A stretch of DNA of 63,705 nt, the filler included, from Chrysochromulina tobinii (taxonomy: Eukaryota), in NCBI GenBank assembly GCA_001275005.1. It is 6 parts of 6 records of this genome, joined end to end, with 100 filler letters (N's around TTAATTAATTAA, not from the genome) between each part and the next. Parts side by side here need not be neighbours in the genome. Positions count along the whole stretch, not along the records: positions 1 to 14,115 come from JWZX01001176.1; positions 14,216 to 28,404 come from JWZX01001177.1; positions 28,505 to 31,772 come from JWZX01001179.1; positions 31,873 to 37,072 come from JWZX01001180.1; 2 more parts are not named here. One strand, 5' to 3'. A program made the position numbers and the translations under genes. The notes below the pieces were generated by a model, which worked only from the letters and a program-made list of their open reading frames with translations, had not been told where the DNA came from and ran no database searches. Positions 1 through 63,705 of this stretch are shown piece after piece (position 1 is the first letter of the stretch; every line of letters starts with the position of its first letter).

Positions 1-520
1 GGATGCGAAGCAAGCCAACGGCCCGCGATCTGGGCGTAGTCCCCGGCCTCCAGCCACGCGTGCCTCCGAGGGTCCGTCCTGGGGAGAGCGAGCATGAGGA
101 CATCGAGGCGTCGAGCCGCTGCTGCCTCCCGCTGGGCCGTGATGGCGTGCTGCATCCGGTGCTGCGCGGGTACCGTCTCAGCCGGGTGGCTAAGCAGGCC
201 AGGTGACTGCGTGACGTCCACGACGCCATCGACCTCCTCCCTAAGAAGAGCCCATGCATCCGAAAAGGCGTGCCCCAAGTCCGAGTCCGAGGCGAGGAGA
301 GTCGACATGCGGTGAGTCGACATGCGTAAGTCGGGCGTGTCAAAGTCAAAGGACCGGGCGCCGAGGCGGTGCGCGAGCTGAGGGAAGAAGCCTGGCCGTG
401 TGACGCCATCCGCCATCCGGGTGTCGAGGAGCCGCTCACCGGTCGCGCGGTATGAACGAAGCATGACGAAGGCAGGGACTGCCCACGACGCACACGCAAC
501 ACCGCACGGATGCAACCGCG
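1..520 (-). mobile_element. Fragment of a non-LTR retrotransposon ORF (CRE/R2-like region downstream of RT), running off the window start
   Basis: Manual translation of a stop-free minus frame from about 581 to 1 gives PAFV..RLLDTR..GFFPQLAHRLGARSF..LLASDSDLGHAFSDAWALL..QHAITAQRE..LPRTDPRRHAW..RWL, which resembles the post-RT segment of algal RLE-type LINEs. No RT motifs are in the window. Family assignment is by recall only. Confidence 0.5.
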
Positions 521-1148
521 GAACAAGGTGGATCGTGCCCAAAATCTCGAGCCGAGAATCGCGAAAGCCCGCCTTTGCCCTTTAGCGGAATCGCGAACCA
601 TGGAGCCGACATCGGCACCTCCGCGATCCACACGCACCCCGCTCGCACGCACGCTCAAGCTCGCGCAATAAAACACCCACCGACCACCCCAGCAGCCTAA
701 CCAGCAGCCACCTGCAGACATCCTCGTAGCGGTATTGTACGTAACCCGCTGGCGTCCAGGTACGGACAGTAGCCAGAACGACCGAGATGATCGCCGAGAC
801 AAGCGAGAACCCGAGATACACAATCTCAGAGATTATCTCGGCGAGCTCCGGCGAAGTGCCCAAGGCACGAGAGGCAACCGAGGATCGGTCGGACCCAATT
901 ACAGAGTATGTCCCTATAGCATAGTAAGATGCTACCGTGTACCTATTCACAGGTCAACCTTCATAGAGCTTGAGCGCTCCACACGAAACAACCATACTGG
1001 GCAGCTTTAGTTCTAGGTGTTCAACATACCATATGCGGAAGGGCCGACGGAAAAGGCATCCTAATTCGCGGCAAAAGTCGCATCTCGCACAAGGCTCGGA
1101 CGCTCGGTTTCTTCCGCTTTCTCCGCCCCCTTGCCTTCCCCGGAGACG

Positions 1149-2195
1149 ATGTGCGCTCGTGCCGCCTCTCTGTCGTGCCGCCTCTCGGCTCGGCGGGGCT
1201 CGGCGGGCCGCTTTGGGTCGGTGCCTCGACTCGCCTGCACCATCTTCCTCGCCATGATGGTGGGCATCACCAGCGCACAGAGCCAGACCATCTGCACAAA
1301 CACGTGCTCCTACGCCAACGATGGCACATGCGACGATGGCGGCCCGGGCGCTGAGTTCACCGGATCTTGCGCCTACGGCACCGACTGCGCCGACTGCGGA
1401 CCTCGTCAAGCCGCCATTTGCACAAACACGTGCTTCTACGCCAACCAGGACACATGCGACGATGGTGGCCCGGGCACCGAATTCACCGGATCTTGCGACT
1501 ACGGCACCGACTGCGCCGACTGCGGACCTCGTCAATTAACGTTGACACTTTGTTCATCTGGGACTGAGTGCGGCGCTTGTGATTATGGGCCTGTCAGACT
1601 TACATCTCCTGGGACCCCGAATCAGTGGGCCAATGAATACTACTACAAGACCACTTGGACTTATACTTGCAGTGCTTGTTCAGGAGTGGCCAGTGGAGGA
1701 GATTTGCCCATTTATCAAGCATATGATGTTACTGGGCTTAATGTCTATAATGTCTACCTGTGGTTCGACTGCTCGAATGGGAGATGGACCCGGTCCGTCG
1801 TCAACGCTGGTGCTGACAGCGAGACTTGCCCCTATAAGTTTGCCTGTGCTGGCCCTTACCCCGCGGGTACGATTATTGATCCTGCGTGGAGTTCATGCCC
1901 GTACGGTGGCGCTCCGATCTGCCCAGCGCCGTCTCCCCCCCCTCCCCCTCCCGACTCCGACGAGTTGATCGGTTTTTTGGCTTTGATCATAATCGGTGTT
2001 CTCCTTCTCGTCACTTTTCTCTGCGGTGGCATCTGCGTGTGTCTTGGCGTGTGTGTGCTGCCGATATGCTGCCGACCTAACCCTAACCCAGGGCCCAACT
2101 CCCGGGCCGGGCTTGAGATGAGGGAAGTGACTGTGCAGGGATACGACATGGGGCGCGTCGTCGTGGGCAGCGTGCACTCGGACTCCCGGGGATGA
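1149..2195 (+). CDS. Secreted/type I membrane protein with two 42-aa Cys-rich repeats, Pro linker and C-terminal TM helix
   Basis: Hydrophobic leader (LACTIFLAMMVGITSA), two copies of CTNTCxYANxxTCDDGGPGxEFTGSCxYGTDCADCGPR, then PSPPPPPP and TM segment LIGFLALIIIGVLLLVTFL. Confidence 0.75.
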   Translation: MCARAASLSCRLSARRGSAGRFGSVPRLACTIFLAMMVGITSAQSQTICTNTCSYANDGTCDDGGPGAEFTGSCAYGTDCADCGPRQAAICTNTCFYANQDTCDDGGPGTEFTGSCDYGTDCADCGPRQLTLTLCSSGTECGACDYGPVRLTSPGTPNQWANEYYYKTTWTYTCSACSGVASGGDLPIYQAYDVTGLNVYNVYLWFDCSNGRWTRSVVNAGADSETCPYKFACAGPYPAGTIIDPAWSSCPYGGAPICPAPSPPPPPPDSDELIGFLALIIIGVLLLVTFLCGGICVCLGVCVLPICCRPNPNPGPNSRAGLEMREVTVQGYDMGRVVVGSVHSDSRG

Positions 2196-2198
2196 GTC

Positions 2199-2233
<35 letters not shown>

Positions 2234-2640
2234 TCGCTGTGAGGCGCGGTCGGCAACATCCCTTCATCCGGGGCGAGGGCTCGGTTGCCGGCGGGAAGGT
2301 CAATGAGAACGTCACAAAGAGAAGATTGCTGACAAGGTCGCGGAGATGTTCAACTAACATAAGGCAAAGACGAGACCCGGGTAACGGATGTGGCCGGGGG
2401 GAGCGTGTTGGGAGCGGCAAAGACGAGACCCGGGTAGCCGATGTGGCGGGGGGTTAAGCCGGGGGGAGCGTGTTGGGAGCGTGCACACTCGATGGTTCCG
2501 ATGCCGGGCGCGTCGTCGTGGGCAGTGTGCACTCGGACTCCCGGGGATGAGTCGCAGCCGCAGCAGCAGCAGCAGCTCGCTGTGTGGCGCGGTCGGCAAC
2601 ATCCCATTAATCTGGGGCGAGGGCTCGGTTCTCGGTTGCG
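2148..2640 (+). repeat. Direct duplication of a gene 3' end (about 140 bp with a CAG microsatellite) plus an inner repeat of about 52 bp
   Basis: 2148-2290 matches about 2501-2640 (gggcgcgtcgtcgtgggcag..gatgagtcgcagc..ggcgagggctcggtt). gcaaagacgagacccgggta occurs at about 2364 and 2417. Confidence 0.85.
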
Positions 2641-3305
2641 ATGACACATGTGAAGATCGGTGGCAGGTCGTAGACCGTCTGTGTGATCTCCGAGTGCTTG
2701 CGTGATCTGGCATCCATGTGCATCTGGGTCGGGAGCGGTTGCAAACGCAGACAGCATGCCGAACAGCATGATCCCCGTGCACAGCAGCCAGAAATGGTGT
2801 GGGGCGAGCGCAGCACTTAGCAGTTCCACGTCATGGGGAGAGTCAGCGTTGGGCTTGGGGCGACGTGCAGGGCGAGGTGTGTGCATAAGTGGGGATAAGC
2901 CCAAGTGCAGGTCACCGGTGTGAGCGGTGTGAGAGCGGACGGGAAGTTGGCGCGTCAGCGTCACGCGCGACACGCTGACACCCCGCATGCCCCAGGCGAG
3001 GACGGAGTGCGCGAGTTGCGAGACGTCCCGGGTGCTGCAACCTGCATGGGCACTGTCTCCGTGTCTCGGGGGTTACGTCTCTTCTGGAAACCCAGTTTCC
3101 GATGGAAAATCCCCAGCTGTTGGGGAAAATCGGAAAAAGATTCGAACGAACTCCTAGATGGACAAATGACAAGGTCCGCCGAGCTCTGGCAAGGGGGTCG
3201 GAAAGGTGGAGCCCGGCAGCCGCCCCTCGCCAGGGTGGTGTTCTAGCCGTCCCGATGGTCGCCCACCGCGAAAAAAGTCCTCCGTCCCGAAGGTCAGTCC
3301 TCTCT

Positions 3306-5579
3306 TCACAAGAAAGTCGGCGTCACGTCGACGGCCAAGAATTTCTTGCCCGCCTCGGCCATCTCCTCTACGGATAAGTGGGCCCACGCGACCTTGGTGA
3401 ACGATTCGGTCGACATGCGTTTGAGCTTGGCGACGTCCTTTTGCGCGGCCGCTTTCGCGGCGATCTTCTCCCTTTCCGCCTTCTCTCTGACGATGAGCAT
3501 GGTGCACGGCGGAAAGAGGACCTCCTCTTCTTGCTGAAACTGCGAGATCTCGCTGATCGAGGCGCCCACATGAAAGCCGCTGTCGCTCTCGGGCTTCGGG
3601 TGCAGGCACCAGAGCACGTTCGCACCGTTGGACTGCATGTACCCGACGGGCGCGTCGCGGCTGCGCGACGTGGACATGAAGGCCATGTCGACCGCGCAGA
3701 CCATTTGTCCTGAGTCAGGCACCCAAAATGCGGGCTCGAGCTCCCCACGCACGCTACGCCAAAGCTTGAGGTGTGCCTCGTCGGGTTTCGTCACGGCGGC
3801 CAGCTTGCGGATCGCGCGGCAAATGTGGCCGACCGTGGCCGCGAACGTGAGCCCCGGGTGCGAGGCCACCGTTGCACGGAACTCGTCGTACAAAGGCGCA
3901 ATCTGGCGCAGGAAGGTGTTGAGAGGCTGGTAAGCGGGCCCTGAGTAGAGGCGGACGGCAAGGACCTCGTCAAGGGTGAGGAAGGCGTGGCCCTCGTCGA
4001 GAAGGACGCCATGGCCCTCCTTGCGCCGCTGTGCGATCATCTCGTTGACCTTCGTGCGAAAATCCTCGGGCAACTTGCCGTGGTTGTTCTGGTCGCGGTG
4101 GCCGGGGGTGCAGTTGGGTTTGGACTTGGCCGGTCCTTTGACGTAGGCCCATTCCTCGGCGAGGGTGTAGCTCCTGCCCTTCCAGTCTGACCAGCTCATC
4201 TCGCGCATGAACTCATCCTCCATGGTGAGCAGCGGCTTAGCGATCAGATCGTCCAGCCCCTTGAGGAACGCCTCGCGCTTGTTGTAGCTCAGGGTGAGGG
4301 CGATGCCGCACATCTTGCTCCCTTCGTCTTCACTCGTCCCTAGACCCTTCCGAGGCGGCTGGTAGGTGGCGGTTACGATGATGAGGCGCTGCCGCGGGTA
4401 CACGGGCGCGTCGCCGGGGTGGGCGGGCGCCTCCCAGGTGCCCGGCTCCTTGAGCTCCTTGAAGCGGAAGAGCGTGTTGGGCGGGAAATCTCCTGAGAAG
4501 AGTGAGGTGATCACAGCAGAGTGTGAGCCCTGCTCGTCATCGGCACTACTCTCGAAGCAGATGATGTCGGAGTGCTTCGCACAGCCCGCCAAGGACTCCC
4601 CGGTCTCGGGGTCGTTGTAAAGCACCATGAAGCCCTCCTCGGTGAACAGCTGCGGGTCCGCCGTCGCGTGCGTGAGAGACGATGACGTGAGCCCACGGAA
4701 GCCGGTTCCATCGGGCTCCATGACGAACTCCCAGTTGGGCTCGCGGCTCTCTAGGCCGTACAAGCCAGTGCGATTCCAATAGAGCTTCGAGTACAGCTCC
4801 TTCTCCGCCTTCTCCGCCGCGGCGCGTGCAGCGTCGCGCATGCCTCTCGGCAAGGGTGGAGATGGCGAGGAAGGGTCTTCTCCGTCCGCATCTCGCCTCT
4901 GAAGGAAAAGGGTCTCGGAGAGGGCATACGTGGACGCCGCGTAGCACGGGTCGCCGTCCTTGAGCGCGCGCGCGAGCGCCTCAACGCAGGTGAAGAGCAT
5001 CGTGTAGCACTCCGCGCGCTCGTGCGTCCAGCCCATCTGCTCGAGCGCATACGTATCGGCCTGCACCCATTCCTGCGACACGAACTTGTCGAAGTTGTCG
5101 TACTCGCGCACGTATGCCTCGTCCGCCTCGACGCTCCCCTCGCCCTGGCCGCTGAGCCGGTACGACTCGGCCTTCAGCTGCACCCACTCGTCCTGCCACT
5201 TGCGCTGCGGCGGCGGGCCGATCAGCTCGGGCAGCGTGCGCAGGTAACCAGCTCGTGAGGTCTTCGCCTCAGTCGGCAGCTTCTCATTGAGCAGGACCTT
5301 TATGCTCTCGACCTTTTGCTGCGCTTCCATGAGGTCTTTTCGCAAAACCTTCAGTAGATCGCTGCCGCTGCTGCTCTTCTTTGGGATGCCGGACATCGCC
5401 ACCGACCCATGCAGCCTGTTGATCAGCCGCTGCTGCTCCGCAATGTGCTGCTTTTGCTTCTCCGACTCGGCGCGCATCCTATCGAGCTCACGCAACAAGT
5501 CCGATGGAGAGGACCCCCGCGGGGTCGTCTCCTTCTCTTTTCGCGATGATATTGGGTGAAAAGACATGGTGGGAGGCAT
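3306..5579 (-). CDS. NAD+:arginine-type (R-S-E) ADP-ribosyltransferase domain protein with N-terminal coiled coil and an upstream degenerate ART-like domain
   Basis: Long intronless ORF with ART motifs VRLYSGPAYQPLN, LWRSV, AFMSTS and SQFQQEEEVLFPP. Alternative upstream ATG at 5687. Confidence 0.8.
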   Translation of the reverse strand: MPPTMSFHPISSRKEKETTPRGSSPSDLLRELDRMRAESEKQKQHIAEQQRLINRLHGSVAMSGIPKKSSSGSDLLKVLRKDLMEAQQKVESIKVLLNEKLPTEAKTSRAGYLRTLPELIGPPPQRKWQDEWVQLKAESYRLSGQGEGSVEADEAYVREYDNFDKFVSQEWVQADTYALEQMGWTHERAECYTMLFTCVEALARALKDGDPCYAASTYALSETLFLQRRDADGEDPSSPSPPLPRGMRDAARAAAEKAEKELYSKLYWNRTGLYGLESREPNWEFVMEPDGTGFRGLTSSSLTHATADPQLFTEEGFMVLYNDPETGESLAGCAKHSDIICFESSADDEQGSHSAVITSLFSGDFPPNTLFRFKELKEPGTWEAPAHPGDAPVYPRQRLIIVTATYQPPRKGLGTSEDEGSKMCGIALTLSYNKREAFLKGLDDLIAKPLLTMEDEFMREMSWSDWKGRSYTLAEEWAYVKGPAKSKPNCTPGHRDQNNHGKLPEDFRTKVNEMIAQRRKEGHGVLLDEGHAFLTLDEVLAVRLYSGPAYQPLNTFLRQIAPLYDEFRATVASHPGLTFAATVGHICRAIRKLAAVTKPDEAHLKLWRSVRGELEPAFWVPDSGQMVCAVDMAFMSTSRSRDAPVGYMQSNGANVLWCLHPKPESDSGFHVGASISEISQFQQEEEVLFPPCTMLIVREKAEREKIAAKAAAQKDVAKLKRMSTESFTKVAWAHLSVEEMAEAGKKFLAVDVTPTFL

Positions 5580-5843
5580 GATGCTCAGCAGGGGCTTTCT
5601 GATGCTCCTCCAACTTTTCTCAATTCCAAGTTTTGGGCGGGTGTTCGTCGCGTCGTGACGGGCGCCTCCTAAAAATGGGGCTCCCATTCACGTACACGCT
5701 AACCAGGTGGTTCAGAGCATACTGGATCTTATAAAACCCGCAGCCGACTGATGCTACCGATCAGGCTGCACTGATTACCTCTGCCAATGGTACACGGGAC
5801 AAGCCTCTTAGGCACTAATTATGCACAGCCGAGCGAGATCGGT

Positions 5844-7893
5844 TCACTGCCTCCCACCTCGGCCCTTGCCGCCGCGCCGTACTCTCAACCTTTTCGGTGA
5901 TTTAGCGTCGTTCTTAGCGTCGTTCTTAGCGTCGTCAGTGTCGTCGCCGAGCGGCTGCACCATCGTGGCCTTTCCGCTGTCCGAGTCCGCGACCACGTTG
6001 AGGGTGGACAGCTTGAATTTATGTCCGACCGTTGACGACTCGTCGAGCACGCGCACGCGTACCACGCACGAGGCGGACGCACCCGTCACTCGTATCTGGT
6101 GGGGTGCGAAGACTGAGATGTTGCGGTCTGTGTCAATCCGATGGCCATCAAGGGTGCTCCCCGGGCAGCGGCAGCCGTGATGACACGAGACCTCCGCGCG
6201 TCCCATGCCACCCGCGTACGATGTCAGGTAGCCAAGTGTCACTCGCACCAAGGCCGCATCGGCGCCCTCCTTCGCGTGACGAACACCACCACCGCCGCCT
6301 CCGCCGCCGCCTCCGCCGGCGCCTCCGCCGCCGGCGCCGACGCCGCCACCGCTGCCGCCACCGCCGCCGTCCGCATCGCTTGCCGTTGTCGCAACGATGC
6401 GCGTGTCCACGGGCAGATCAATGGTGGCGCCGGGCGCAAGCGCAAGAGCGCCGGGGGAGCGCTTGCCCGGCACGCCGCCCCGGAACGCGTGGTAGCAGTA
6501 CATGAACACAGGCGGCGCGGGCACCGCGGGCAGCGTGCGCGGGCAGGGGACTTCCAGATCGGCATGCATGCATTCGTCGAGTTGCATGCTGCTGCTGCTG
6601 CAGCTGGCTGTACGCCACGCAACGGGCGCCATGCGCTGGTACGCTCCGAAGCGGCCGCGGCCGCCCAGCCGGCCGAAGCCGTAGCAGCGCGCGTGGCCCA
6701 CCTTCGCGAGCCTTGCGGGCATGGGGGGGGGTACAGCCATGAGAGTGGTCATCAGTGGTCATTAGTGGTCATCAGTGGTCCTCAGTGGTCAATTGTGGCC
6801 ACTCATGGTCATCAGTGGTCATCAGTGGTCATCAGTGGCACTCACTTAGCGGCCATGGGGTATAGCGGCGGCGGCAGTCGGCCCCAATCGTGCGCAGGTG
6901 GTGGCGGCGGCGGCGAGGGCGGCAGCGGTGGCGACATCATTTGCGCAAATGTAGCCTGGGTCGCGCTGGGCCGGAGCAGACCCGACGTGAGCACAGACGC
7001 AAGCGCATGCTCCAGCCAGTGCGTCAGCATGGCTGCGAGCAAGTCAACCCCGAGCCGGCCGGTACTGGGATGCAGCCCGTCACTTGCCACGTCAAGCAAG
7101 GTCAGGCGCGGCGGCGAGTACATGAGTGGGGCGAGCGCCACGTCAAGCAAGGTCGCGAGTACATGAGTGGGGCGAGCGCCTCGAAGTACGAGAGGCACGA
7201 GACGCGGTAGTGCTGGCATAGGCGCAGCAGGTAATTCTCCATCCTGTGCCAGGCGGTGCGCTCGTATTGACCCCACAGCGTCAGGTTGCGCGGGTCGCGG
7301 CGATGCGCCCACTCCCGCACACTGAGGAAGACAATCGCTGGCGGCGACGGCACGTCGAGCAGAGCCCGCACGATGGCCTCGACAGCCTCGGGCGTGGTCG
7401 ACTTGGCCATCGAGCCGAATTCGAGCACCACCAGGTGCGGCCGTCGCGGGATGTGCGAAAAGAGGCACTCGGCCAGCAGATCTGCGGGAGTCGCATCGGC
7501 CGCACCGTTGTGAATGCGATGCGCCGCTGGCCAGGTACGATTAATCGCCTCGAGAAAGCGCACAAGGAAGCCCTTGATGAGCACGCGGTGCTGATGCGGC
7601 GGCACAGGGTTGTATAGCCGATCGACGCCGCGGTATTCCATGCACCGCTTGGCGGGCTGGTCTAAGCAGCCTCCTGCCTGCGCCACTGATGCGCCGACCA
7701 CCGCAATGTCCAGTGCGCCTCCCCCAAATAGATGGCGTCCAAGCCCAAGCAGCGATGAAGCCGGCGCGAGGTGCACCAGCGAGCGCTGGAGTAGCTCGGG
7801 GTCTTGGAGCACCTCTAATTTGGGCGATGGCTGCACGTGATGCTGAATCGATGTTCTCGGCGGCGACGAGAGGTTCAATCGACCCGCGCGCAT
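5844..7893 (-). CDS. SGNH/GDSL hydrolase-like protein (intron 6712-6845; apparent 41-nt frameshifting duplication near 7140)
   Basis: SGNH blocks VVGASVAQAGG, HNGAADAT, LVVLEFGSM and DGLHP, plus the algal-type C-terminal LGYLTSYAGGMGRAEVSCHHGCRC..HKFKL, spread over three ORFs. Confidence 0.65.
6712..6845 (-). other. Spliceosomal intron filled with a (CACTGATGAC)n decamer array
   Basis: GTGAGT donor and AAG acceptor. Phase-2 removal joins MAAK to LAKVGHARCY in frame. Confidence 0.7.
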
Positions 7894-8055
7894 GATGGCC
7901 GCGGAATTCTGTCGAAAACTGACGAAACATCTCTCGCGCGCACGCATGTGTTTCATCGCTCTCCGCCCGCATATGTTCGTTTCAACTGTTCGCCACGCCG
8001 CTTCTGACAGTCTTCTGACCGTGTTTTCTGGACGGGTGTGAACGTCGCGCGGCAA

Positions 8056-9606
8056 ATGGCCGCAGCGCGGCTCGTGGCTCAGGCTGCGGCCGCGTCGCGA
8101 GCGCAGCAGGCTGAGTTCCGCGCCTTCACGCGCGAGTGGAACCACTCGCTTGAGATGCTCGAGCGCTCCCTGCAGTCGACTGTGTCGACGAGTCACGGTG
8201 GCGCGCGGCATTGCGTCGATCGTGCCGCGCGCTGCGAGCACTTGCTGCGCGGGAGCGGTGCGGGCAATGGCACTAGCGTGAGCTGCTCGCGCGCACTTCG
8301 CCGGCGCTGCGCGCGCGCGTGCGGCGTGTGTGAGCGTTCGCGGCGTCACCACGAGCATGCGGAGCCGCCACGGTCTTCCTCTGCGTGCTCGCTCGTGGCC
8401 ACGCGCCACATTGCAAAGACTGGCGGCGTCTCCGTGCGTGATTGGATGCTGCAGCTTGAGAAGGCGGGCCAAGCACGCTTCTTTGGTCCGGTGACGTGGA
8501 TGCGCCACCGTGGACGCTGCGACGGCAACAAGCTCTTCTTGCACTGCTGCCACCCGTCCGACCCCCGTCCGGTGAGCGAGTGCCAGCAGGTGCCCGTGAC
8601 GGAGGCGCGCTCGATCGTCGTGCGGCAGCTTGCGGGAAACGAAGGCAGCGGTCTCGACAGCGGCGGCGGCGGCGGCAAGGGCGGCGTCGATGGCGGCAAG
8701 TGGCGAGCGGCCGTGGCAGCAGCTGCGCCCTCACTCACTTACGCTCTCACTCTCCTCGAGTTCCATTGGCCCGACTCGGCCCTTGGTGCGTGGGGGCCGT
8801 TCACTGATGGCCTCTGATTGCCTCTGACTCGGCCCTTGGTGCGTGGGGGCCGTTCACTGATGGCCTCGGATTGCCTCTGACTCGGCCCTTGGTGCGTGGG
8901 GCACGCCGTTCACTGATGGCCTCTGATCGCCTCTGATCGCCACTGATTGTCGCCGATGGCATGCATTGCAGGTAAGTGGGGTGAACCCTTCACTTTTTTG
9001 CAGATGCTCCCCCGGATGCGGCCAGCGGTGCTGCCCGGCTGTCGCGTGGTAGTGACGACGGTGATACGGGATCCTCTCACCCTTTATCCGTCGCTACAGC
9101 GTCACCAATACGACGCGATGCGCGAGTATGGGCGCGAGGCGCTCCAACAGCGCTGCGCTTGCAACCTGAGTGCATGCGACGTGCTCGGATTTGTGGCCGC
9201 TTTCCCAAACTTCCAAGGATGGCGACTCACCTCACCGCGCTGGCTGTACCCGCCGCTCGAGCACGTGGGGCATGAGCCGATGCGCCGCGCCGCGACGCGC
9301 CTGCTCGATCGTCTGGATCTTGTGGGCGTCTTTGAGCGTCTCGGCGAGTGGCTGCAGCTCGTGTGTGAGCTCGCCGCGATCTCGCCGTGTCCGCCGCTGC
9401 CGCACCTGAACGCCAAGCACTCGACGCGTAAGACAGAGGCGTGCGAACCGCCCGAGCCTGGGGCGCTCGCGGCGGCGGTGCGCGAGCACGCCCTTGCCGA
9501 CGTGCAGCTGCATGCGCACGCTGCTGCGAGCTTCGAGCTCGCGCTCGAGCGACACCGGCGCAGCGCGTCTAGGGTTGCGCGACGACGGCGTCATGCAATG
9601 GCCTAA
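8056..9606 (+). CDS. Sulfotransferase (Sulfotransfer_2/Gal-3-O-sulfotransferase-like), 2 exons
   Basis: 5'-PAPS motif HIAKTGGVS, 3'-PAPS motif IRDPL..S and DLVGVFERL. Intron 8786-8971 joins the two ORFs in frame. Divergent from the SGNH gene across 162 bp. Confidence 0.75.
8786..8971 (+). other. Intron with a triplicated exon-end/donor unit and decamer repeats
   Basis: GTGCGT donor, TTGCAG acceptor, phase 1. A 53-bp unit starts at 8773, 8826 and 8879. Confidence 0.85.
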
Positions 9607-9835
9607 AAAGCCCGCGCGGTTAGGGTTTCCGACCATGTCTTAGACATCGTCAAACAAAATTGAAAATAGAACTCTGATTTTTCACCTTCCATTTCGTCTC
9701 GTACCGGTCAAATTATTCACTAGCGCCGCGCGTAGGGTTAGGCCTTAACGTCTAAAAGGTCGGGTTCTTACCCGCGGAGTTTAGGGTTAGTCAAAAAATA
9801 CAAATACACTTGAACATTCCCGTCCTGGAGCTACT

Positions 9836-11467
9836 TTAGCTGGAAGTAGATTCTACTTCTAGCATTAGGGTTGGGGGAGATGGCAAGGGCTTGATGTACG
9901 AGACTGAGAGCTCGTGACGCGTGCTGACAAAGCAAACGGTGCCCGGGCTCAGGCTGCGAGCTTCTAGCTCGGCCGCGCTGACGGCGCAATCGGCGCTGGC
10001 GGCACTGGTAGTGCCGCTCTCGACGCTGACGCTTTCAGCGCTGACCGACACCGGTGACGCTTTCGGCAAGCTCGCTGAGGGAACTGCGGCGAGCGCCGGC
10101 GTTGCCGACTTGGTGGGCGAGCTGAACCGACGGCCCATGAGCCGCGCCATGAGCTGGCTCACTCGCGACGAGCGCGGCTCGGAAGCTAGCTTGCATCGTC
10201 GGGTTTCGGCGGGTTTCGTCGAGTTTCGTCGAATGTCGGACTCCGAGGCTGCGACGGCGGCGGCGTGGCGGCGAGCGGTGCGCTTGCTCGGCTTTTGACC
10301 GGCCATCCAAATCACGAGCCTGTGCTGCGCCTCAAGCTCTGCCGGGGAGAGCTCTTTGGCCCCACCTGCCAAATTTGGATAGTTCTGGTTTGAGGCGCCC
10401 GAGCCGGGAGAGTCCATGGGCAGCGGCGCGCGCGAGCCAGGCCTGTAGGGTAGTATATTACCGGGGCCCGGCCGCTTTTTCTTGCGTCGCTTCTTGGGCT
10501 TCAGCGCCTCGCTCGCCGTCGCCGCCGCCGCTGCCGCTGCTTCGACCGCGTCGCGGATGCCCTCGTAGCTGGAGTTACGACGGATGGTGACCGCGAGGCT
10601 GCCCGACTCGGCGGTGGCGGCGTCGGCAGGCACGGAGATGGGGCTCGGCAGCATCGCCCTCCGGCGTGCGGGTGGCTCGAGCTGCACGCAGAGCATGTAA
10701 GCCTTATGTGCGCTCGCGTGCGCCGGGCGGACCCCTGCGTCTGCCGGCGGCTGCAGCGCGTACATGACGATGCGGATCGCCGTGTCGCGACCGATGACCG
10801 AGCCAATGTCGACGGTGCCCACGGGCGTTCCCTTCACCTTCCACGCGAAAGGGTCGATGCACGTCGAGAAGGTGCAAATCGTGTACGTGCAGTCAAGCCG
10901 AATCCCGATCGGCCTGCCGCCCTTTGGGTGTGTTCTGCCGCCGGTGATGTCGGTGCCCAGCGTGGGGGGCGCCTCGCCGTCGGGCGTCTCCACGACGATG
11001 TCGCAGCCCTTAAAGTACGGCGAGACGAGGTGCGGCATCTCGTAGTCGATGCCGCCCTTGGCCGAGCCGAAGGAGACACAAATGTCTGGCTCGTAGGAGC
11101 GTACAAAGTTGAAGAGAGTGTTACAGACGCCGCGCATCAGCATGCTCAACCGGAGCACCTCGGAGAGCTCCAGACCGATGAAGAAGCGCTCGGGCGTCCG
11201 CTTGAAGCGGCCCTGCAGCTGAATCTCAAAGTAGCGCCTGCAGAAGGTATCCTGCGTGCTCACATGCACAGCGGGGTCGCGGACGAAGAGAAAGCATGTC
11301 CCTTCGAAGTAATCGTTGGATATGTGCGTCGGTCTGCCCGCCCGCACGATGACGGGCTCCACCGCGGAGGTCTCCGACGTCTCAAAGCGGGCTAAATTCT
11401 CCATCCGCTCTTCACATCCAGAACGAGGCCGTCGCTCTTGGTGTCCTTGGTCGGACTCCGTCATCAA
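9836..11467 (-). CDS. DUF1769-like domain protein with low-complexity C-terminus
   Basis: 543-aa ORF. SNDYFEGTCFLFVRDP, RRYFEIQLQGRFKR and YTICTFSTCID resemble DUF1769. Confidence 0.65.
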   Translation of the reverse strand: MMTESDQGHQERRPRSGCEERMENLARFETSETSAVEPVIVRAGRPTHISNDYFEGTCFLFVRDPAVHVSTQDTFCRRYFEIQLQGRFKRTPERFFIGLELSEVLRLSMLMRGVCNTLFNFVRSYEPDICVSFGSAKGGIDYEMPHLVSPYFKGCDIVVETPDGEAPPTLGTDITGGRTHPKGGRPIGIRLDCTYTICTFSTCIDPFAWKVKGTPVGTVDIGSVIGRDTAIRIVMYALQPPADAGVRPAHASAHKAYMLCVQLEPPARRRAMLPSPISVPADAATAESGSLAVTIRRNSSYEGIRDAVEAAAAAAATASEALKPKKRRKKKRPGPGNILPYRPGSRAPLPMDSPGSGASNQNYPNLAGGAKELSPAELEAQHRLVIWMAGQKPSKRTARRHAAAVAASESDIRRNSTKPAETRRCKLASEPRSSRVSQLMARLMGRRFSSPTKSATPALAAVPSASLPKASPVSVSAESVSVESGTTSAASADCAVSAAELEARSLSPGTVCFVSTRHELSVSYIKPLPSPPTLMLEVESTSS

Positions 11468-11752
11468 TTATCACAGTTTGCAGACCAAATTTAGGACCAG
11501 AAGAATTATATGTAATTGTGAACACCAAAGTTTTCGCCATGAAGGTATGAGAATCCCGAGCTCGCGCCATGCCTTTGTCCGTCTCGGAAGACACAAGCAC
11601 CAATCTTTGAGCACAGACCAAAATACATCAAGTTTCGCAGCGGCGTGCTCCATGCAGGTGTGATCATGATTAATAGAAAAGTTCCCGGACCAACCTGACA
11701 CTAGCGTGGAGCCCGTGTAAAATACGCAGACCTCTGATGAGGGTGTGGGAGG

Positions 11753-12394
11753 TCAAGACTCGGCGCGCCGCCGCACCACCGCGCCGAAGACGACGGCGAA
11801 CGTCGCGCCTGCGGCCGCGCCCGCCAAGATGTACGCCGTGTAGTCCGCGGAGCACGTGGTGCGGCGCGCCTCCGGGTCGGCGTCATGGTGCTCCGCGAGC
11901 GGCCCGCACAGTGCGATCGCCTCTCGCTGGTCGATGAGCCCGCCTTCAATCCAATGTGCGTCCATGCTCGCCTCGCACTGGATGGCTGAGAGCAGCCGGA
12001 ATGTGGCTGCCGCGCTCCACGCGCGCCCTTGCTGGTTGACGGCTGCAACCCTCACGCCGTACTCCGAGCCCGGGTACAGATCAGAGAGCACGACGCTCTC
12101 GCTGCCCACGCCCACCCAATCAGGGTGCCAGTGCACCTCGACCGAGTCCTTCACCTGCCACTTGACGACGTAGTGCGTCGCCAGCCCGCCCTCGTCCGGC
12201 ATCGCATGCGCCCAGCTCAACCTCGCCGATTCGTGAGTCACTGCGATGCTCAGATTGCACGGCGCGCCCGGCGCGGCAAGCAGCCATCCAGCCGATGTCC
12301 TCGGCGCTGCCGTCGGCGGCGGTGATGCCCTCGGCGGCGATGCCCTTGAGGTGGAGCAGCCAGGAATCAGCAGCATCAGTGCCAGGCGATCCAT
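11753..12394 (-). CDS. Fibronectin type III domain single-pass membrane protein
   Basis: PGAPCNLS..SARLSW..HYVVKW..LSDLYPGSEYGVRVAAVNQQG is an FN3 signature, followed by C-terminal TM YILAGAAAGATFAVVFGAVV. Confidence 0.75.
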   Translation of the reverse strand: MDRLALMLLIPGCSTSRASPPRASPPPTAAPRTSAGWLLAAPGAPCNLSIAVTHESARLSWAHAMPDEGGLATHYVVKWQVKDSVEVHWHPDWVGVGSESVVLSDLYPGSEYGVRVAAVNQQGRAWSAAATFRLLSAIQCEASMDAHWIEGGLIDQREAIALCGPLAEHHDADPEARRTTCSADYTAYILAGAAAGATFAVVFGAVVRRRAES

Positions 12395-12659
12395 TCCAGC
12401 CAAGAGCGGCCGCGAGCGTTCTCGCCATCCACGCCTCGCTGTTCTCATCCTCGGCTCAATGTGCTAGGCGCTCACTCACGCTCCACCGTGAAAAGCTGTG
12501 AGGTGCGAGCGTTCACACCGCGCGCAAGAGTGCCCAGCAGGTCCGCGAGCTTCACAGCGAGATCACACTATTCTCTGATGTCACACCGCGCCCAAGCATG
12601 AACACAGAAGAGAAAGACCCGATTATTAAACAAGCCTTTCAGTGCTCAGATCCAATTGC

Positions 12660-14115
12660 TCAGATCGTGGCCGCGGGAGCCGGCTGCGGCGCAGCAGGGC
12701 AGGCCCAGGCGGCGGTGTCCTGGATGAAATATGGATGGTCGGCCGGATGGTCGTACTGTGCAAAGTGCTCCGGGTTCTTGCGGTAGCACTTGGTCCCGAA
12801 ATTACAAACTTGCTTGCCTGGGGCACGCTCGTAGAGCGGCGCGGGTGGTGCATGAGCATAAGGGAGCGGATGCGTGGGCAGCGGCTGCAATGGCAACGGC
12901 TGCGGCACTGGCGCACAGGTCGTCGTCGTCGGCTGCCCACTCCAGCCATTGACAGTCGATGGCTGCCGGGGCTGTAGAAAAGGCACTGACAGTGTCGTCG
13001 CATATGGCACTGGCAACGCTGGTGGCCCCGGCTGCGACCACGACTGCGACCACGGCTGCGACCACGCCATTCCCGGCGGCGGCGGCTGCGGAGCCTGCGG
13101 CTGCGGCAGCAGCCACTGAAAGACGGGAAGCGGCGGCTGCGTCGGCTGTGTCCGCTGCGTCGGCTGCAGCGGCTGCGGCGGCTGGGGCGGCTGGGCCAGC
13201 TGGGCCAGGTTCTTGCGCTTCGCAAGTGCGGCCGCCTTGTTCGCCTCCAGCCGCTCCCTCTGGGCCTGGCTGAGCGCACTGCCTCTCTGACTTCCGCCCG
13301 GACTACTACTGGCGCCTGATGTGGCGGTGCAGTTCGCTCTGGCCGCGGCTTGTGTGTCTCCAATGCTGGCGTAGAAGCGCGCGACGCGCGCATTCGCCGT
13401 CACCTTCTTTGGGTCGAAGGAGAGTAGTCGCGTCGACTGGAGTGAGACGACACGCGAGAGGGCCACGTAGGCCATCCCATCATCGAAGCAATGCGCAAGG
13501 TCGACCTCGGCTGCGGGGAGAGTCATGCCCTGGCTCTTGTGGATCGAGATGGCCCACGCGAGCTTGAGAGGTACCTGGTCGCGCCGCGCCACCTTCTTGC
13601 CCGACTGCTCCAGCTCCCAGGAGGCAGGCGTGACGAGCATACGTAGCTTTTGAGGCCGTGCGAGCGTCCCCACCTCGAAATCGACGACAGGGTACATGGG
13701 CAGTTGAGCCATCGAGGCCACCTCGGATGCGGCGGCGGCGGAGGTGGCGTCGGCGAGGGTGGCGTCAGACGCGCCGGCGCCGTTCGCGGTCGTGCATGCG
13801 GCGCGGGCGGCGGCGGCGGTGATCGCGGCGTCGATCTCGGCGGAGCTGGGATCGCACGACGACGAAGGGGTGGAGGAGCACTCCGCCGCCTCTGGTTCGC
13901 CGAACTGCGACGAGAAATCGAATTGGCGAAGGGCGGCCGCGACCGAGGCGGCGGAGGAGGCGGCCAGCCCGCTGCTGCTCGTCTCAGTCTGGTTGCTGGT
14001 GGGAGGCGCGGGCCTGCTCGGATAGCATGCATCGTCCGACATGGACGACGAGCAGCTGTCGGCCTCCGTCGGTACACCCGCGACAGCGGCAGCGAGGCCA
14101 GCGCCGCCTCTGCTG
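12660..14115 (-). CDS. PIF1: Pif1-family helicase, C-terminal part (5' end lost in gap), with RPA32-binding-like motif and PBZ zinc finger
   Basis: QVPLKLAWAISIHKSQGMTL and GMAYVALSRV are Pif1 motifs V/VI. CNFGTKCYRKNPEHFAQYDHP is a PBZ finger. The frame is open up to the gap. Confidence 0.85.
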
Positions 14116-14215
14116 NNNNNNNNNNNNNNNNNNNNNNNNNNNNNNNNNNNNNNNNNNNNTTAATTAATTAANNNNNNNNNNNNNNNNNNNNNNNNNNNNN
14201 NNNNNNNNNNNNNNN
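14116..14215. other. Artificial contig linker
   Basis: N-run + TTAATTAATTAA + N-run, 100 bp. Confidence 0.97.
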
Positions 14216-16093
14216 CGGCGGCGGCGGCGACGGCGGCGGCGGCGGCGGCGACGGCGCGGCCACATGCAAGTGCGACGAGTGCGGCATCCGGTATTGCTCC
14301 GAAGAGCACCGTACCAGTGCTTGGATGTTAGGGCACAAGCACAGCTGCGGCTGCGGCCTGCCGACGCCATCGGGCGTGTTTGCGGCCAACGCCTCCACCA
14401 CGATGGCCATGCTGCAAGAGTTTGGCGGAGCGCAGCGGGCGGTGGCGGAGGCGGCGCTGAGCCGGCTGGCCGTGCTGCTTGAGATGGCGCGCCTGCAGCA
14501 GCTCCCGAGTCGTCCCACCACTCCGCCGGGCTTGCAGATGAGCGCCTCAGCAAGCTCCAAGGCGAGCGGCAAGGCGCACCCAACGGTCGAGCAGCATTCA
14601 CATTCACACCCAACGGTCAAGCCTCTTTGGACGACTCATCTGTCGCCGTCGCATCCAGCATGGAGGCCGCCGGTTGCCACGGGCGGGGGTGTGAATGTGA
14701 ATGCCGAGGGTGCCGAGGTGCATGGGGGCGAGTCGCTCGGGGCGGGGGCGGCTCACATTCACATTCACACGCAGCTCGGCCTCAGAGATCGCCTCGACGC
14801 AGCGGCAGAAGAGGCGTTGCAAGATGTGGCCGCAACGAGCATCCAAGCCGCCAGCCGAGGCCGCGCCGGTCGACGCGCGGCTGCGTCAGCTCGCGACGCT
14901 GCGTACGCGGACGCCGACCATTCACATTCACACTCACATGCAGACCGCTCTGAGTCGTCAAGCTCACCCGGCGGGCGCCATGGCGGGCGCCTCACCGGCA
15001 CCGGAGCCAATGCCGTTACGCCTGCGGCGGCGGCGGCGACGAAAATGGACCCTTACACTGAGGCCGAGGAGGGCGCCCTACTGCGGGTCAGCCCCGTCTT
15101 CGTCGCAGGCCTCGTGCGCGCGATGAACGCATATCGTAGCGCGGCTGAGCTCCAGTCCCTCTGCGGCCGAATCGTGTGCCTGCTTTCGGAGCTGGGCAAG
15201 GAGCAGAGCCGGGAGCTCTCGTGCCAACACGGCGCTCTTGAGGGCCTCTGCAGTGCGATCCGCACCCACAGCACCGACGGCAACGTGCTTCGGTGGGCGG
15301 CGATGGCGTTGCTCGGGCTCACCGCGGACTCGGCGGTTCGCTCTCATCAGGCGGTCGAGGCTGGCGCCGAGGAAGCGCTTCGGCTCGCCATGCAGGTGTG
15401 CTGATTGCCTCTGATGACCTCTGATTGACTCTGATGACCTCTGATGACCTCTGATGAGGAAGCACTTCGGCTCGCCATGCAGGTGTGCTGATTGCCTCTG
15501 ATTGCCTCTGATGACCTCTGATGACCTCTGATGAGGAAGCGCTTCGGCTCGCCATGCAGGCTGCGCAGCCGGTGACCGCCCGCCAACGGCAGCAAGGCTC
15601 GAAGGCCTCGCGCACGCCGAAGCCGGCGTGGTTCGAAAAGGTGAAGCTCGCTCACCAGTGCATGCAAGTGATCACCACGGCGCCGCGCATGCACGTGCTC
15701 ACCACGACGCAACCACCCTCTTCCCCACAGGTGAAGCTCGCTCACCAGTGGCTTGTGATGCACGGCAAGCTGCTCGCGAAGCCGATCCTGGAGGACGCGA
15801 AGACGGCGGCGGCTGAGATGGCGGCGGCCAGGAATGCGGCGGCCTGGGCGGAGGCGGCAGCGGCCAAGGCGGCGGTAGAGCAGGCGGCGGCAGAGCAGGC
15901 GGCGGCAGAGAAGGCGGCGGCCGAGAAGGCGGCGGCAGAGCAGGCGGCAGCGGAGAAAGCAGCGGCAGAGAAGGCGGCGGCGGACAAGGCAGCGGCCGAG
16001 AAGGCAGCGGCTGCGACGTCTTTTAAGAAGGTCGCGAGCGAAGTGGCCAAGAAGGCAGATACAGGAGGTAACCCAAAGGGGAAACAGAAGTGA
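14216..16093 (+). CDS. 5'-partial protein with MYND-like finger, IQ motif, armadillo-like repeats and AAAEK tail (introns 15396-15559 and 15641-15730)
   Basis: CDECGIRYCSEEHRTSAWMLGHKHSC, IQAASRGRAGRR and ARM-like GALEGLCSAIRTH..VLRWAAMALLGL. Both introns are phase 0 and keep the frame. Confidence 0.65.
15396..15559 (+). other. Decamer-repeat intron ending in a 27-nt copy of the upstream exon end
   Basis: GAGGAAGCGCTTCGGCTCGCCATGCAG at 15369, 15456 (1 mismatch) and 15533. GTGTGC donor. Confidence 0.85.
15641..15730 (+). other. Cassette-type intron beginning with a 20-nt copy of the downstream exon start
   Basis: GTGAAGCTCGCTCACCAGTG at 15641 and 15731. TTCCCCACAG acceptor. Confidence 0.75.
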
Positions 16094-17024
16094 TTGGACG
16101 GTTCCAGTTTGTACCCAGGGGGCACAGTGTCGGAAGTGCCGCTCTTTGCTGCCCCACCCCCTGTCCTGGACATCAATGAAACTTCGACGTTCGAGGGCTT
16201 CGAGGTTCTTCGAGGCACGCGAGGGGCCTGGGGGCGGTCGGAGGAGAGTGCAGAGAGAGTCGTCGTTTCTATTGAGGGGCACGGCACGCGGCGCGCAGCC
16301 CCCGTGTACGGGTACGCGCGTTTCCTAGTCCCACAACGATAGTGTAAGGATCCAAACGAGAAACGTCAAACGACGCGTCGACGACCAAAAACCCCATGAT
16401 AACAACCGATCCCGCTGAACAACTACAACAACAGCCTGAAAACAAGTTACTTGGTGCACTGTCTCGTCCTCCCGCGGTGCGTCCACCCGCCCGACCTCCA
16501 CCGCACGCACATCCGTCACCGACACACGCACACGATGCGTTGGCCGTTGCTCTTACTACCAGAGGGTGAAAGTCCTGCTGGCGTGGAGCAAGCCTGAATT
16601 GGCCTCGTCGCCCCCCCTTGCCCATGCCCCCCAAAATACAGTCTATACAGTGCTCGGCACGTCTCTTCCACATAGCACCCAGTTCGTTCCCAGCAAGGAA
16701 CGACCCACACACGTGCTCTCAAGAGACAGTGATCAGTCCGAGGACGAACGAGCTTTCTCCGAGCTACGTAGCTGGTAGCTCTCGTACCTCGTTCGCGGCC
16801 ACCCTCAGGGCTTCCCCCTCCCGACCTGTGAGAGGGGCTCCTCCGCAACCTCCTCGGCCGGTCGACTCGGCGCTCGACTCGGCGCTCGACTCGGCCGCTC
16901 CCTCTGCCGCCTTCTTCTTTGCGGCTTCACGAGGGTTCGTCATCTTACTCGTCATCCCCGATCCCATCCTTCTCCAACTTCGTCACCCTAAGCGTCACCC
17001 CACCGAGGGGAGCGAGGGGATGTC

Positions 17025-19760
17025 TCACCGAGGAGCGAGGCCTGCAGACTGGGCGGTGCTGCTGGCCGGCTGCTCGCCCATACTGGGCCCTGGAGGAGCG
17101 CCCGGCACGGCGCTCGGCGGCACGCCCATGCTCTCGAGCTGCTCCCGATTGCTCTTCATGGCAAGGTCGTCCTCCTGCTGCCGCGCCGCCTCGTGCGCCC
17201 GATTGCTCTTCATGGCAAGGTCGTCCTCCTGCTGCCGCGCTGCCTCGTGCGCCCGATGCTCGGCTTTGCGCTGCTCCAGGGCCCCCGCCTCCCTCACCGC
17301 ATCGATGAGCTCCGCACTCGATTTGAAGAGCGCGATCGGCGACTCGACGAACACAAACGACACCGCCTTCCCAATCTCCCTCCCGAGGTCCGAGGAGTTG
17401 GCATCCGTCGATGCTTTGGCAACAGGTGTGGCAGTAGGGCTGGCGGCCCCTTTCTCAGGAGTCGGCGTGAGACTGTCCCTCGAACGGCGGGGTGGCGGAG
17501 ACACTTTGTCTGACGGCATCTGAGGTGACTCGGGCGTAGCTGGCGCGAGCACGTCCCTCGAACGGCGAGGCGGTGGAGCCGGAGGCCCCGTCTGCAGAGA
17601 AACCCTCTTGCCCGCCTTCTTCGCGGCCGCGGCTTTCATCGCAACCTCAACCAACGCCTCCTCAGCCGCCGCCTTCTTAGCTGCTTCCATCTTGGCGAAA
17701 GAGGCAGTCCGCTGTGTTCTTGGCGATCCCGGCAGATTCTCGTCCCAGAGATCGAAGTCCACATCATCCTCTTCGTCGGCCACCTTCTCGGCCGCCGCCT
17801 TCTCGGCCGCCGCCTTCTCGGCTGCCGCCTTCTCGGCCGCCGCCTTCTTTGATGCAGGGGATGCGGACAAGTTCTCGAACTTCGCCACGTTCCAGAGATC
17901 AAACCCAATGTCCTCATCATCCTCATCCGCTGCCTTCTCGACCTCAGCACCCATCACCCTCTCCGCGACCGTCGCGTCATCGGCTGCCTTCTCGACCACC
18001 TTTTCGGCCATCTTTGTCGTCGCCTTCTGGACCCTATCGCTTGCCTTTTGTTGACGCGACAGCCATGCAAATAGGACGATGACGAGGAATGCACCACCAC
18101 CACCAAGCAATGGAGCTGGCGCAATGCTCCAACACCAGCGTGCCATGTCGGCGACCTGTGCAGCCTTCAGAGAAGCCAGCGGCACAACGATCGACATGAA
18201 GTCCTCTATGATGCCCCGTGGCTTGCGTGGGGCAGGTGGCGCGGGTGGAGGCGGTGCAAAGAAGGACATGAAGTCGTCGTACAGCTTGGTTGCGTGCGAT
18301 GGTGCCGCCCTCTCTGCAGCCGCCTTCTCGGCCGCCGCCTTCTCGGCCGCTGCCTTCTCAGCTGCCAGCTTTTCGGCCGTCGCCTTCTCGGCCGCCGCCT
18401 TCTCGGCCGCCGCCTTCTCGGCCGCTGCCTTCTCGGCCGCCAGCTTGTCGGCCGCCGCCTTCTCGGCCGCTGCCTTCTCGGCCGCCGCCTTCTCGGCCGC
18501 CGCCTTCTCGGCCGGTGGCGCGGGAGGAGGCGGTGCAAAGAAGGACATGAAGTCGTCGTACAGCTTGGTTGCGTGCGATGGTGCCGCCCTCTCTGCAGCC
18601 ACCTTCTCGGCCGCTGCCTTCTCGGCCGCTGCCTTCTCAGCCGCCTTCTCGGCCGTCGCCTTCTCGGCCGCCGCCTTCTCGGCCGCCGCCTTCTCGGCCG
18701 CTGCCTTCTTTTCGGCCGCCAGCTTGTCGGCCGCCGCCTTCTCGGCTGCCGTCTTCTCGGCGGCAGCCTTCTCGGCTGCCGCCTTCTCGGCCGCCACTTT
18801 CTCGGCCGCTGCCTTCTTAGCTGCCAGCTTTTCGGCCGCCGCCTTCTCAGCCGCTGCCTTCTCGGCCGCCGCCTTCTCGGCCGCCGCCTTCTCGGCCGCC
18901 GCCTTCTCGGCCGCCGCCTTCTCGGCCGCCGCCGCCTTCTCGGCCGCTGCCTTCTCGGCCGCTGCCTTCTCGGCCGCTGCCTTCTCGGCCGCTGCTTTCT
19001 CGGCCGCCGCTTTCTCGGCCGCCGCCTTCTCGGCCGCCGCCTTCTCGGCCGCCGCCTTCTCGGCCGCCGCCTTCTCGGCCGCCGCCTTCTCGGCCTCCAC
19101 CTTGAGCACCGCCGCCTTCTCGGCCGCCGCATTTTCGGCCTCCACCTTGAGCACCGCCGCCTTCTCCTCCGCCACCATTTGAACCTCAACCTTCTCCGCC
19201 GCCGCCCTCTCCATTTCATCTGGAGGAGCAGCCCTCGCCGCCATCCCGGCCGCTGCTCTCGCCACCGCCTCCTGCATAGTCCCCGCCCATGACGCCGCCT
19301 CCCCTGTCGCCGTCGTCGCAGCTGCCCGCACGTTGGTTAGGCGGGGGGACTGCGCGCCCCACTTGGGTACCGCGTAGCCGACCAGTACGGAAGGAAACAC
19401 GACAAGACCAACCAAGAAGAGAGCACAGGACCACCGAGGTCGGTTGTAGTTCCAACGTTGGACTTGAGGCTCTGCCGCCGCTGCAACAGCATCTGGCGTG
19501 AGCACGGAATTGTCGCTTGCCCCTCTCGGAGGGCTCGTACTCTCTCTTGGCGCAGGAGTCTTTGTCTTTGAAGCATCCGTGCGCTGCCGAGCTGGTGATG
19601 CCACGCTGCGCACGGACGTGGTCGATGGGGCGCCAGAGACTCGAGAGGACTGGACAGGTGTGCCGTACGCATGACCGCTGCGATGCTCGCGGTGACTCCG
19701 CTCGCCGAGCGGCATGCGGACACCTGTCACAGATGACACTGTCTCCTCGTTTGACTGCAC
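17025..19760 (-). CDS. Membrane protein with two TM segments flanking a long (AAAEK)n helical repeat
   Basis: 911-aa ORF with two hydrophobic segments, a 15-nt repeat array at about 18310-19140 and duplicated [24 protein letters not shown]. Confidence 0.7.
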
Positions 19761-20028
19761 CCAAACGGCGGCGGGCTCCGCGCCGCATACCGGTACAAGT
19801 TACCTGATTTATCAACTTTCATGCAGGGCGACCGCCCAAGGGCTTCTCGTGCCACAAATTGGTCCGACTGGTCCTGTTTGCGGGAAAGCGAAGCATGCTT
19901 CGAGCAGACGTGGGGTGAACTCACCAAGTTAACGCCCCGAACAGCCGCACTAAAACGCTCTTCTACAACCTACGTACCTCACCGCATGCCACCGCTCATC
20001 CCGGTCGTGTCAGGAACGTCTCACCTCC

Positions 20029-21166
20029 TCAAGTCCCTGGGCCAAAGATTCGGGGCAGAGCCTTCCCGGCATACGCGGCCGCCGTGGTGTCCATGAGCGT
20101 CGTCTTCGAGCCCGAGCCGGGCGGTTTCAGGACGACCCGCATCGTCAGCGCCAGCCGATCGATCGATCTCCCAGCGAGATGCGGCCTCGGGTCCGACATA
20201 TGGAGCATGTGCCGGTTCATCAGCATGCACTCGCCCGGAGCGAGGTCGAGGTAACGGAACGCGAAGCCGCACTCCGTGGTCGAGGCGTACTCGCCCAGTA
20301 CCTGTGGGGAAGGAAGGGCGCCGTGGTAAGCACTTGCATGCAAGGCAGGGTCCATCTTAGGTGGTCGAGGCGTATTCGCCCAGCACCTCCTTGTCGTGGC
20401 CATACGTCGGCGCCGCCTCGGGCGCGGGCGCGTCCCCTCCGCTATTCCGCACCTTGAGCACCGCCCCGGTGGGGTGGAAATGGTACGCGGTCGGCGGGTC
20501 ACGTCCGGTGGACGACGCGGCATCCACCATGAACATGTTGCCCTGCATCGGGCAGGCGCTATCGGCCGACAGCAGGTACCACAGCTGGAAGCCGCCGCAC
20601 GCCGGCCAAAGGTCCCATTCGGTATCGGTGTGGATCATCGGGAACGGTGCCCCTCGCTCCAAGCCCACGCCGCAGTAGATGCAGTCGCTGAGCGTCAGAG
20701 AACGACCGTATGGCGAGGCGTCCACGTGGAGGAGAAGCGCCTCGACGAGCGCATCGAGCGCCGCACGTTCGCTCACCTCGTCCACTCGCCACTGCGACGC
20801 GTGCTCCTCGGCCAGCTTCGTCAGCTTCGGGAGCAGACTGCGAGCTTTCGGCGCCACGATGGCGAACGCTCCGTCTGCGCAGGAACGGCAATCTAGTACG
20901 TGGCCAGCTCTGAAATTGCGGGCCGAGGTACGAGGAGCGTGGTCGAGAAGCGGCAGCAGGGTGCTGTAAGCCTGCTGCTTGAGCAGCAACGAGTGCACCG
21001 TGTGCCGCATGAAGTGGCTCACCGCCGACTGCTGACGCCGCTCGGCAAGGCTCTTCTTGTGACGGCGCTTGAAGAACTGAGACGACCCAACAAACCATAC
21101 GAGAAGGACACCAACTAGCGCTCGCGCGAGGATGGTTCCAAGGTCGTCCAAGGTGCCACTTGCCAT
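20029..21166 (-). CDS. PhyH-like 2OG-Fe(II) dioxygenase-fold protein with N-terminal TM anchor, 2 exons
   Basis: IHTD (HxD), GFQLWYLL, LAPGECMLMNRHMLHMS (distal His) and RLALTMR. Intron 20302-20386 restores the frame. Confidence 0.65.
20302..20386 (-). other. Cassette-type intron beginning with a 26-nt copy of the downstream exon start
   Basis: Intron start GTGCTGGGCGAATACGCCTCGACCAC versus exon start GTACTGGGCGAGTACGCCTCGACCAC. Ends GCATGCAAGTGCTTACCACGGCGCCCTTCCTTCCCCACAG. Confidence 0.85.
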
Positions 21167-21292
21167 TCCAAATATGAAGACTTGTGAGACTGGATCACAA
21201 CGTGTGACGAGCAGGTTTTTCGGGGGGGGGGGTGTGAAGACCGGTGTCTTGGGTGTCGAATTCTAAACATTGGCTGTGAAGAAAATTCAAAG

Positions 21293-22069
21293 TTGTTGGC
21301 ATGGCCGCGATGGATAGCAAGGCCCATGTATTCTACCTCCTCCTCGGCATACGGCGCGTGGTACGGAGTCGCGTCCCTGCCGCCTCGCAATAAGATCGCG
21401 GAACCGCAGCTGGCGCTCCTCACCGCGCTCGCCAGCCCGGCGGCCCGGTCAGGCCCCACGCAGGGCGATGGGCTCATGGCAGCAAAGGCACGGCGGCAGG
21501 CGGCTCCTCCGCCACCTGCCGGTGGCCCGTGTGACAAGTGCAACGGACCGCATCCGACAAATCTCTGCCCCCATTTCAGACAGGAGCGCGACCAGCACGA
21601 GGATGCACAAGCCAGGCCGCCGCCCGAGGCGCAGGCGACCTCTTCGCCGCCTGCCATCGTCGACGGACGGCTGGTGCCACAGCCGGGTGACGGATCCTGC
21701 CTGTTCCACTCGCTCGCCCATTGCTTGGGCACCGACGCAGCTTCGCTCCGGAGCGAGGCCGCCTCCGCGATTGAGGCCAACCCCATGCTCGAGATCAGCG
21801 GATCCCCGTTGAGTAAGTGGATACTGTGGGATTCTGGAGTGTCCCCTACACAGTACGTGGCCAAATTGCGCTCACCGGGATTTTGGGGCGGTGCGCTCGA
21901 GATTGCCGTCTTGGCCGCGATGCTCGGCGTGCTAGTCTACGTCTACGAGCCAGCTTCCAGCCAGTTTAAGCGCATCGCCTGCTTTGGCAACGCAGATGAG
22001 TCCTCGTTCACAGCGGTCGCCCACATCGTGTACCGCGGCCGCTCGCACTATGACGCGCTCCAGATTTGA
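21293..22069 (+). CDS. OTU-domain deubiquitinase with N-terminal CCHC zinc knuckle (start codon uncertain)
   Basis: GDGSCLFHSL, WGGALEI and SHYDAL give the OTU catalytic motifs. CDKCNGPHPTNLC is the knuckle. Confidence 0.85.
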   Translation: MLAWPRWIARPMYSTSSSAYGAWYGVASLPPRNKIAEPQLALLTALASPAARSGPTQGDGLMAAKARRQAAPPPPAGGPCDKCNGPHPTNLCPHFRQERDQHEDAQARPPPEAQATSSPPAIVDGRLVPQPGDGSCLFHSLAHCLGTDAASLRSEAASAIEANPMLEISGSPLSKWILWDSGVSPTQYVAKLRSPGFWGGALEIAVLAAMLGVLVYVYEPASSQFKRIACFGNADESSFTAVAHIVYRGRSHYDALQI

Positions 22070-22127
22070 GCTCGCACTATGACGCGCTCCAGATTTGAGC
22101 TCGCACCACGACGCGCTCCAGATTTGA
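22041..22127 (+). repeat. 3 x 29-bp tandem repeat spanning the OTU stop codon
   Basis: GCTCGCACTATGACGCGCTCCAGATTTGA at 22041, 22070 and 22099 (2 mismatches). Confidence 0.95.
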
Positions 22128-22480
22128 GCGCAGCAAATCGTTCTATTGCATGGGGTCGCTCTGAGGGTCGCTCACCGTGCTATGCGTCTCCTCCGAGGCC
22201 AGTGCCCGAGAAGCGTGCAGCCCTAGGCCCCAAGCGTTCATCAACGTAGCCGCCGCAGTCAACCCCCTCAGTGGTGCAGGGGTCAGGTCGCCTTGCGCGC
22301 CGCCGATGACCCTCCAGGTTTGCGCCTCCACCATGAGCGCCCAATCTCTCATTAAGTCTCTATACTGTGTGCTGTTTGCTATTTTCATCCTATGTGCACT
22401 GTGTGCATGAGCATGCGCATACTACGTCGTATTAGTCTAAGGGTCTTTACTAAACAACAATGTTAACTTCCGATGTGTTT

Positions 22481-22996
22481 TCATCTCGCGTTCTGAGCCG
22501 CAGCCAGACGCGCGCCCTGCTGCCGACGCAGCTGCTCCCGCAGCAGGTCCTGGAGCTGTAGTCGCGTGAGGGTGAAGCCATCGCCAAACTCATCGAGCAG
22601 CTTACTCACCACCTCGGGGCGCACCTTGTGCTGCTCCTGGGTGAGGAAGTTTACCATTGACTTGCGGGTCACCCGGTTCTGAGTGCCGCCACCAAACAGG
22701 TCAAAGCTGCGCAGCAGGGCGTACTGCTTCGAGAGGCGGAGCTCGGCACCCGAGCTCGTTGCAGCCTGCGCCTGGGCGTAATAGCCGTCGAGCCACACGA
22801 GCAGGTCGTCCCGGCTCACAGGCGACGCTCCAGGGTCGTCTCTGTGGGTCGGCGCCTCCATGTGGAAGCCTAAGCGCGCGCAGATGTGCCGCGCCGACTT
22901 TGGGTCGATCAGCCCGTCTCGGTCGGTGTCGAGCAGGTCGAATAATGCGAGCACCTCCTTCGATTGGGTGTCGGTCAGGTTGGCCAGTCCGTGCAT
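22481..22996 (-). CDS. EF-hand protein
   Basis: LFDLLDTDRDGLID loop, calmodulin-like size, other hands degenerate. Confidence 0.7.
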   Translation of the reverse strand: MHGLANLTDTQSKEVLALFDLLDTDRDGLIDPKSARHICARLGFHMEAPTHRDDPGASPVSRDDLLVWLDGYYAQAQAATSSGAELRLSKQYALLRSFDLFGGGTQNRVTRKSMVNFLTQEQHKVRPEVVSKLLDEFGDGFTLTRLQLQDLLREQLRRQQGARLAAAQNAR

Positions 22997-23381
22997 TCGC
23001 ACGAGTTGAACCTGAATCGCGAAGGAAGGTGTGTGAATTGGCTGTTAATACTCGCGCCGTCGTTCAGCGTTCAGGCTTCAGCGTTCAACACCTACGGCAT
23101 GCTACTATACAGTACGAATTATACTCCTAAGAAGAAAACCACCTCGGTACCTACTACATGTGGCGACAGAACACCCAGCGTTCGCACTAGTTGTATCGGA
23201 TGGCGATGGGCGCGTTATGATGGGCGTGATGAGCGTTGCAGCGCGGAGACTGTGCCGAGCAGCACGCCGAGCGCCGCACGAGTGGCAAGGCGCTCATAAC
23301 GGTAGTAGAAGCATGCTACGGGGTCATGGTACGGTGCGTCCCGAACGGGACGTCCTGGAGTACTAGCCATCACCGCTACCT

Positions 23382-24071
23382 CTACCAGTACCGGTAGCCA
23401 TAGTAGCTGCGGTAGCCGTAGTACGGGCGGGCAAACGGATCATAGTACGGGTCGTAGTAGTGGCCGTAGCGGTAGCCGAAGCGGTACGGCCGCACGTAGA
23501 CGGTCTCCGGAGGGCAAGCAAAGGCCATACCGGTGGATGCCACTGCGACAGCTTGAGGAATGGCCTGGGCAGTCGCATCCACCGGAGCCGCGGCGGCAGG
23601 AGCAGTCGCGTCCACCGGCGCCTCCACGGTCACGGGAGCAGCATCCTGCACAGTTGCCTCCACTGCCACGGGAGCATCCGCCACGTATTCTCGCGCCGTC
23701 ACCACGGCCGCGGGCTGCTCGGACGGCAAGTGGAAGGTGAGCGTCTCGCCCTCAAAGCCCTCGGGTACCTTGATCTCGACAAGGCCACGTGGCGTGTGCA
23801 CGAAGATCGTATCGCCCGGATTCGTGCCCGCAGGGATCGGGCAGCTCATGATCTCGCGGCCCCCAGCCATGAGGAGCCGCGAGGCTGCCTGGTTCAGGTT
23901 ACCATCGCAGTCCCGGAGCACACGCTTGCATGCGTCGCGCCGCGCTCCCGTGAAGGATTCCAGCTTGTTGACAGCGTCTTCCGAGATAAATACACCACCG
24001 TAATGCGCATACCGCGGTACGGCGGTCGAGTAGTAGTCGTGCGACCGATCGCGGCTCATACAGTCCCCCAT
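23382..24071 (-). CDS. Protein with UBA-like segment and Tyr/Gly-rich C-terminus, possible N-acylation (MGDC)
   Basis: AVNKLESFTGARRDACKRVLRDCDGNLNQAASRLL is UBA-like. CPIPAGTNPGDT..VPEG motif and YGYRYW tail. Confidence 0.6.
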   Translation of the reverse strand: MGDCMSRDRSHDYYSTAVPRYAHYGGVFISEDAVNKLESFTGARRDACKRVLRDCDGNLNQAASRLLMAGGREIMSCPIPAGTNPGDTIFVHTPRGLVEIKVPEGFEGETLTFHLPSEQPAAVVTAREYVADAPVAVEATVQDAAPVTVEAPVDATAPAAAAPVDATAQAIPQAVAVASTGMAFACPPETVYVRPYRFGYRYGHYYDPYYDPFARPYYGYRSYYGYRYW

Positions 24072-24263
24072 CGTGGAAAAGTTGGGACAAATAAGGCAAG
24101 GTAGGAAGAAATCAAGGAGAGGCTGTTCGTTTTCCCCTGAGAGCCGGGGTGAGCCTTTCATGGCCTTTCATCGAGCAACTCCAAAACGACGATTTCTCGT
24201 TCTCATCGCGGAATCGCCTCTCATCCCCACGGCGACCCTCGTGCGCGACGCGGCCCATTTGAA

Positions 24264-26134
24264 ATGCTCTGGAAACAGCCGCCGCCACCGCCGCCACCGC
24301 CGCCGCCCGCGTACGACGCCCTGGCCTTTGCTGCCGACACACTCGCCGCGCTCCCGCGTGTGCTGCTCTTTTATGCTGCCATCGTGGTGCTGCACGCTGC
24401 GTTGCCCTCGTTCAAGTGCGACGGCTACGCGTGCGATTGGAGTGGGCGGCCGCTTCGCTACCGGCTCAACGGGCCGCTCATCCTCGCGGCAACGGTGGCG
24501 ACCTGGGCCATGCTGCCGCTCGAGCAGCAAACGTTTGCCGCCGAGAAGTACTGGCCGTGCCTGTGCGCATCCAACGTCCTCGGGCTCCTGTTCTCGGTGC
24601 TGCTCCTCCTCTGGACGCCTCACGAGCCCGCGTGCCGCTGCCTGACGGTGGACCAGAAGGCGCTGCGCGATCGCGCCGCAAAAGGCGAGGACGTGTGCCG
24701 CACGGCGATCACACCCTCACCCACCCGCAGCGCCGCGGCGCACTTTTTCTTCGGTCGCTCCTTCAACCCACGCCTGATGGGCGACGTCATCGACCTCAAG
24801 ATGCTCCTGTATGCCGTGGGCGCATGCGCTCTCGTTTGGAACCTGCTCTCCGCAGCGGCGCTGCGCGAGCGCTCGACGGCCCTCCCGGGCGCTGTGCCGG
24901 GCGCTGCGGGCATCCCGACGGCGCTGCTCGTGTACCTCGCCATGTTTGGATGGTTCGTACTCGAATACATGTGCCTTGAGCTGGTGCATCTGTATACCTG
25001 TGCGTGGAGTGCCGTTGATGACCGCTGATGGCCTCGGAGTGCTCTCTGAGTGCCTCTGATTGCCACTGAGTGCCTCTGATTGCTCTCTGATTGCTCCCGC
25101 ACTTGGCCCTTCAGACGACATCATGTGCGAGAAGCTCGGGTTCAAGCTATGCTGGGGCTGCCTCCTCTTCTATCCGTTCTTCTACTGCATCGGCGTATGG
25201 CCACTCGTCGCGGCGCCAAGGTCACCCCACACCCTCACCCCACTCCCTCACCCCTCACCCCTCACCCTCACCCTCACCAGCCCTCGTCGCTGCCCCCCCA
25301 AGTCCGCCGTCCTCTGATGACCACTGATGCCCTCGGATGACCATCGATTGCCGCCCTCATCAGGTCCGCCGACATCTCGCCAGCTCTGATGACCACTGAT
25401 TGCCTCTGATGACCATTGATGCCCTCTGATGACCATTGATTGCCTCCCTCATCAGGTCCGCCGACATCTCGCCAGCATGCGCGGCGGCAATCGCGACGCT
25501 CTTCTTCGCTGGATGGGTACTCACTCGTGGCGCCAACCTCTGATGACCATTGATTGCCTCTGATGACCATTGATTTCCTCCCTCATCAGGTACTCACTCG
25601 TGGCGCCAACCTCCAGAAATTCGTCTACAAGCGCCGTTCCGAGCACCCATCTCGGGGCGATCTCGACGCGACCTGGCTCGGTCTGCCGATGCGCGTCGTA
25701 CCGGGCACCCGGCTCCTGTGCTCGGGCTTCTGGGGGCTCGCGCGCCACGTCAACTACTGCGGCGAGATCGTGCAGGTGGGCCCCTGATGGGATGGTCGGA
25801 TGACCACTGATGGCCTTCCTCATCAGGCCATCGCGGTGGCGCTGCCGGGCTCTCTGATGACCACTGATGGCCTCTTATGACCACTGATGGCCTCCCTCAT
25901 CAGGCCATCGCGCTGGCGCTGCCGGGCTCTCTGGTGGCCTTGTCGAGCCTCGAGGGCACGCCGCACTACTTGTACTACGTCCTCCTGCCGTGGCTGTACC
26001 CCCTGTACTACGTGGCCCTCTTCTTGCCACGCCAGATGGATGATGACGCTCAGCTGTGTGCAAAGTATGGCGAGGTGGCCTTTGCAGAGTACACGCGGCG
26101 TGTGCCGTACCGGGTCGTCCCCGGCGTGTGGTGA
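24264..26134 (+). CDS. ERG4/ERG24 (LBR/TM7SF2) family sterol reductase, 5 exons: 24264-24999, 25115-25220, 25456-25516, 25590-25775, 25904-26134
   Basis: GYACD..LRYRLNG, FFFGRSFNPR, HLYTYDIMCEKLGFKLCWG, RGANLQKF, SGFWGLARHVNYCGE and DDDAQLCAKYG..EYTRRVPYRVVPGVW. Four GT-AG introns restore a continuous frame. Confidence 0.9.
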
Positions 26135-26590
26135 GGACGGGCGGAAAGGGTGAACAACGGGTGAGCTCAATGGGGTGTGTGGACGTGTCGCGTGAGAGCT
26201 GGGACCGTGGGTGGGGGGGGACTCGTGCAAGTCGATGCTCACTTGAGGCAAGGAGTACGGGCACGGAACGGGCTGGCAACACGCCCGGTATAGCGCGTGC
26301 CTATCGTATTGAGTGCCATGGCGAGCGTCCGCGGCATTCTAAATATTCAACCACCTTAAGCTTAACGACGCTATCGCTCGTCCGAGAACGTGCGGTGCGC
26401 GGGGGCTGCCTGAACTTCCCCCTGAGGTGAAGGTCGGTCTTCTCCGATCTCCGACCCACTTCTGATCGCAGCGACACAAGACTTGACTTGACTTGTAGAC
26501 TTGACTTGACAAAGGTGTGCATGCATATTTCGTGTACATGTACGGCAAAAGGCGATTCTTTCTAGGAGCGAACGGCATTTGCGCAGAGAA

Positions 26591-28404
26591 ATGCCAGCAA
26601 CAATGGTGCGCTTACTGGTGCTTAGCTTCGTCGCCCTGGGCACGCGCGCCGAGAGCGCGACCACTCAACCCTTTTATGGGCCTAACCGCCGTGAGCTGCA
26701 GACCGCGGTAAGCACTACGGTAAGCACCGTCGCCGACCTGACCAGTACACTTACCAACCCAGACATCGGCCACATTGTCCTTGCCCCCGGCACCTACATC
26801 CTCAGCGCCGAGCTCAGCGTCACCAGGAGCGTCATCATCGAGGCGGCGGTGGCAGGCTCGGTCGTGCTGGATGCACAGGCCAGCGATGCCGATGGGAATC
26901 AGCGCCGTGTGCTGAACATAACCTTAGGCCCATCGGGCGTCGTTCAAGTCAACGGGCTCAACATCACGGGAGGCTACGCTGAGGAGGTGAGTGCCGAGGA
27001 GACCTGCAACTATCCCTATGCCCTTTTCGGGATGATCACATGTTTTTTGTTTTCGCACTTGTTGCTTGCAGGGCGGTGGTGTCTACGTCGAGTCAGGCTC
27101 AGTCACTTTCTACAGCTGTCAAGTGCTTGGCAACACAGCTGGCTTTGTGCGCGCGCATGTTCAGATCTTCCCTGATCGCCCTCATAATCGCCCTCATGGG
27201 AGGCTCACGTTTGGTCGTTTTGTTTGCAGGGCGGCGGTGTTGCCGTCCGCGGTAGTGCGACAGTCACGTTCGAATCGTGCAGCATCATTGGGAATACAGC
27301 TGGTTATACAGTGCGCGCTCATGTTCCAAAGTTCCTGTCGCCCTGGCTGCTTGCTGGAGTGTTCACATGTTTTGCGCTTGCGCTTGCAGGGCGGTGGTGT
27401 CGATGTGGTGGTACAAAGAGGCGGTACAGTTGCACTCAGCAGCTGCCAGATCTACTCCAATATATATACAGATCCCGAAGTGCGCGCTCATGTTCAAAGG
27501 GCCCTATTGTGACCTCTATGTGACCTCTATGTGACCTCCTCTGTGACACCTCCTCACGTATCCCTATCCCTGCCCAGGGGGCCGGGGCCAATGTCTATGT
27601 CGAATCTGGAAGCATCTGCACCTGGGCAACGACACTCGACCCCACCAGCGTCGGTGGCTCAGTCACACCTTGCCCAGCACCCCCTCCACCGTCGCCGCCG
27701 CCCTCGCCGCCCTCGCCCTCGCCACCGCCGCCCTCGCCCTCGCCCTCACCACCGCCGCCGCCCTCGCCGCCTTTCGCCGGTGGCATGTGCTCTTCCATCG
27801 ATGGCGGCGGCTGGTGTCTTGTGCGTCGCGTCCAACGGGGCGACACTTGGCACAGCGCGACTGATCAGCTGGTGGGCACGAATGTGTACGGGACCCCAGG
27901 AAGTGGGAGCTTCTCGATTCGGTTCGATCATCTGAACTTCAACCAGTTTTTGTTCTCGACGGGTGACTGCCAGAAGTGGCTGATTGCGACCAAGGATGCC
28001 GTGCTCGGCGATTTCTACGAGAACGAGCCACGGGCCATCCTCAAATCATCGATAAGCGCAACTCCATATACAGCCCGCTGGTACCGGCGCTTCTCGAACC
28101 CCGAGGATCCCTGGATCAGCTTGACTGACCAAGCTCAGGCGATCGACGCCGGCCAAATTGTGTACGGGGCGAATAGCTTTGGACTGACTCATGCTAGCGC
28201 TGTGCTGCCGCCCCATAATGGTGCCGATGTGTACATCCGAGGAACGTCGCCGATACTCTGCACGAGCACGCCATCGCCGCCGCCGCCCTCGCCGCCGCCC
28301 TCGCCCTCGCCCTCACCACCGCCGCCCTCGCCCTCACCACCGCCGCCTTCGCGCCCTCCCTCGCCACCGCCGCCCTCGCCGCCGCCCTCCCCGCCGCCCT
28401 CGCC
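26591..28404 (+). CDS. Secreted pectin-lyase/PMP-like beta-helix repeat protein with SPPP linkers, 3' end lost in gap (introns 26987-27071, 27147-27229, 27311-27389, 27480-27577)
   Basis: Signal peptide, IVLAPGTY and GLNITGG, then GGGVxV..F.SC.I.GNTA repeats each on its own phase-0 exon. A downstream GGGWCLVRR..EDPWISL domain follows. Confidence 0.8.
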
Positions 28405-28504
28405 NNNNNNNNNNNNNNNNNNNNNNNNNNNNNNNNNNNNNNNNNNNNTTAATTAATTAANNNNNNNNNNNNNNNNNNNNNNNNNNNNNNNNNNNNNNNN
28501 NNNN
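28405..28504. other. Artificial contig linker
   Basis: N-run + TTAATTAATTAA + N-run. Confidence 0.97.
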
Positions 28505-28564
<60 letters not shown>

Positions 28565-30490
28565 ACGAGGGTCGAGGGACGCCTGCTGGCAAAGTAGAGG
28601 CGTTCAGGCTGCAGGGATGCGGGCTCGCCGCCACACACCTCCTAGGAACACAGCGCCATCAAGTTAGTAAATCAAGGATTCGTGACAGTTAGTTTCACAT
28701 TCGCTGTATCCCTCCCACACTCTTCCCCTGGTGCTGCGTGCGCAGGTCCGCAGGAACCGAGGATTAGAAAGAAACCATCATACCGGTCTCAACCTAATGC
28801 GACAGAAAAGCTAGAGGCAGGTTAGGGTGGGTTTATTGCTCCACGCCTACCTTGACATGCCGCTCACAATCGCTGACCTTGCCCGAAGCGCCCGTCCCGA
28901 AACCAGCAGATTCCCTATGAAACGCGCACCGCTCCGCGACTCGCCCCAACGACATCAGCGCAGCACACCCCCGAGCTCCGAACCACAGATGCGACATGTC
29001 CTTCTTGACGACGACGTCGCGTTTTTCCGCCAAGGGAATTCCGCAAAATCGTTGCAGGATTGCAGACCTTGATTTTTGATGATTTCTGCGGAATCCTGAT
29101 TGACACCCGGAATCCATTGACTTATTACATGTAACTGACACCCTGCAACCGATATCCGCGCAGGAACCCAATCTCGTCACCGCCCCCCCCATCAGGGGGT
29201 GGACGCGGCCGGCTCCCCATAAGGGGTCGGTCACGACGAGGACCACCACGACACCGTCGACCTACGGCGCGACGCCCCCCCATCCGGGGGCGGGCCGTGA
29301 AACGCATTGAAAAATCCTCCCCAGGGTGGATGGTTTTTCCACAACCTCCCGAACTTCCCCTACGGAAAAGGGGGGTTCGATGTGTCGGGCTCTTTGGGTG
29401 TTTCCCCTCCCTCCGCAATGGCGGTTCGGACTCTGCTTTTCTTGCGAATCCAGGGCGGAATCGCGTGATCACATGGCCATGATCGCGCGCAACTCCGCCA
29501 GCACAAGCTCGCCAAGCGTCCTCGAGGGGCGGCGGCTGATGTCCGAGAGGCAGGCCAAGCTGCAAGGAGGACGAGATGGCGACTACGCCAAGCACCAGCT
29601 GCAAGGATAACGAGAAGGCGAAGCAACGTTTCGAGCGCACGAAGCCCACGGCCTTCGCCAAGTCCCACGAGTTCCACATCCTCCAGCATGCAGCAGGAAA
29701 GCGTTGCGCCGAACTTCATGATGAAATTCGAGCAGAGCGCTCGACACCATCGTCTTGCGACGGTGTCGAGTGCATATTTGCGTTCCCTGATGGGGGCGCG
29801 CCTTCGGGCGCGTCTGTGTGAACAGGTTCGACGCCGCCGTCGTCTCCACCGCCGCCGTCGCCATCGTCCCCCTCTACGCTGCTGCCGCCGCCGCCTCCAC
29901 CTCTGCCGCCGCTGTCGCCGCCCTCCATCACCGCCATCGTCGATCGCCACCTCCACCGCCGCCATTTGAGATGCCGACGCACACGTCGACCTCGCCGACG
30001 ACCTCGCCGGCGGCCTTGCCTTCGTTATGGCCTCCGCCACCGCCACCACCGTCGCCTCCGCCACCTTCGCCGCCGCTTCCCTCGCGTAGATGCATCCGAG
30101 CCCGTCATCACAACACCGTCGTTACTCGACTGCCGTCGTCGTCACGCGACGTCGGCGTCGAGTGACTTCTTTTGCGTACCCTTCGGGGGGCGCGCCAACG
30201 GGCGCGTCTGCCTACAACTGTTGGTGGAGGTGAGGGCGGTGGAGATGGCGGTGGCGGGACAGGTGGAGGCGGCGAAGGTGGCGGCGGAGGCGGCGGAGGC
30301 GGCGGCGAGGGCGGCTGCGGGTGACAGCGGCAGTGCCAGCGCCAGCGCGCGGCTCTGGCTGAGATTGGCAGACGGTGGCGGTGGTGCAGGCGCCCTTATC
30401 GCGGCGTACGAGCGCAAGCCGGAGGCCGTCATAAGGCCGCCACGGCGACGGACAAGGTACGCCGCCCCTCGCCCTTGCGTGCCCGCGTGC

Positions 30491-30803
30491 ATCAGTGCAT
30501 CAGAGGCAATCAGAGGGCAATCAGAGGGCAATCGTTTGCAATCAGTGGCAATCAGTGGCAATCAGAGGCAATCAGTGGTCAAAGGCTCCAGAGAGCTCAG
30601 CAGTGGCACTCAGAGGGCACTCAGAAGCAATCAGAGGCAAACAGAGGTCAATCAGTGGTCAATCAGTGGCAATCAGTGGCAATCGGTGGCAATCAATGGC
30701 TACTCAAAGGCACTCAGAGGCACTCAGAGGCCATCAGAGGCACTCAGACGCACTCAGACGCACTCAGACGCACTCAGACGCACTCAGACGCACTCAGACG
30801 CAG
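30491..30803 (-). repeat. Degenerate decamer array of about 310 bp (CTCTGATTGC/CACTGATTGC/GTCTGAGTGC on the minus strand)
   Basis: About 30 ten-base units, ending in a run of perfect GCACTCAGAC units on the + strand. Confidence 0.9.
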
Positions 30804-31772
30804 TCAACGCTCTTGCAAGCTTGAGCAAGTTCAACGCTCGGTGTGCACGAACCTCGTTCGAGGGCCAGCAACATCTCGTCTGTGTTCAAAGGTGGCCACC
30901 GTCGGCGCGGCAGCAGCAGCATCAGGACCGAACACCCCTGCGTGCTCGGCAGTGGATGCCCGCAGGTCCGTGGCTCCGCGCGAATGCATGTCGATGAGCA
31001 TCCTCATGTCCCATAGGCCGATCAGTACTTCGACCGTCACGCGACCGCTGTGGGCTAGGCGGATCGGGTTTAGTAAACGTTTTAACATCCCGGAGAGGAC
31101 CGAAAGGTCGTTTGGGACGGGTCCCAGCTGTTCCCAGCACACCCATGGGAAGTAAGGAACACACACACAACGAAACAGCGCCCTTTCCTTTGAAAATTCG
31201 CGAGAGTTGAGAATAACACGATGAAGTACTCTGTGGCACACGACACATACACATCGCTCGCGGAGCGACTGCGCTCCTCTCGGCGACCACCTGCGGCCAC
31301 ACTTCCGCTGAGAGCCGCGCGCAGCTCGGCCCGGAGCTATCGATAGTCGCCGGGAGCGTGGCCAGAGCCGAAGAACAACGCCCGTCCTGAAGGTTCTACC
31401 ACTGCGGTCAACTGGCCGCTCTCGACGTGGTCATGAGCAGCAAGTTGACGATATGTGATGGCGAGCTCAGGTGGCCGATTGTTCCTTCGATCAGCAGGCG
31501 ACCAAACGTAAGCAAGAGATGCTTCAGCAGGCGAAGATATGCATGGAATGGCGCCGCACATGCACATGGCGTGCAAGGAGGAGCAGGAGGACGGTGATGG
31601 AGAGGTGCGCGCGCGCTTATGGCAGCCACACCTTTCCCGGCGATAGATTCCGATACCGTGTGCAGCCTGAGCCACTCGGGACCACCAGCAAAGGGCGCCG
31701 AGGACGTACCGAGCCTAAAGGCCGGCCGCCATGAGAGAACGCCGAAACCAGATAGGAAATGACGAAGCTAAA

Positions 31773-31872
31773 NNNNNNNNNNNNNNNNNNNNNNNNNNNN
31801 NNNNNNNNNNNNNNNNTTAATTAATTAANNNNNNNNNNNNNNNNNNNNNNNNNNNNNNNNNNNNNNNNNNNN
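31773..31872. other. Artificial contig linker
   Basis: N-run + TTAATTAATTAA + N-run. Confidence 0.97.
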
Positions 31873-34252
31873 GCATTCGCCATCTGGAAGCGGCTCTCGG
31901 CCATGCGCGTGCCGGCGCATCCGCCACCCCGCCCCACGCACCCGCCACCCCCCACGCACCCGCCATCGCCCACGCACCCGCCACCCCCCACGCAGCAGCG
32001 CCGCTGCCAGAGCCGCTGCCCTGCCAAGAGAGCAGCAGCAGCGGCTGTCCCTCGGCAAGGCGCAGTGCCAAAGCGGCCGGCGCATAGACCTGCGGCAGCG
32101 GCTCCGCCAGCGCGGCCATCGCGCTTTGTGACTTGAGCATCCGAAGCGACCCAAGCGTCTTCTGCAGCGCGCCAACAGTGTTGTGCACGTACTCCTTATA
32201 AAGGCTGATGACCTTGGGCTTGTCGCCCTTGCTCGTGAACTTGGACTGGTTGATCCGCTCAATGTCGACATCAACATCCAACTCGCTCGCCTCAACCTCA
32301 ACGGGTGTCGCGTCCACGTCGCTGCCCAGCGCAAAGACCTTGGGCTGCAGCTTATCGAGGTGCTCCCGGAGCGCGGGGTAGGCCGTCAACCGCTTCATGA
32401 GCTCTCGGCTCAACGAGTCTTCGCAGCAGCACCTGCGTGGGAGAGTGGCAGGCGCTTGAGGGATGAGACGGGATCCCACATCACTACCACATCACCTGCA
32501 GAATAGGATGGGCAGCGCTCACCATCCGCGAGATAAGTACGGCGTCTCGTTGTAAAGCGTGTCGAGCCCCTCGCATAGGCCGGGCGGTGCACCCGCGTTC
32601 TTGGCCGCGATGGCAGAGGCGTGCGAGGCAAAGCGCACAATGGGAGGGGTTCGGCCGAGGTCACAGCTCTCGATAGTTCCGAACCTGGTGAGAACCGCGC
32701 GTACCATGTTCTCGTCTACGTTTGCGCTCAACTTGAACAAGCAGACAACGCCATCGAACTCGGCTGGCCGGGGTGGGATCTCCTCGATCTGGAGCACGGT
32801 CGTTGCAAGGATCGACGCATAAAGCTGATTCATCGCCCCACCCTTGAGTGCGATCACGAAGGCTTCCTCCTGCCCCGGGGTCCTTGGATTCTGATAAAGT
32901 GATCCAAAGTCCCAGAACAAGGCTTCAATTCGAATTGCCATCCCCTTCAGAGCGCGTCGAAGCACGCGGATGCGCGAGCCGTCCGGATCCGGATCGCCTG
33001 GACTGAGCCAGCCGTAGGTAAGTGTGCCGATGCTCCGATCTCCACGTTCGACGAGCGCTGCGGCCTCTTGAGGGCTCAGCAGCGGCGACGGCGAGGCCCC
33101 GCTCTCTTCCAACTCCTCGAGCGCCTGCCGATTCGGCATCTTGAAGTTGGCCGGCTGCATCAGTAGCCACTTGACGCATAGCAACCGAATCGCTCCATGC
33201 AGAAGGACTTGTATGACGATTTGGTCGAGCTCTGTGAGCGCCTGACGCAGCTTTGGCGGCAGCGGTGTACCCGGCGTCAGCCCAGATGGAGCTGCCTCCG
33301 GCACGTCAAGGCCGAGACTCACGAGCTTCCTCTTGTGTTGTTCGCCCGCATCGACGAGAAATGCCGACCGCTCCTGCGCCGATGCACCTTCGTATGCAGC
33401 CTTGATGTCCGCGTCTGGGCTCTCGTGGGTCAAAGCAGAGGCACCCGCACCCATGCCACCTCGGATGCGCAAAATCCCCACCAGTCGCTCCCCTGCCGCC
33501 TCTGCCGACGCCGCCTCTTCCTCCGTCGCCGCTCCGGCCGCCGGCAGCACAACGTCCGTCTTCTTCCGCCTACGGTTGGCAGCCCTGGCGATGAGCTTGG
33601 GGATCTTGGTGCACGAGATGATAAAGATGTGCACGGCGGAGGTAACCACGAAGAGCCAGAGGCGAGGATTTGTGAGGAACCAATGCAGAACTATGAGGAT
33701 AGAGAGCGCGCCGTCCTTGTCGCGGTTGAACGCATTGAACGCCAAGAGCTCCTCGATGAATCGAATGGCCGGGTCGATGAAATACCCCACGGTGGCACGC
33801 GGCTTCGCCCACTGGCTTTGCTTCAGGGCACCCATCATGCCATCGAGAGAGCAGTTGCGAGAGATGAGCCCCATCGCAGGCTCACGCGTCCACTGGGTGC
33901 CATGGGCTACGAACTCGGCGGGGAAAGCGACGCCGCTGCTTACCGTGGCTGCTGCCGCAGCAAGCGACGAGTTGTAGGGCGGCGGGGCTGAACAACGGGC
34001 CTGAGTGGCATTTTCGCCGGCCAAGCCGATCACTGGGGTCGAAGCCTTGCCCAGGAGCGGATCGAGTCGAGTTGAGACCGTCAAGAGCGCGAGGAGAGAG
34101 CTGTACGCCATTTGTGCCTTCGAGACGCACGACAAGGGCGTTGGTTGATAGTCGTTGGAGACCATAATCTCAATCTGTGTACCGTTCACGTTCACGTTCA
34201 CGTTAATTTGCCATCTCGGCCAGACGCACAGCCACAGGTCCCGTGGAGACAC
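31873..34252 (-). CDS. HET-domain-like protein with an RRM-like insert (intron 32433-32522; 3' end lost in gap; start uncertain)
   Basis: LTYGWLSPGDPDP, LFWDFGSLYQ, MNQLYAS and PYLSRGW|CCCE match the HET-like pattern S-Y-x-W, W-x-D-x-x-x-x-x-Q, M-x-x-x-Y, R-x-W-x-x-x-E. Confidence 0.65.
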
Positions 34253-34585
34253 AACGTGGGGGGCGCAGAGTATCTGTGTACCGGTATATCAACTGCGAAG
34301 GGGGCAAGGGACGGCGTGCCCCAGCGGGCCAAGAGCACTGGGTTTTCTGCGACGCGTTGATTTTGTCACTTTAGGATTACGCAACCCGCGCCTACAGCTA
34401 CACACATCCGATAGGGCGTGCGCCGCGCCATGGACCCGGGGTCACAGCGTCACACACTGGATCGTCACGACTGCTCCGTGCTCGGTCTCTTGCTCGGAGC
34501 GGAGAGCGGCCGACTCAGAGGCGAGAGATGTGCGCTCTTGAGTCTTTCCCCTATCGGACGGCGCAACGGCGCTTGCGGGGGCGTA

Positions 34586-34663
34586 CCAGTGCCGGCACCG
34601 TACCGCCAGTGCCGGCACCAGCCCCGCCAGTGCAGGCACCAGCCCCGCCAGTGCCGGCACCAG
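34586..34663 (+). repeat. Four-copy tandem repeat of about 21 bp
   Basis: CCAGTGCCGGCACC(AGCCCCG) x4, immediately downstream of the stop at 34675. Confidence 0.85.
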
Positions 34664-34674
34664 TTCCGTAGCGC

Positions 34675-36605
34675 TCAGGGCCACTCATACACCGCGAGCC
34701 CCGTCCACTGTGCCATCTGGCCGAGGTGCCTGAAGGTGTTGTTGAAGTACTTGACGGCGCGCAGCTTGGTGTCCGGACCGAGGGAGAAGGGCTTGCGTAG
34801 CCCAGGCTGGTAGCCGAAGAGGCAAGGGGGGATGGCCAGGTAGCCACGCTCGTTGAACACGTCGGAGAGCGCGCCGTACCGGGCGTCGCCGTAGTCGGCG
34901 GTCACGTTGCACAGGAGCTCGCCTGTGTCGTCATTCCACAGCTCCTCACGTACGCACGAGGGTGCATGGCAGTGCGGCGTGATCACCAGCGGTGTGATCG
35001 TCTTGAAGTGAAGCTTCCCATCCTTTGCCGGCTGCACGCCCGCGCCGTCAATCTGACCGTTCGGGCCGCCGTCGCAGCCCGCGTCGCAGAGTTGATTGGC
35101 GACTAATCGAGCCTCGATGCGCCCGAGGCTCGGGGTGCCGTACGGGTTCGTTCGCTCGTCGTCGTGCGCCTCCTCATAGTCGTTGATCTGCGTCAAGGGG
35201 AGGTCGTCAGAGGTCGTCAGAGGTCATCAGAGCGAACGTCAGAGGTCAAGGTCAGATCGCCTCTGAGATCACCTTGGCAGCCACATTGGCGATCAGAGGG
35301 TTCGATCCGTGGGCACCTCACCTGCGCATCTATGAGAAAGACCCAGTGGTGCAGGAGCTGGTGCGATGCGGATGCAGATGGGGGTTGGGCTGGCCGGTAG
35401 GTCTGGAAGTAGTACCGGAACTTGAGGTAGTAACGGTCGACAAGGTCCTCGCGGAGGTAGGGCTGCTGGGCCTTGTCAGTGAGCAAAAAGGTGTGCTGGC
35501 AGCAGAACGTGCCGCCGTGGTACGTGGTCACATTGCATGCGGCGTTCGGACCGTTTGTGCCGACTCCGTTTCCATGACGAAGCATGTCGCCCCGCGGCTC
35601 GTCATTGCAGTCGTGGTGGTAGTCCACCCTGACGGTGCGATCGTCCTGGGTGTACAGCACGTAGCTCTCACCTGGGTCATCAGAGGTCATCAGAGGTCAT
35701 CAGAGGTCATCAGAGGTCATCAGAGGTCATCAGTGGGTGAACAGCACGTAGCTCTCACCGCTCGTCTCGTTCACATGCTTCGTGATGCGGTCGGTGCAAG
35801 GGCACTCGAGCAGCGGAGACGAGCCCGAGTAGAGCTCGGTCACCGAGCCGTTGCCTGACGCGGCCGGGAGCAGCCACTGCTTGTACCCCACTTGGTCGGT
35901 GAGCTGCGTGCCGTCGCGCGGGTGCGTGTCGATCTGCATGGGCTCGAAGATCCAGGTCGTGGGCTCGTGCAGGAGCTGCGCGTAGCCGCTCGGGTAGCCG
36001 TGGTATGACTTGCGGTACTCGCCGCCCGGGTTCTCCTTGAAGACGATGCTTGACGGTACGCCCTGCGGGTTTGCCTCCACCTCGCGCACGCCCGTCCAGG
36101 ACGGGTTGGGATACTTGCCCGGCCGCTCGAGGTCGTAGACCTCGGCGCCCGAGCCGACTAGCCACGCAAAGTAGTGGTGGTTGTAGGCGTGGTAGGTGGG
36201 CACCGACCGGTCACTCGCGTCGCACGACGGGTAGCATGAGAAGCCGCCCAGCTTGTCGCCCGGAGGCGGCGGGGGTGCGTTGTCGTGCGTGACCTGATCG
36301 ATCTCGTAGCCGGTGATCGCCATGACGCCACCGTTGGCGAAGCGCTTGACAAGCTCCTCGGGCAGCGGGATGGGCGCGTTGCGCGTCCAGTACGTCTGAG
36401 AGTAGATCGTGCGCACCTCGCCGTACATGTCAAAGTGCTCGACCGGGCCAGCGATGTTGGCCTCAAAGTCGGTCGAGTAGGGCGCGGCCGCAGCCGAATC
36501 GGGGTTGGAGATACGGTATGGGACGCCGCCCGCGTTCATAACCTTGGCCGATGCATGATGGAGATAGAGGAGGCTGGGGAGGACAGCCCCGAGTTGCTGC
36601 CGCAT
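34675..36605 (-). CDS. Secreted protein with PHM/DBH/SURNod19-like copper-monooxygenase motifs, 3 exons (introns 35672-35758 and 35188-35321)
   Basis: Signal-like leader, YNHHY, GGEYRKSYHGYP, HCHAPSC and HLGQMAQW. Both introns restore the frame. Confidence 0.7.
35672..35758 (-). other. Decamer-repeat intron beginning with a 25-nt copy of the downstream exon start
   Basis: GTGAGAGCTACGTGCTGT(T/A)CACCCA is duplicated. The filler is (CTGATGACCT)5 followed by CTGATGACCCAG. Confidence 0.9.
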
Positions 36606-36870
36606 GAAGAGTCGCAATGACGGAAGTACCGGTATTGTCGACTTCCTCCCTGCATGTAAGAAGGAGCGTGCTCGCTCCACCAGACATGAGGGTCTCTGTG
36701 GGGATCTTCCTGCTGTGTTTCTCGGTGAAACAACGCGAAGTGAAACGACTTCGTGTGAACGTGGCTTCGCCCGAAACCGACAAGCGACAAGTCGCCTCGG
36801 GCCCGCTCTCGACCTCAATCGAGGCGACTGCTGCCGCGCTGACCATCCGCGCGGGCGAGGCGCGTGCACG

Positions 36871-37072
36871 ATGCCCGTCGTCCACTGCATCGACCAGCGC
36901 AAGGACAAGCGCCAGCTCGTCGACCTGATCTTTCCGGTGCGCACGTCGTCGTCCGCAAACGTGACCGAGCGCTGGCACTGGCCTGAGCTCAGGGCAGCCG
37001 TGAGCGGCATCCAGGGCTTCGGGCTCTTCCCGCGCGAGGGCGGCGCGCTCGACTGGACGTCTCTCAAGCGCC
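36871..37072 (+). CDS. 5' fragment of a gene, possibly SET-domain, truncated by the gap
   Basis: ATG-initiated frame open to the gap. SGIQGFGLF resembles the SET N-terminal GxGL motif. Confidence 0.35.
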
Positions 37073-37172
37073 NNNNNNNNNNNNNNNNNNNNNNNNNNNN
37101 NNNNNNNNNNNNNNNNTTAATTAATTAANNNNNNNNNNNNNNNNNNNNNNNNNNNNNNNNNNNNNNNNNNNN
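37073..37172. other. Artificial contig linker
   Basis: N-run + TTAATTAATTAA + N-run. Confidence 0.97.
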
Positions 37173-37970
37173 CGAAACTCGCGCGGCGGCCGAGCCCACC
37201 GTCATCAGGAGGTATTCATGCTAATCAAGAACTATGAACAACGACTCTGACCATCATAAGGGATGCGAGCCATCGAGCGCGCGCCCGATTCGATTAGGGA
37301 ATTGGGGCGCGGTTACACGCGCCGTGGCGGCCGCAAGCGGGCGCAAGGGCCACACCCAGAGGCAGGGCACACAGTATCACACGACGGCAGAGACCGTCTA
37401 GCGGGCATGATCCGTTCGTTCGTTGGCGACGACAGGGCTTCGCGCGTTTCCGCGTCTTAGTGTTCACAGCGCTATGAACGTTCACTGCAGTAGCATTTGA
37501 TATGTGAAATATGGTCAGGGAACCTCTTTCGAACGTTCGAGGGTTGTTGTAACGTGGGTTGTTTGTTTGTTTTATGTTGCTAGATGGTGTTAAACACTTC
37601 AACACCAGTAGTTGTTGGTCCTTGCTGGCTGCTTTACCCCTATTTCCTCATGATAAAACCTTCTCCTTGAAGCATGGTTGTGGTGTTAATGCAAGACCAC
37701 GCATGCCCAAACGGAAGGAACGAAGGAACAAACGTTCCATGCCTACTAAGACGATGGGTAAGAGGCTGGCTACCCATGCGCCAAATCTCCAAATGGGGTC
37801 TGAGACACCAATCGCAAAGTCGAATGCCTCCTGCCACAGACCCTGTTGGCCCGGCCGCCCTCAATCCCATGCTCGTTGCTCTTTCACGTTCCAACATGTT
37901 TGCACACACTCAAGCCAACGGTCATGAGCGCCCTTCAGATCGTCATTGTCCATGCGCACACAGTTGTTCC

Positions 37971-40900
37971 TCAGAAAAGCAGCTCAAATCCAGCCTTTCC
38001 TTGCAGCGCCTCACGGATCAAGGCCTTCCCTTCCTCTCCAATGAAGTTGCGCGACAGCCTGTATAGGGAGAAACAGGAAGGTTGTTCACACAGGAGGTAT
38101 CCTTCCGTGGCCATCAGCTAGGCACATGGTGCTTACAAATCAAAGTTTGGTAATTGGGCGACAAACTTACTCGATTTTCGTCAGCGCGCCTGTGACAACG
38201 GCCTGTGACAGGTCCGACGCCAGCAGGATCGCATCGGGCGGCTTGAGGTCCTTGTCGCGGAAGTCAGCGGTGGTCTGATCGCGCCGGATGCCGCAGAGCG
38301 AGATGCCCTTCTGCTTGGCAACCTCAGCGAGCATCTTGGCGGACTCCGCATCAAGCTCATTGCCCAGGAGGTTGGCCACCGTCAGCGCGCCTGTGGCGGC
38401 TACCATAGCCGCCACAGCGTTTGCTCCAACTGGGCCGATGCCATTGTCCTTGAAGTTGAGCGACGCGAGCTTGGTCTCCTTGTTACTCTGGATGGCCTTA
38501 CATACTGCGCTTACGTCCTCATCATTGAGGCGGTTAGAGGACAAATTCAGGGCCGTCAGCGTGCCGTTGACGCGCAGAGCGTCGGCCATCGCAGTGATAC
38601 CCTCTGCAGTGAATGCTCCAAACCCGACATGATTGAGGCCGCACATCTGGTTGTCTGAGAGGTCCAGCTGCAATACAAATCAAAGCAAGGCAAGGGTCAG
38701 AACAGGAAAGGGTTAGAACAAGGCTAATCTAGGGAGGTCAGAAAGTAAGCACCTGTGTCAAGGAGCCATTGTCGCTGATCAAGGAGGCGATCAAAACCAA
38801 AGAGGCAGCAAAGAGGTTATTCGTGCGAGAGAGGTCGAGGGTCTCGACGGGGTCGGTGCCCTTGAGCTTCTTGACAGGGAGAGCACACCCGTCCAAGTCC
38901 ACCTATGCATGAGAGACCTCCAGAAGTCAGTGCAAGAGGGAGCACATCTGGGCTGAGGGAGCACAGCTGAGCTCAGCGTACCTTCGTCAGCGCGCCTGCG
39001 ACAACTTCCTGTGACAGGTCCGACGCCAGCAGGATCGCATCGGGCGGCTTGAGGTATTGGTTGGAGAAGTCAGCGGTGGTCTGGTCACGCTGGATGCCGC
39101 AGAGCGAAATACCCTTCTGCTTGGCGACTTCAGCGAGCATCTTGGCGGACTCCGCATCAAGTTGATTGCGCAGGAGGTTGGCCACCGTCAGCCCGCCGTT
39201 AGCAGCGATTGCCGGAGCGAGAGCTACTGCACCCGCTGGGCCGAGCCTGTTGTAACGAAGACTGCATGGCACAAGGGTCGATGTTTCATGTTCAGTCGCT
39301 GCTGCAAAGCCAGGTCAGAAAGGTATGCAAGGGAGTTCGAAATTTCGGCAAACCTACTCAATTTTCGTCAACGCGCCTGTGGCAGCCACCATGGTCGCCA
39401 CCGACTTTGCTCCCACTTGACCAATGCTGTTGCCGGCCATGTTCAGCGACGCGAGCTTGGTCTCCTTGTTGCTCAGGATGGCCTCACAGATTGCACCAAC
39501 TCCCTTATCACCAACGTGGTTGCCATCAATAGACAACTTTGTCAGCGCGCTATTAACGCGAAGCGCATCAGCGATGGCGTTGATGCCCTCCGCGTTGTAA
39601 TTGCCTTTCTGCTTGCACTTGTGCCTGAACGCGTTTAACTCGTCCCAGACACCACAGAGACAATTGTTTGAGAGATTCAACTGCCGAAAAAGACACAGAT
39701 GGGTCAGTAGACAAGGAGTCAAGAGGCTGTGGGCTGACAAGTCTCCCATACCTCCGTCAGCCCGCCATTGACGCGCAGAGCGTAGGCAATCGCTGTGATG
39801 CCCTCTGCATTGTAAGCTCCTTTGCAATTATGATCGATGCCGCACAGCTGATTGTTTGAGAGGTTCAGCTGCAATATCATTCAAAGCAAATGAAAGGGTT
39901 AGAGTAACAGAAAAGGCAACTTTTCGGGGGCAGAATGCGGCACCTGTGTCAGGGCGCCTGTGACGGCTACCATAGCCGCCACAGCGTTTGCTCCACCTGG
40001 ACCGATGCCATTGTACTTCAAGTCGAGCGACGCGAGCTTGGTCTCCTTGTTACTCTGGATGGCCTTGCAGACTGCGCTTACGCCCTCATCATTGAGGCGG
40101 TTAGAGGACAAATTCAGGGCCGTCAGCCCGCCATTGACGAGCAGAGCGTCAGCAATTGCTGTGATCCCCTCTGCAGTGTAAGTTCCACGCCCACAGCGAT
40201 CGAGGCCGCACAGCTGGTTGCTGGAGAGGTCCAGGCTCGTCAGCCCGCCATTGACGCGCAACACGTCGGCGATCGCAGTGATGCCCTCGGCTGTGTAGAT
40301 GCCCTTGCCTTCCCAGTCTAAACCGCAGAGCGTGTTCCAGGAGAGGTTGATGCTAATCAGCCCGCCTGTGACGTTCGTGCTGAGCGCCTCGGCTATCAGC
40401 TTGACACCAGCAGGGCCAATGTTCTCTTCGGACGCGTCCAAAAACACGATCTTGCTGACCTTGTTGCCGCAGATGGCGGCAAAGATGGCACCCCAGCCCT
40501 CGTCCTTGAGCTTGTTGCCCCTGAGCTCGAGGGACGTCAATGCGCCCATGATAGGCACGAGGTGCGCAAGAAGCATGCCGCCCTGAACGCCGAGGTTTCG
40601 CCCACGCAGGTCGAGCTCAGAGACGGAGTCATTGCGCATCATCTGCACTGGAATGCCGCGAACCTCACAAGAGCCGGCACAGGCGACAGCTGCAAGCATG
40701 AGCTCGAGCGGCGGCTCACCATTGCCCTCGATGCAGCTGAGGAGAGCGGCTTTGGCACGGCCTCCAAGGAACTCTCTTTCTTGACTGGGCGTCTCCAGAT
40801 CCACCTTGCGGACCGCGGCCACACTCACCTCGAAGCCCTCCCAGCGCAGTCGGGCCAGGCTGGGCAGCATCCTCCCCGCCGCCGCCGCCTCCCATGGCCG

Positions 40901-41620
40901 ACCCGCGTCGACGAGGATCTTAATGTTGAGATCGGTGATCTCAGCCATCTGAGTCGGCGCGGGCTGACCCTCGCAGCGGCTGAGGCGGGAGCAGAGCACG
41001 CGCCGTGCGAGCGCTAACCACAATTGGCTCACACCCTTGAGCTCGGCCAGCGTGCCCAAGTCGACCATGCCCAGCGCCACCTCCTTGGCATCGTCTGTGA
41101 CTGCCATCCCCGACAGCGAGGGCTGCGGCTGCAGCGCGGGTGGCCCCGCTACAGAGCCCGCCGTGGCTACTGATAGCTGTCCCCCGGCGTTCCCCCCCGG
41201 CGAGAACGCCGGCTCGGCGAGTGCCGCCTCGCGATTCTCCGCACTGCCAAAGTCATCCGTTGCGCCGAGCAACTCTCTCAGTTCATCGGCACGTTTGCCG
41301 TTGAGGCGTGTGGCGAGGGCGCACTGCGCATGATTGAGCGCCCCGGGGGCGTCGAGGAAGCTGGCGCCCTCGACGAGCCTGAAGAGCTTCGAGATCGAGC
41401 ACTGCTCGAGCCTCGCCGGCATGGAGTCGGCCTCGCACATCTCCCGGAGCACTGCCAGCTCTGCCGCCGCAATCATCGGCACCGGGTAGACGCCATCTTC
41501 GGTTGGAGCGTCGTCCATCATGTCTTTGAGCGTGCCTGCTCGATGGGCCGCCCGGCGCGTCCACTCGACAGCCTCGCCCTCGCGCGCCCGCAAGCGCACG
41601 TGCTCCTGGCCGTCAGACAT
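37971..41620 (-). CDS. Skp1-like + F-box-like + RNI-type (NLRC3-like) leucine-rich-repeat protein, about 7 exons
   Basis: Approximate exons are 41620-39943, 39870-39753, 39680-39358, 39260-38982, 38902-38753, 38668-38171 and 38058-37971, with GT-AG boundaries. LTxLxLxxNxL repeats throughout. Last exon reads LSRNFIGEEGKALIREALQGKAGFELLF*. Confidence 0.8.
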
Positions 41621-42166
41621 TGATAGCGGTCAGCGAGCGTATAGTAGAAAGCGAACACATCGCTCGGTTTTGTAACGAAGACGCGTCGGAGAGGAGAGGA
41701 GAGTCCGCAGAGGAGAAGTCCGTAGAAATTGTAAAAAGGGCAGTCCAGACTCTGATCCAACCTGCAAGATCAGAGTTTTCTCTATCCATAAGGACTCAAA
41801 CTTCGCGCTCCTCAGCTTGACTTCGCTTGGCTTGGACTGTGCCGATACATTCCGCATTAGTGACCATGATTAGAGACGTATCCGGGATTTGCCCCACCCC
41901 GATACGTCACTCTGCATTCGTTTCCCCCCACACCGACCCTTCACGCTTCGGATCGACGCCCCGCTTCTCCCTTTCTCCTCAGGCAAAGTACACGGAAACG
42001 CGGGCTTACTGCTTGGCGGAGGGCGAGCGGATTGCGAGCGTCTCGAGGCCAAATATGTGTATGAAGGGCTTCCCGCCGGCCATGCCGTGTTGGGGTCAGT
42101 GTTTCCTGCCTCTCAGTGCCCGGCCAGCACAAGGTAGGCCACCAACACGGCAAGGCCGGCGAGAAG

Positions 42167-43537
42167 TCACGGTTGTCCTGTGGTGCCTCCCCTGGCCGCT
42201 ACGCGCGCCTCGACGCTCGCGTTGATCGGCGGCGGCGGCGGCGAACCCGGCGTCACAGGCAGCAGAAGTGCAACCGCCTCCTGATGCTTGCCCGCACGAG
42301 CGAGCTCGAGCGCCCGCTGCCCCTTGGCGTTTACTCGCGTCGGGTCGACCTTTTGCTGCAGAAGCAATTGTATGGCCCCCGTCTTGCCCGCCTGCGCCGC
42401 CGCCATCAGCGCCGTCGTGCCGTCGGCGGTCGAGCGGTCGGGGTCAGCGCCCTTTTTAAGGAGCCAAACCGTCATCAGCCGCGTGTGCCCTCCGTGCGCC
42501 GCGGCAAAGATCGCGTCCCAGCCGCTCAGGTCCTGAATGCTCAGGTCGGCGCCGGACTTGCACAGCAGCGTTGCAAGCTTCTCATTGCCCGCGGCCGCGG
42601 CCCACATGAGTGGCGTCTTGCCATACTTGTCCGTGGCGTTCACATTGGCGCGAGCCTCAATGAGCGTCTTCGCCGATAAAGAGCGACCGGCCGCTGTCGC
42701 GAGCGCGAGCGCCGTGAAGCCATGCTGCGCATCCTGTGCCTCCACGTTCACCGCGGGGTGCCGCGCGGCTGTGGCGGTGGCGGTGGCGGTGGCGGTGGCG
42801 GTGGCTGCGGTGCCAAGGCCGCCGGAGGCGCATACCTCCATGTGCCCGCCTCCCCCGTAGAGCAGACGCTCGAGCTCGGGAATATCCTCGCGCAGCGCCG
42901 CCTGCCGGAGCTCCTCATCGACGCGCCCCTGGGCCTGCTCGAGGGCCTGCCGGATGCCTTCGCGCTCCGTCGGGTCAGCTGCAAACTCGAGAGCCCGGGA
43001 GTAGGCGCGCACGGACGGCGCGAACTGCTTGAGGCAGAAGAGCGCCATGCCGCACAGCGCGTGGCCCCGATGCCAGTCCGGCAACGTCTGCACGATGAGC
43101 TCGCCATCGTGCAGCGTCGCCTTGTGGTGGTTGAGCCGAGCACACAGGCTGCCACGGGCTGCCAGCAGGTCCACATTGTTGGGGTCGAGCCCAAGCCCCT
43201 CGGTGTAATGTCCAATAGCGTCCATGTGCCGGCCGCGTTCGATGGCCTCCTCGGCGCGCTCGACATGCACAGCGACCGCTCGACTCAACTGCCGGCCTTG
43301 CGCTTGGCGCTGATGCCGGTCGCGCTGGGCCGCGGCCAGAACCTCGGCCTCGTCGTCGTCATCATCCCCATCCTCCTCCGCAGCGCGAGCCGCACGCGCG
43401 GCCATGAAAGCTGCCGTCTTCTCCGACTCGGTTGGCAGACGCTGTGGCGCCTCATCCTCATGACGCTGTGACTCTGTATCGGGCGCCGTGGCCTCGAAGG
43501 TTGCTCCGTGAGCATCGGCGAGCTCGGCTTTCTGCAT
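42167..43537 (-). CDS. TPR + ankyrin-repeat protein
   Basis: AIGHYTEGLGLDPNN and related TPRs. GKTPLMWAAAAGN and GTTALMAAAQAG are ankyrin repeats. Confidence 0.9.
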   Translation of the reverse strand: MQKAELADAHGATFEATAPDTESQRHEDEAPQRLPTESEKTAAFMAARAARAAEEDGDDDDDEAEVLAAAQRDRHQRQAQGRQLSRAVAVHVERAEEAIERGRHMDAIGHYTEGLGLDPNNVDLLAARGSLCARLNHHKATLHDGELIVQTLPDWHRGHALCGMALFCLKQFAPSVRAYSRALEFAADPTEREGIRQALEQAQGRVDEELRQAALREDIPELERLLYGGGGHMEVCASGGLGTAATATATATATATAARHPAVNVEAQDAQHGFTALALATAAGRSLSAKTLIEARANVNATDKYGKTPLMWAAAAGNEKLATLLCKSGADLSIQDLSGWDAIFAAAHGGHTRLMTVWLLKKGADPDRSTADGTTALMAAAQAGKTGAIQLLLQQKVDPTRVNAKGQRALELARAGKHQEAVALLLPVTPGSPPPPPINASVEARVAARGGTTGQP

Positions 43538-43758
43538 CGCACGTGTGGCGTGAGGTTCGTCACACACCGGCTGTCGCGACTGTCGTGTTAACGTTCACGG
43601 AAGGATGCGCAAACACGGGAGGTCGGCCATAACGATCACCTACATGTATACGAGAGTTCACATTCACAGAGAAAGCCGCTCCCTCGCGTTCGCCATCGAC
43701 GCGCGGTCGTGATTCGCAGCCAATCGCCGACGACGGCGGTTCTGTGGACATCAAAGAC

Positions 43759-44922
43759 ATGTCCACCAGCCAGCGGCAGCGCTATTTCGAGACCGAAAAG
43801 GAGAACCGCGTGAAGCAGCTGGGGAAGCACCAGTCAAGAAAGCTCATCGGGCAAGTACGGATGCTCGTGGTAGCGCTCAACTATGAGGGCACTGATGCAC
43901 CGCTCACTTGCATCATCGATGCGAAGCGGATTACGGAGGCTGCTCAGAAGGCAGGCGTTTCAGACATTACCTCGCTGTACGACAATGGCGAAACGAATGG
44001 CTTTCCTTCTCACGAAGAAGTATCCCAAGCAATCATGGACGTGGGTGGACGCTGCGGGCCCGGCGACTACTTTGTGTTCTACTACTCTGGGCACGGCGGC
44101 TCGCAGCCCGATGAAGAAGCGCCGACAGGTTTGAGGTGCACCTTAAATCTGCGCACGCGCGACGGTGGGAGCGAAGAGTACATGTGGGATCATGAGCTGG
44201 CGAGCCTCGTGTCAGGGCACCTGCATGAGGAAACGAAAGTCCTGATGATGTGCGATGCTTGCCACAGCGGCGGAATCATGGATGTGGACAGTAGCGGCGT
44301 ATGGGGTAAGAGAAAGGTGGCGGTCATCTCGGGCTGCATGGAGAACCAGCTCTCGGAGGACAGCGGGGACGGTGGTGTCATGACGAACGCGCTGCTCAAA
44401 GTGATCCGGCGGAAGTCAGTGAACCAGCTTCGGATGCATCGAGGCTGCTCTGTGCAGTACGTGTTCAATCGGGTGGTGGGCGAGATGCCAGAGCAGGAGG
44501 AGGAGGAAGAGGAGGAGGAGGAGGAGGAGGAGGAGTGGGGGGAGGAGGAGGAGTGGGACGAGGCGGAGTGTGAGGAGGAGGATGATGAGGAGGTGCGTGC
44601 CAGGATAGCGAAGCTGCGGGAGGCGTTTCGTCAGTTCGACGTCGATGACTCCGGGACGCTTTCCGCTGATGAGCTGGCTCAGCTGCTCACGCGTGGGACA
44701 AGCTCTGGCACACCGCTCTCGGCGGAGGATGCGCAAGAGATCATCGACGACTTCGACACAGACGGCGATGGTGTGCTCTCGCTGGACGAGCTCGCAAGGG
44801 CTTGGGTGGAAATCACCGGTGGTGACGAGGAGGTGGAGGAGCACGAGGTGGTGCCGGGGCAGCATGTCACGCTCTCGTGGCCGGGCGGCTGCGACCCAAG
44901 CAAGTTCCCGTTTCCGTTCTGA
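43759..44922 (+). CDS. Metacaspase (peptidase C14) with acidic tract and EF-hand pair
   Basis: Catalytic dyad motifs FYYSGHG and DACHSG. EF loops DVDDSGTLSADE and DTDGDGVLSLDE. Confidence 0.9.
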   Translation: MSTSQRQRYFETEKENRVKQLGKHQSRKLIGQVRMLVVALNYEGTDAPLTCIIDAKRITEAAQKAGVSDITSLYDNGETNGFPSHEEVSQAIMDVGGRCGPGDYFVFYYSGHGGSQPDEEAPTGLRCTLNLRTRDGGSEEYMWDHELASLVSGHLHEETKVLMMCDACHSGGIMDVDSSGVWGKRKVAVISGCMENQLSEDSGDGGVMTNALLKVIRRKSVNQLRMHRGCSVQYVFNRVVGEMPEQEEEEEEEEEEEEEWGEEEEWDEAECEEEDDEEVRARIAKLREAFRQFDVDDSGTLSADELAQLLTRGTSSGTPLSAEDAQEIIDDFDTDGDGVLSLDELARAWVEITGGDEEVEEHEVVPGQHVTLSWPGGCDPSKFPFPF

Positions 44923-45418
44923 TGCCGCCTCATACACATTATACTGCACATTTTCCGTATTCCGACGGTACGCAGTACGATTCTAATTTCTATTCAACAA
45001 TCTCGCGTCGATATTGTCTCGTGTACATTGTACTACGATTCACCTACACCTTCGCTTCGACCTTGTAGCTACGCGCTCCTCACCTACGTGCGTACCTTCC
45101 TTCGGCGATGATTGTTGTACGGCTCCTCCTAGACACCTAGAGTTTCACCGCCCGGTCTATCGGGCCTATACCAATATCGCGTTACCGCGGTCGAGGCTTA
45201 CCGTATGGGTATCGGCCCCAGTTCGCTGGTTCTCGTCACGGCTGTTCTAGGATTCTTGCTGAAGCCGTGATGCTATGGTGTGTCGGAAAACCGCGTCAGT
45301 CTGGGGCGTCCATTTCGGTTCTCGCTCATCTAGGTGTGGAGACGGCGCTGCCATGGGTGCTGCGCGAGCTTGCGACCACTGACACAGCGTCCTGCCCAGA
45401 GCCGTCGACCCGCACGGG

Positions 45419-45517
45419 GGAAGCCCCGAGTTCCTAATTGGTTTCCTGATTGCCGATGAAGGAAGCCCCGAGTTCCTAATTGGTTTCCTGATTGCCGATG
45501 AGGGAAGCCCCGAGTTC
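45419..45517 (-). repeat. 42-bp tandem repeat (2.3 copies) spanning a stop codon
   Basis: GGAAGCCCCGAGTTC at 45419, 45461 and 45503. Confidence 0.9.
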
Positions 45518-47044
45518 GGATCCGTCGGACCAGTCCACGAGGCCATAGTTGCCCTCTTCGCAAGCGCCGGACTGCAGCAGGGCCTCATCCTCGGCGAGCA
45601 GCCGGCCGTTGGAGCCTGGCGGCATGAGAGACGGGTGCTTGACGTGCACGATCAGCACGGCGCGTGGGCCACTGCCGGTGCTATTGGGCACCCGCACCTC
45701 ATGCTCGAGGCTGTCGTCAAAGACGATCGCTCGCCCGCGCTGCCAGCGCCGTCGCGCCGTGCCAACACGCAGTTCGCTCTCCTCTAGACTACCGGCCAAT
45801 CCGAGGGAGAAGACCACCCGCTCGTTGACCGGCCCTGTGTGCGCCTTGACATGGGAGCCAGGCCCGAGAAGCGAGAGCATGGCCACGCCCCAATACCGGT
45901 CGACTGGCTGCGGCATGCCCTCATTCTCGCCTTCTCCGTAGTACCATCCCATCGCGCGCGTGACCGCCGTACAGATGCCCCTCGTGCGAGCGGGGTAGAA
46001 CACTTCCGTTCGCAAGCCGCCTCGCATCTCATACTCGCGCTGACAGGGCACGTGACGCTGCACCCACTCGAGCGGGCGTGCGGCGATGCCCTCCTGGTTC
46101 GTGTACCAGTGCTTCGCCTCCTCCTCCTTGCCCTCGGCCACCATCTGGAGCAGCCCCAGCAGCTCGGCGTGGATCGTCTCAGTCGCCCGCTCGAGCTCTT
46201 GCACCAGCGGACGGTAGTATGATCTCCGGTGGATCTCACAAGAGAGGAGCCGACCAGCTGTGATCTCGCGCGGCCGGTGCAGTGCGTGCGGCCACAGCTG
46301 CAGCGCCACGCCCGCCGCGTGCACGCGCGCCGCCCTGCGCCGCTGCTTCGCGCCGCCCTGCTTCTGCAGCACGCAATCCAGCCCATGCAGGATATTGAGT
46401 GCGAGCGTGCGCTCTTCTTCGCTAAGCGGCGGCACGTCGTGCGATGCCGCCAGGCCGGGCAGGTAGCCCTCCTTGAGCACGCCGCTCCACGCGTTCGCGT
46501 CCGCTCTGGTCTTGAGCTTACGGCCGAGCAGCAGCATGATCGCCTTGCCGTACGCAATTTCCGCGTCCTCCTGCTTGCCGAGGTTGTGTTGCAGCATGCC
46601 GAGCGTGCACTGCAAGGTGGGAGAGTAGCGCCCCTCGTCGCGCTGCGCGAGCTTGCGCACAACCGCCACCGCGCGCTGGCGCAGCCGTCGGACGTGGTCG
46701 TTGTGGCCCTCGCCCTGGGTGCGGTTAGGCTGTGCGACCTGATACTCGACCTCGTCGATCAGCTCGTTCGCGTGCTTGAACTGCAGAGCGACGTCGCCAG
46801 GATTGAGTGCCGCGGCGTGCTGCAGTACGGCCACGCGCACCGGCCGTGGTACCTCCTGCTCGTCCAGCTGACTGGCGAGGGAGCGGTACTGGGCCGCGTC
46901 TGTCGGGTTCAGCTCAACAGCACGCATCAGGGCGCGCATGCTCTGCGGCCAAACTTCTCTGATCACCTCCTCCGGAAGAGGAACGCCTTTGCGAAATCGG
47001 GTACGCAACATCGGCCAATAGTCTGCGAGCGACAGAGTCGCCAT
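45476..47044 (-). CDS. TPR-containing aspartyl/asparaginyl beta-hydroxylase-domain protein
   Basis: LSLLGPGSHVKAHTGPVNER, WQRGRAIVFDDSLEHEV and RAVLIVHVKHP, with N-terminal TPR-like helices. Confidence 0.85.
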   Translation of the reverse strand: MATLSLADYWPMLRTRFRKGVPLPEEVIREVWPQSMRALMRAVELNPTDAAQYRSLASQLDEQEVPRPVRVAVLQHAAALNPGDVALQFKHANELIDEVEYQVAQPNRTQGEGHNDHVRRLRQRAVAVVRKLAQRDEGRYSPTLQCTLGMLQHNLGKQEDAEIAYGKAIMLLLGRKLKTRADANAWSGVLKEGYLPGLAASHDVPPLSEEERTLALNILHGLDCVLQKQGGAKQRRRAARVHAAGVALQLWPHALHRPREITAGRLLSCEIHRRSYYRPLVQELERATETIHAELLGLLQMVAEGKEEEAKHWYTNQEGIAARPLEWVQRHVPCQREYEMRGGLRTEVFYPARTRGICTAVTRAMGWYYGEGENEGMPQPVDRYWGVAMLSLLGPGSHVKAHTGPVNERVVFSLGLAGSLEESELRVGTARRRWQRGRAIVFDDSLEHEVRVPNSTGSGPRAVLIVHVKHPSLMPPGSNGRLLAEDEALLQSGACEEGNYGLVDWSDGSELGASLIGNQETN

Positions 47045-47148
47045 TTTCTGCGAAAAGGTCAGCCTCGGATTCCCGGCGAGGGTCTAGTTGATCCTCATGG
47101 CGAACCTCATTCACAGGTTCCACAAACATAGTCATTTTTGCAACTTGT

Positions 47149-48087
47149 ATGCACCTTATCCTGGTGCTCGTCGCTCCTGTCCTGGCCTTTCACGCATCGT
47201 CACGCGCGCCGCATACGTCACGACTGTCATCACCACAATGTAACCTGCTCGATGACGCAGGAGATGGCGACATAGTGGCCGTTCTGGAGCTCGCTACGGT
47301 CACTGTCGCAGCGCTCATTGGTGCTCCTGCAGCTTGGTCGCTGGTTCGACGCCAGGACGGCTCGTCTATAGACGAGAGCTCCGCGCCAACATCTTCGCCG
47401 AGTCTGCCACGCAATGCGCTGACTGAAAAGGTCGCCATCGACATTGACTTGGGTCCCGATGGACAGCCCAAGGGTGTCAGCCGCATCCTGTTCAAGCCGC
47501 TGCTTGCGCGCTCTGAATTCCTCGTCGTCAACCTGACGGCACCGCTCGGCCTCGTGATCGAGGAGCGCAACTCGGCCATTGTGGCCACCGGCGCGCTTCC
47601 AGGCTACGGAGCCTTTGGGCGCGTGCAGGAAGGCGATCATATCCGGGCGGTCACGGCATACGCAGAGGTCATTGGCGACGCACCGATGTGGCAGCAGGTC
47701 ACCTCGGGCACGCCGATCGGTGATATCCGATTAGCGCGTCTCATCTTCACCACCGAGGGCGCCTCCTACACCGATGTGCGCGACGCCATCGCTTCGCACA
47801 AGGACTCGGACGGCAGCCAGAAGGACAAGGGACGCACGCCGCAGGTCACGCTGGTCCTCGAGCGAGCGGTCAACGCGACGAGCGCGAGCACGCCACGCGA
47901 TGGCGTGCCACAGCTCGAGTCTCTCTTAGACGTTCTTAAGGGCGACTTGAGTCGTTCAGCCGTGGGTGAGATCGGGAGTAGCGGGAAGCGGGGCCTCGTC
48001 GAGAGGGCACGGCAGGCGTTTGGAGTGGACGGCGAAGCGGCGGAAGACAAAGCGAACGGCAGGCCACGAAAGGAGGATTGGTGGTAA
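47149..48087 (+). CDS. Probable plastid-targeted membrane protein with PDZ-like domain
   Basis: Signal peptide ending VLA-F followed by a Ser/Arg-rich transit-like peptide and one TM. PLGLVIEE..GRVQEGDHIRAV is PDZ-like. Confidence 0.6.
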   Translation: MHLILVLVAPVLAFHASSRAPHTSRLSSPQCNLLDDAGDGDIVAVLELATVTVAALIGAPAAWSLVRRQDGSSIDESSAPTSSPSLPRNALTEKVAIDIDLGPDGQPKGVSRILFKPLLARSEFLVVNLTAPLGLVIEERNSAIVATGALPGYGAFGRVQEGDHIRAVTAYAEVIGDAPMWQQVTSGTPIGDIRLARLIFTTEGASYTDVRDAIASHKDSDGSQKDKGRTPQVTLVLERAVNATSASTPRDGVPQLESLLDVLKGDLSRSAVGEIGSSGKRGLVERARQAFGVDGEAAEDKANGRPRKEDWW

Positions 48088-48713
48088 CGTTTCACACACT
48101 ACTATCCGCTTGACCTCGCTGCTAGATCTTCTGTTATGAAAATGTCACTCTCGCTCTCTTCACTGAGGACTCTAAGTCTCTATCTTGAATCTTCACACGA
48201 GCGACGAGGAGCTGCGAGCTCTATCCTCTAACCGCGCACCCGGTCCCGGGTCCGCCCCCCCGCGTGCCGGGCGTGCGCGGCTCGAGCCTCCGGCGGTTCG
48301 CTCCGCGGCTGCGGGTCCGGTCCGGCGACCGATTTTTATGGTATACGTCACTAGGGCTACGGTAAAGTAAACCTCGATGCGCGGGCCGCCCCCGCGCCGG
48401 GCGCGCCGGGCCGGTCGCGGTCCGCGCGACCCGCGAGGCCGAGGGATAGAGGCAATTGGTATTAGAGGGAAACTTGCCAGGCGCATTCCAATTATTTTGT
48501 TAAGATTCACACAAGCTTGGCGGGGTCACATTTCGGTCTCCTCGCCGCGCCCCGACGAGGTGCTTCCGCTTTCGACTATTTGCTCAATCGTCTCAGGAAC
48601 CTTGCTCAACGTCTCAGGACGAGTGCTGAGCTGCTGACTGAAAGCGTCATGCACACTGCCCTGCCGGCCATTTTCTTCGCCGCCGTCGTTCGCACGGGAT
48701 ATCTCAGGGTGTT

Positions 48714-49663
48714 TCACTTGCCTTTCTTCAAGTTCGCGAGGAAGTCACCCGCGCGCCTCTCGTCGCGGCAGAGCACGGCGCGTGCGCCGCGCAGATACTC
48801 GTACGCGTCCAACCTGTCCTTTTGCTTGCGCCGACGCAGGAATGCCTCGTTGACGAGGCGCTTCTGGACGAGGCTCTCGACTTTCTCGGGCTCGGCAGGC
48901 GGCGGTAGCCTCGAGTCGGGCTCGAGCCCGAGCTTGCGCAGGTGGCCGAAGAGCTCATCCTCCTTCACCCACGTCGGCTCGTGCGACCCCTTGTCCTGAC
49001 TCTCAGCGATGATCGCGAGGATCACCTCGACGAAGGCGAGGTAGATGGCCTGCCCCTCGTCTGTCTGGGTGAGTGGCTCCGTCACCATCTTTTCATGTGG
49101 CAGCAGGTTGACGAGCATGTACCGCGGGCCGCCCGACGCCGCGCCAGCACCGCCTCGGCCCGCTGCGGCCTGGCTGGCGCCCGCTGCTTGGCTCGGTCCC
49201 GCCTGGCTCGCGCCCGCACCGCCACCGTCGGCATCGTCGGCCGCATCGTCGGCGGCGCCCGCGCCCGCGTCCGTTTCGTCCACGAGCTTGAGCCCGAAGA
49301 TATGGCCCAGCTTCTCATTTGCAACGGCTAACACCTGCTTGAAGATCTTGCCGCTGCGATCCTGTGCCTTATGCTCGGGCATTACGTGGTCCTTGATCTC
49401 GGTTCGTGTGATGGGTTTCCGCGTGTGCTCGCGGAGCAGTACTGCGCGGGGTAGGTACGCGAAGCAAAACATCCGGTGAGCATCGCCAGAGGAGGGACGC
49501 TTAGCGGTGCTGCGGTAGCAAGCGCACCGAAGCGGCAAAGGTTGGTTGCGAGTGCTTCCGCGGTGTCGGCCTTGATAGGCTGCGGCGCCTGCGAGGGAGC
49601 TTGCGATGGCGCTGCTTCCTCGCCGTCCTCGTCCTCGTCCGCCTTGCGCTTGCGGGGCGGCAT
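48714..49663 (-). CDS. NSE3: MAGE/NSE3 subunit of Smc5/6, 2 exons (intron 49442-49527)
   Basis: Spliced LCRFVLLREHTRKPITRTEI, ANEKLGHIFGLKL, EDELFGHLRKLGL and YEYLRGARA fit the MAGE winged-helix pattern. Confidence 0.75.
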
Positions 49664-49811
49664 GAATCTGGCGTGAGAGCGCGCGAAAGTACTCTTCGAG
49701 GTGTTTCAACGAATTAACGAGTCCACCGGAAGCGCGGCCTGCCGGCGATGATTCTCCTGTGATTTCTAGAAGTTCGTCAAACGTACTGTAGCGGTACAGA
49801 ACTCCGCGACG

Positions 49812-50843
49812 ATGTGGCCGCTCAGCACGCCCCGTGCTCGGCTGCCGCCACCGCCACCGCCCTCGATGATCGAGAGTCTTTCCAGTGCATGGTCTGATGA
49901 AGAGACGGTCGTGGTCGTCGTCCTACTCACTGCTCTAACACTCGCATGGTGCTCTAACTCTTCGGCATGGTGGCGAATGCCCGTGCTCGCTGCCGCAGGT
50001 GCCATCCTCATCCCACTCCGGTCGGCTCTCCTTTCAGTACTCATGTCCGCTGCTCGAGATACCCGCACGAGCTATCCGTACCTAGTTGTGATACCACACT
50101 GCTTCGTGAGTTCCGCCGTCTACCGGCAGGAACGTGAACGGCGTGAGCCAGCCCTCAGGAGCACCAACTTCCTCCCACTCCCAACGCTCGCCCTGGGCTT
50201 CTTTTGCTACGGGTTCGGAGGTACAGTTTCATCAGACCTCCTGATGGGCTTGCCAGTGACTGCCTTTGTGCACTCGCGCATCTTCCCATGCTGGGTTCTG
50301 GGCTGGCTGCTGGTGTGGTGCTTCCCATCGGACCTTCTTTACAAAGCTTGGTCGGAGCGGCGAGGGACCGCCTCCTTCCTCCGCCTCCTCCTGAACGCTT
50401 TCGATGCGATCGACGCGATCACAACTCCCATGGGGAGAGTCTCGCGCAGCGCCCGCGAATTCGGCAACCGGCTCTCGGCTCCGGTGCTAGCGGGCGTGTT
50501 CGCGGGCACTGCAGGGGCGTCGATCCGCTACGTTGAACGTGTCCACATACAGCGGCGTAGCGATGAAGCGGGCTCGAGCCAAACCGCGCTCGCCGCCGCT
50601 GTCGCCCGCTCGCTCGGGTATGTCGTCTTCTGGCATCACTTTGCCGTCACGCGCTGCTCGGACCCGGGCGTCGACCCGGCCTTGAACCACTGTAACGACT
50701 TCGGAGGCCCTGATTCGGTGCGGATTGCCATGATTTACTTCCATGTCGTCTGGGTCCTCGCCTGCGACTATGGCCTCGCGTCTGGACACCCGTTCGTGTA
50801 TGCCTCTGACGCCCTGTTTCGCGCGCTAGGCAAGACAAGCTAA
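49812..50843 (+). CDS. TRIC/TMEM38-like membrane channel protein
   Basis: Multiple TMs. YGFGGTVSSDLLMGLP, WLLVWCFPSD and AGVFAGTAG resemble the TRIC glycine motifs. Confidence 0.6.
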   Translation: MWPLSTPRARLPPPPPPSMIESLSSAWSDEETVVVVVLLTALTLAWCSNSSAWWRMPVLAAAGAILIPLRSALLSVLMSAARDTRTSYPYLVVIPHCFVSSAVYRQERERREPALRSTNFLPLPTLALGFFCYGFGGTVSSDLLMGLPVTAFVHSRIFPCWVLGWLLVWCFPSDLLYKAWSERRGTASFLRLLLNAFDAIDAITTPMGRVSRSAREFGNRLSAPVLAGVFAGTAGASIRYVERVHIQRRSDEAGSSQTALAAAVARSLGYVVFWHHFAVTRCSDPGVDPALNHCNDFGGPDSVRIAMIYFHVVWVLACDYGLASGHPFVYASDALFRALGKTS

Positions 50844-52112
50844 AGAGGACTATTGCACCGCGCGTATTAGGCGACTACTAGTACACTTCTGTATTGTGGC
50901 CCTGTGTCCCCGCCGCCCGCCGGTCGGGTGTCGGGCATGGGGGTGGGGGTGCGCGGTGTGCTCTACGCGGTCTGACACCCACACGGCGACGAACAAAATC
51001 CGAGAAATTGAGTGATCTCGAATCGACTTGACTTGACTTGTGACGGACAGCTGGTAATGGGTATACCGTGAACGCTGAAAGCATGCAATCATGTGTTTCG
51101 TTAATGTCGATCTCATGTGTAGAGAGTTGTGTCTCCGTGTGGTCGAATAAGTTCTCGCTTTCTCAACACTCAGTCGACGATCGCGTTCTGTCTCTCGCTC
51201 TTCCTCAACTTGACTCCAAATCGGGACAAGTCGCGACAACAAAAAGCGATGAGCCTCAAATAAACCCCGGCCTGCAGCAGGACTCTCAAGGAAATAGTGC
51301 CAGGCCGCGACAGATGGACCGCTACCAGCGCCGCGAAGATGACGAAGAGGATGAGGCGCTCCACGAGAGCGATGGCTCACACGACGATGCCGAGTCATCG
51401 ACACCGGCCGTTGGCGAGTGTGCAGCGAACGACGCTGCTCAGAACGCGGATGAGGATGAGGACGTGCAGGCTGCTGCGCCAGCGCTAGACTCGGGCAAAG
51501 CCGAGGTGCCTTCTCCACGTGTGGGAAGAATTGGAAGATTCTTCAAACCTCGGGCTCTGCCATGGGAGCGCCGCCTGCATCGGCGCAGTCACCTCATCGT
51601 CCAGCGCTCGATCTCGACGGCTACTCTCTCAACACGATGCTTGGGCACCTCGGTACTTGTTCCCCGAGGCACGCGCAAGGTGACAACCTTCGATGCACAA
51701 TCCGCATCGCACCTGTGAGGATGTGGTCAACTCGCACGACATCCCCCTGGGAATCGGCGCAATCGAGAATCGTGCATTTTAAGGCATCGGCACGATCCCG
51801 TGGATCGAAACTTTCATTAAAACGAGTATTCGCCCGCGGGGCGGGACCGCCGGCGACCGGCACCGGGTGCTCGACCTCGAGCGCGAGGACGAAGAGGGGC
51901 TACTGTATGGGCTAAAACCGAACGCGACCGGACTGTGATCGGATGTGCGGCGTGGACGGTCGAGAGGCAGTCTGAATCCGAGTCCCCCCGCCCGGTGTCG
52001 GCTGTCGCTCGTCGCGTGTGGACGGGCGTCGCTGCGTCGTATGTCGAATGTCCGTGGTGACATGCTTTCGAGGGGCGTTATATAGAAGTGCCGTCTGCCG
52101 AGCGAATTGTGT

Positions 52113-55100
52113 TTACCGCCATCGCGTCTCCGGCGGCTTTTCTACTCCGACGCCCATGTGCTGCTTGAGCAGGTGGCGCACCTTGCCGTGAAGGAACGTG
52201 GTGTGCTCCTGATCGGTCGCCTTGCTCGCCGCCTGGAGCGAGTCGAGCTTGTCGAGCAGCGACGCGTTCGCCTTCTGCGTCGCTCGGAGCTCGTCGCTCA
52301 GCTGGCGCTCTGCCTCGAGCACTTCGGCGACCGAGCGCAGCGCCAGCCCATCCTCCTGGGGCTCGTCGTCATACGTGCCCAGCGAGGTCTCGCGCGGCTT
52401 GTCCAAGGAGGCCGCGATCGCGAGCGAGGTGCCGTTGTGCAGCTCCTCGAGCCGGCGCGCGTGGATCGACTCGGCTGCATGCTCGCGCAGCTTGCGCATC
52501 GAGATGACCAGCCGAAGCTCATCAAGCAGCCGATGGACGTCGGCCTCGGCCTCTCGACGATTCTGCTCAACCTTCGCCTTGTTCGGCTGGGGGAACTTGG
52601 ACGGGCTCGCGCCGCCACCGGAGTGCTGCTGCTCGGCCAGCTTGTCGGCGGCGGGCTGCAGGTCGTGTGCGGCCGTCTCCCACTGGCGCTCGTACGCCTG
52701 CGCCGTCTTGAGCGCTTGCTCCTTGGCCTCCGTGAGGTCGACCGCGAGGACCTCCTCGAGCCGCTCCTCGATCTCGGCGATCTCGGCTTGGAGATCGTCG
52801 CTCAGCTCGGCAAGCTCGCGCTCCATGGCCACGCGCGCGCCCTCCTCGCTCGCGTGCAGCCCAAGACGCGCCGTGCTGAGCGCCACTCGCAGCGCCGCCT
52901 CCTCATCTGGGGCAGCGCCCTCCCCAACAATGGACTGGGCGGCCGCTTCGGATTGCACCAGCTCGATCTGCGCGGCGTTCTCGACGAGGGCGCTCGAGAG
53001 TTGCGCCTCCGCGTGCGCCACGAGCACACGATGGTGCGCCGCCGCGTCGCCGCGCCCAGCGCCGCCGCCAAGCCCGCCGCCGCCGCCGTCGCCGAGCTGC
53101 TGCAGGTACGGCGGCGGCGCCTCGGCCATTGCACGCTCGAGTTTGCGGCACGCATCGTCCGCTTCGCGTGTGAGTGTGACGCTCGCAAGCAGGCTTCGCT
53201 CGACGAGCTGCACGTCCGACGCGTCGCCGCCCACGGGTGGCAGTGGGAAGCGGCTGGGCAGGTGCGGCGGCCGCTGGCGGAGCAGCACGAGCATCAGCGC
53301 GTGACGTTCGGCCTCCAGGAGCTGAAGCACGCATCGTGCGGCCGCCTCGGACCCCTTCGTCCTCACCACTGCCGCGCCATCCTTGGCAACGGCCGCAAGG
53401 AAAACCTTGGCCGTTGCGAGCGCCTCCTCCGACTGGCGCAGCCGTTCCGCGCCGGGCACTAGTTTGCGCGTGGGCGGCGGCGGCGGCGGCGGCGCACTGG
53501 CGGAGCCGGGGCGGCCGCCGACATTCCCACCATTCCCACCATTCCCAGAGTCGTCGCTAGCGGGGGCGTTGGTCGCGAGGCGGGGGAGCAGGGAGAGCCA
53601 CGGCACCCAAGCGAGGCGAGGTTTCGCACGGCGCACGGCCTCGCGCAGCTCAATGAGCTCGTGGGACGTACGCACCACCGCCGACCACACGCCGAGGGTG
53701 GGCAGCAGCGCCGGGCGCTTTCGCAGCTCGTGCGCGCAGATGGGCGGCACGTCTAGACTCGATTCGCCCGCGCCAGCGCCTTCCTTGTCACCCTCCTTAC
53801 TGCGCATGTACGCTCGCTGTTCGACCACCGCGGCTACGGCGGCGGCCTCCACCCAGGGCGCAACCGGCTCCTTCTTGAGTGTCTTGCGCGCCATCGCCGC
53901 CTCCCGCACCGCCTCATCCGCCATGGGCTCAATCTTGGGCGCGAGCGGCGGCGGCAGCGCGAGCGGCTCGGCGATCACCAGGCCTTGCGAGAGCAGCAGG
54001 CAGCGCAGCCTGCCCACGTGCGTGTGCGGGGTCACGTGCGCCACGCCCAGCGCTCCATACGCCCTGGCTGCACTGGCGAGAATCCGATCCTCAAGCCCGC
54101 TGACGGTCTCGTGCAGCGCGAGCGCCACCGCCGCGCAGCCGGCCGCAGCCGCGCGCCGCTCTTCCGCAGAGGGCGCGAGCACGGGTGCGAGCACGGGGGC
54201 GAAGGAAGCAGAGGGCGCCGCGCCGGTGGCTGCGCCGACGGAGGCGGACGAGGCCCCGCCTCGCTCCGCAGTAGGCGCCATGGCGGGCGCGCCGAAGGTG
54301 GCGGCGGCGGTGGCGGCGGCGGCGCTCGCAAGGAGCGTCTCGTCTATGTGCGCGGCGAGCAGCCTCGACAAGAGCGCCGTCTCGAGCTGCAGCGCGAGCG
54401 TCGACGCGCTGTAGCCAGCCTCAAACGAGGACGCGCTTAGGTCCAGGCGAGGGCGCGCGGCCATCACGTCGGTCATGCGCTGCGCGAGGGCCGTTGCGAC
54501 GGTAGGGTCGGTGCAAGCTTCGTACGCCTCGAGGTGACTGAGCACGAGGGCGGCCTGCCGCACGCACACGTACGCGCTAGGGCAGTTGGTATCAGTTGGC
54601 GGGCAGGCGCACGCCAAGTTAGGAAGGCGGCGCTCAGCACGTCGCTCGGACGGCTGGACGTGGCCAAGGCGGGCAGGGAAGACGCGCGCAGCTGCTTCCC
54701 ACGTGTCAGACCACATCGCGTCCGCACGTCGAAGGGACTCGAAGTCCCTTTCGACTCGGCACAGGATTGTTCATATCAGTTCAGAATCGTCATTCGTAGG
54801 GTCCGGAGGGGCGGCCGCAGCCGGGGACAACGTGCAGAGGAGCCGTCAAGAGAGCGGCAACCGGCATGCGGATGCAGCAGCAGGGAGGGGCGCACGCGTG
54901 TCGTGCTCACCTTGGCGCGTTGGAAAGCAACCTCACATCCGAAGCAGCGGCTCACTAGGCGCAGTGCGGACGGGAGCGCCTTCGCTACGGCGAGCCGCTT
55001 CGCCACTTCAGCCTCAGCCTCGGAGCCCCGTAACTTTTTCGATTCGACCACCGAGTTGGCGTCGTACTTGCCGGTGCCGTACACGGCGGCCATGGCGCTG

Positions 55101-56389
55101 TCGTTGCCGTAGTGCGAGCACACGCGCCCCAGCTCGGCGGTGAGCGACTGCAAGTCCGAGAGTGCGGTCATGTGGACGACTCGTGCGCCGCTGCCGTCGC
55201 GCACGAAGACGCTGTTCGTGGGATCCCCGACCTTCTCGATCGCGCCGCCCGCCGCGCCGCCCGCCGCGCCGCCCGCTACGCTGCCCGCCGCGCCGGCGCC
55301 GCCCACGCCGGCACCCGTGGCGGGCGCTGTCGGCTCGTACGAGAACCATTCACGGCCGCCACTGACGACGAGCCGGCGCGAGACGGCGATAGTGGGCAGC
55401 GGCGCGGGGCGCAGCGGCGGCAGGATGGGACATGTGGCGAGCGTGAGCGCAGCAGCGATCTCGACGCCAGCGTCAGCCATCTCGACGCCAGCGTCAGCCA
55501 TCTCAGCTCCTCCCCCCTCGCTCACGCCGCTTATGGCCGCCGCCGCCGACGGCGCGGTCGCCATGGCCGCTGATGCGTCCGGCAGCTGGACACGGGCCGA
55601 TCGGACCGCGCGGGCCGCAGACGAGGGCAGGCCGCCGCTCGCGATCGCCTCCGGATCGAGGCGCGAGCCATCGGGCAGGGGCGGGGGCAACCACCCGGCC
55701 GCCCGGAGCGCGAGCGTGCGCTGTACTGAGCGCAGCACGTTGAGACATTGTCGGAGCTCGCAGTGCAGCTCGTGCGCACAGCTCGCCTGCAGCAGATGCG
55801 CGGCCGCGTGCGCCGTCTCGCTGAGTGCGCTGCCGTCGGTGTCGACCGCTGCAGCCGCAACGACGCCGCTCTCGCGCACCACGTTGCCCAGCGTGCACGC
55901 CGCGCCCATGGCCGCGATCATCGGCGCGGAGGTGAGCTCGAGCTTGGCGAGGGCCGCGTGCTGTGCCTGCTGCCAGCTGGGTACCTTGGGCACGAGCGTG
56001 ACCGCCGTGAGCCAGTGCCAGCGCCGCAGCTGCTCGCCATCAGCCACGCCGATCGATGCCGCGCGCGGGCCGGCGGCCGTCGGCGCCGTCCGCACCTGCT
56101 CGCACACTCTGCGTGCCTCGCGGAGCACGGCGTGGCCGCCGGCGGTGTCGATCTCGACGTCGATGCCAAAGTATGAGCAGAGCGCCCGTAGCTCGCTCGG
56201 CACGCTCGGTTGCGCCGTGCCGGGCGTTACGGCCGGCGTGCGGTGCTCGCTGTCGCGCTCGCGCCTCTCGAGAGCCTCACCCGGGGCGAGCACCTTGACG
56301 ATGCGTGCCTGGTGCGCAGTCACCGCGAGCTGGAGGCGTGTGAGGATGGTGGCGACACATTGCTCGGTGTCCGTGGAGGCGTTTGGCAT
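52113..56389 (-). CDS. Large CCDC162-like coiled-coil protein, 2 exons (intron 54555-54910)
   Basis: Two long ORFs joined in phase 0 by GTGAGC..GGCAG. ALSDLQSLTAELGRVCSHY and LEAYE..D..LAQRMTDVMAARPRLDL recall CCDC162. C-terminal coiled coil. Confidence 0.6.
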
Positions 56390-57080
56390 CGTGACTACGA
56401 AGCGTTTCAATGGCTCTCGAAGTCGTTGACGGGCTCGAAGCTGTTCGCACCCATGAATTCCACACAAAGGTTTGTTTCTCATTCACACACACCAACACGA
56501 CGCCCCAAAGACATACGTTCGCAACACCTATCACGTACAAGTTCGCACATCGTACACTTGCACTCAGTTCACGCCCGACGCTAGTTCGCCTCCGGCGTCG
56601 GGCCAGGCGACGAGTCGATCCGTATGTGAACCGTACTGTACCAAACGCACGGGATCGGGACGTCAAAGTATCTCTGTGGTTCTGTACTTGAAGCATATGC
56701 GCTGGTACGATGCACGCTTGCTCGTGTTTTGTGGTTGGGCAGCGCGGGTAACCGACTCAAGCAAGCAAGCTATTTACATGTCGTCGTAACGTCGAAACAC
56801 ACAAGTACCTAAACCAGCGCAAACGAATACCCCTGTAGCTGCTTGCTTGCTTATTGCTTGTAACCGACGACCGACCCTGCGACCGGATTCGCTACAACGG
56901 TCCCAGAATAACGAGCATGCCTAAAGGAGCTAATTTGCGGCGTCATCATTCATCTCGAATCTGGCGGCTGTACATCCGGCGGCGCTTTGGGTGGTGGGTC
57001 TCCACCTAGGCAACGTGCTTCGCTTTCGATCTCCTCGGCGCCCGCCGCGATCCGCCGCGGTGTTCACCGCCGCCACACCC

Positions 57081-58772
57081 ATGGGCAACACCATGTGCGG
57101 GTCCGGCAAGCGCACGATCGAGGCGGTCGACGTCACGGCAGTCCACGTAGTCGACCGGCGTGGGCCAGTGCCTCAGCCAAGCCGCTGCGCCCGGCAGCCC
57201 TCCTTCCACACGGATGTGATGGACGGCCAGCCGGCGCACGTGACGTCGCTCATCCATGAGCACAGTATAGGCTCGCTCGAGGTCAAGTATGACCTATCGA
57301 GCCGTGTGGTGCTTGGCCGCGGCACCTGCGGCGCGGTCCGTGCCGTGCGCAACCGGATGACGAACGAGCTCTTCGCGATGAAGACGGTCAAGGTCACCGA
57401 CCTGGGCAGCTGGGAGGACGTGCGCAACGAGATCGAGATGCAGAAGAAGCTCGACCACCCGAACATCTGCAAGATCATCGAGTCATTCGAGGATTTGAAC
57501 AAGAGCGAGGTGTACATCATCATGGAGCTGTGCACCGGCGGATCGCTCGTCTCGCGCATGACCACGCACCGCCATGGGTACGGCGAATCGCTCGCGGCGA
57601 CCTTCGTGGAGAAGATGCTCTCGGCGGTGCTGTACTGCCACCACCACGGTGTCGTGCACCGCGACATCAAGCTCGACAACATGATCTACGAGGATGAGCG
57701 CGAGGAGGCCGAGCTCAAGCTCATCGACTTTGGATTTGCCAAGGCGGTCAAGCCCGGTGACGAGGTGATGTTCGACCACATTGGCACGCCGTCGTACATG
57801 GCGCCCGAGCTGTGGACGGAGCGGCAGCTGCCCTACGACTCGTCAGTCGATATGTGGGCGCTCGGTGTCGCCACTTACATGCTCCTTAGCGGCCAGCGCC
57901 CCTTCCACCACGAGGACGCGGACGAGAAGGCTCGGATGATCAGCGAGGACCCCCTGTGCTTTCCCAACGAGCACTGGGGGCACATCTCGCCCGACGCGCG
58001 CGACTTTTGCGCCGCACTCATGCGCAAGAACCCCCAGGATCGCCTGGGCGCGTCCGAGGCCGTCAAGCACCGGTGGATCACGACAATGTCCAAGCTGCAC
58101 CAGGGCGACGAGCCCGCCGTCGCGCTCGACAAGCACCAGGACGCGGTGGACTCGATGCTCGACTTCGCCGAGGCCGACGATTTGAAGAGACTGGCCCTCG
58201 AGGTCATCGCCTTCTCGACGCCGCCCTGCAAGCTCGAGGATCTGCGCAAGCTCTTCCAGTCGATGGATACGGACGACTCAGGCACACTCTCGTTTGACGA
58301 GTTCCGCGCCGCGTGGGCGCACCACCCCGAGATCTCCCTCGAGCAGCTGCACGAGCTCTTTGACAAGATCGACTTGGCGCACAACGGCGAGGTCAACTAC
58401 ACCGATTTCCTCGCGGCGACGGTCTCGTCCCAGAAGAATATTTGCTTCCCCTCCTCGATCAATATGGCGTTCAACTCTCTGGACAAGGATGGCGATGGCT
58501 ACATCACGAGGAAGGACCTGCACATGGCCCTCGAGGGCATCGGCGAGGCGTCGCTCGATAAGTACCTCGCGCACGCCGACGCCGAGGGGCGCGTCTCCTT
58601 GGACGCGTTCAACGAATACACCTCGTCCGCGTCGGAGACGAACGACACGTCCGTTCACGGGGGAGGTTACAGCGGCCCCCCCACGGTGGGCATGTCGCGA
58701 TCCGTGTCCGGAGCGAGCCTGCCGCGGTCCGTGTCCGGAACGAGTTTACGCAGTAATGCGTCGCACAATTAG
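57081..58772 (+). CDS. CDPK: Calcium-dependent protein kinase with N-myristoylation motif
   Basis: MGNTMCG, GRGTCG, FAMK, HRDIKLDN, DFG and APE, followed by a junction and EF hands (fourth degenerate). Confidence 0.93.
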   Translation: MGNTMCGSGKRTIEAVDVTAVHVVDRRGPVPQPSRCARQPSFHTDVMDGQPAHVTSLIHEHSIGSLEVKYDLSSRVVLGRGTCGAVRAVRNRMTNELFAMKTVKVTDLGSWEDVRNEIEMQKKLDHPNICKIIESFEDLNKSEVYIIMELCTGGSLVSRMTTHRHGYGESLAATFVEKMLSAVLYCHHHGVVHRDIKLDNMIYEDEREEAELKLIDFGFAKAVKPGDEVMFDHIGTPSYMAPELWTERQLPYDSSVDMWALGVATYMLLSGQRPFHHEDADEKARMISEDPLCFPNEHWGHISPDARDFCAALMRKNPQDRLGASEAVKHRWITTMSKLHQGDEPAVALDKHQDAVDSMLDFAEADDLKRLALEVIAFSTPPCKLEDLRKLFQSMDTDDSGTLSFDEFRAAWAHHPEISLEQLHELFDKIDLAHNGEVNYTDFLAATVSSQKNICFPSSINMAFNSLDKDGDGYITRKDLHMALEGIGEASLDKYLAHADAEGRVSLDAFNEYTSSASETNDTSVHGGGYSGPPTVGMSRSVSGASLPRSVSGTSLRSNASHN

Positions 58773-59455
58773 GATGCCGACGAGTTGTGCAGCAGCAGTC
58801 ATGCAGCAGCGCTGCCTGCCGTGGTCGAGTGATCAGCGGAGGCCGGAGCGACTTCCTCCCGCATAACCAACCGGGGAATACATACTCGACAGGGCGGTGC
58901 GACGGCCCAGGCCGGACGGTCGAGGTTTCACGCGGTTAGCAAACACCTCCAACAGTGACTCGTGTGCGGTGTGTACAAGGGCGAAAGAGCCCGTCGAGAG
59001 TGACCCCTCCGGACGGAGCGAGAGGCGACGACAGCCGCGGTTAGCGCATAGGTGGATCTTCTAGGCGATCCGATCGCGTCGACGTCGAGGAACGTGTACT
59101 CATTTACATTCCGGACCGCGTCGTCCGATAGCGTTCAAATATCTCTAGTACTCGGATCTCGGTACCCCGGTACGACGCTGCCTCCGGCGCGCGCGACGGA
59201 ACGTTGGAGTTTGAGACCCGACCGCGCGCGTCCGCGGACCGCGCGACGGCCGCTCGCACCCGCATGCGGCGAGCCCCGACGCACGACGTGTCCATTGGGC
59301 ACGTCGAGGAGCGACGCGCGCGTATGACCCGACCCTGGGGCCACCTGTCCCACCCGCCTTACATTCGTCCTCACCTTACAATCGTCCTCACCGACCGTAG
59401 CCCGAGCGAGCGCCGGCGGACGCCAGGGCGGAGCGCTATAGAGCGCTCCCTGTTT

Positions 59456-60611
59456 CTAGCGCCCTTTCTTATTATTTTTGCTGCCAGCGGCGGGCCTCGC
59501 CTGGCCTGCTGCCGACGTACCGAATGTCGAACCGAATAGATTGTTCGCCGGCGCGCCGTTTCCCATGCCCCCAAAAGGGCCTAAGCCGCCAGCGGCGGGC
59601 GGAGCGGCGCCGAACGCCGACGGCAATGCGCCAGCGGCCGCGGGCGCGCTCCCATAGCCGAACGGGGCGGCAGGTGCGGCCGCGGGGGCAGCACCAAATG
59701 CGCCCCCAAAGCCGCCCCCTCCGAACGGGTTTGCGCCGGGCGCAGGGGGGAAAAGGCTGCCCCCTGCCGGTGGTGCGCCGCCGAACAGGCCCGCGCCCGC
59801 CGCCGCCGGCGGCAGCGCTGCCGGCGCAGGCGCCGGATCTTGCGGCGGGAGCGCGGCTGGCATGGGCGGATCCGCTGGCCTGTACTTGTCGCGCACCTGG
59901 CGCCGTCGGGCTTCGTCAAACGGGTCGCGGCCGAGGCCGTTGCGCAGCGTGCGCCGGTGGCCCTCGACGTGCCTGTGCTGCCTGTCCACGTGCGCGGCGG
60001 CACGCTCGAGCAGCGTGTTCTGATGGGCCAGCAGCTGCTCGAGCCGGTGAGTCTCCATCGGTGGCGAAGCTTTCGTCATGATCGCGCCGTCCAGATCGTG
60101 CAGGGCCTTCTTCAGAGCAGGGACCTCTTGCTCCATGCGCTCGAGCCTCGCGTTGAAGAACTGCGACGGGAAGGCCACCCCCCGTCCAAAGGCGCCCTGC
60201 GAGTCGAAACGGGTCGTAAAGTCGCTCTGGGCCGCACGTGCGTCGCGCAGAGTCGCTTCCACGTCGGCTCGGAAGCTATCAAGCTTCGCCTCGTCGAAGC
60301 GAAGCTCGGCGGCGGCGATCGCAGTGTCGCGTTCGAGCGCGTCCGCGAGCCGCACGCAGTCAGAGAGTTGGCCGCCGTCCTCCTCGAACTCTCTACCTTT
60401 TCTATCCCACTTGTGAATGATCACTTCCAGATCCTTCAGCCACTTTTGGCAAGCCTCGGGCTGCTCATCGAAGTTGGCGTTCAGCCGGATGCCTTTAGGC
60501 GCGGCGGCAGCGGCGGGTGCCCCCGCCGCGCCAAAGAGTCCGCCGCCGCCGGCCGGGGCGCCAAATGCGGGAGCCGCGCCGCCGCCGAACAGGCCGCCGG
60601 CCGCCGCAGGG
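59456..60611 (-). CDS. FG-nucleoporin, Nup58/Nup49-like (5' end lost in gap)
   Basis: GLFG/FG repeats on both sides of a coiled coil containing PSQFF, and a basic C-terminus. The frame is open to the gap. Confidence 0.7.
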
Positions 60612-60711
60612 NNNNNNNNNNNNNNNNNNNNNNNNNNNNNNNNNNNNNNNNNNNNTTAATTAATTAANNNNNNNNNNNNNNNNNNNNNNNNNNNNNNNNN
60701 NNNNNNNNNNN
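60612..60711. other. Artificial contig linker
   Basis: N-run + TTAATTAATTAA + N-run. Confidence 0.97.
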
Positions 60712-62879
60712 CAGGGAGTCTCGAAACACCCTCTGGACACCTCCTGGGCAAAAAAAAGCGTCATTTCCTCAGCGGTCCGACCTGACCTTAGAACCGCTCG
60801 CTAGTACCTCGAGAAGTCAGTGCACAGTGCGCATCCCTCTCTGTAATGGCTCTGAGACGTCATACTGTAATAACGTCATAATTACAACCCAAATATGGGT
60901 AAAAACTACAACCCAAATATGGATTTTCCCCTTCGCCTGCGGCGCGCTTCAAAAAATGAAACTTCTGCTTGGTGGCCGACCTGATCTTAGAATCACTCTG
61001 CAGTGTGCGCCATACGTCGACCACTCTTTATCTTAGGATCTCACACCACTCCATAAGATATACACTACTGAGAACAGGCGAGATAATGTGTTTTGGAGCT
61101 CGAATTGTTGAGCTGTGTGGCCAAATGGTTCGCGGGTCGATATTCGAGGCGAAGCCGGATTTCGATGCACATCTCCAAAGATCGCGAGACAGCACATATC
61201 TGGAGGGCCATGGATCGAGTCTAGGGACTATATGGACTCATACAACACAGAGAATCACGCCATTCAAGGTCGCTCTGCATGGCACTAGTACCAGAATGCG
61301 ACCAAAACGCGACCTCACAGGCCGTACTCGGGGTCACACTGTGACATCTGAGTGGCGACAGTGACTTGGGATGGCGTGATTCACGGTGTTGTATGACTCC
61401 ATATAGTCCCTAGACTCGATCCATGGCCCTCTAGCTATGTGCTGTCTCGCGATCTTTGGAAATGTGCATCGAAATTGACCTTAAACGATAAGTAGGTCGA
61501 CATTCGAGCCGAAGCCGGATTTCGATGCACATCTCCAAAGATCTCGAGACAGCACATATCTTGAGGGCCATGGATCGAGTCTAGGGACTATATGGACTCA
61601 TACAACACAGAGAATCACGCCATCACAAGTCACTCTGCTTGGCCAAGTACCGAAATGCGACCAAGACGCGACCTCACAGGCCGTACTCGGGGTCACACTG
61701 TGACATCTGAGTGGCGACAGTGACTTGTAATGGCGTGATTCTCTGTGTTGTATGAGTCCATATAGTCCCTAGACTCGATCCATGGCCCTCCAGATATGTG
61801 CTGTCTCGCGATCTTTGGAGATGTGCATCGAAATTCGACTTCGCCTCGAATTTCGACCCGTGAACTGTTTGGCCACACAGCTCAACAATTCGAGCTCCAA
61901 AACACATTCTCTCGCCTGTTCTCAGTAGTGTATATCTTATGGAGTGGTGTGAGATCCTAAGATAAAGAGTGGTCGACGTATGGCGCACACTGCAGTACGG
62001 AAACCTACTTCATGCACACGAGATGCCCTGTACGACACACGCGAGCATGCACAGTGCTCCCCTACGCAAGAAGAGTGATGCTCTCCGATCATCAGCCCGG
62101 TCGGGATATTTCATGAGGCGACTCCGGCATGCCGTGAGCCGCCCATGCGACGCTATCTGCGCTGTCCTGGAGCCATCTGCTGTCCTGCGCGTCGTGCGCT
62201 GAGGGCGGTTCTGCAGCCACATCCGATTCTGCGATGAGCTGATCGCCGACGCGTTGAGCCCACTGCCCCGAGAATGCGGCGCCTCAGCCCGCCTGCTGGC
62301 TGCGGCGGATGCTCCGTGGGCGGCAAGCCTGGCAGATGCCTTCGGGTGCGACACCATTGCCTTCGTGCTGTTCCCAGAGGCCGCAGCACCGGCCTCGGCG
62401 TCGCCGGCTTCGCGATTCGCTCTCAACTTAGTCGGCATCGACCACGGCCGTCGCCTCGAAGTCCAAACGGGCCGATCCGAGCGCGAATGAAGCCGCCAGG
62501 GAGCCCGACAGCGACGCGCACAAAGGCCCAGCCTCGAGCGGTACCGCTCGAGGCTTGCGGAATGGGGGCGTGGGGTGGGCCTTTAAAACACGTCAGTCGG
62601 GTGCTACGGCACTGTTACAATAGTACTGCCCGCGTGTTGAAAGGTGCGAAAGTGCCACGAAGGCGCGTGGGCATCCTCGCGAAATAGATCAGGGGGATGA
62701 ACCAGAGAGAGAGAGAGAGAAAAATAACAGGCGATCGCGAGAACAAGAGAGTTTTGAGAACAAGAGAGCTGAATTGTTTTCCTGAAAGCAAGAGCGGTTC
62801 TAAGGTCAGGTCGGACCGCTGAGGAAATGACGCTTTTTTTTGCCCAGGAGGTGTCCAGAGGGTGTTTCGAGACTCCCTG
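60712..62879. mobile_element. Non-autonomous TIR element of about 2.17 kb with perfect 88-bp terminal inverted repeats
   Basis: 60712-60799 is the exact reverse complement of 62792-62879 (CAGGGAGTCTCG...CGAGACTCCCTG). No transposase ORF. The TSD cannot be tested because the left flank is in the gap. Confidence 0.8.
60998..61995. repeat. Nested palindrome of about 1 kb containing a 360-bp direct repeat
   Basis: Outer arms about 60998-61265 and 61730-61995 are inverted. A core of about 110 bp occurs four times in alternating orientation (about 61159+, 61370-, 61519+, 61730-). Confidence 0.92.
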
Positions 62880-63705
62880 GGGTTAGTACGGGGCCCCCGG
62901 AGGCGCGGGGGGGCGAAAACAATTTACGTGTTCAAAACGACGCGATCGTGGAACGAAGGCGCTTCGTCACTAGGCGGATCGTGGAACGAAGGCCGTCATG
63001 CCGGAGCGCCGGAGCTCACGCTCGTTCGCGTGGCTGATAAGGAGGCGCTGGACAAGTACGCCACGGCTCGCACAGCTGCCAGGGCTCGCGTCAACTACCA
63101 ACTTAAGGGGATTCTGTCGCAGCTGACACGTGTTTTGACCAGGTTGGAAGGATGGACTGTTGGCAGCACGGGTGTCGCGGAACCAATGCTCATGACCAGC
63201 AAATGCGGCAAAAGACGAGATGAATGGCGATGATGAGGCGTGGAGCGCCGACGCTGCGATGGCGCGCATTGACGCGGGCGTCAAGCGCAGCTGGTTGGCG
63301 ACGTGGGAGGAGGGCGAGGACGAGGATCTAATTGAGAGCGATGGCGAGGACGCTGACGAGGCAGAGGAGGAGGCTGATGGTTGCCGCAGCCGATCGAAGC
63401 GCAGGCGGTTGGTGGCGAGAATGCTCAGCGCTGTCACTGATGCTGTGAGTCGAGACCATCGACGTCATCGTCGGTCCACACAAATCTGAGTCTTATATGG
63501 TCTTATCATGACTCTCTTATCAATATCATGCACCGATTCAGAATTAACATACATGAAGACTTCAGATTAACAAATGCTTTGACCATAATGCCCACGAGAA
63601 GTTTCTGTAGGTCACAGCAGTCTCTTTACGTCACAACATTCGAGAAATTGTGACGCATGATCTTGAGGTGCGATAAGTCCCCAAGGATGCGATCGTGCAT
63701 GCCAT

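Follow-up and report, generated by a model that had tools for sequence, protein, structure and literature searches.

Introns of the freshwater haptophyte alga Chrysochromulina tobinii include a class built from a duplicated exon edge and a stretch of abundant repeat, and related sequences that lack these introns support the view that several were gained by insertion. The analysis covered 63,705 nt of DNA (the window). Nine listed introns had their coordinates verified by translation and alignment and, with two further introns that lack an exon copy, make up a sample of 11. In the features below, 'filler' denotes the repeat material, and 'clean' introns have a 20–27 nt exon-edge copy that provides one splice site.

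6712–6845, minus strand: predicted intron with 10-mer filler; a decayed copy of the upstream exon end (6712–6737; original 6846–6866) gives the acceptor
8786–8971, plus strand: predicted composite intron; decayed copy of the downstream exon start (16/23), with 13 nt of the upstream exon repeated internally
15396–15559, plus strand: clean intron, MYND gene; the 27-nt upstream exon end (15369–15395) is copied at 15533–15559 and gives CAG
15641–15730, plus strand: 90-nt in-frame intron-like insert, MYND gene; 20-nt copy (15641–15660) of 15731–15750 gives GT
20302–20386, minus strand: clean intron with the second filler family; 26-nt copy (20361–20386) of 20276–20301, 2 mismatches, gives GT
25000–25114, plus strand: intron 1 of the sterol reductase gene, filler without exon copy; found by alignment, joint present in RNA contigs X13 and X17
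25221–25455, plus strand: composite intron, sterol reductase gene; CCCTCA filler, decayed copy of both edges (25280–25309), 10-mer filler and a 92-nt unit (25364–25455)
25517–25589, plus strand: clean intron, sterol reductase gene; 24-nt copy (25517–25540) of 25590–25613 gives GT, and the acceptor comes from filler
25776–25903, plus strand: composite intron with its own donor, sterol reductase gene; internal 30-nt copy (25827–25856) of the downstream exon start, between two filler acceptors
30490–30800, minus strand: long 10-mer filler array without exon copy, found by sequence comparison
35188–35321, minus strand: predicted filler intron without exon copy; filler varies between strains, with read-through tails in P0174–P0188
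35672–35758, minus strand: clean predicted intron with a perfect 10-mer array; 25-nt copy (35734–35758) of 35647–35671, 1 mismatch, gives GT

Clean introns make up five of the nine. As the initial annotation had proposed, the copied edge supplies GT at 15641, 20302, 25517 and 35672 and CAG at 15396, and alignment confirmed that the copy lengths (20, 24, 25, 26 and 27 nt) are variable and not fixed. The accompanying statement that near-exact copies lie at the intron end held for these five and failed for the other four: 6712 is a decayed case, its copy differing from the original by 3 substitutions and a longer C run, while 8786, 25221 and 25776 are composites with copies partly or wholly internal. 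At 8786 the 13-nt repeats lie at 8826 and 8879 and form 53-nt units, the 92-nt unit of 25221 consists of a 21-nt exon copy plus filler, and the 30-nt copy in 25776 supplies neither splice site. Intron 15396 has a second copy, with 1 mismatch, inside it at 15456–15482. By hand count, about half of the mismatches between copy and exon fall at third positions, which is the expectation of neutral drift on both copies. A scan of GT..AG intervals for edge copies returned 38 rows, 27 of them belonging to one coding tandem array; the other 11 include the five clean introns and the inner unit of 25221. Shuffled sequences (n=6) gave 0–1 such rows each, a baseline in which tandem arrays are destroyed too.

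Intron lengths range from 73 to 235 nt, and introns of unrelated genes have nothing in common beyond the filler and some 3' ends, with no end-to-end likeness. Terminal inverted repeats are lacking, as had been claimed, with end-complementarity scores of 6–13 and a best match of 6 nt at 25776. In the clean inserts one end lies at the splice site and the other is variable, and the variable end may be either one.

The initial annotation treated these introns as one system using one repeat, and that part has to be abandoned. At least three fillers occur in the window, namely the 10-mer, the GCATGC...CCCCACAG type (15641 and 20302) and the CCCTCA run of 25221, and a fourth, flanked by a 39-nt duplication, is present in L008, the one locus from scans of viral contigs for filler patterns (0, 1, 0, 1 and 0 stretches). 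A single small RNA templating one 10-mer is therefore insufficient. All fillers are high-copy or built of repeats; their periods differ, and some family ends are non-repeat. The summed depth of filler words reaches tens of thousands, compared with about 45 for unique sequence, and is not a copy number. The main filler abounds in branch-point-like words, of which the 11 introns have 70 in sense and 11 in antisense, compared with 30 and 26 in exons. Because such words concentrate on the sense strand, the fixed orientation of the filler requires no enzyme.

Exact splicing, asserted throughout, is borne out by RNA contigs for four of the nine introns, whereas 15641 is retained (90 nt, in frame) in the sole RNA contig covering the site. 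Intron 15396 is removed exactly in an X13 contig, the joint of 25517 is present in X13 and X17, and X13, X17 and X16 contain both the joint of 25221 and the removal of 25776 as a single intron; X13 and X17 represent one study. One X16 contig is split at 20302 into two flanks of equal depth, which probably reflects splicing, and X13 contigs enter the intron from both sides (retention). This intron is present in 13/13 informative listed ORFs. All 15 listed exon-2 ORFs at 35672 start within the intron, the copy being mismatch-free in P0203 and shorter in P0202. Removal of 6712 restores the reading frame on translation; 13 of the 17 listed ORFs of its gene end at the intron, the remaining four stop earlier at a frameshift, and none reads through. 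Of the gene names given earlier, Pfam confirms sterol reductase (ERG4_ERG24) and MYND and no other.

Among separate assemblies, L004 and L005 are identical to the window in all six introns that they cover, L002 in four and L003 in three; these four assemblies are probably from the window's own strain. Another strain (L001/L007) carries 25517 and 25776.

The case for gain comes from sites without the intron. Four of the 15 listed strain alleles of 15641 are empty with one copy of the target, and since all four start within intron 15396 (one on a 21,235-nt contig) they are unspliced sequence. The relative P0261, 82% identical over its main block and located on an 8,646-nt contig, is uninterrupted across both 15396 and 15641 and keeps a single copy, and the relative P0135 (71%), which starts with intron read-through, is uninterrupted at 25221, 25517 and 25776. 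The size of the contig and the intron read-through suggest that both relatives are of DNA origin. Single-copy intron-less orthologues, compared at the protein level, are thus found for five introns, and these empty sites support the earlier proposal of gained introns with long, variable duplications. The composites are later duplications across the edge of a pre-existing intron, and in two of the three the number of units differs among strains: alleles P0209 and P0216 of 8786 have one unit fewer, and 25221 of L001/L007 is without the 92-nt unit.

Staggered-break or template-copying insertion, the class of mechanism originally put forward, remains the best fit to a variable duplication length without inverted ends. 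Within it, we give about an even chance to the explanation that the clean introns arose when a staggered exon break was repaired by copying an abundant intron repeat, under selection for exact splicing. Two nicks 20–27 nt apart, or an equivalent template switch, would lead to duplication of the target by fill-in of the overhangs. One end would anneal through a few bases to an abundant intron repeat, copy 50–70 nt and rejoin. The repeat would bring branch-point-like words and usually one splice site, and the duplicated exon edge the other, an arrangement seen directly in the aligned introns. Selection would retain only inserts that are spliced exactly or in frame, giving the fixed orientation and ends. 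Exon-plus-filler units of the same kind would be gained and lost at the edges of existing introns, as the unit variation between strains indicates, and the copies would decay. Such repair would require no dedicated enzyme, and we take a theta-type end-joining polymerase to be the likely actor.

The use of several unrelated fillers and the variability of either intron end were counted for break repair. Overlap between copy and filler amounts to 20 bases at 8 junctions, against 8.0 +/- 3.5 expected of blunt joins (P = 0.004); with the weakest junction per gene it is 8 against 5.0 (P = 0.18). The profile behind these values was built from copy-less arrays, and 35672 scores 0 under it. A first microhomology test (25 vs 4.4) was discarded as overstated, its consensus having been drawn from the same introns and its null being one-sided. 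At 15641 and 25776, the exon continues past the copy with bases that resemble filler. The acceptor hexamer of 35672 is identical to the exon bases with which the copy ends, an outcome expected of a second local template switch. Filler sub-variants are common to different introns, which points to copying of existing arrays. For 15641 and 20302, no nearby donor of their own filler family was found. Repair from a distant locus is rarer than local copying, and this was counted against break repair.

It is possible, if rather doubtful, that a retro-element reverse transcriptase (RT) copies excised intron RNA into nicked exons by target priming, the second nick setting the duplication. After priming at the 3' end the acceptor would be exact and the 5' part truncated, and after internal priming with run-off the donor would be exact and the 3' part truncated, in keeping with the one exact and one variable end of each clean insert. 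Non-LTR and Penelope-like insertions likewise have one fixed and one truncated end. Family 3' ends are common to many loci (42 contigs diverge just past 25457 and 30 past 25904), and any abundant intron as source would explain several fillers and distant donors. Variable-length duplications flank, and are a mark of, non-LTR and Penelope-like insertion (PMC9977147); the present inserts differ from such elements in having no tail or known element, a length of only 50–70 nt and truncation at either end. Against an RT, an exact end in exons is demanded by selection alone, the aligned introns have no poly-A or other tail at either insert end, and the acceptor of 35672 fits local exon sequence and not a family end. 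The 26 long ORFs of the window include no RT, and no polymerase, template RNA or transposase was found within it. That the alga recycles its excised introns, whether an RT or a repair polymerase copies the RNA into staggered nicks, we hold tentatively at best. If it does, abundant introns would seed new ones, with the long target duplication giving the missing splice site, and intron gain would be an ongoing, self-amplifying, RNA-templated process that is still polymorphic in lakes.

We consider it unlikely that nothing was gained and that old filler introns were remodelled by edge slippage, exact loss of units or introns leaving the clean pattern. The three composites, with their varying unit number, would be the expected intermediates, and two filler introns are without a copy. 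Alleles without intron 15641 are found on two flanking haplotypes, so the intron may have been lost repeatedly between the 22-nt repeats. In P0305 (a 70% relative) the break comes no more than about four codons from 20302, and introns of relatives lie about 2, 6 and 8 nt away from 25000 and 25517; from these, some sites may be old and shifted. Against the absence of gain, each clean intron would need two events, and two introns would have been lost in P0261 and three in P0135. Moreover, the 92-nt unit of 25221 is without the three changes that its neighbour unit bears in both strains, and is hence not a recent copy of it. Across 20302, P0302–P0304 and L006 are uninterrupted and may be transcripts. 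At 35672, homologues of the gene are longer by about 250 residues beside the site, which makes this intron undatable from them; they are uninterrupted across 35188–35321.

Co-option as introns of Replitron-like elements, that is, non-autonomous copy-and-paste DNA elements making variable duplications, is quite improbable. According to PMC10288648, Replitron-1/N1 of Chlamydomonas makes variable duplications, inserts in one orientation after RG and has a fuzzy end, and a single Replitron locus has been reported for C. tobinii; RG also precedes the donor at 4/5 clean sites. However, RG before GT is ordinary splice context, 35672 has CG, and the aligned introns neither share terminal direct repeats nor have a constant element length or two fixed ends. 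Nothing here compares with the 0.9–3.6 kb, the terminal direct repeats and the under-representation in coding sequence described for Replitron-1/N1 in the same text. A telomerase-like enzyme adding 10-mer repeats at breaks from a small RNA, the strongest reading of the initial annotation, would suit the six near-perfect units in a single orientation at 35672, but is very improbable in view of the four or more fillers, their differing periods and non-repeat family ends, and the sub-variants suggestive of copied arrays. Assembly artefact, proposed at the outset as a refutation, is extremely improbable: short repeats, such as the 22-nt repeat, may collapse at small k to give empty alleles, and the duplications might be false, but these are found again in unitigs, in other strains and in assemblies made separately, two sources contribute the 15 contigs that carry empty 15641 alleles, and no collapsed allele is among those listed for 35672, 20302 and 25517.

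Break repair has a precedent in the neointrons of Daphnia pulex, attributed in PMC4202315 to repair of staggered double-strand breaks, with 33 cases of exon-shared repeats of 4–12 bp. Described there, as seen here, are an exon edge repeated at the far end, presence and absence between populations, later staggered insertions within young introns (here 8786, 15396, 25221 and 25776) and parallel gains up to 10 nt apart. The repeats in Chrysochromulina are longer (20–27 nt), and its inserts belong to shared, high-copy, GC-balanced repeat families, whereas the Daphnia inserts in that text are mostly of unknown source and AT-rich. In Introners of Polarella and Symbiodinium a target duplication is co-opted for one splice site (bioRxiv 10.1101/2020.10.14.339549). 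Introner duplications are fixed per family at 3–9 bp, with two defined ends that are often inverted repeats (the same source and PMC9860276); the family of a marine Chrysochromulina sp. has a 4 bp duplication (PMC9860276). The likenesses are that the insert brings one splice site and the duplication the other, leaving mRNA length unchanged, that sequence is common to introns of unrelated genes, and that orthologues without the intron retain a single target copy; the differences are a variable duplication length, one ragged end and a body formed by a variable array. A 2025 survey lists 0 Introner families for C. tobinii (PMC12130899, supplement 7). Intron gain by tandem genomic duplication also takes splice sites from duplicated exon sequence, as outlined in PMC3296678, but here a foreign repeat between the copies gives the branch region and one site. 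The Chrysochromulina pattern sits between the Daphnia break-repair introns and Introners. No paper on haptophyte introns that combine a long copy of the exon edge with a repeat filler was found in the open-access literature and bioRxiv main texts searched.

The origin of introns is a long-standing question, and in most proven bursts the introns were made by transposons, with short duplications of fixed length. Earlier break-repair gains came without a known source sequence. In the present introns a long footprint can be seen together with the source, abundant intron repeats in which branch-point-like words are frequent, and with one site still polymorphic in a cultured organism the mechanism is directly testable. 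Patching of duplicated edges with repeats would be a route of intron gain overlooked by standard surveys. Similarity-based Introner surveys would likely miss such introns because half of each is a unique copy of exon sequence and the remainder is of variable length. Gene models mis-cut them as well, as in P0128, which has three extra residues at 25776.

A scan of prokaryote genomes for filler patterns gave 2 stray contigs, L009 and L010, the latter a filler intron in which only AG/GT is repeated. The metagenome scan for orthologues gave 7 loci, and runs X19–X21 contained almost none of the searched words. The 42-nt repeat at 45419–45517, considered as a filler insert outside introns, was ruled out, as the same words are coding in a related lineage. 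P0196 had no match among solved structures. In some strains only, the frame is shifted by a tandem duplication at 7101–7190 that contains no filler and has an internal deletion, and local duplication is therefore active.

Nine introns of the window, which is GC-rich eukaryotic DNA, had been described as carrying a copy of the adjoining exon edge. Five are clean, and in these the copy supplies one splice site just as the initial annotation proposed (GT from a downstream copy in four, CAG from an upstream copy in one), while the claim must be qualified for 6712, which is decayed, and for 8786, 25221 and 25776, which are composites with copies partly or wholly internal. Named by their start positions, the introns are:

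15396 (MYND gene): clean; 27-nt copy of the upstream exon edge, giving CAG
15641 (MYND gene): clean; 20-nt copy of the downstream exon edge, giving GT
20302: clean; 26-nt copy of the downstream exon edge, giving GT
25517 (sterol reductase gene): clean; 24-nt copy of the downstream exon edge, giving GT
35672: clean, predicted; 25-nt copy of the downstream exon edge, giving GT
6712: decayed, predicted; upstream exon copy
8786 (predicted), 25221 and 25776 (the last two in the sterol reductase gene): composites; the exon copy of 25776 contributes neither splice site
25000–25114 (sterol reductase gene) and 35188–35321: two further filler introns, both without exon copy

A scan of the window for edge copies returned 38 rows, of which 11, the five clean introns and the inner unit of 25221 among them, lie outside one coding array; six shuffled controls gave 0–1 rows each. 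Besides the window itself, the analysis drew on RNA and DNA contigs assembled from public runs, on seven orthologous loci and, most informatively, on database ORFs predicted from the unspliced DNA of other strains; read-through in these ORFs was used to judge intron presence. In RNA contigs, 15396, 25221, 25517, 25776 and the copy-less 25000 are spliced exactly at the predicted GT..AG. Intron 20302 is apparently spliced in one run (X16) and retained in another (X13), and insert 15641 is retained, with the frame kept, in the single RNA contig covering the site. At 25776–25903 an altered base within the internal copy makes a GT nine bases past the inner acceptor. The gene model P0128, labelled Chrysochromulina parva, is three residues longer at this point, as would follow from removal of the composite in two pieces, whereas in RNA contigs it is removed as a single intron. 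P0128 falls in the cluster of the window's sterol reductase exon 1, which places the window in a freshwater haptophyte of the same group.

Instead of the single repeat filler first suggested, several occur: the main 10-mer, a family whose unit is roughly 27 nt long and whose end is CCCCACAG (15641 and 20302), a CCCTCA run (25221) and, at locus L008, another, distinct 10-mer. The main 10-mer is clearly genome-wide; its summed contig depth (which is not copy number) reaches 47,749 in a single bin of run X8 and 219,861 in a single X12 bin, compared with about 45 for unique sequence. Forty-two contigs have the 3' end at 25457 in common, and 30 contigs that at 25904. Words of the form CT[G/C/A]A[C/T], which we take to be branch-point-like, number 70 sense versus 11 antisense in 11 introns (two bounds are slightly off for 35188, and 20302 has zero) and 30 versus 26 in 7.7 kb of exon. 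By sequence, reverse-complementing a filler unit gives the common acceptor end, and one base separates a unit from a GTGAGT donor. Selection for splicing therefore accounts for the orientation of the filler.

Thirty filler units at 30490–30800, open on the + strand inside a 343-aa ORF without a Pfam match, may represent a − strand intron or an exonised array. In P0261, a relative of the MYND gene, residues about 300–325 form an in-frame stretch resembling antisense 10-mer filler with a repeated tripeptide on both sides, possibly a filler insert with duplication that is still coding; the matching region falls beyond the window's gap. Four introns of a repeat-domain gene (26988–27578) have another start motif in common, and the last contains an 11-mer array similar to the 10-mer filler. 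Algal intron repeats at L008, L009 and L010 lie on contigs filed as bacterial or viral, which are probably misbinned eukaryotic DNA.

The most likely origin, held with about even confidence, is a staggered break or template switch with copying of an abundant intron repeat, filtered by selection. Such an event would duplicate 20–27 nt, one end would copy the repeat via a short match, and products that splice exactly or stay in frame would be retained; the same accident at the edge of an existing intron would yield composites. Theta-type end joining would be the likely enzyme activity for the break repair. Parts of this route that were observed are the duplication, common fillers, exact splicing in four cases, empty alleles and unit-number variation. 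Against a unit profile from copy-less arrays, with a two-sided null, copy and filler overlap at 8 junctions by 5, 0, 5, 1, 2, 2, 2 and 3 bases, a total of 20 versus 8.0 ± 3.5 (P = 0.004; P = 0.18 with the weakest junction per gene only). At 15641 and 25776 exon sequence past the copy is similar to filler, and the final six intron bases of 35672 equal exon bases at the end of the copy. A rather doubtful alternative is that a reverse transcriptase copies excised intron RNA, so that introns seed introns through their RNA. Within exons, templating by DNA and by RNA look alike because of selection; no tails were found at intron ends, and no reverse transcriptase or transposase family in the 26 long window ORFs.

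It is quite probable that at least some clean introns were gained, and unlikely that old introns were merely remodelled. Intron-less orthologues with one copy, the proposed check, were found at 15641: among the 15 members listed (27 in total), 11 carry the insert and 4 lack it, with a single copy kept. These four empty alleles are unspliced, because their ORFs start within intron 15396, and lie on 15 contigs, the longest of 21,235 nt. P0261 (separate cluster, 82% identity in the main block, 8,646-nt contig) is uninterrupted across 15396 and 15641, and the sterol reductase relative P0135 (71% identity, starting with intron read-through) is unbroken over 25221, 25517 and 25776; both are presumably of DNA origin. 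P0009 reads across 25000 and 25221. Counting against a simple gain, the empty 15641 alleles occur on two flanking haplotypes, P0305 (70%) breaks off at most about 4 codons from 20302, and in other relatives introns lie roughly 2, 6 and 8 nt away from 25000 and 25517, as placed from protein sequence alone. All informative listed alleles have introns 35672 (15/15), 20302 (13/13) and 6712 (13/13). In P0003, P0009, P0135 and P0305, relatives of the sterol reductase and 20302 genes, introns lie a few bases off the window sites, apparently not at them, and reflect either parallel gains or sliding.

A second process works on introns already in place. A 92-nt unit of exon copy plus filler in 25221 is missing in another strain (L001 and L007), 8786 has one unit fewer in P0209 and P0216, the 5' part of 20302 is altered in four alleles, and the filler of 35188–35321 varies among strains; either addition or removal is compatible with these differences. 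At 7101–7190 (−), a filler-free tandem duplication with an internal deletion (net 41 nt) causes a frameshift in the gene carrying intron 6712; it is present in 4 of 17 listed ORFs, while 12 read through.

The introns resemble staggered-break gains in Daphnia, which show exon-edge repeats, secondary insertions and parallel gains (PMC4202315), but the repeats there are 4–12 bp, and duplications of 20–27 nt set the present introns apart on length. They also resemble Introners that co-opt one splice site from a target duplication, yet differ in both duplication length and ends: Introner duplications are 3–9 bp, with 4 bp in a marine Chrysochromulina family (PMC9860276), and 3–8 nt in Polarella classes (bioRxiv 10.1101/2020.10.14.339549). 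Published surveys report 0 Introner families in C. tobinii (PMC12130899) and repeats of 4–30 bp near 213 introns (PMC11782384); further sources compared were PMC9977147 (non-LTR/Penelope-like insertion), PMC3296678 (tandem duplication), PMC11282704, and PMC4580454 (introns). Literature searches listed no published account of this pattern, which is a variation on known intron-gain routes. Replitron-like elements (PMC10288648) are quite improbable as the source. The claimed absence of inverted ends was borne out when intron ends were compared. That a repeat-adding enzyme built the fillers is very unlikely. The feature is real, the duplications recurring in separate assemblies and in another strain, and an artefact is highly improbable.

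Elsewhere, the gene of intron 35672 is without about 250 residues present in homologues, directly upstream of the intron (35759–35790, −). A 793-aa ORF at 3306–5687 (−) matches an ADP-ribosyltransferase family weakly, with a score under the curated threshold. In lower-GC surroundings at 61135–61835 a 359-nt repeat occurs twice, the copies being 93% identical. An Asp/Asn beta-hydroxylase gene carries a 42-nt tandem repeat at its C-terminal end (45419–45517), an ordinary duplication; in a related lineage this end is shorter.
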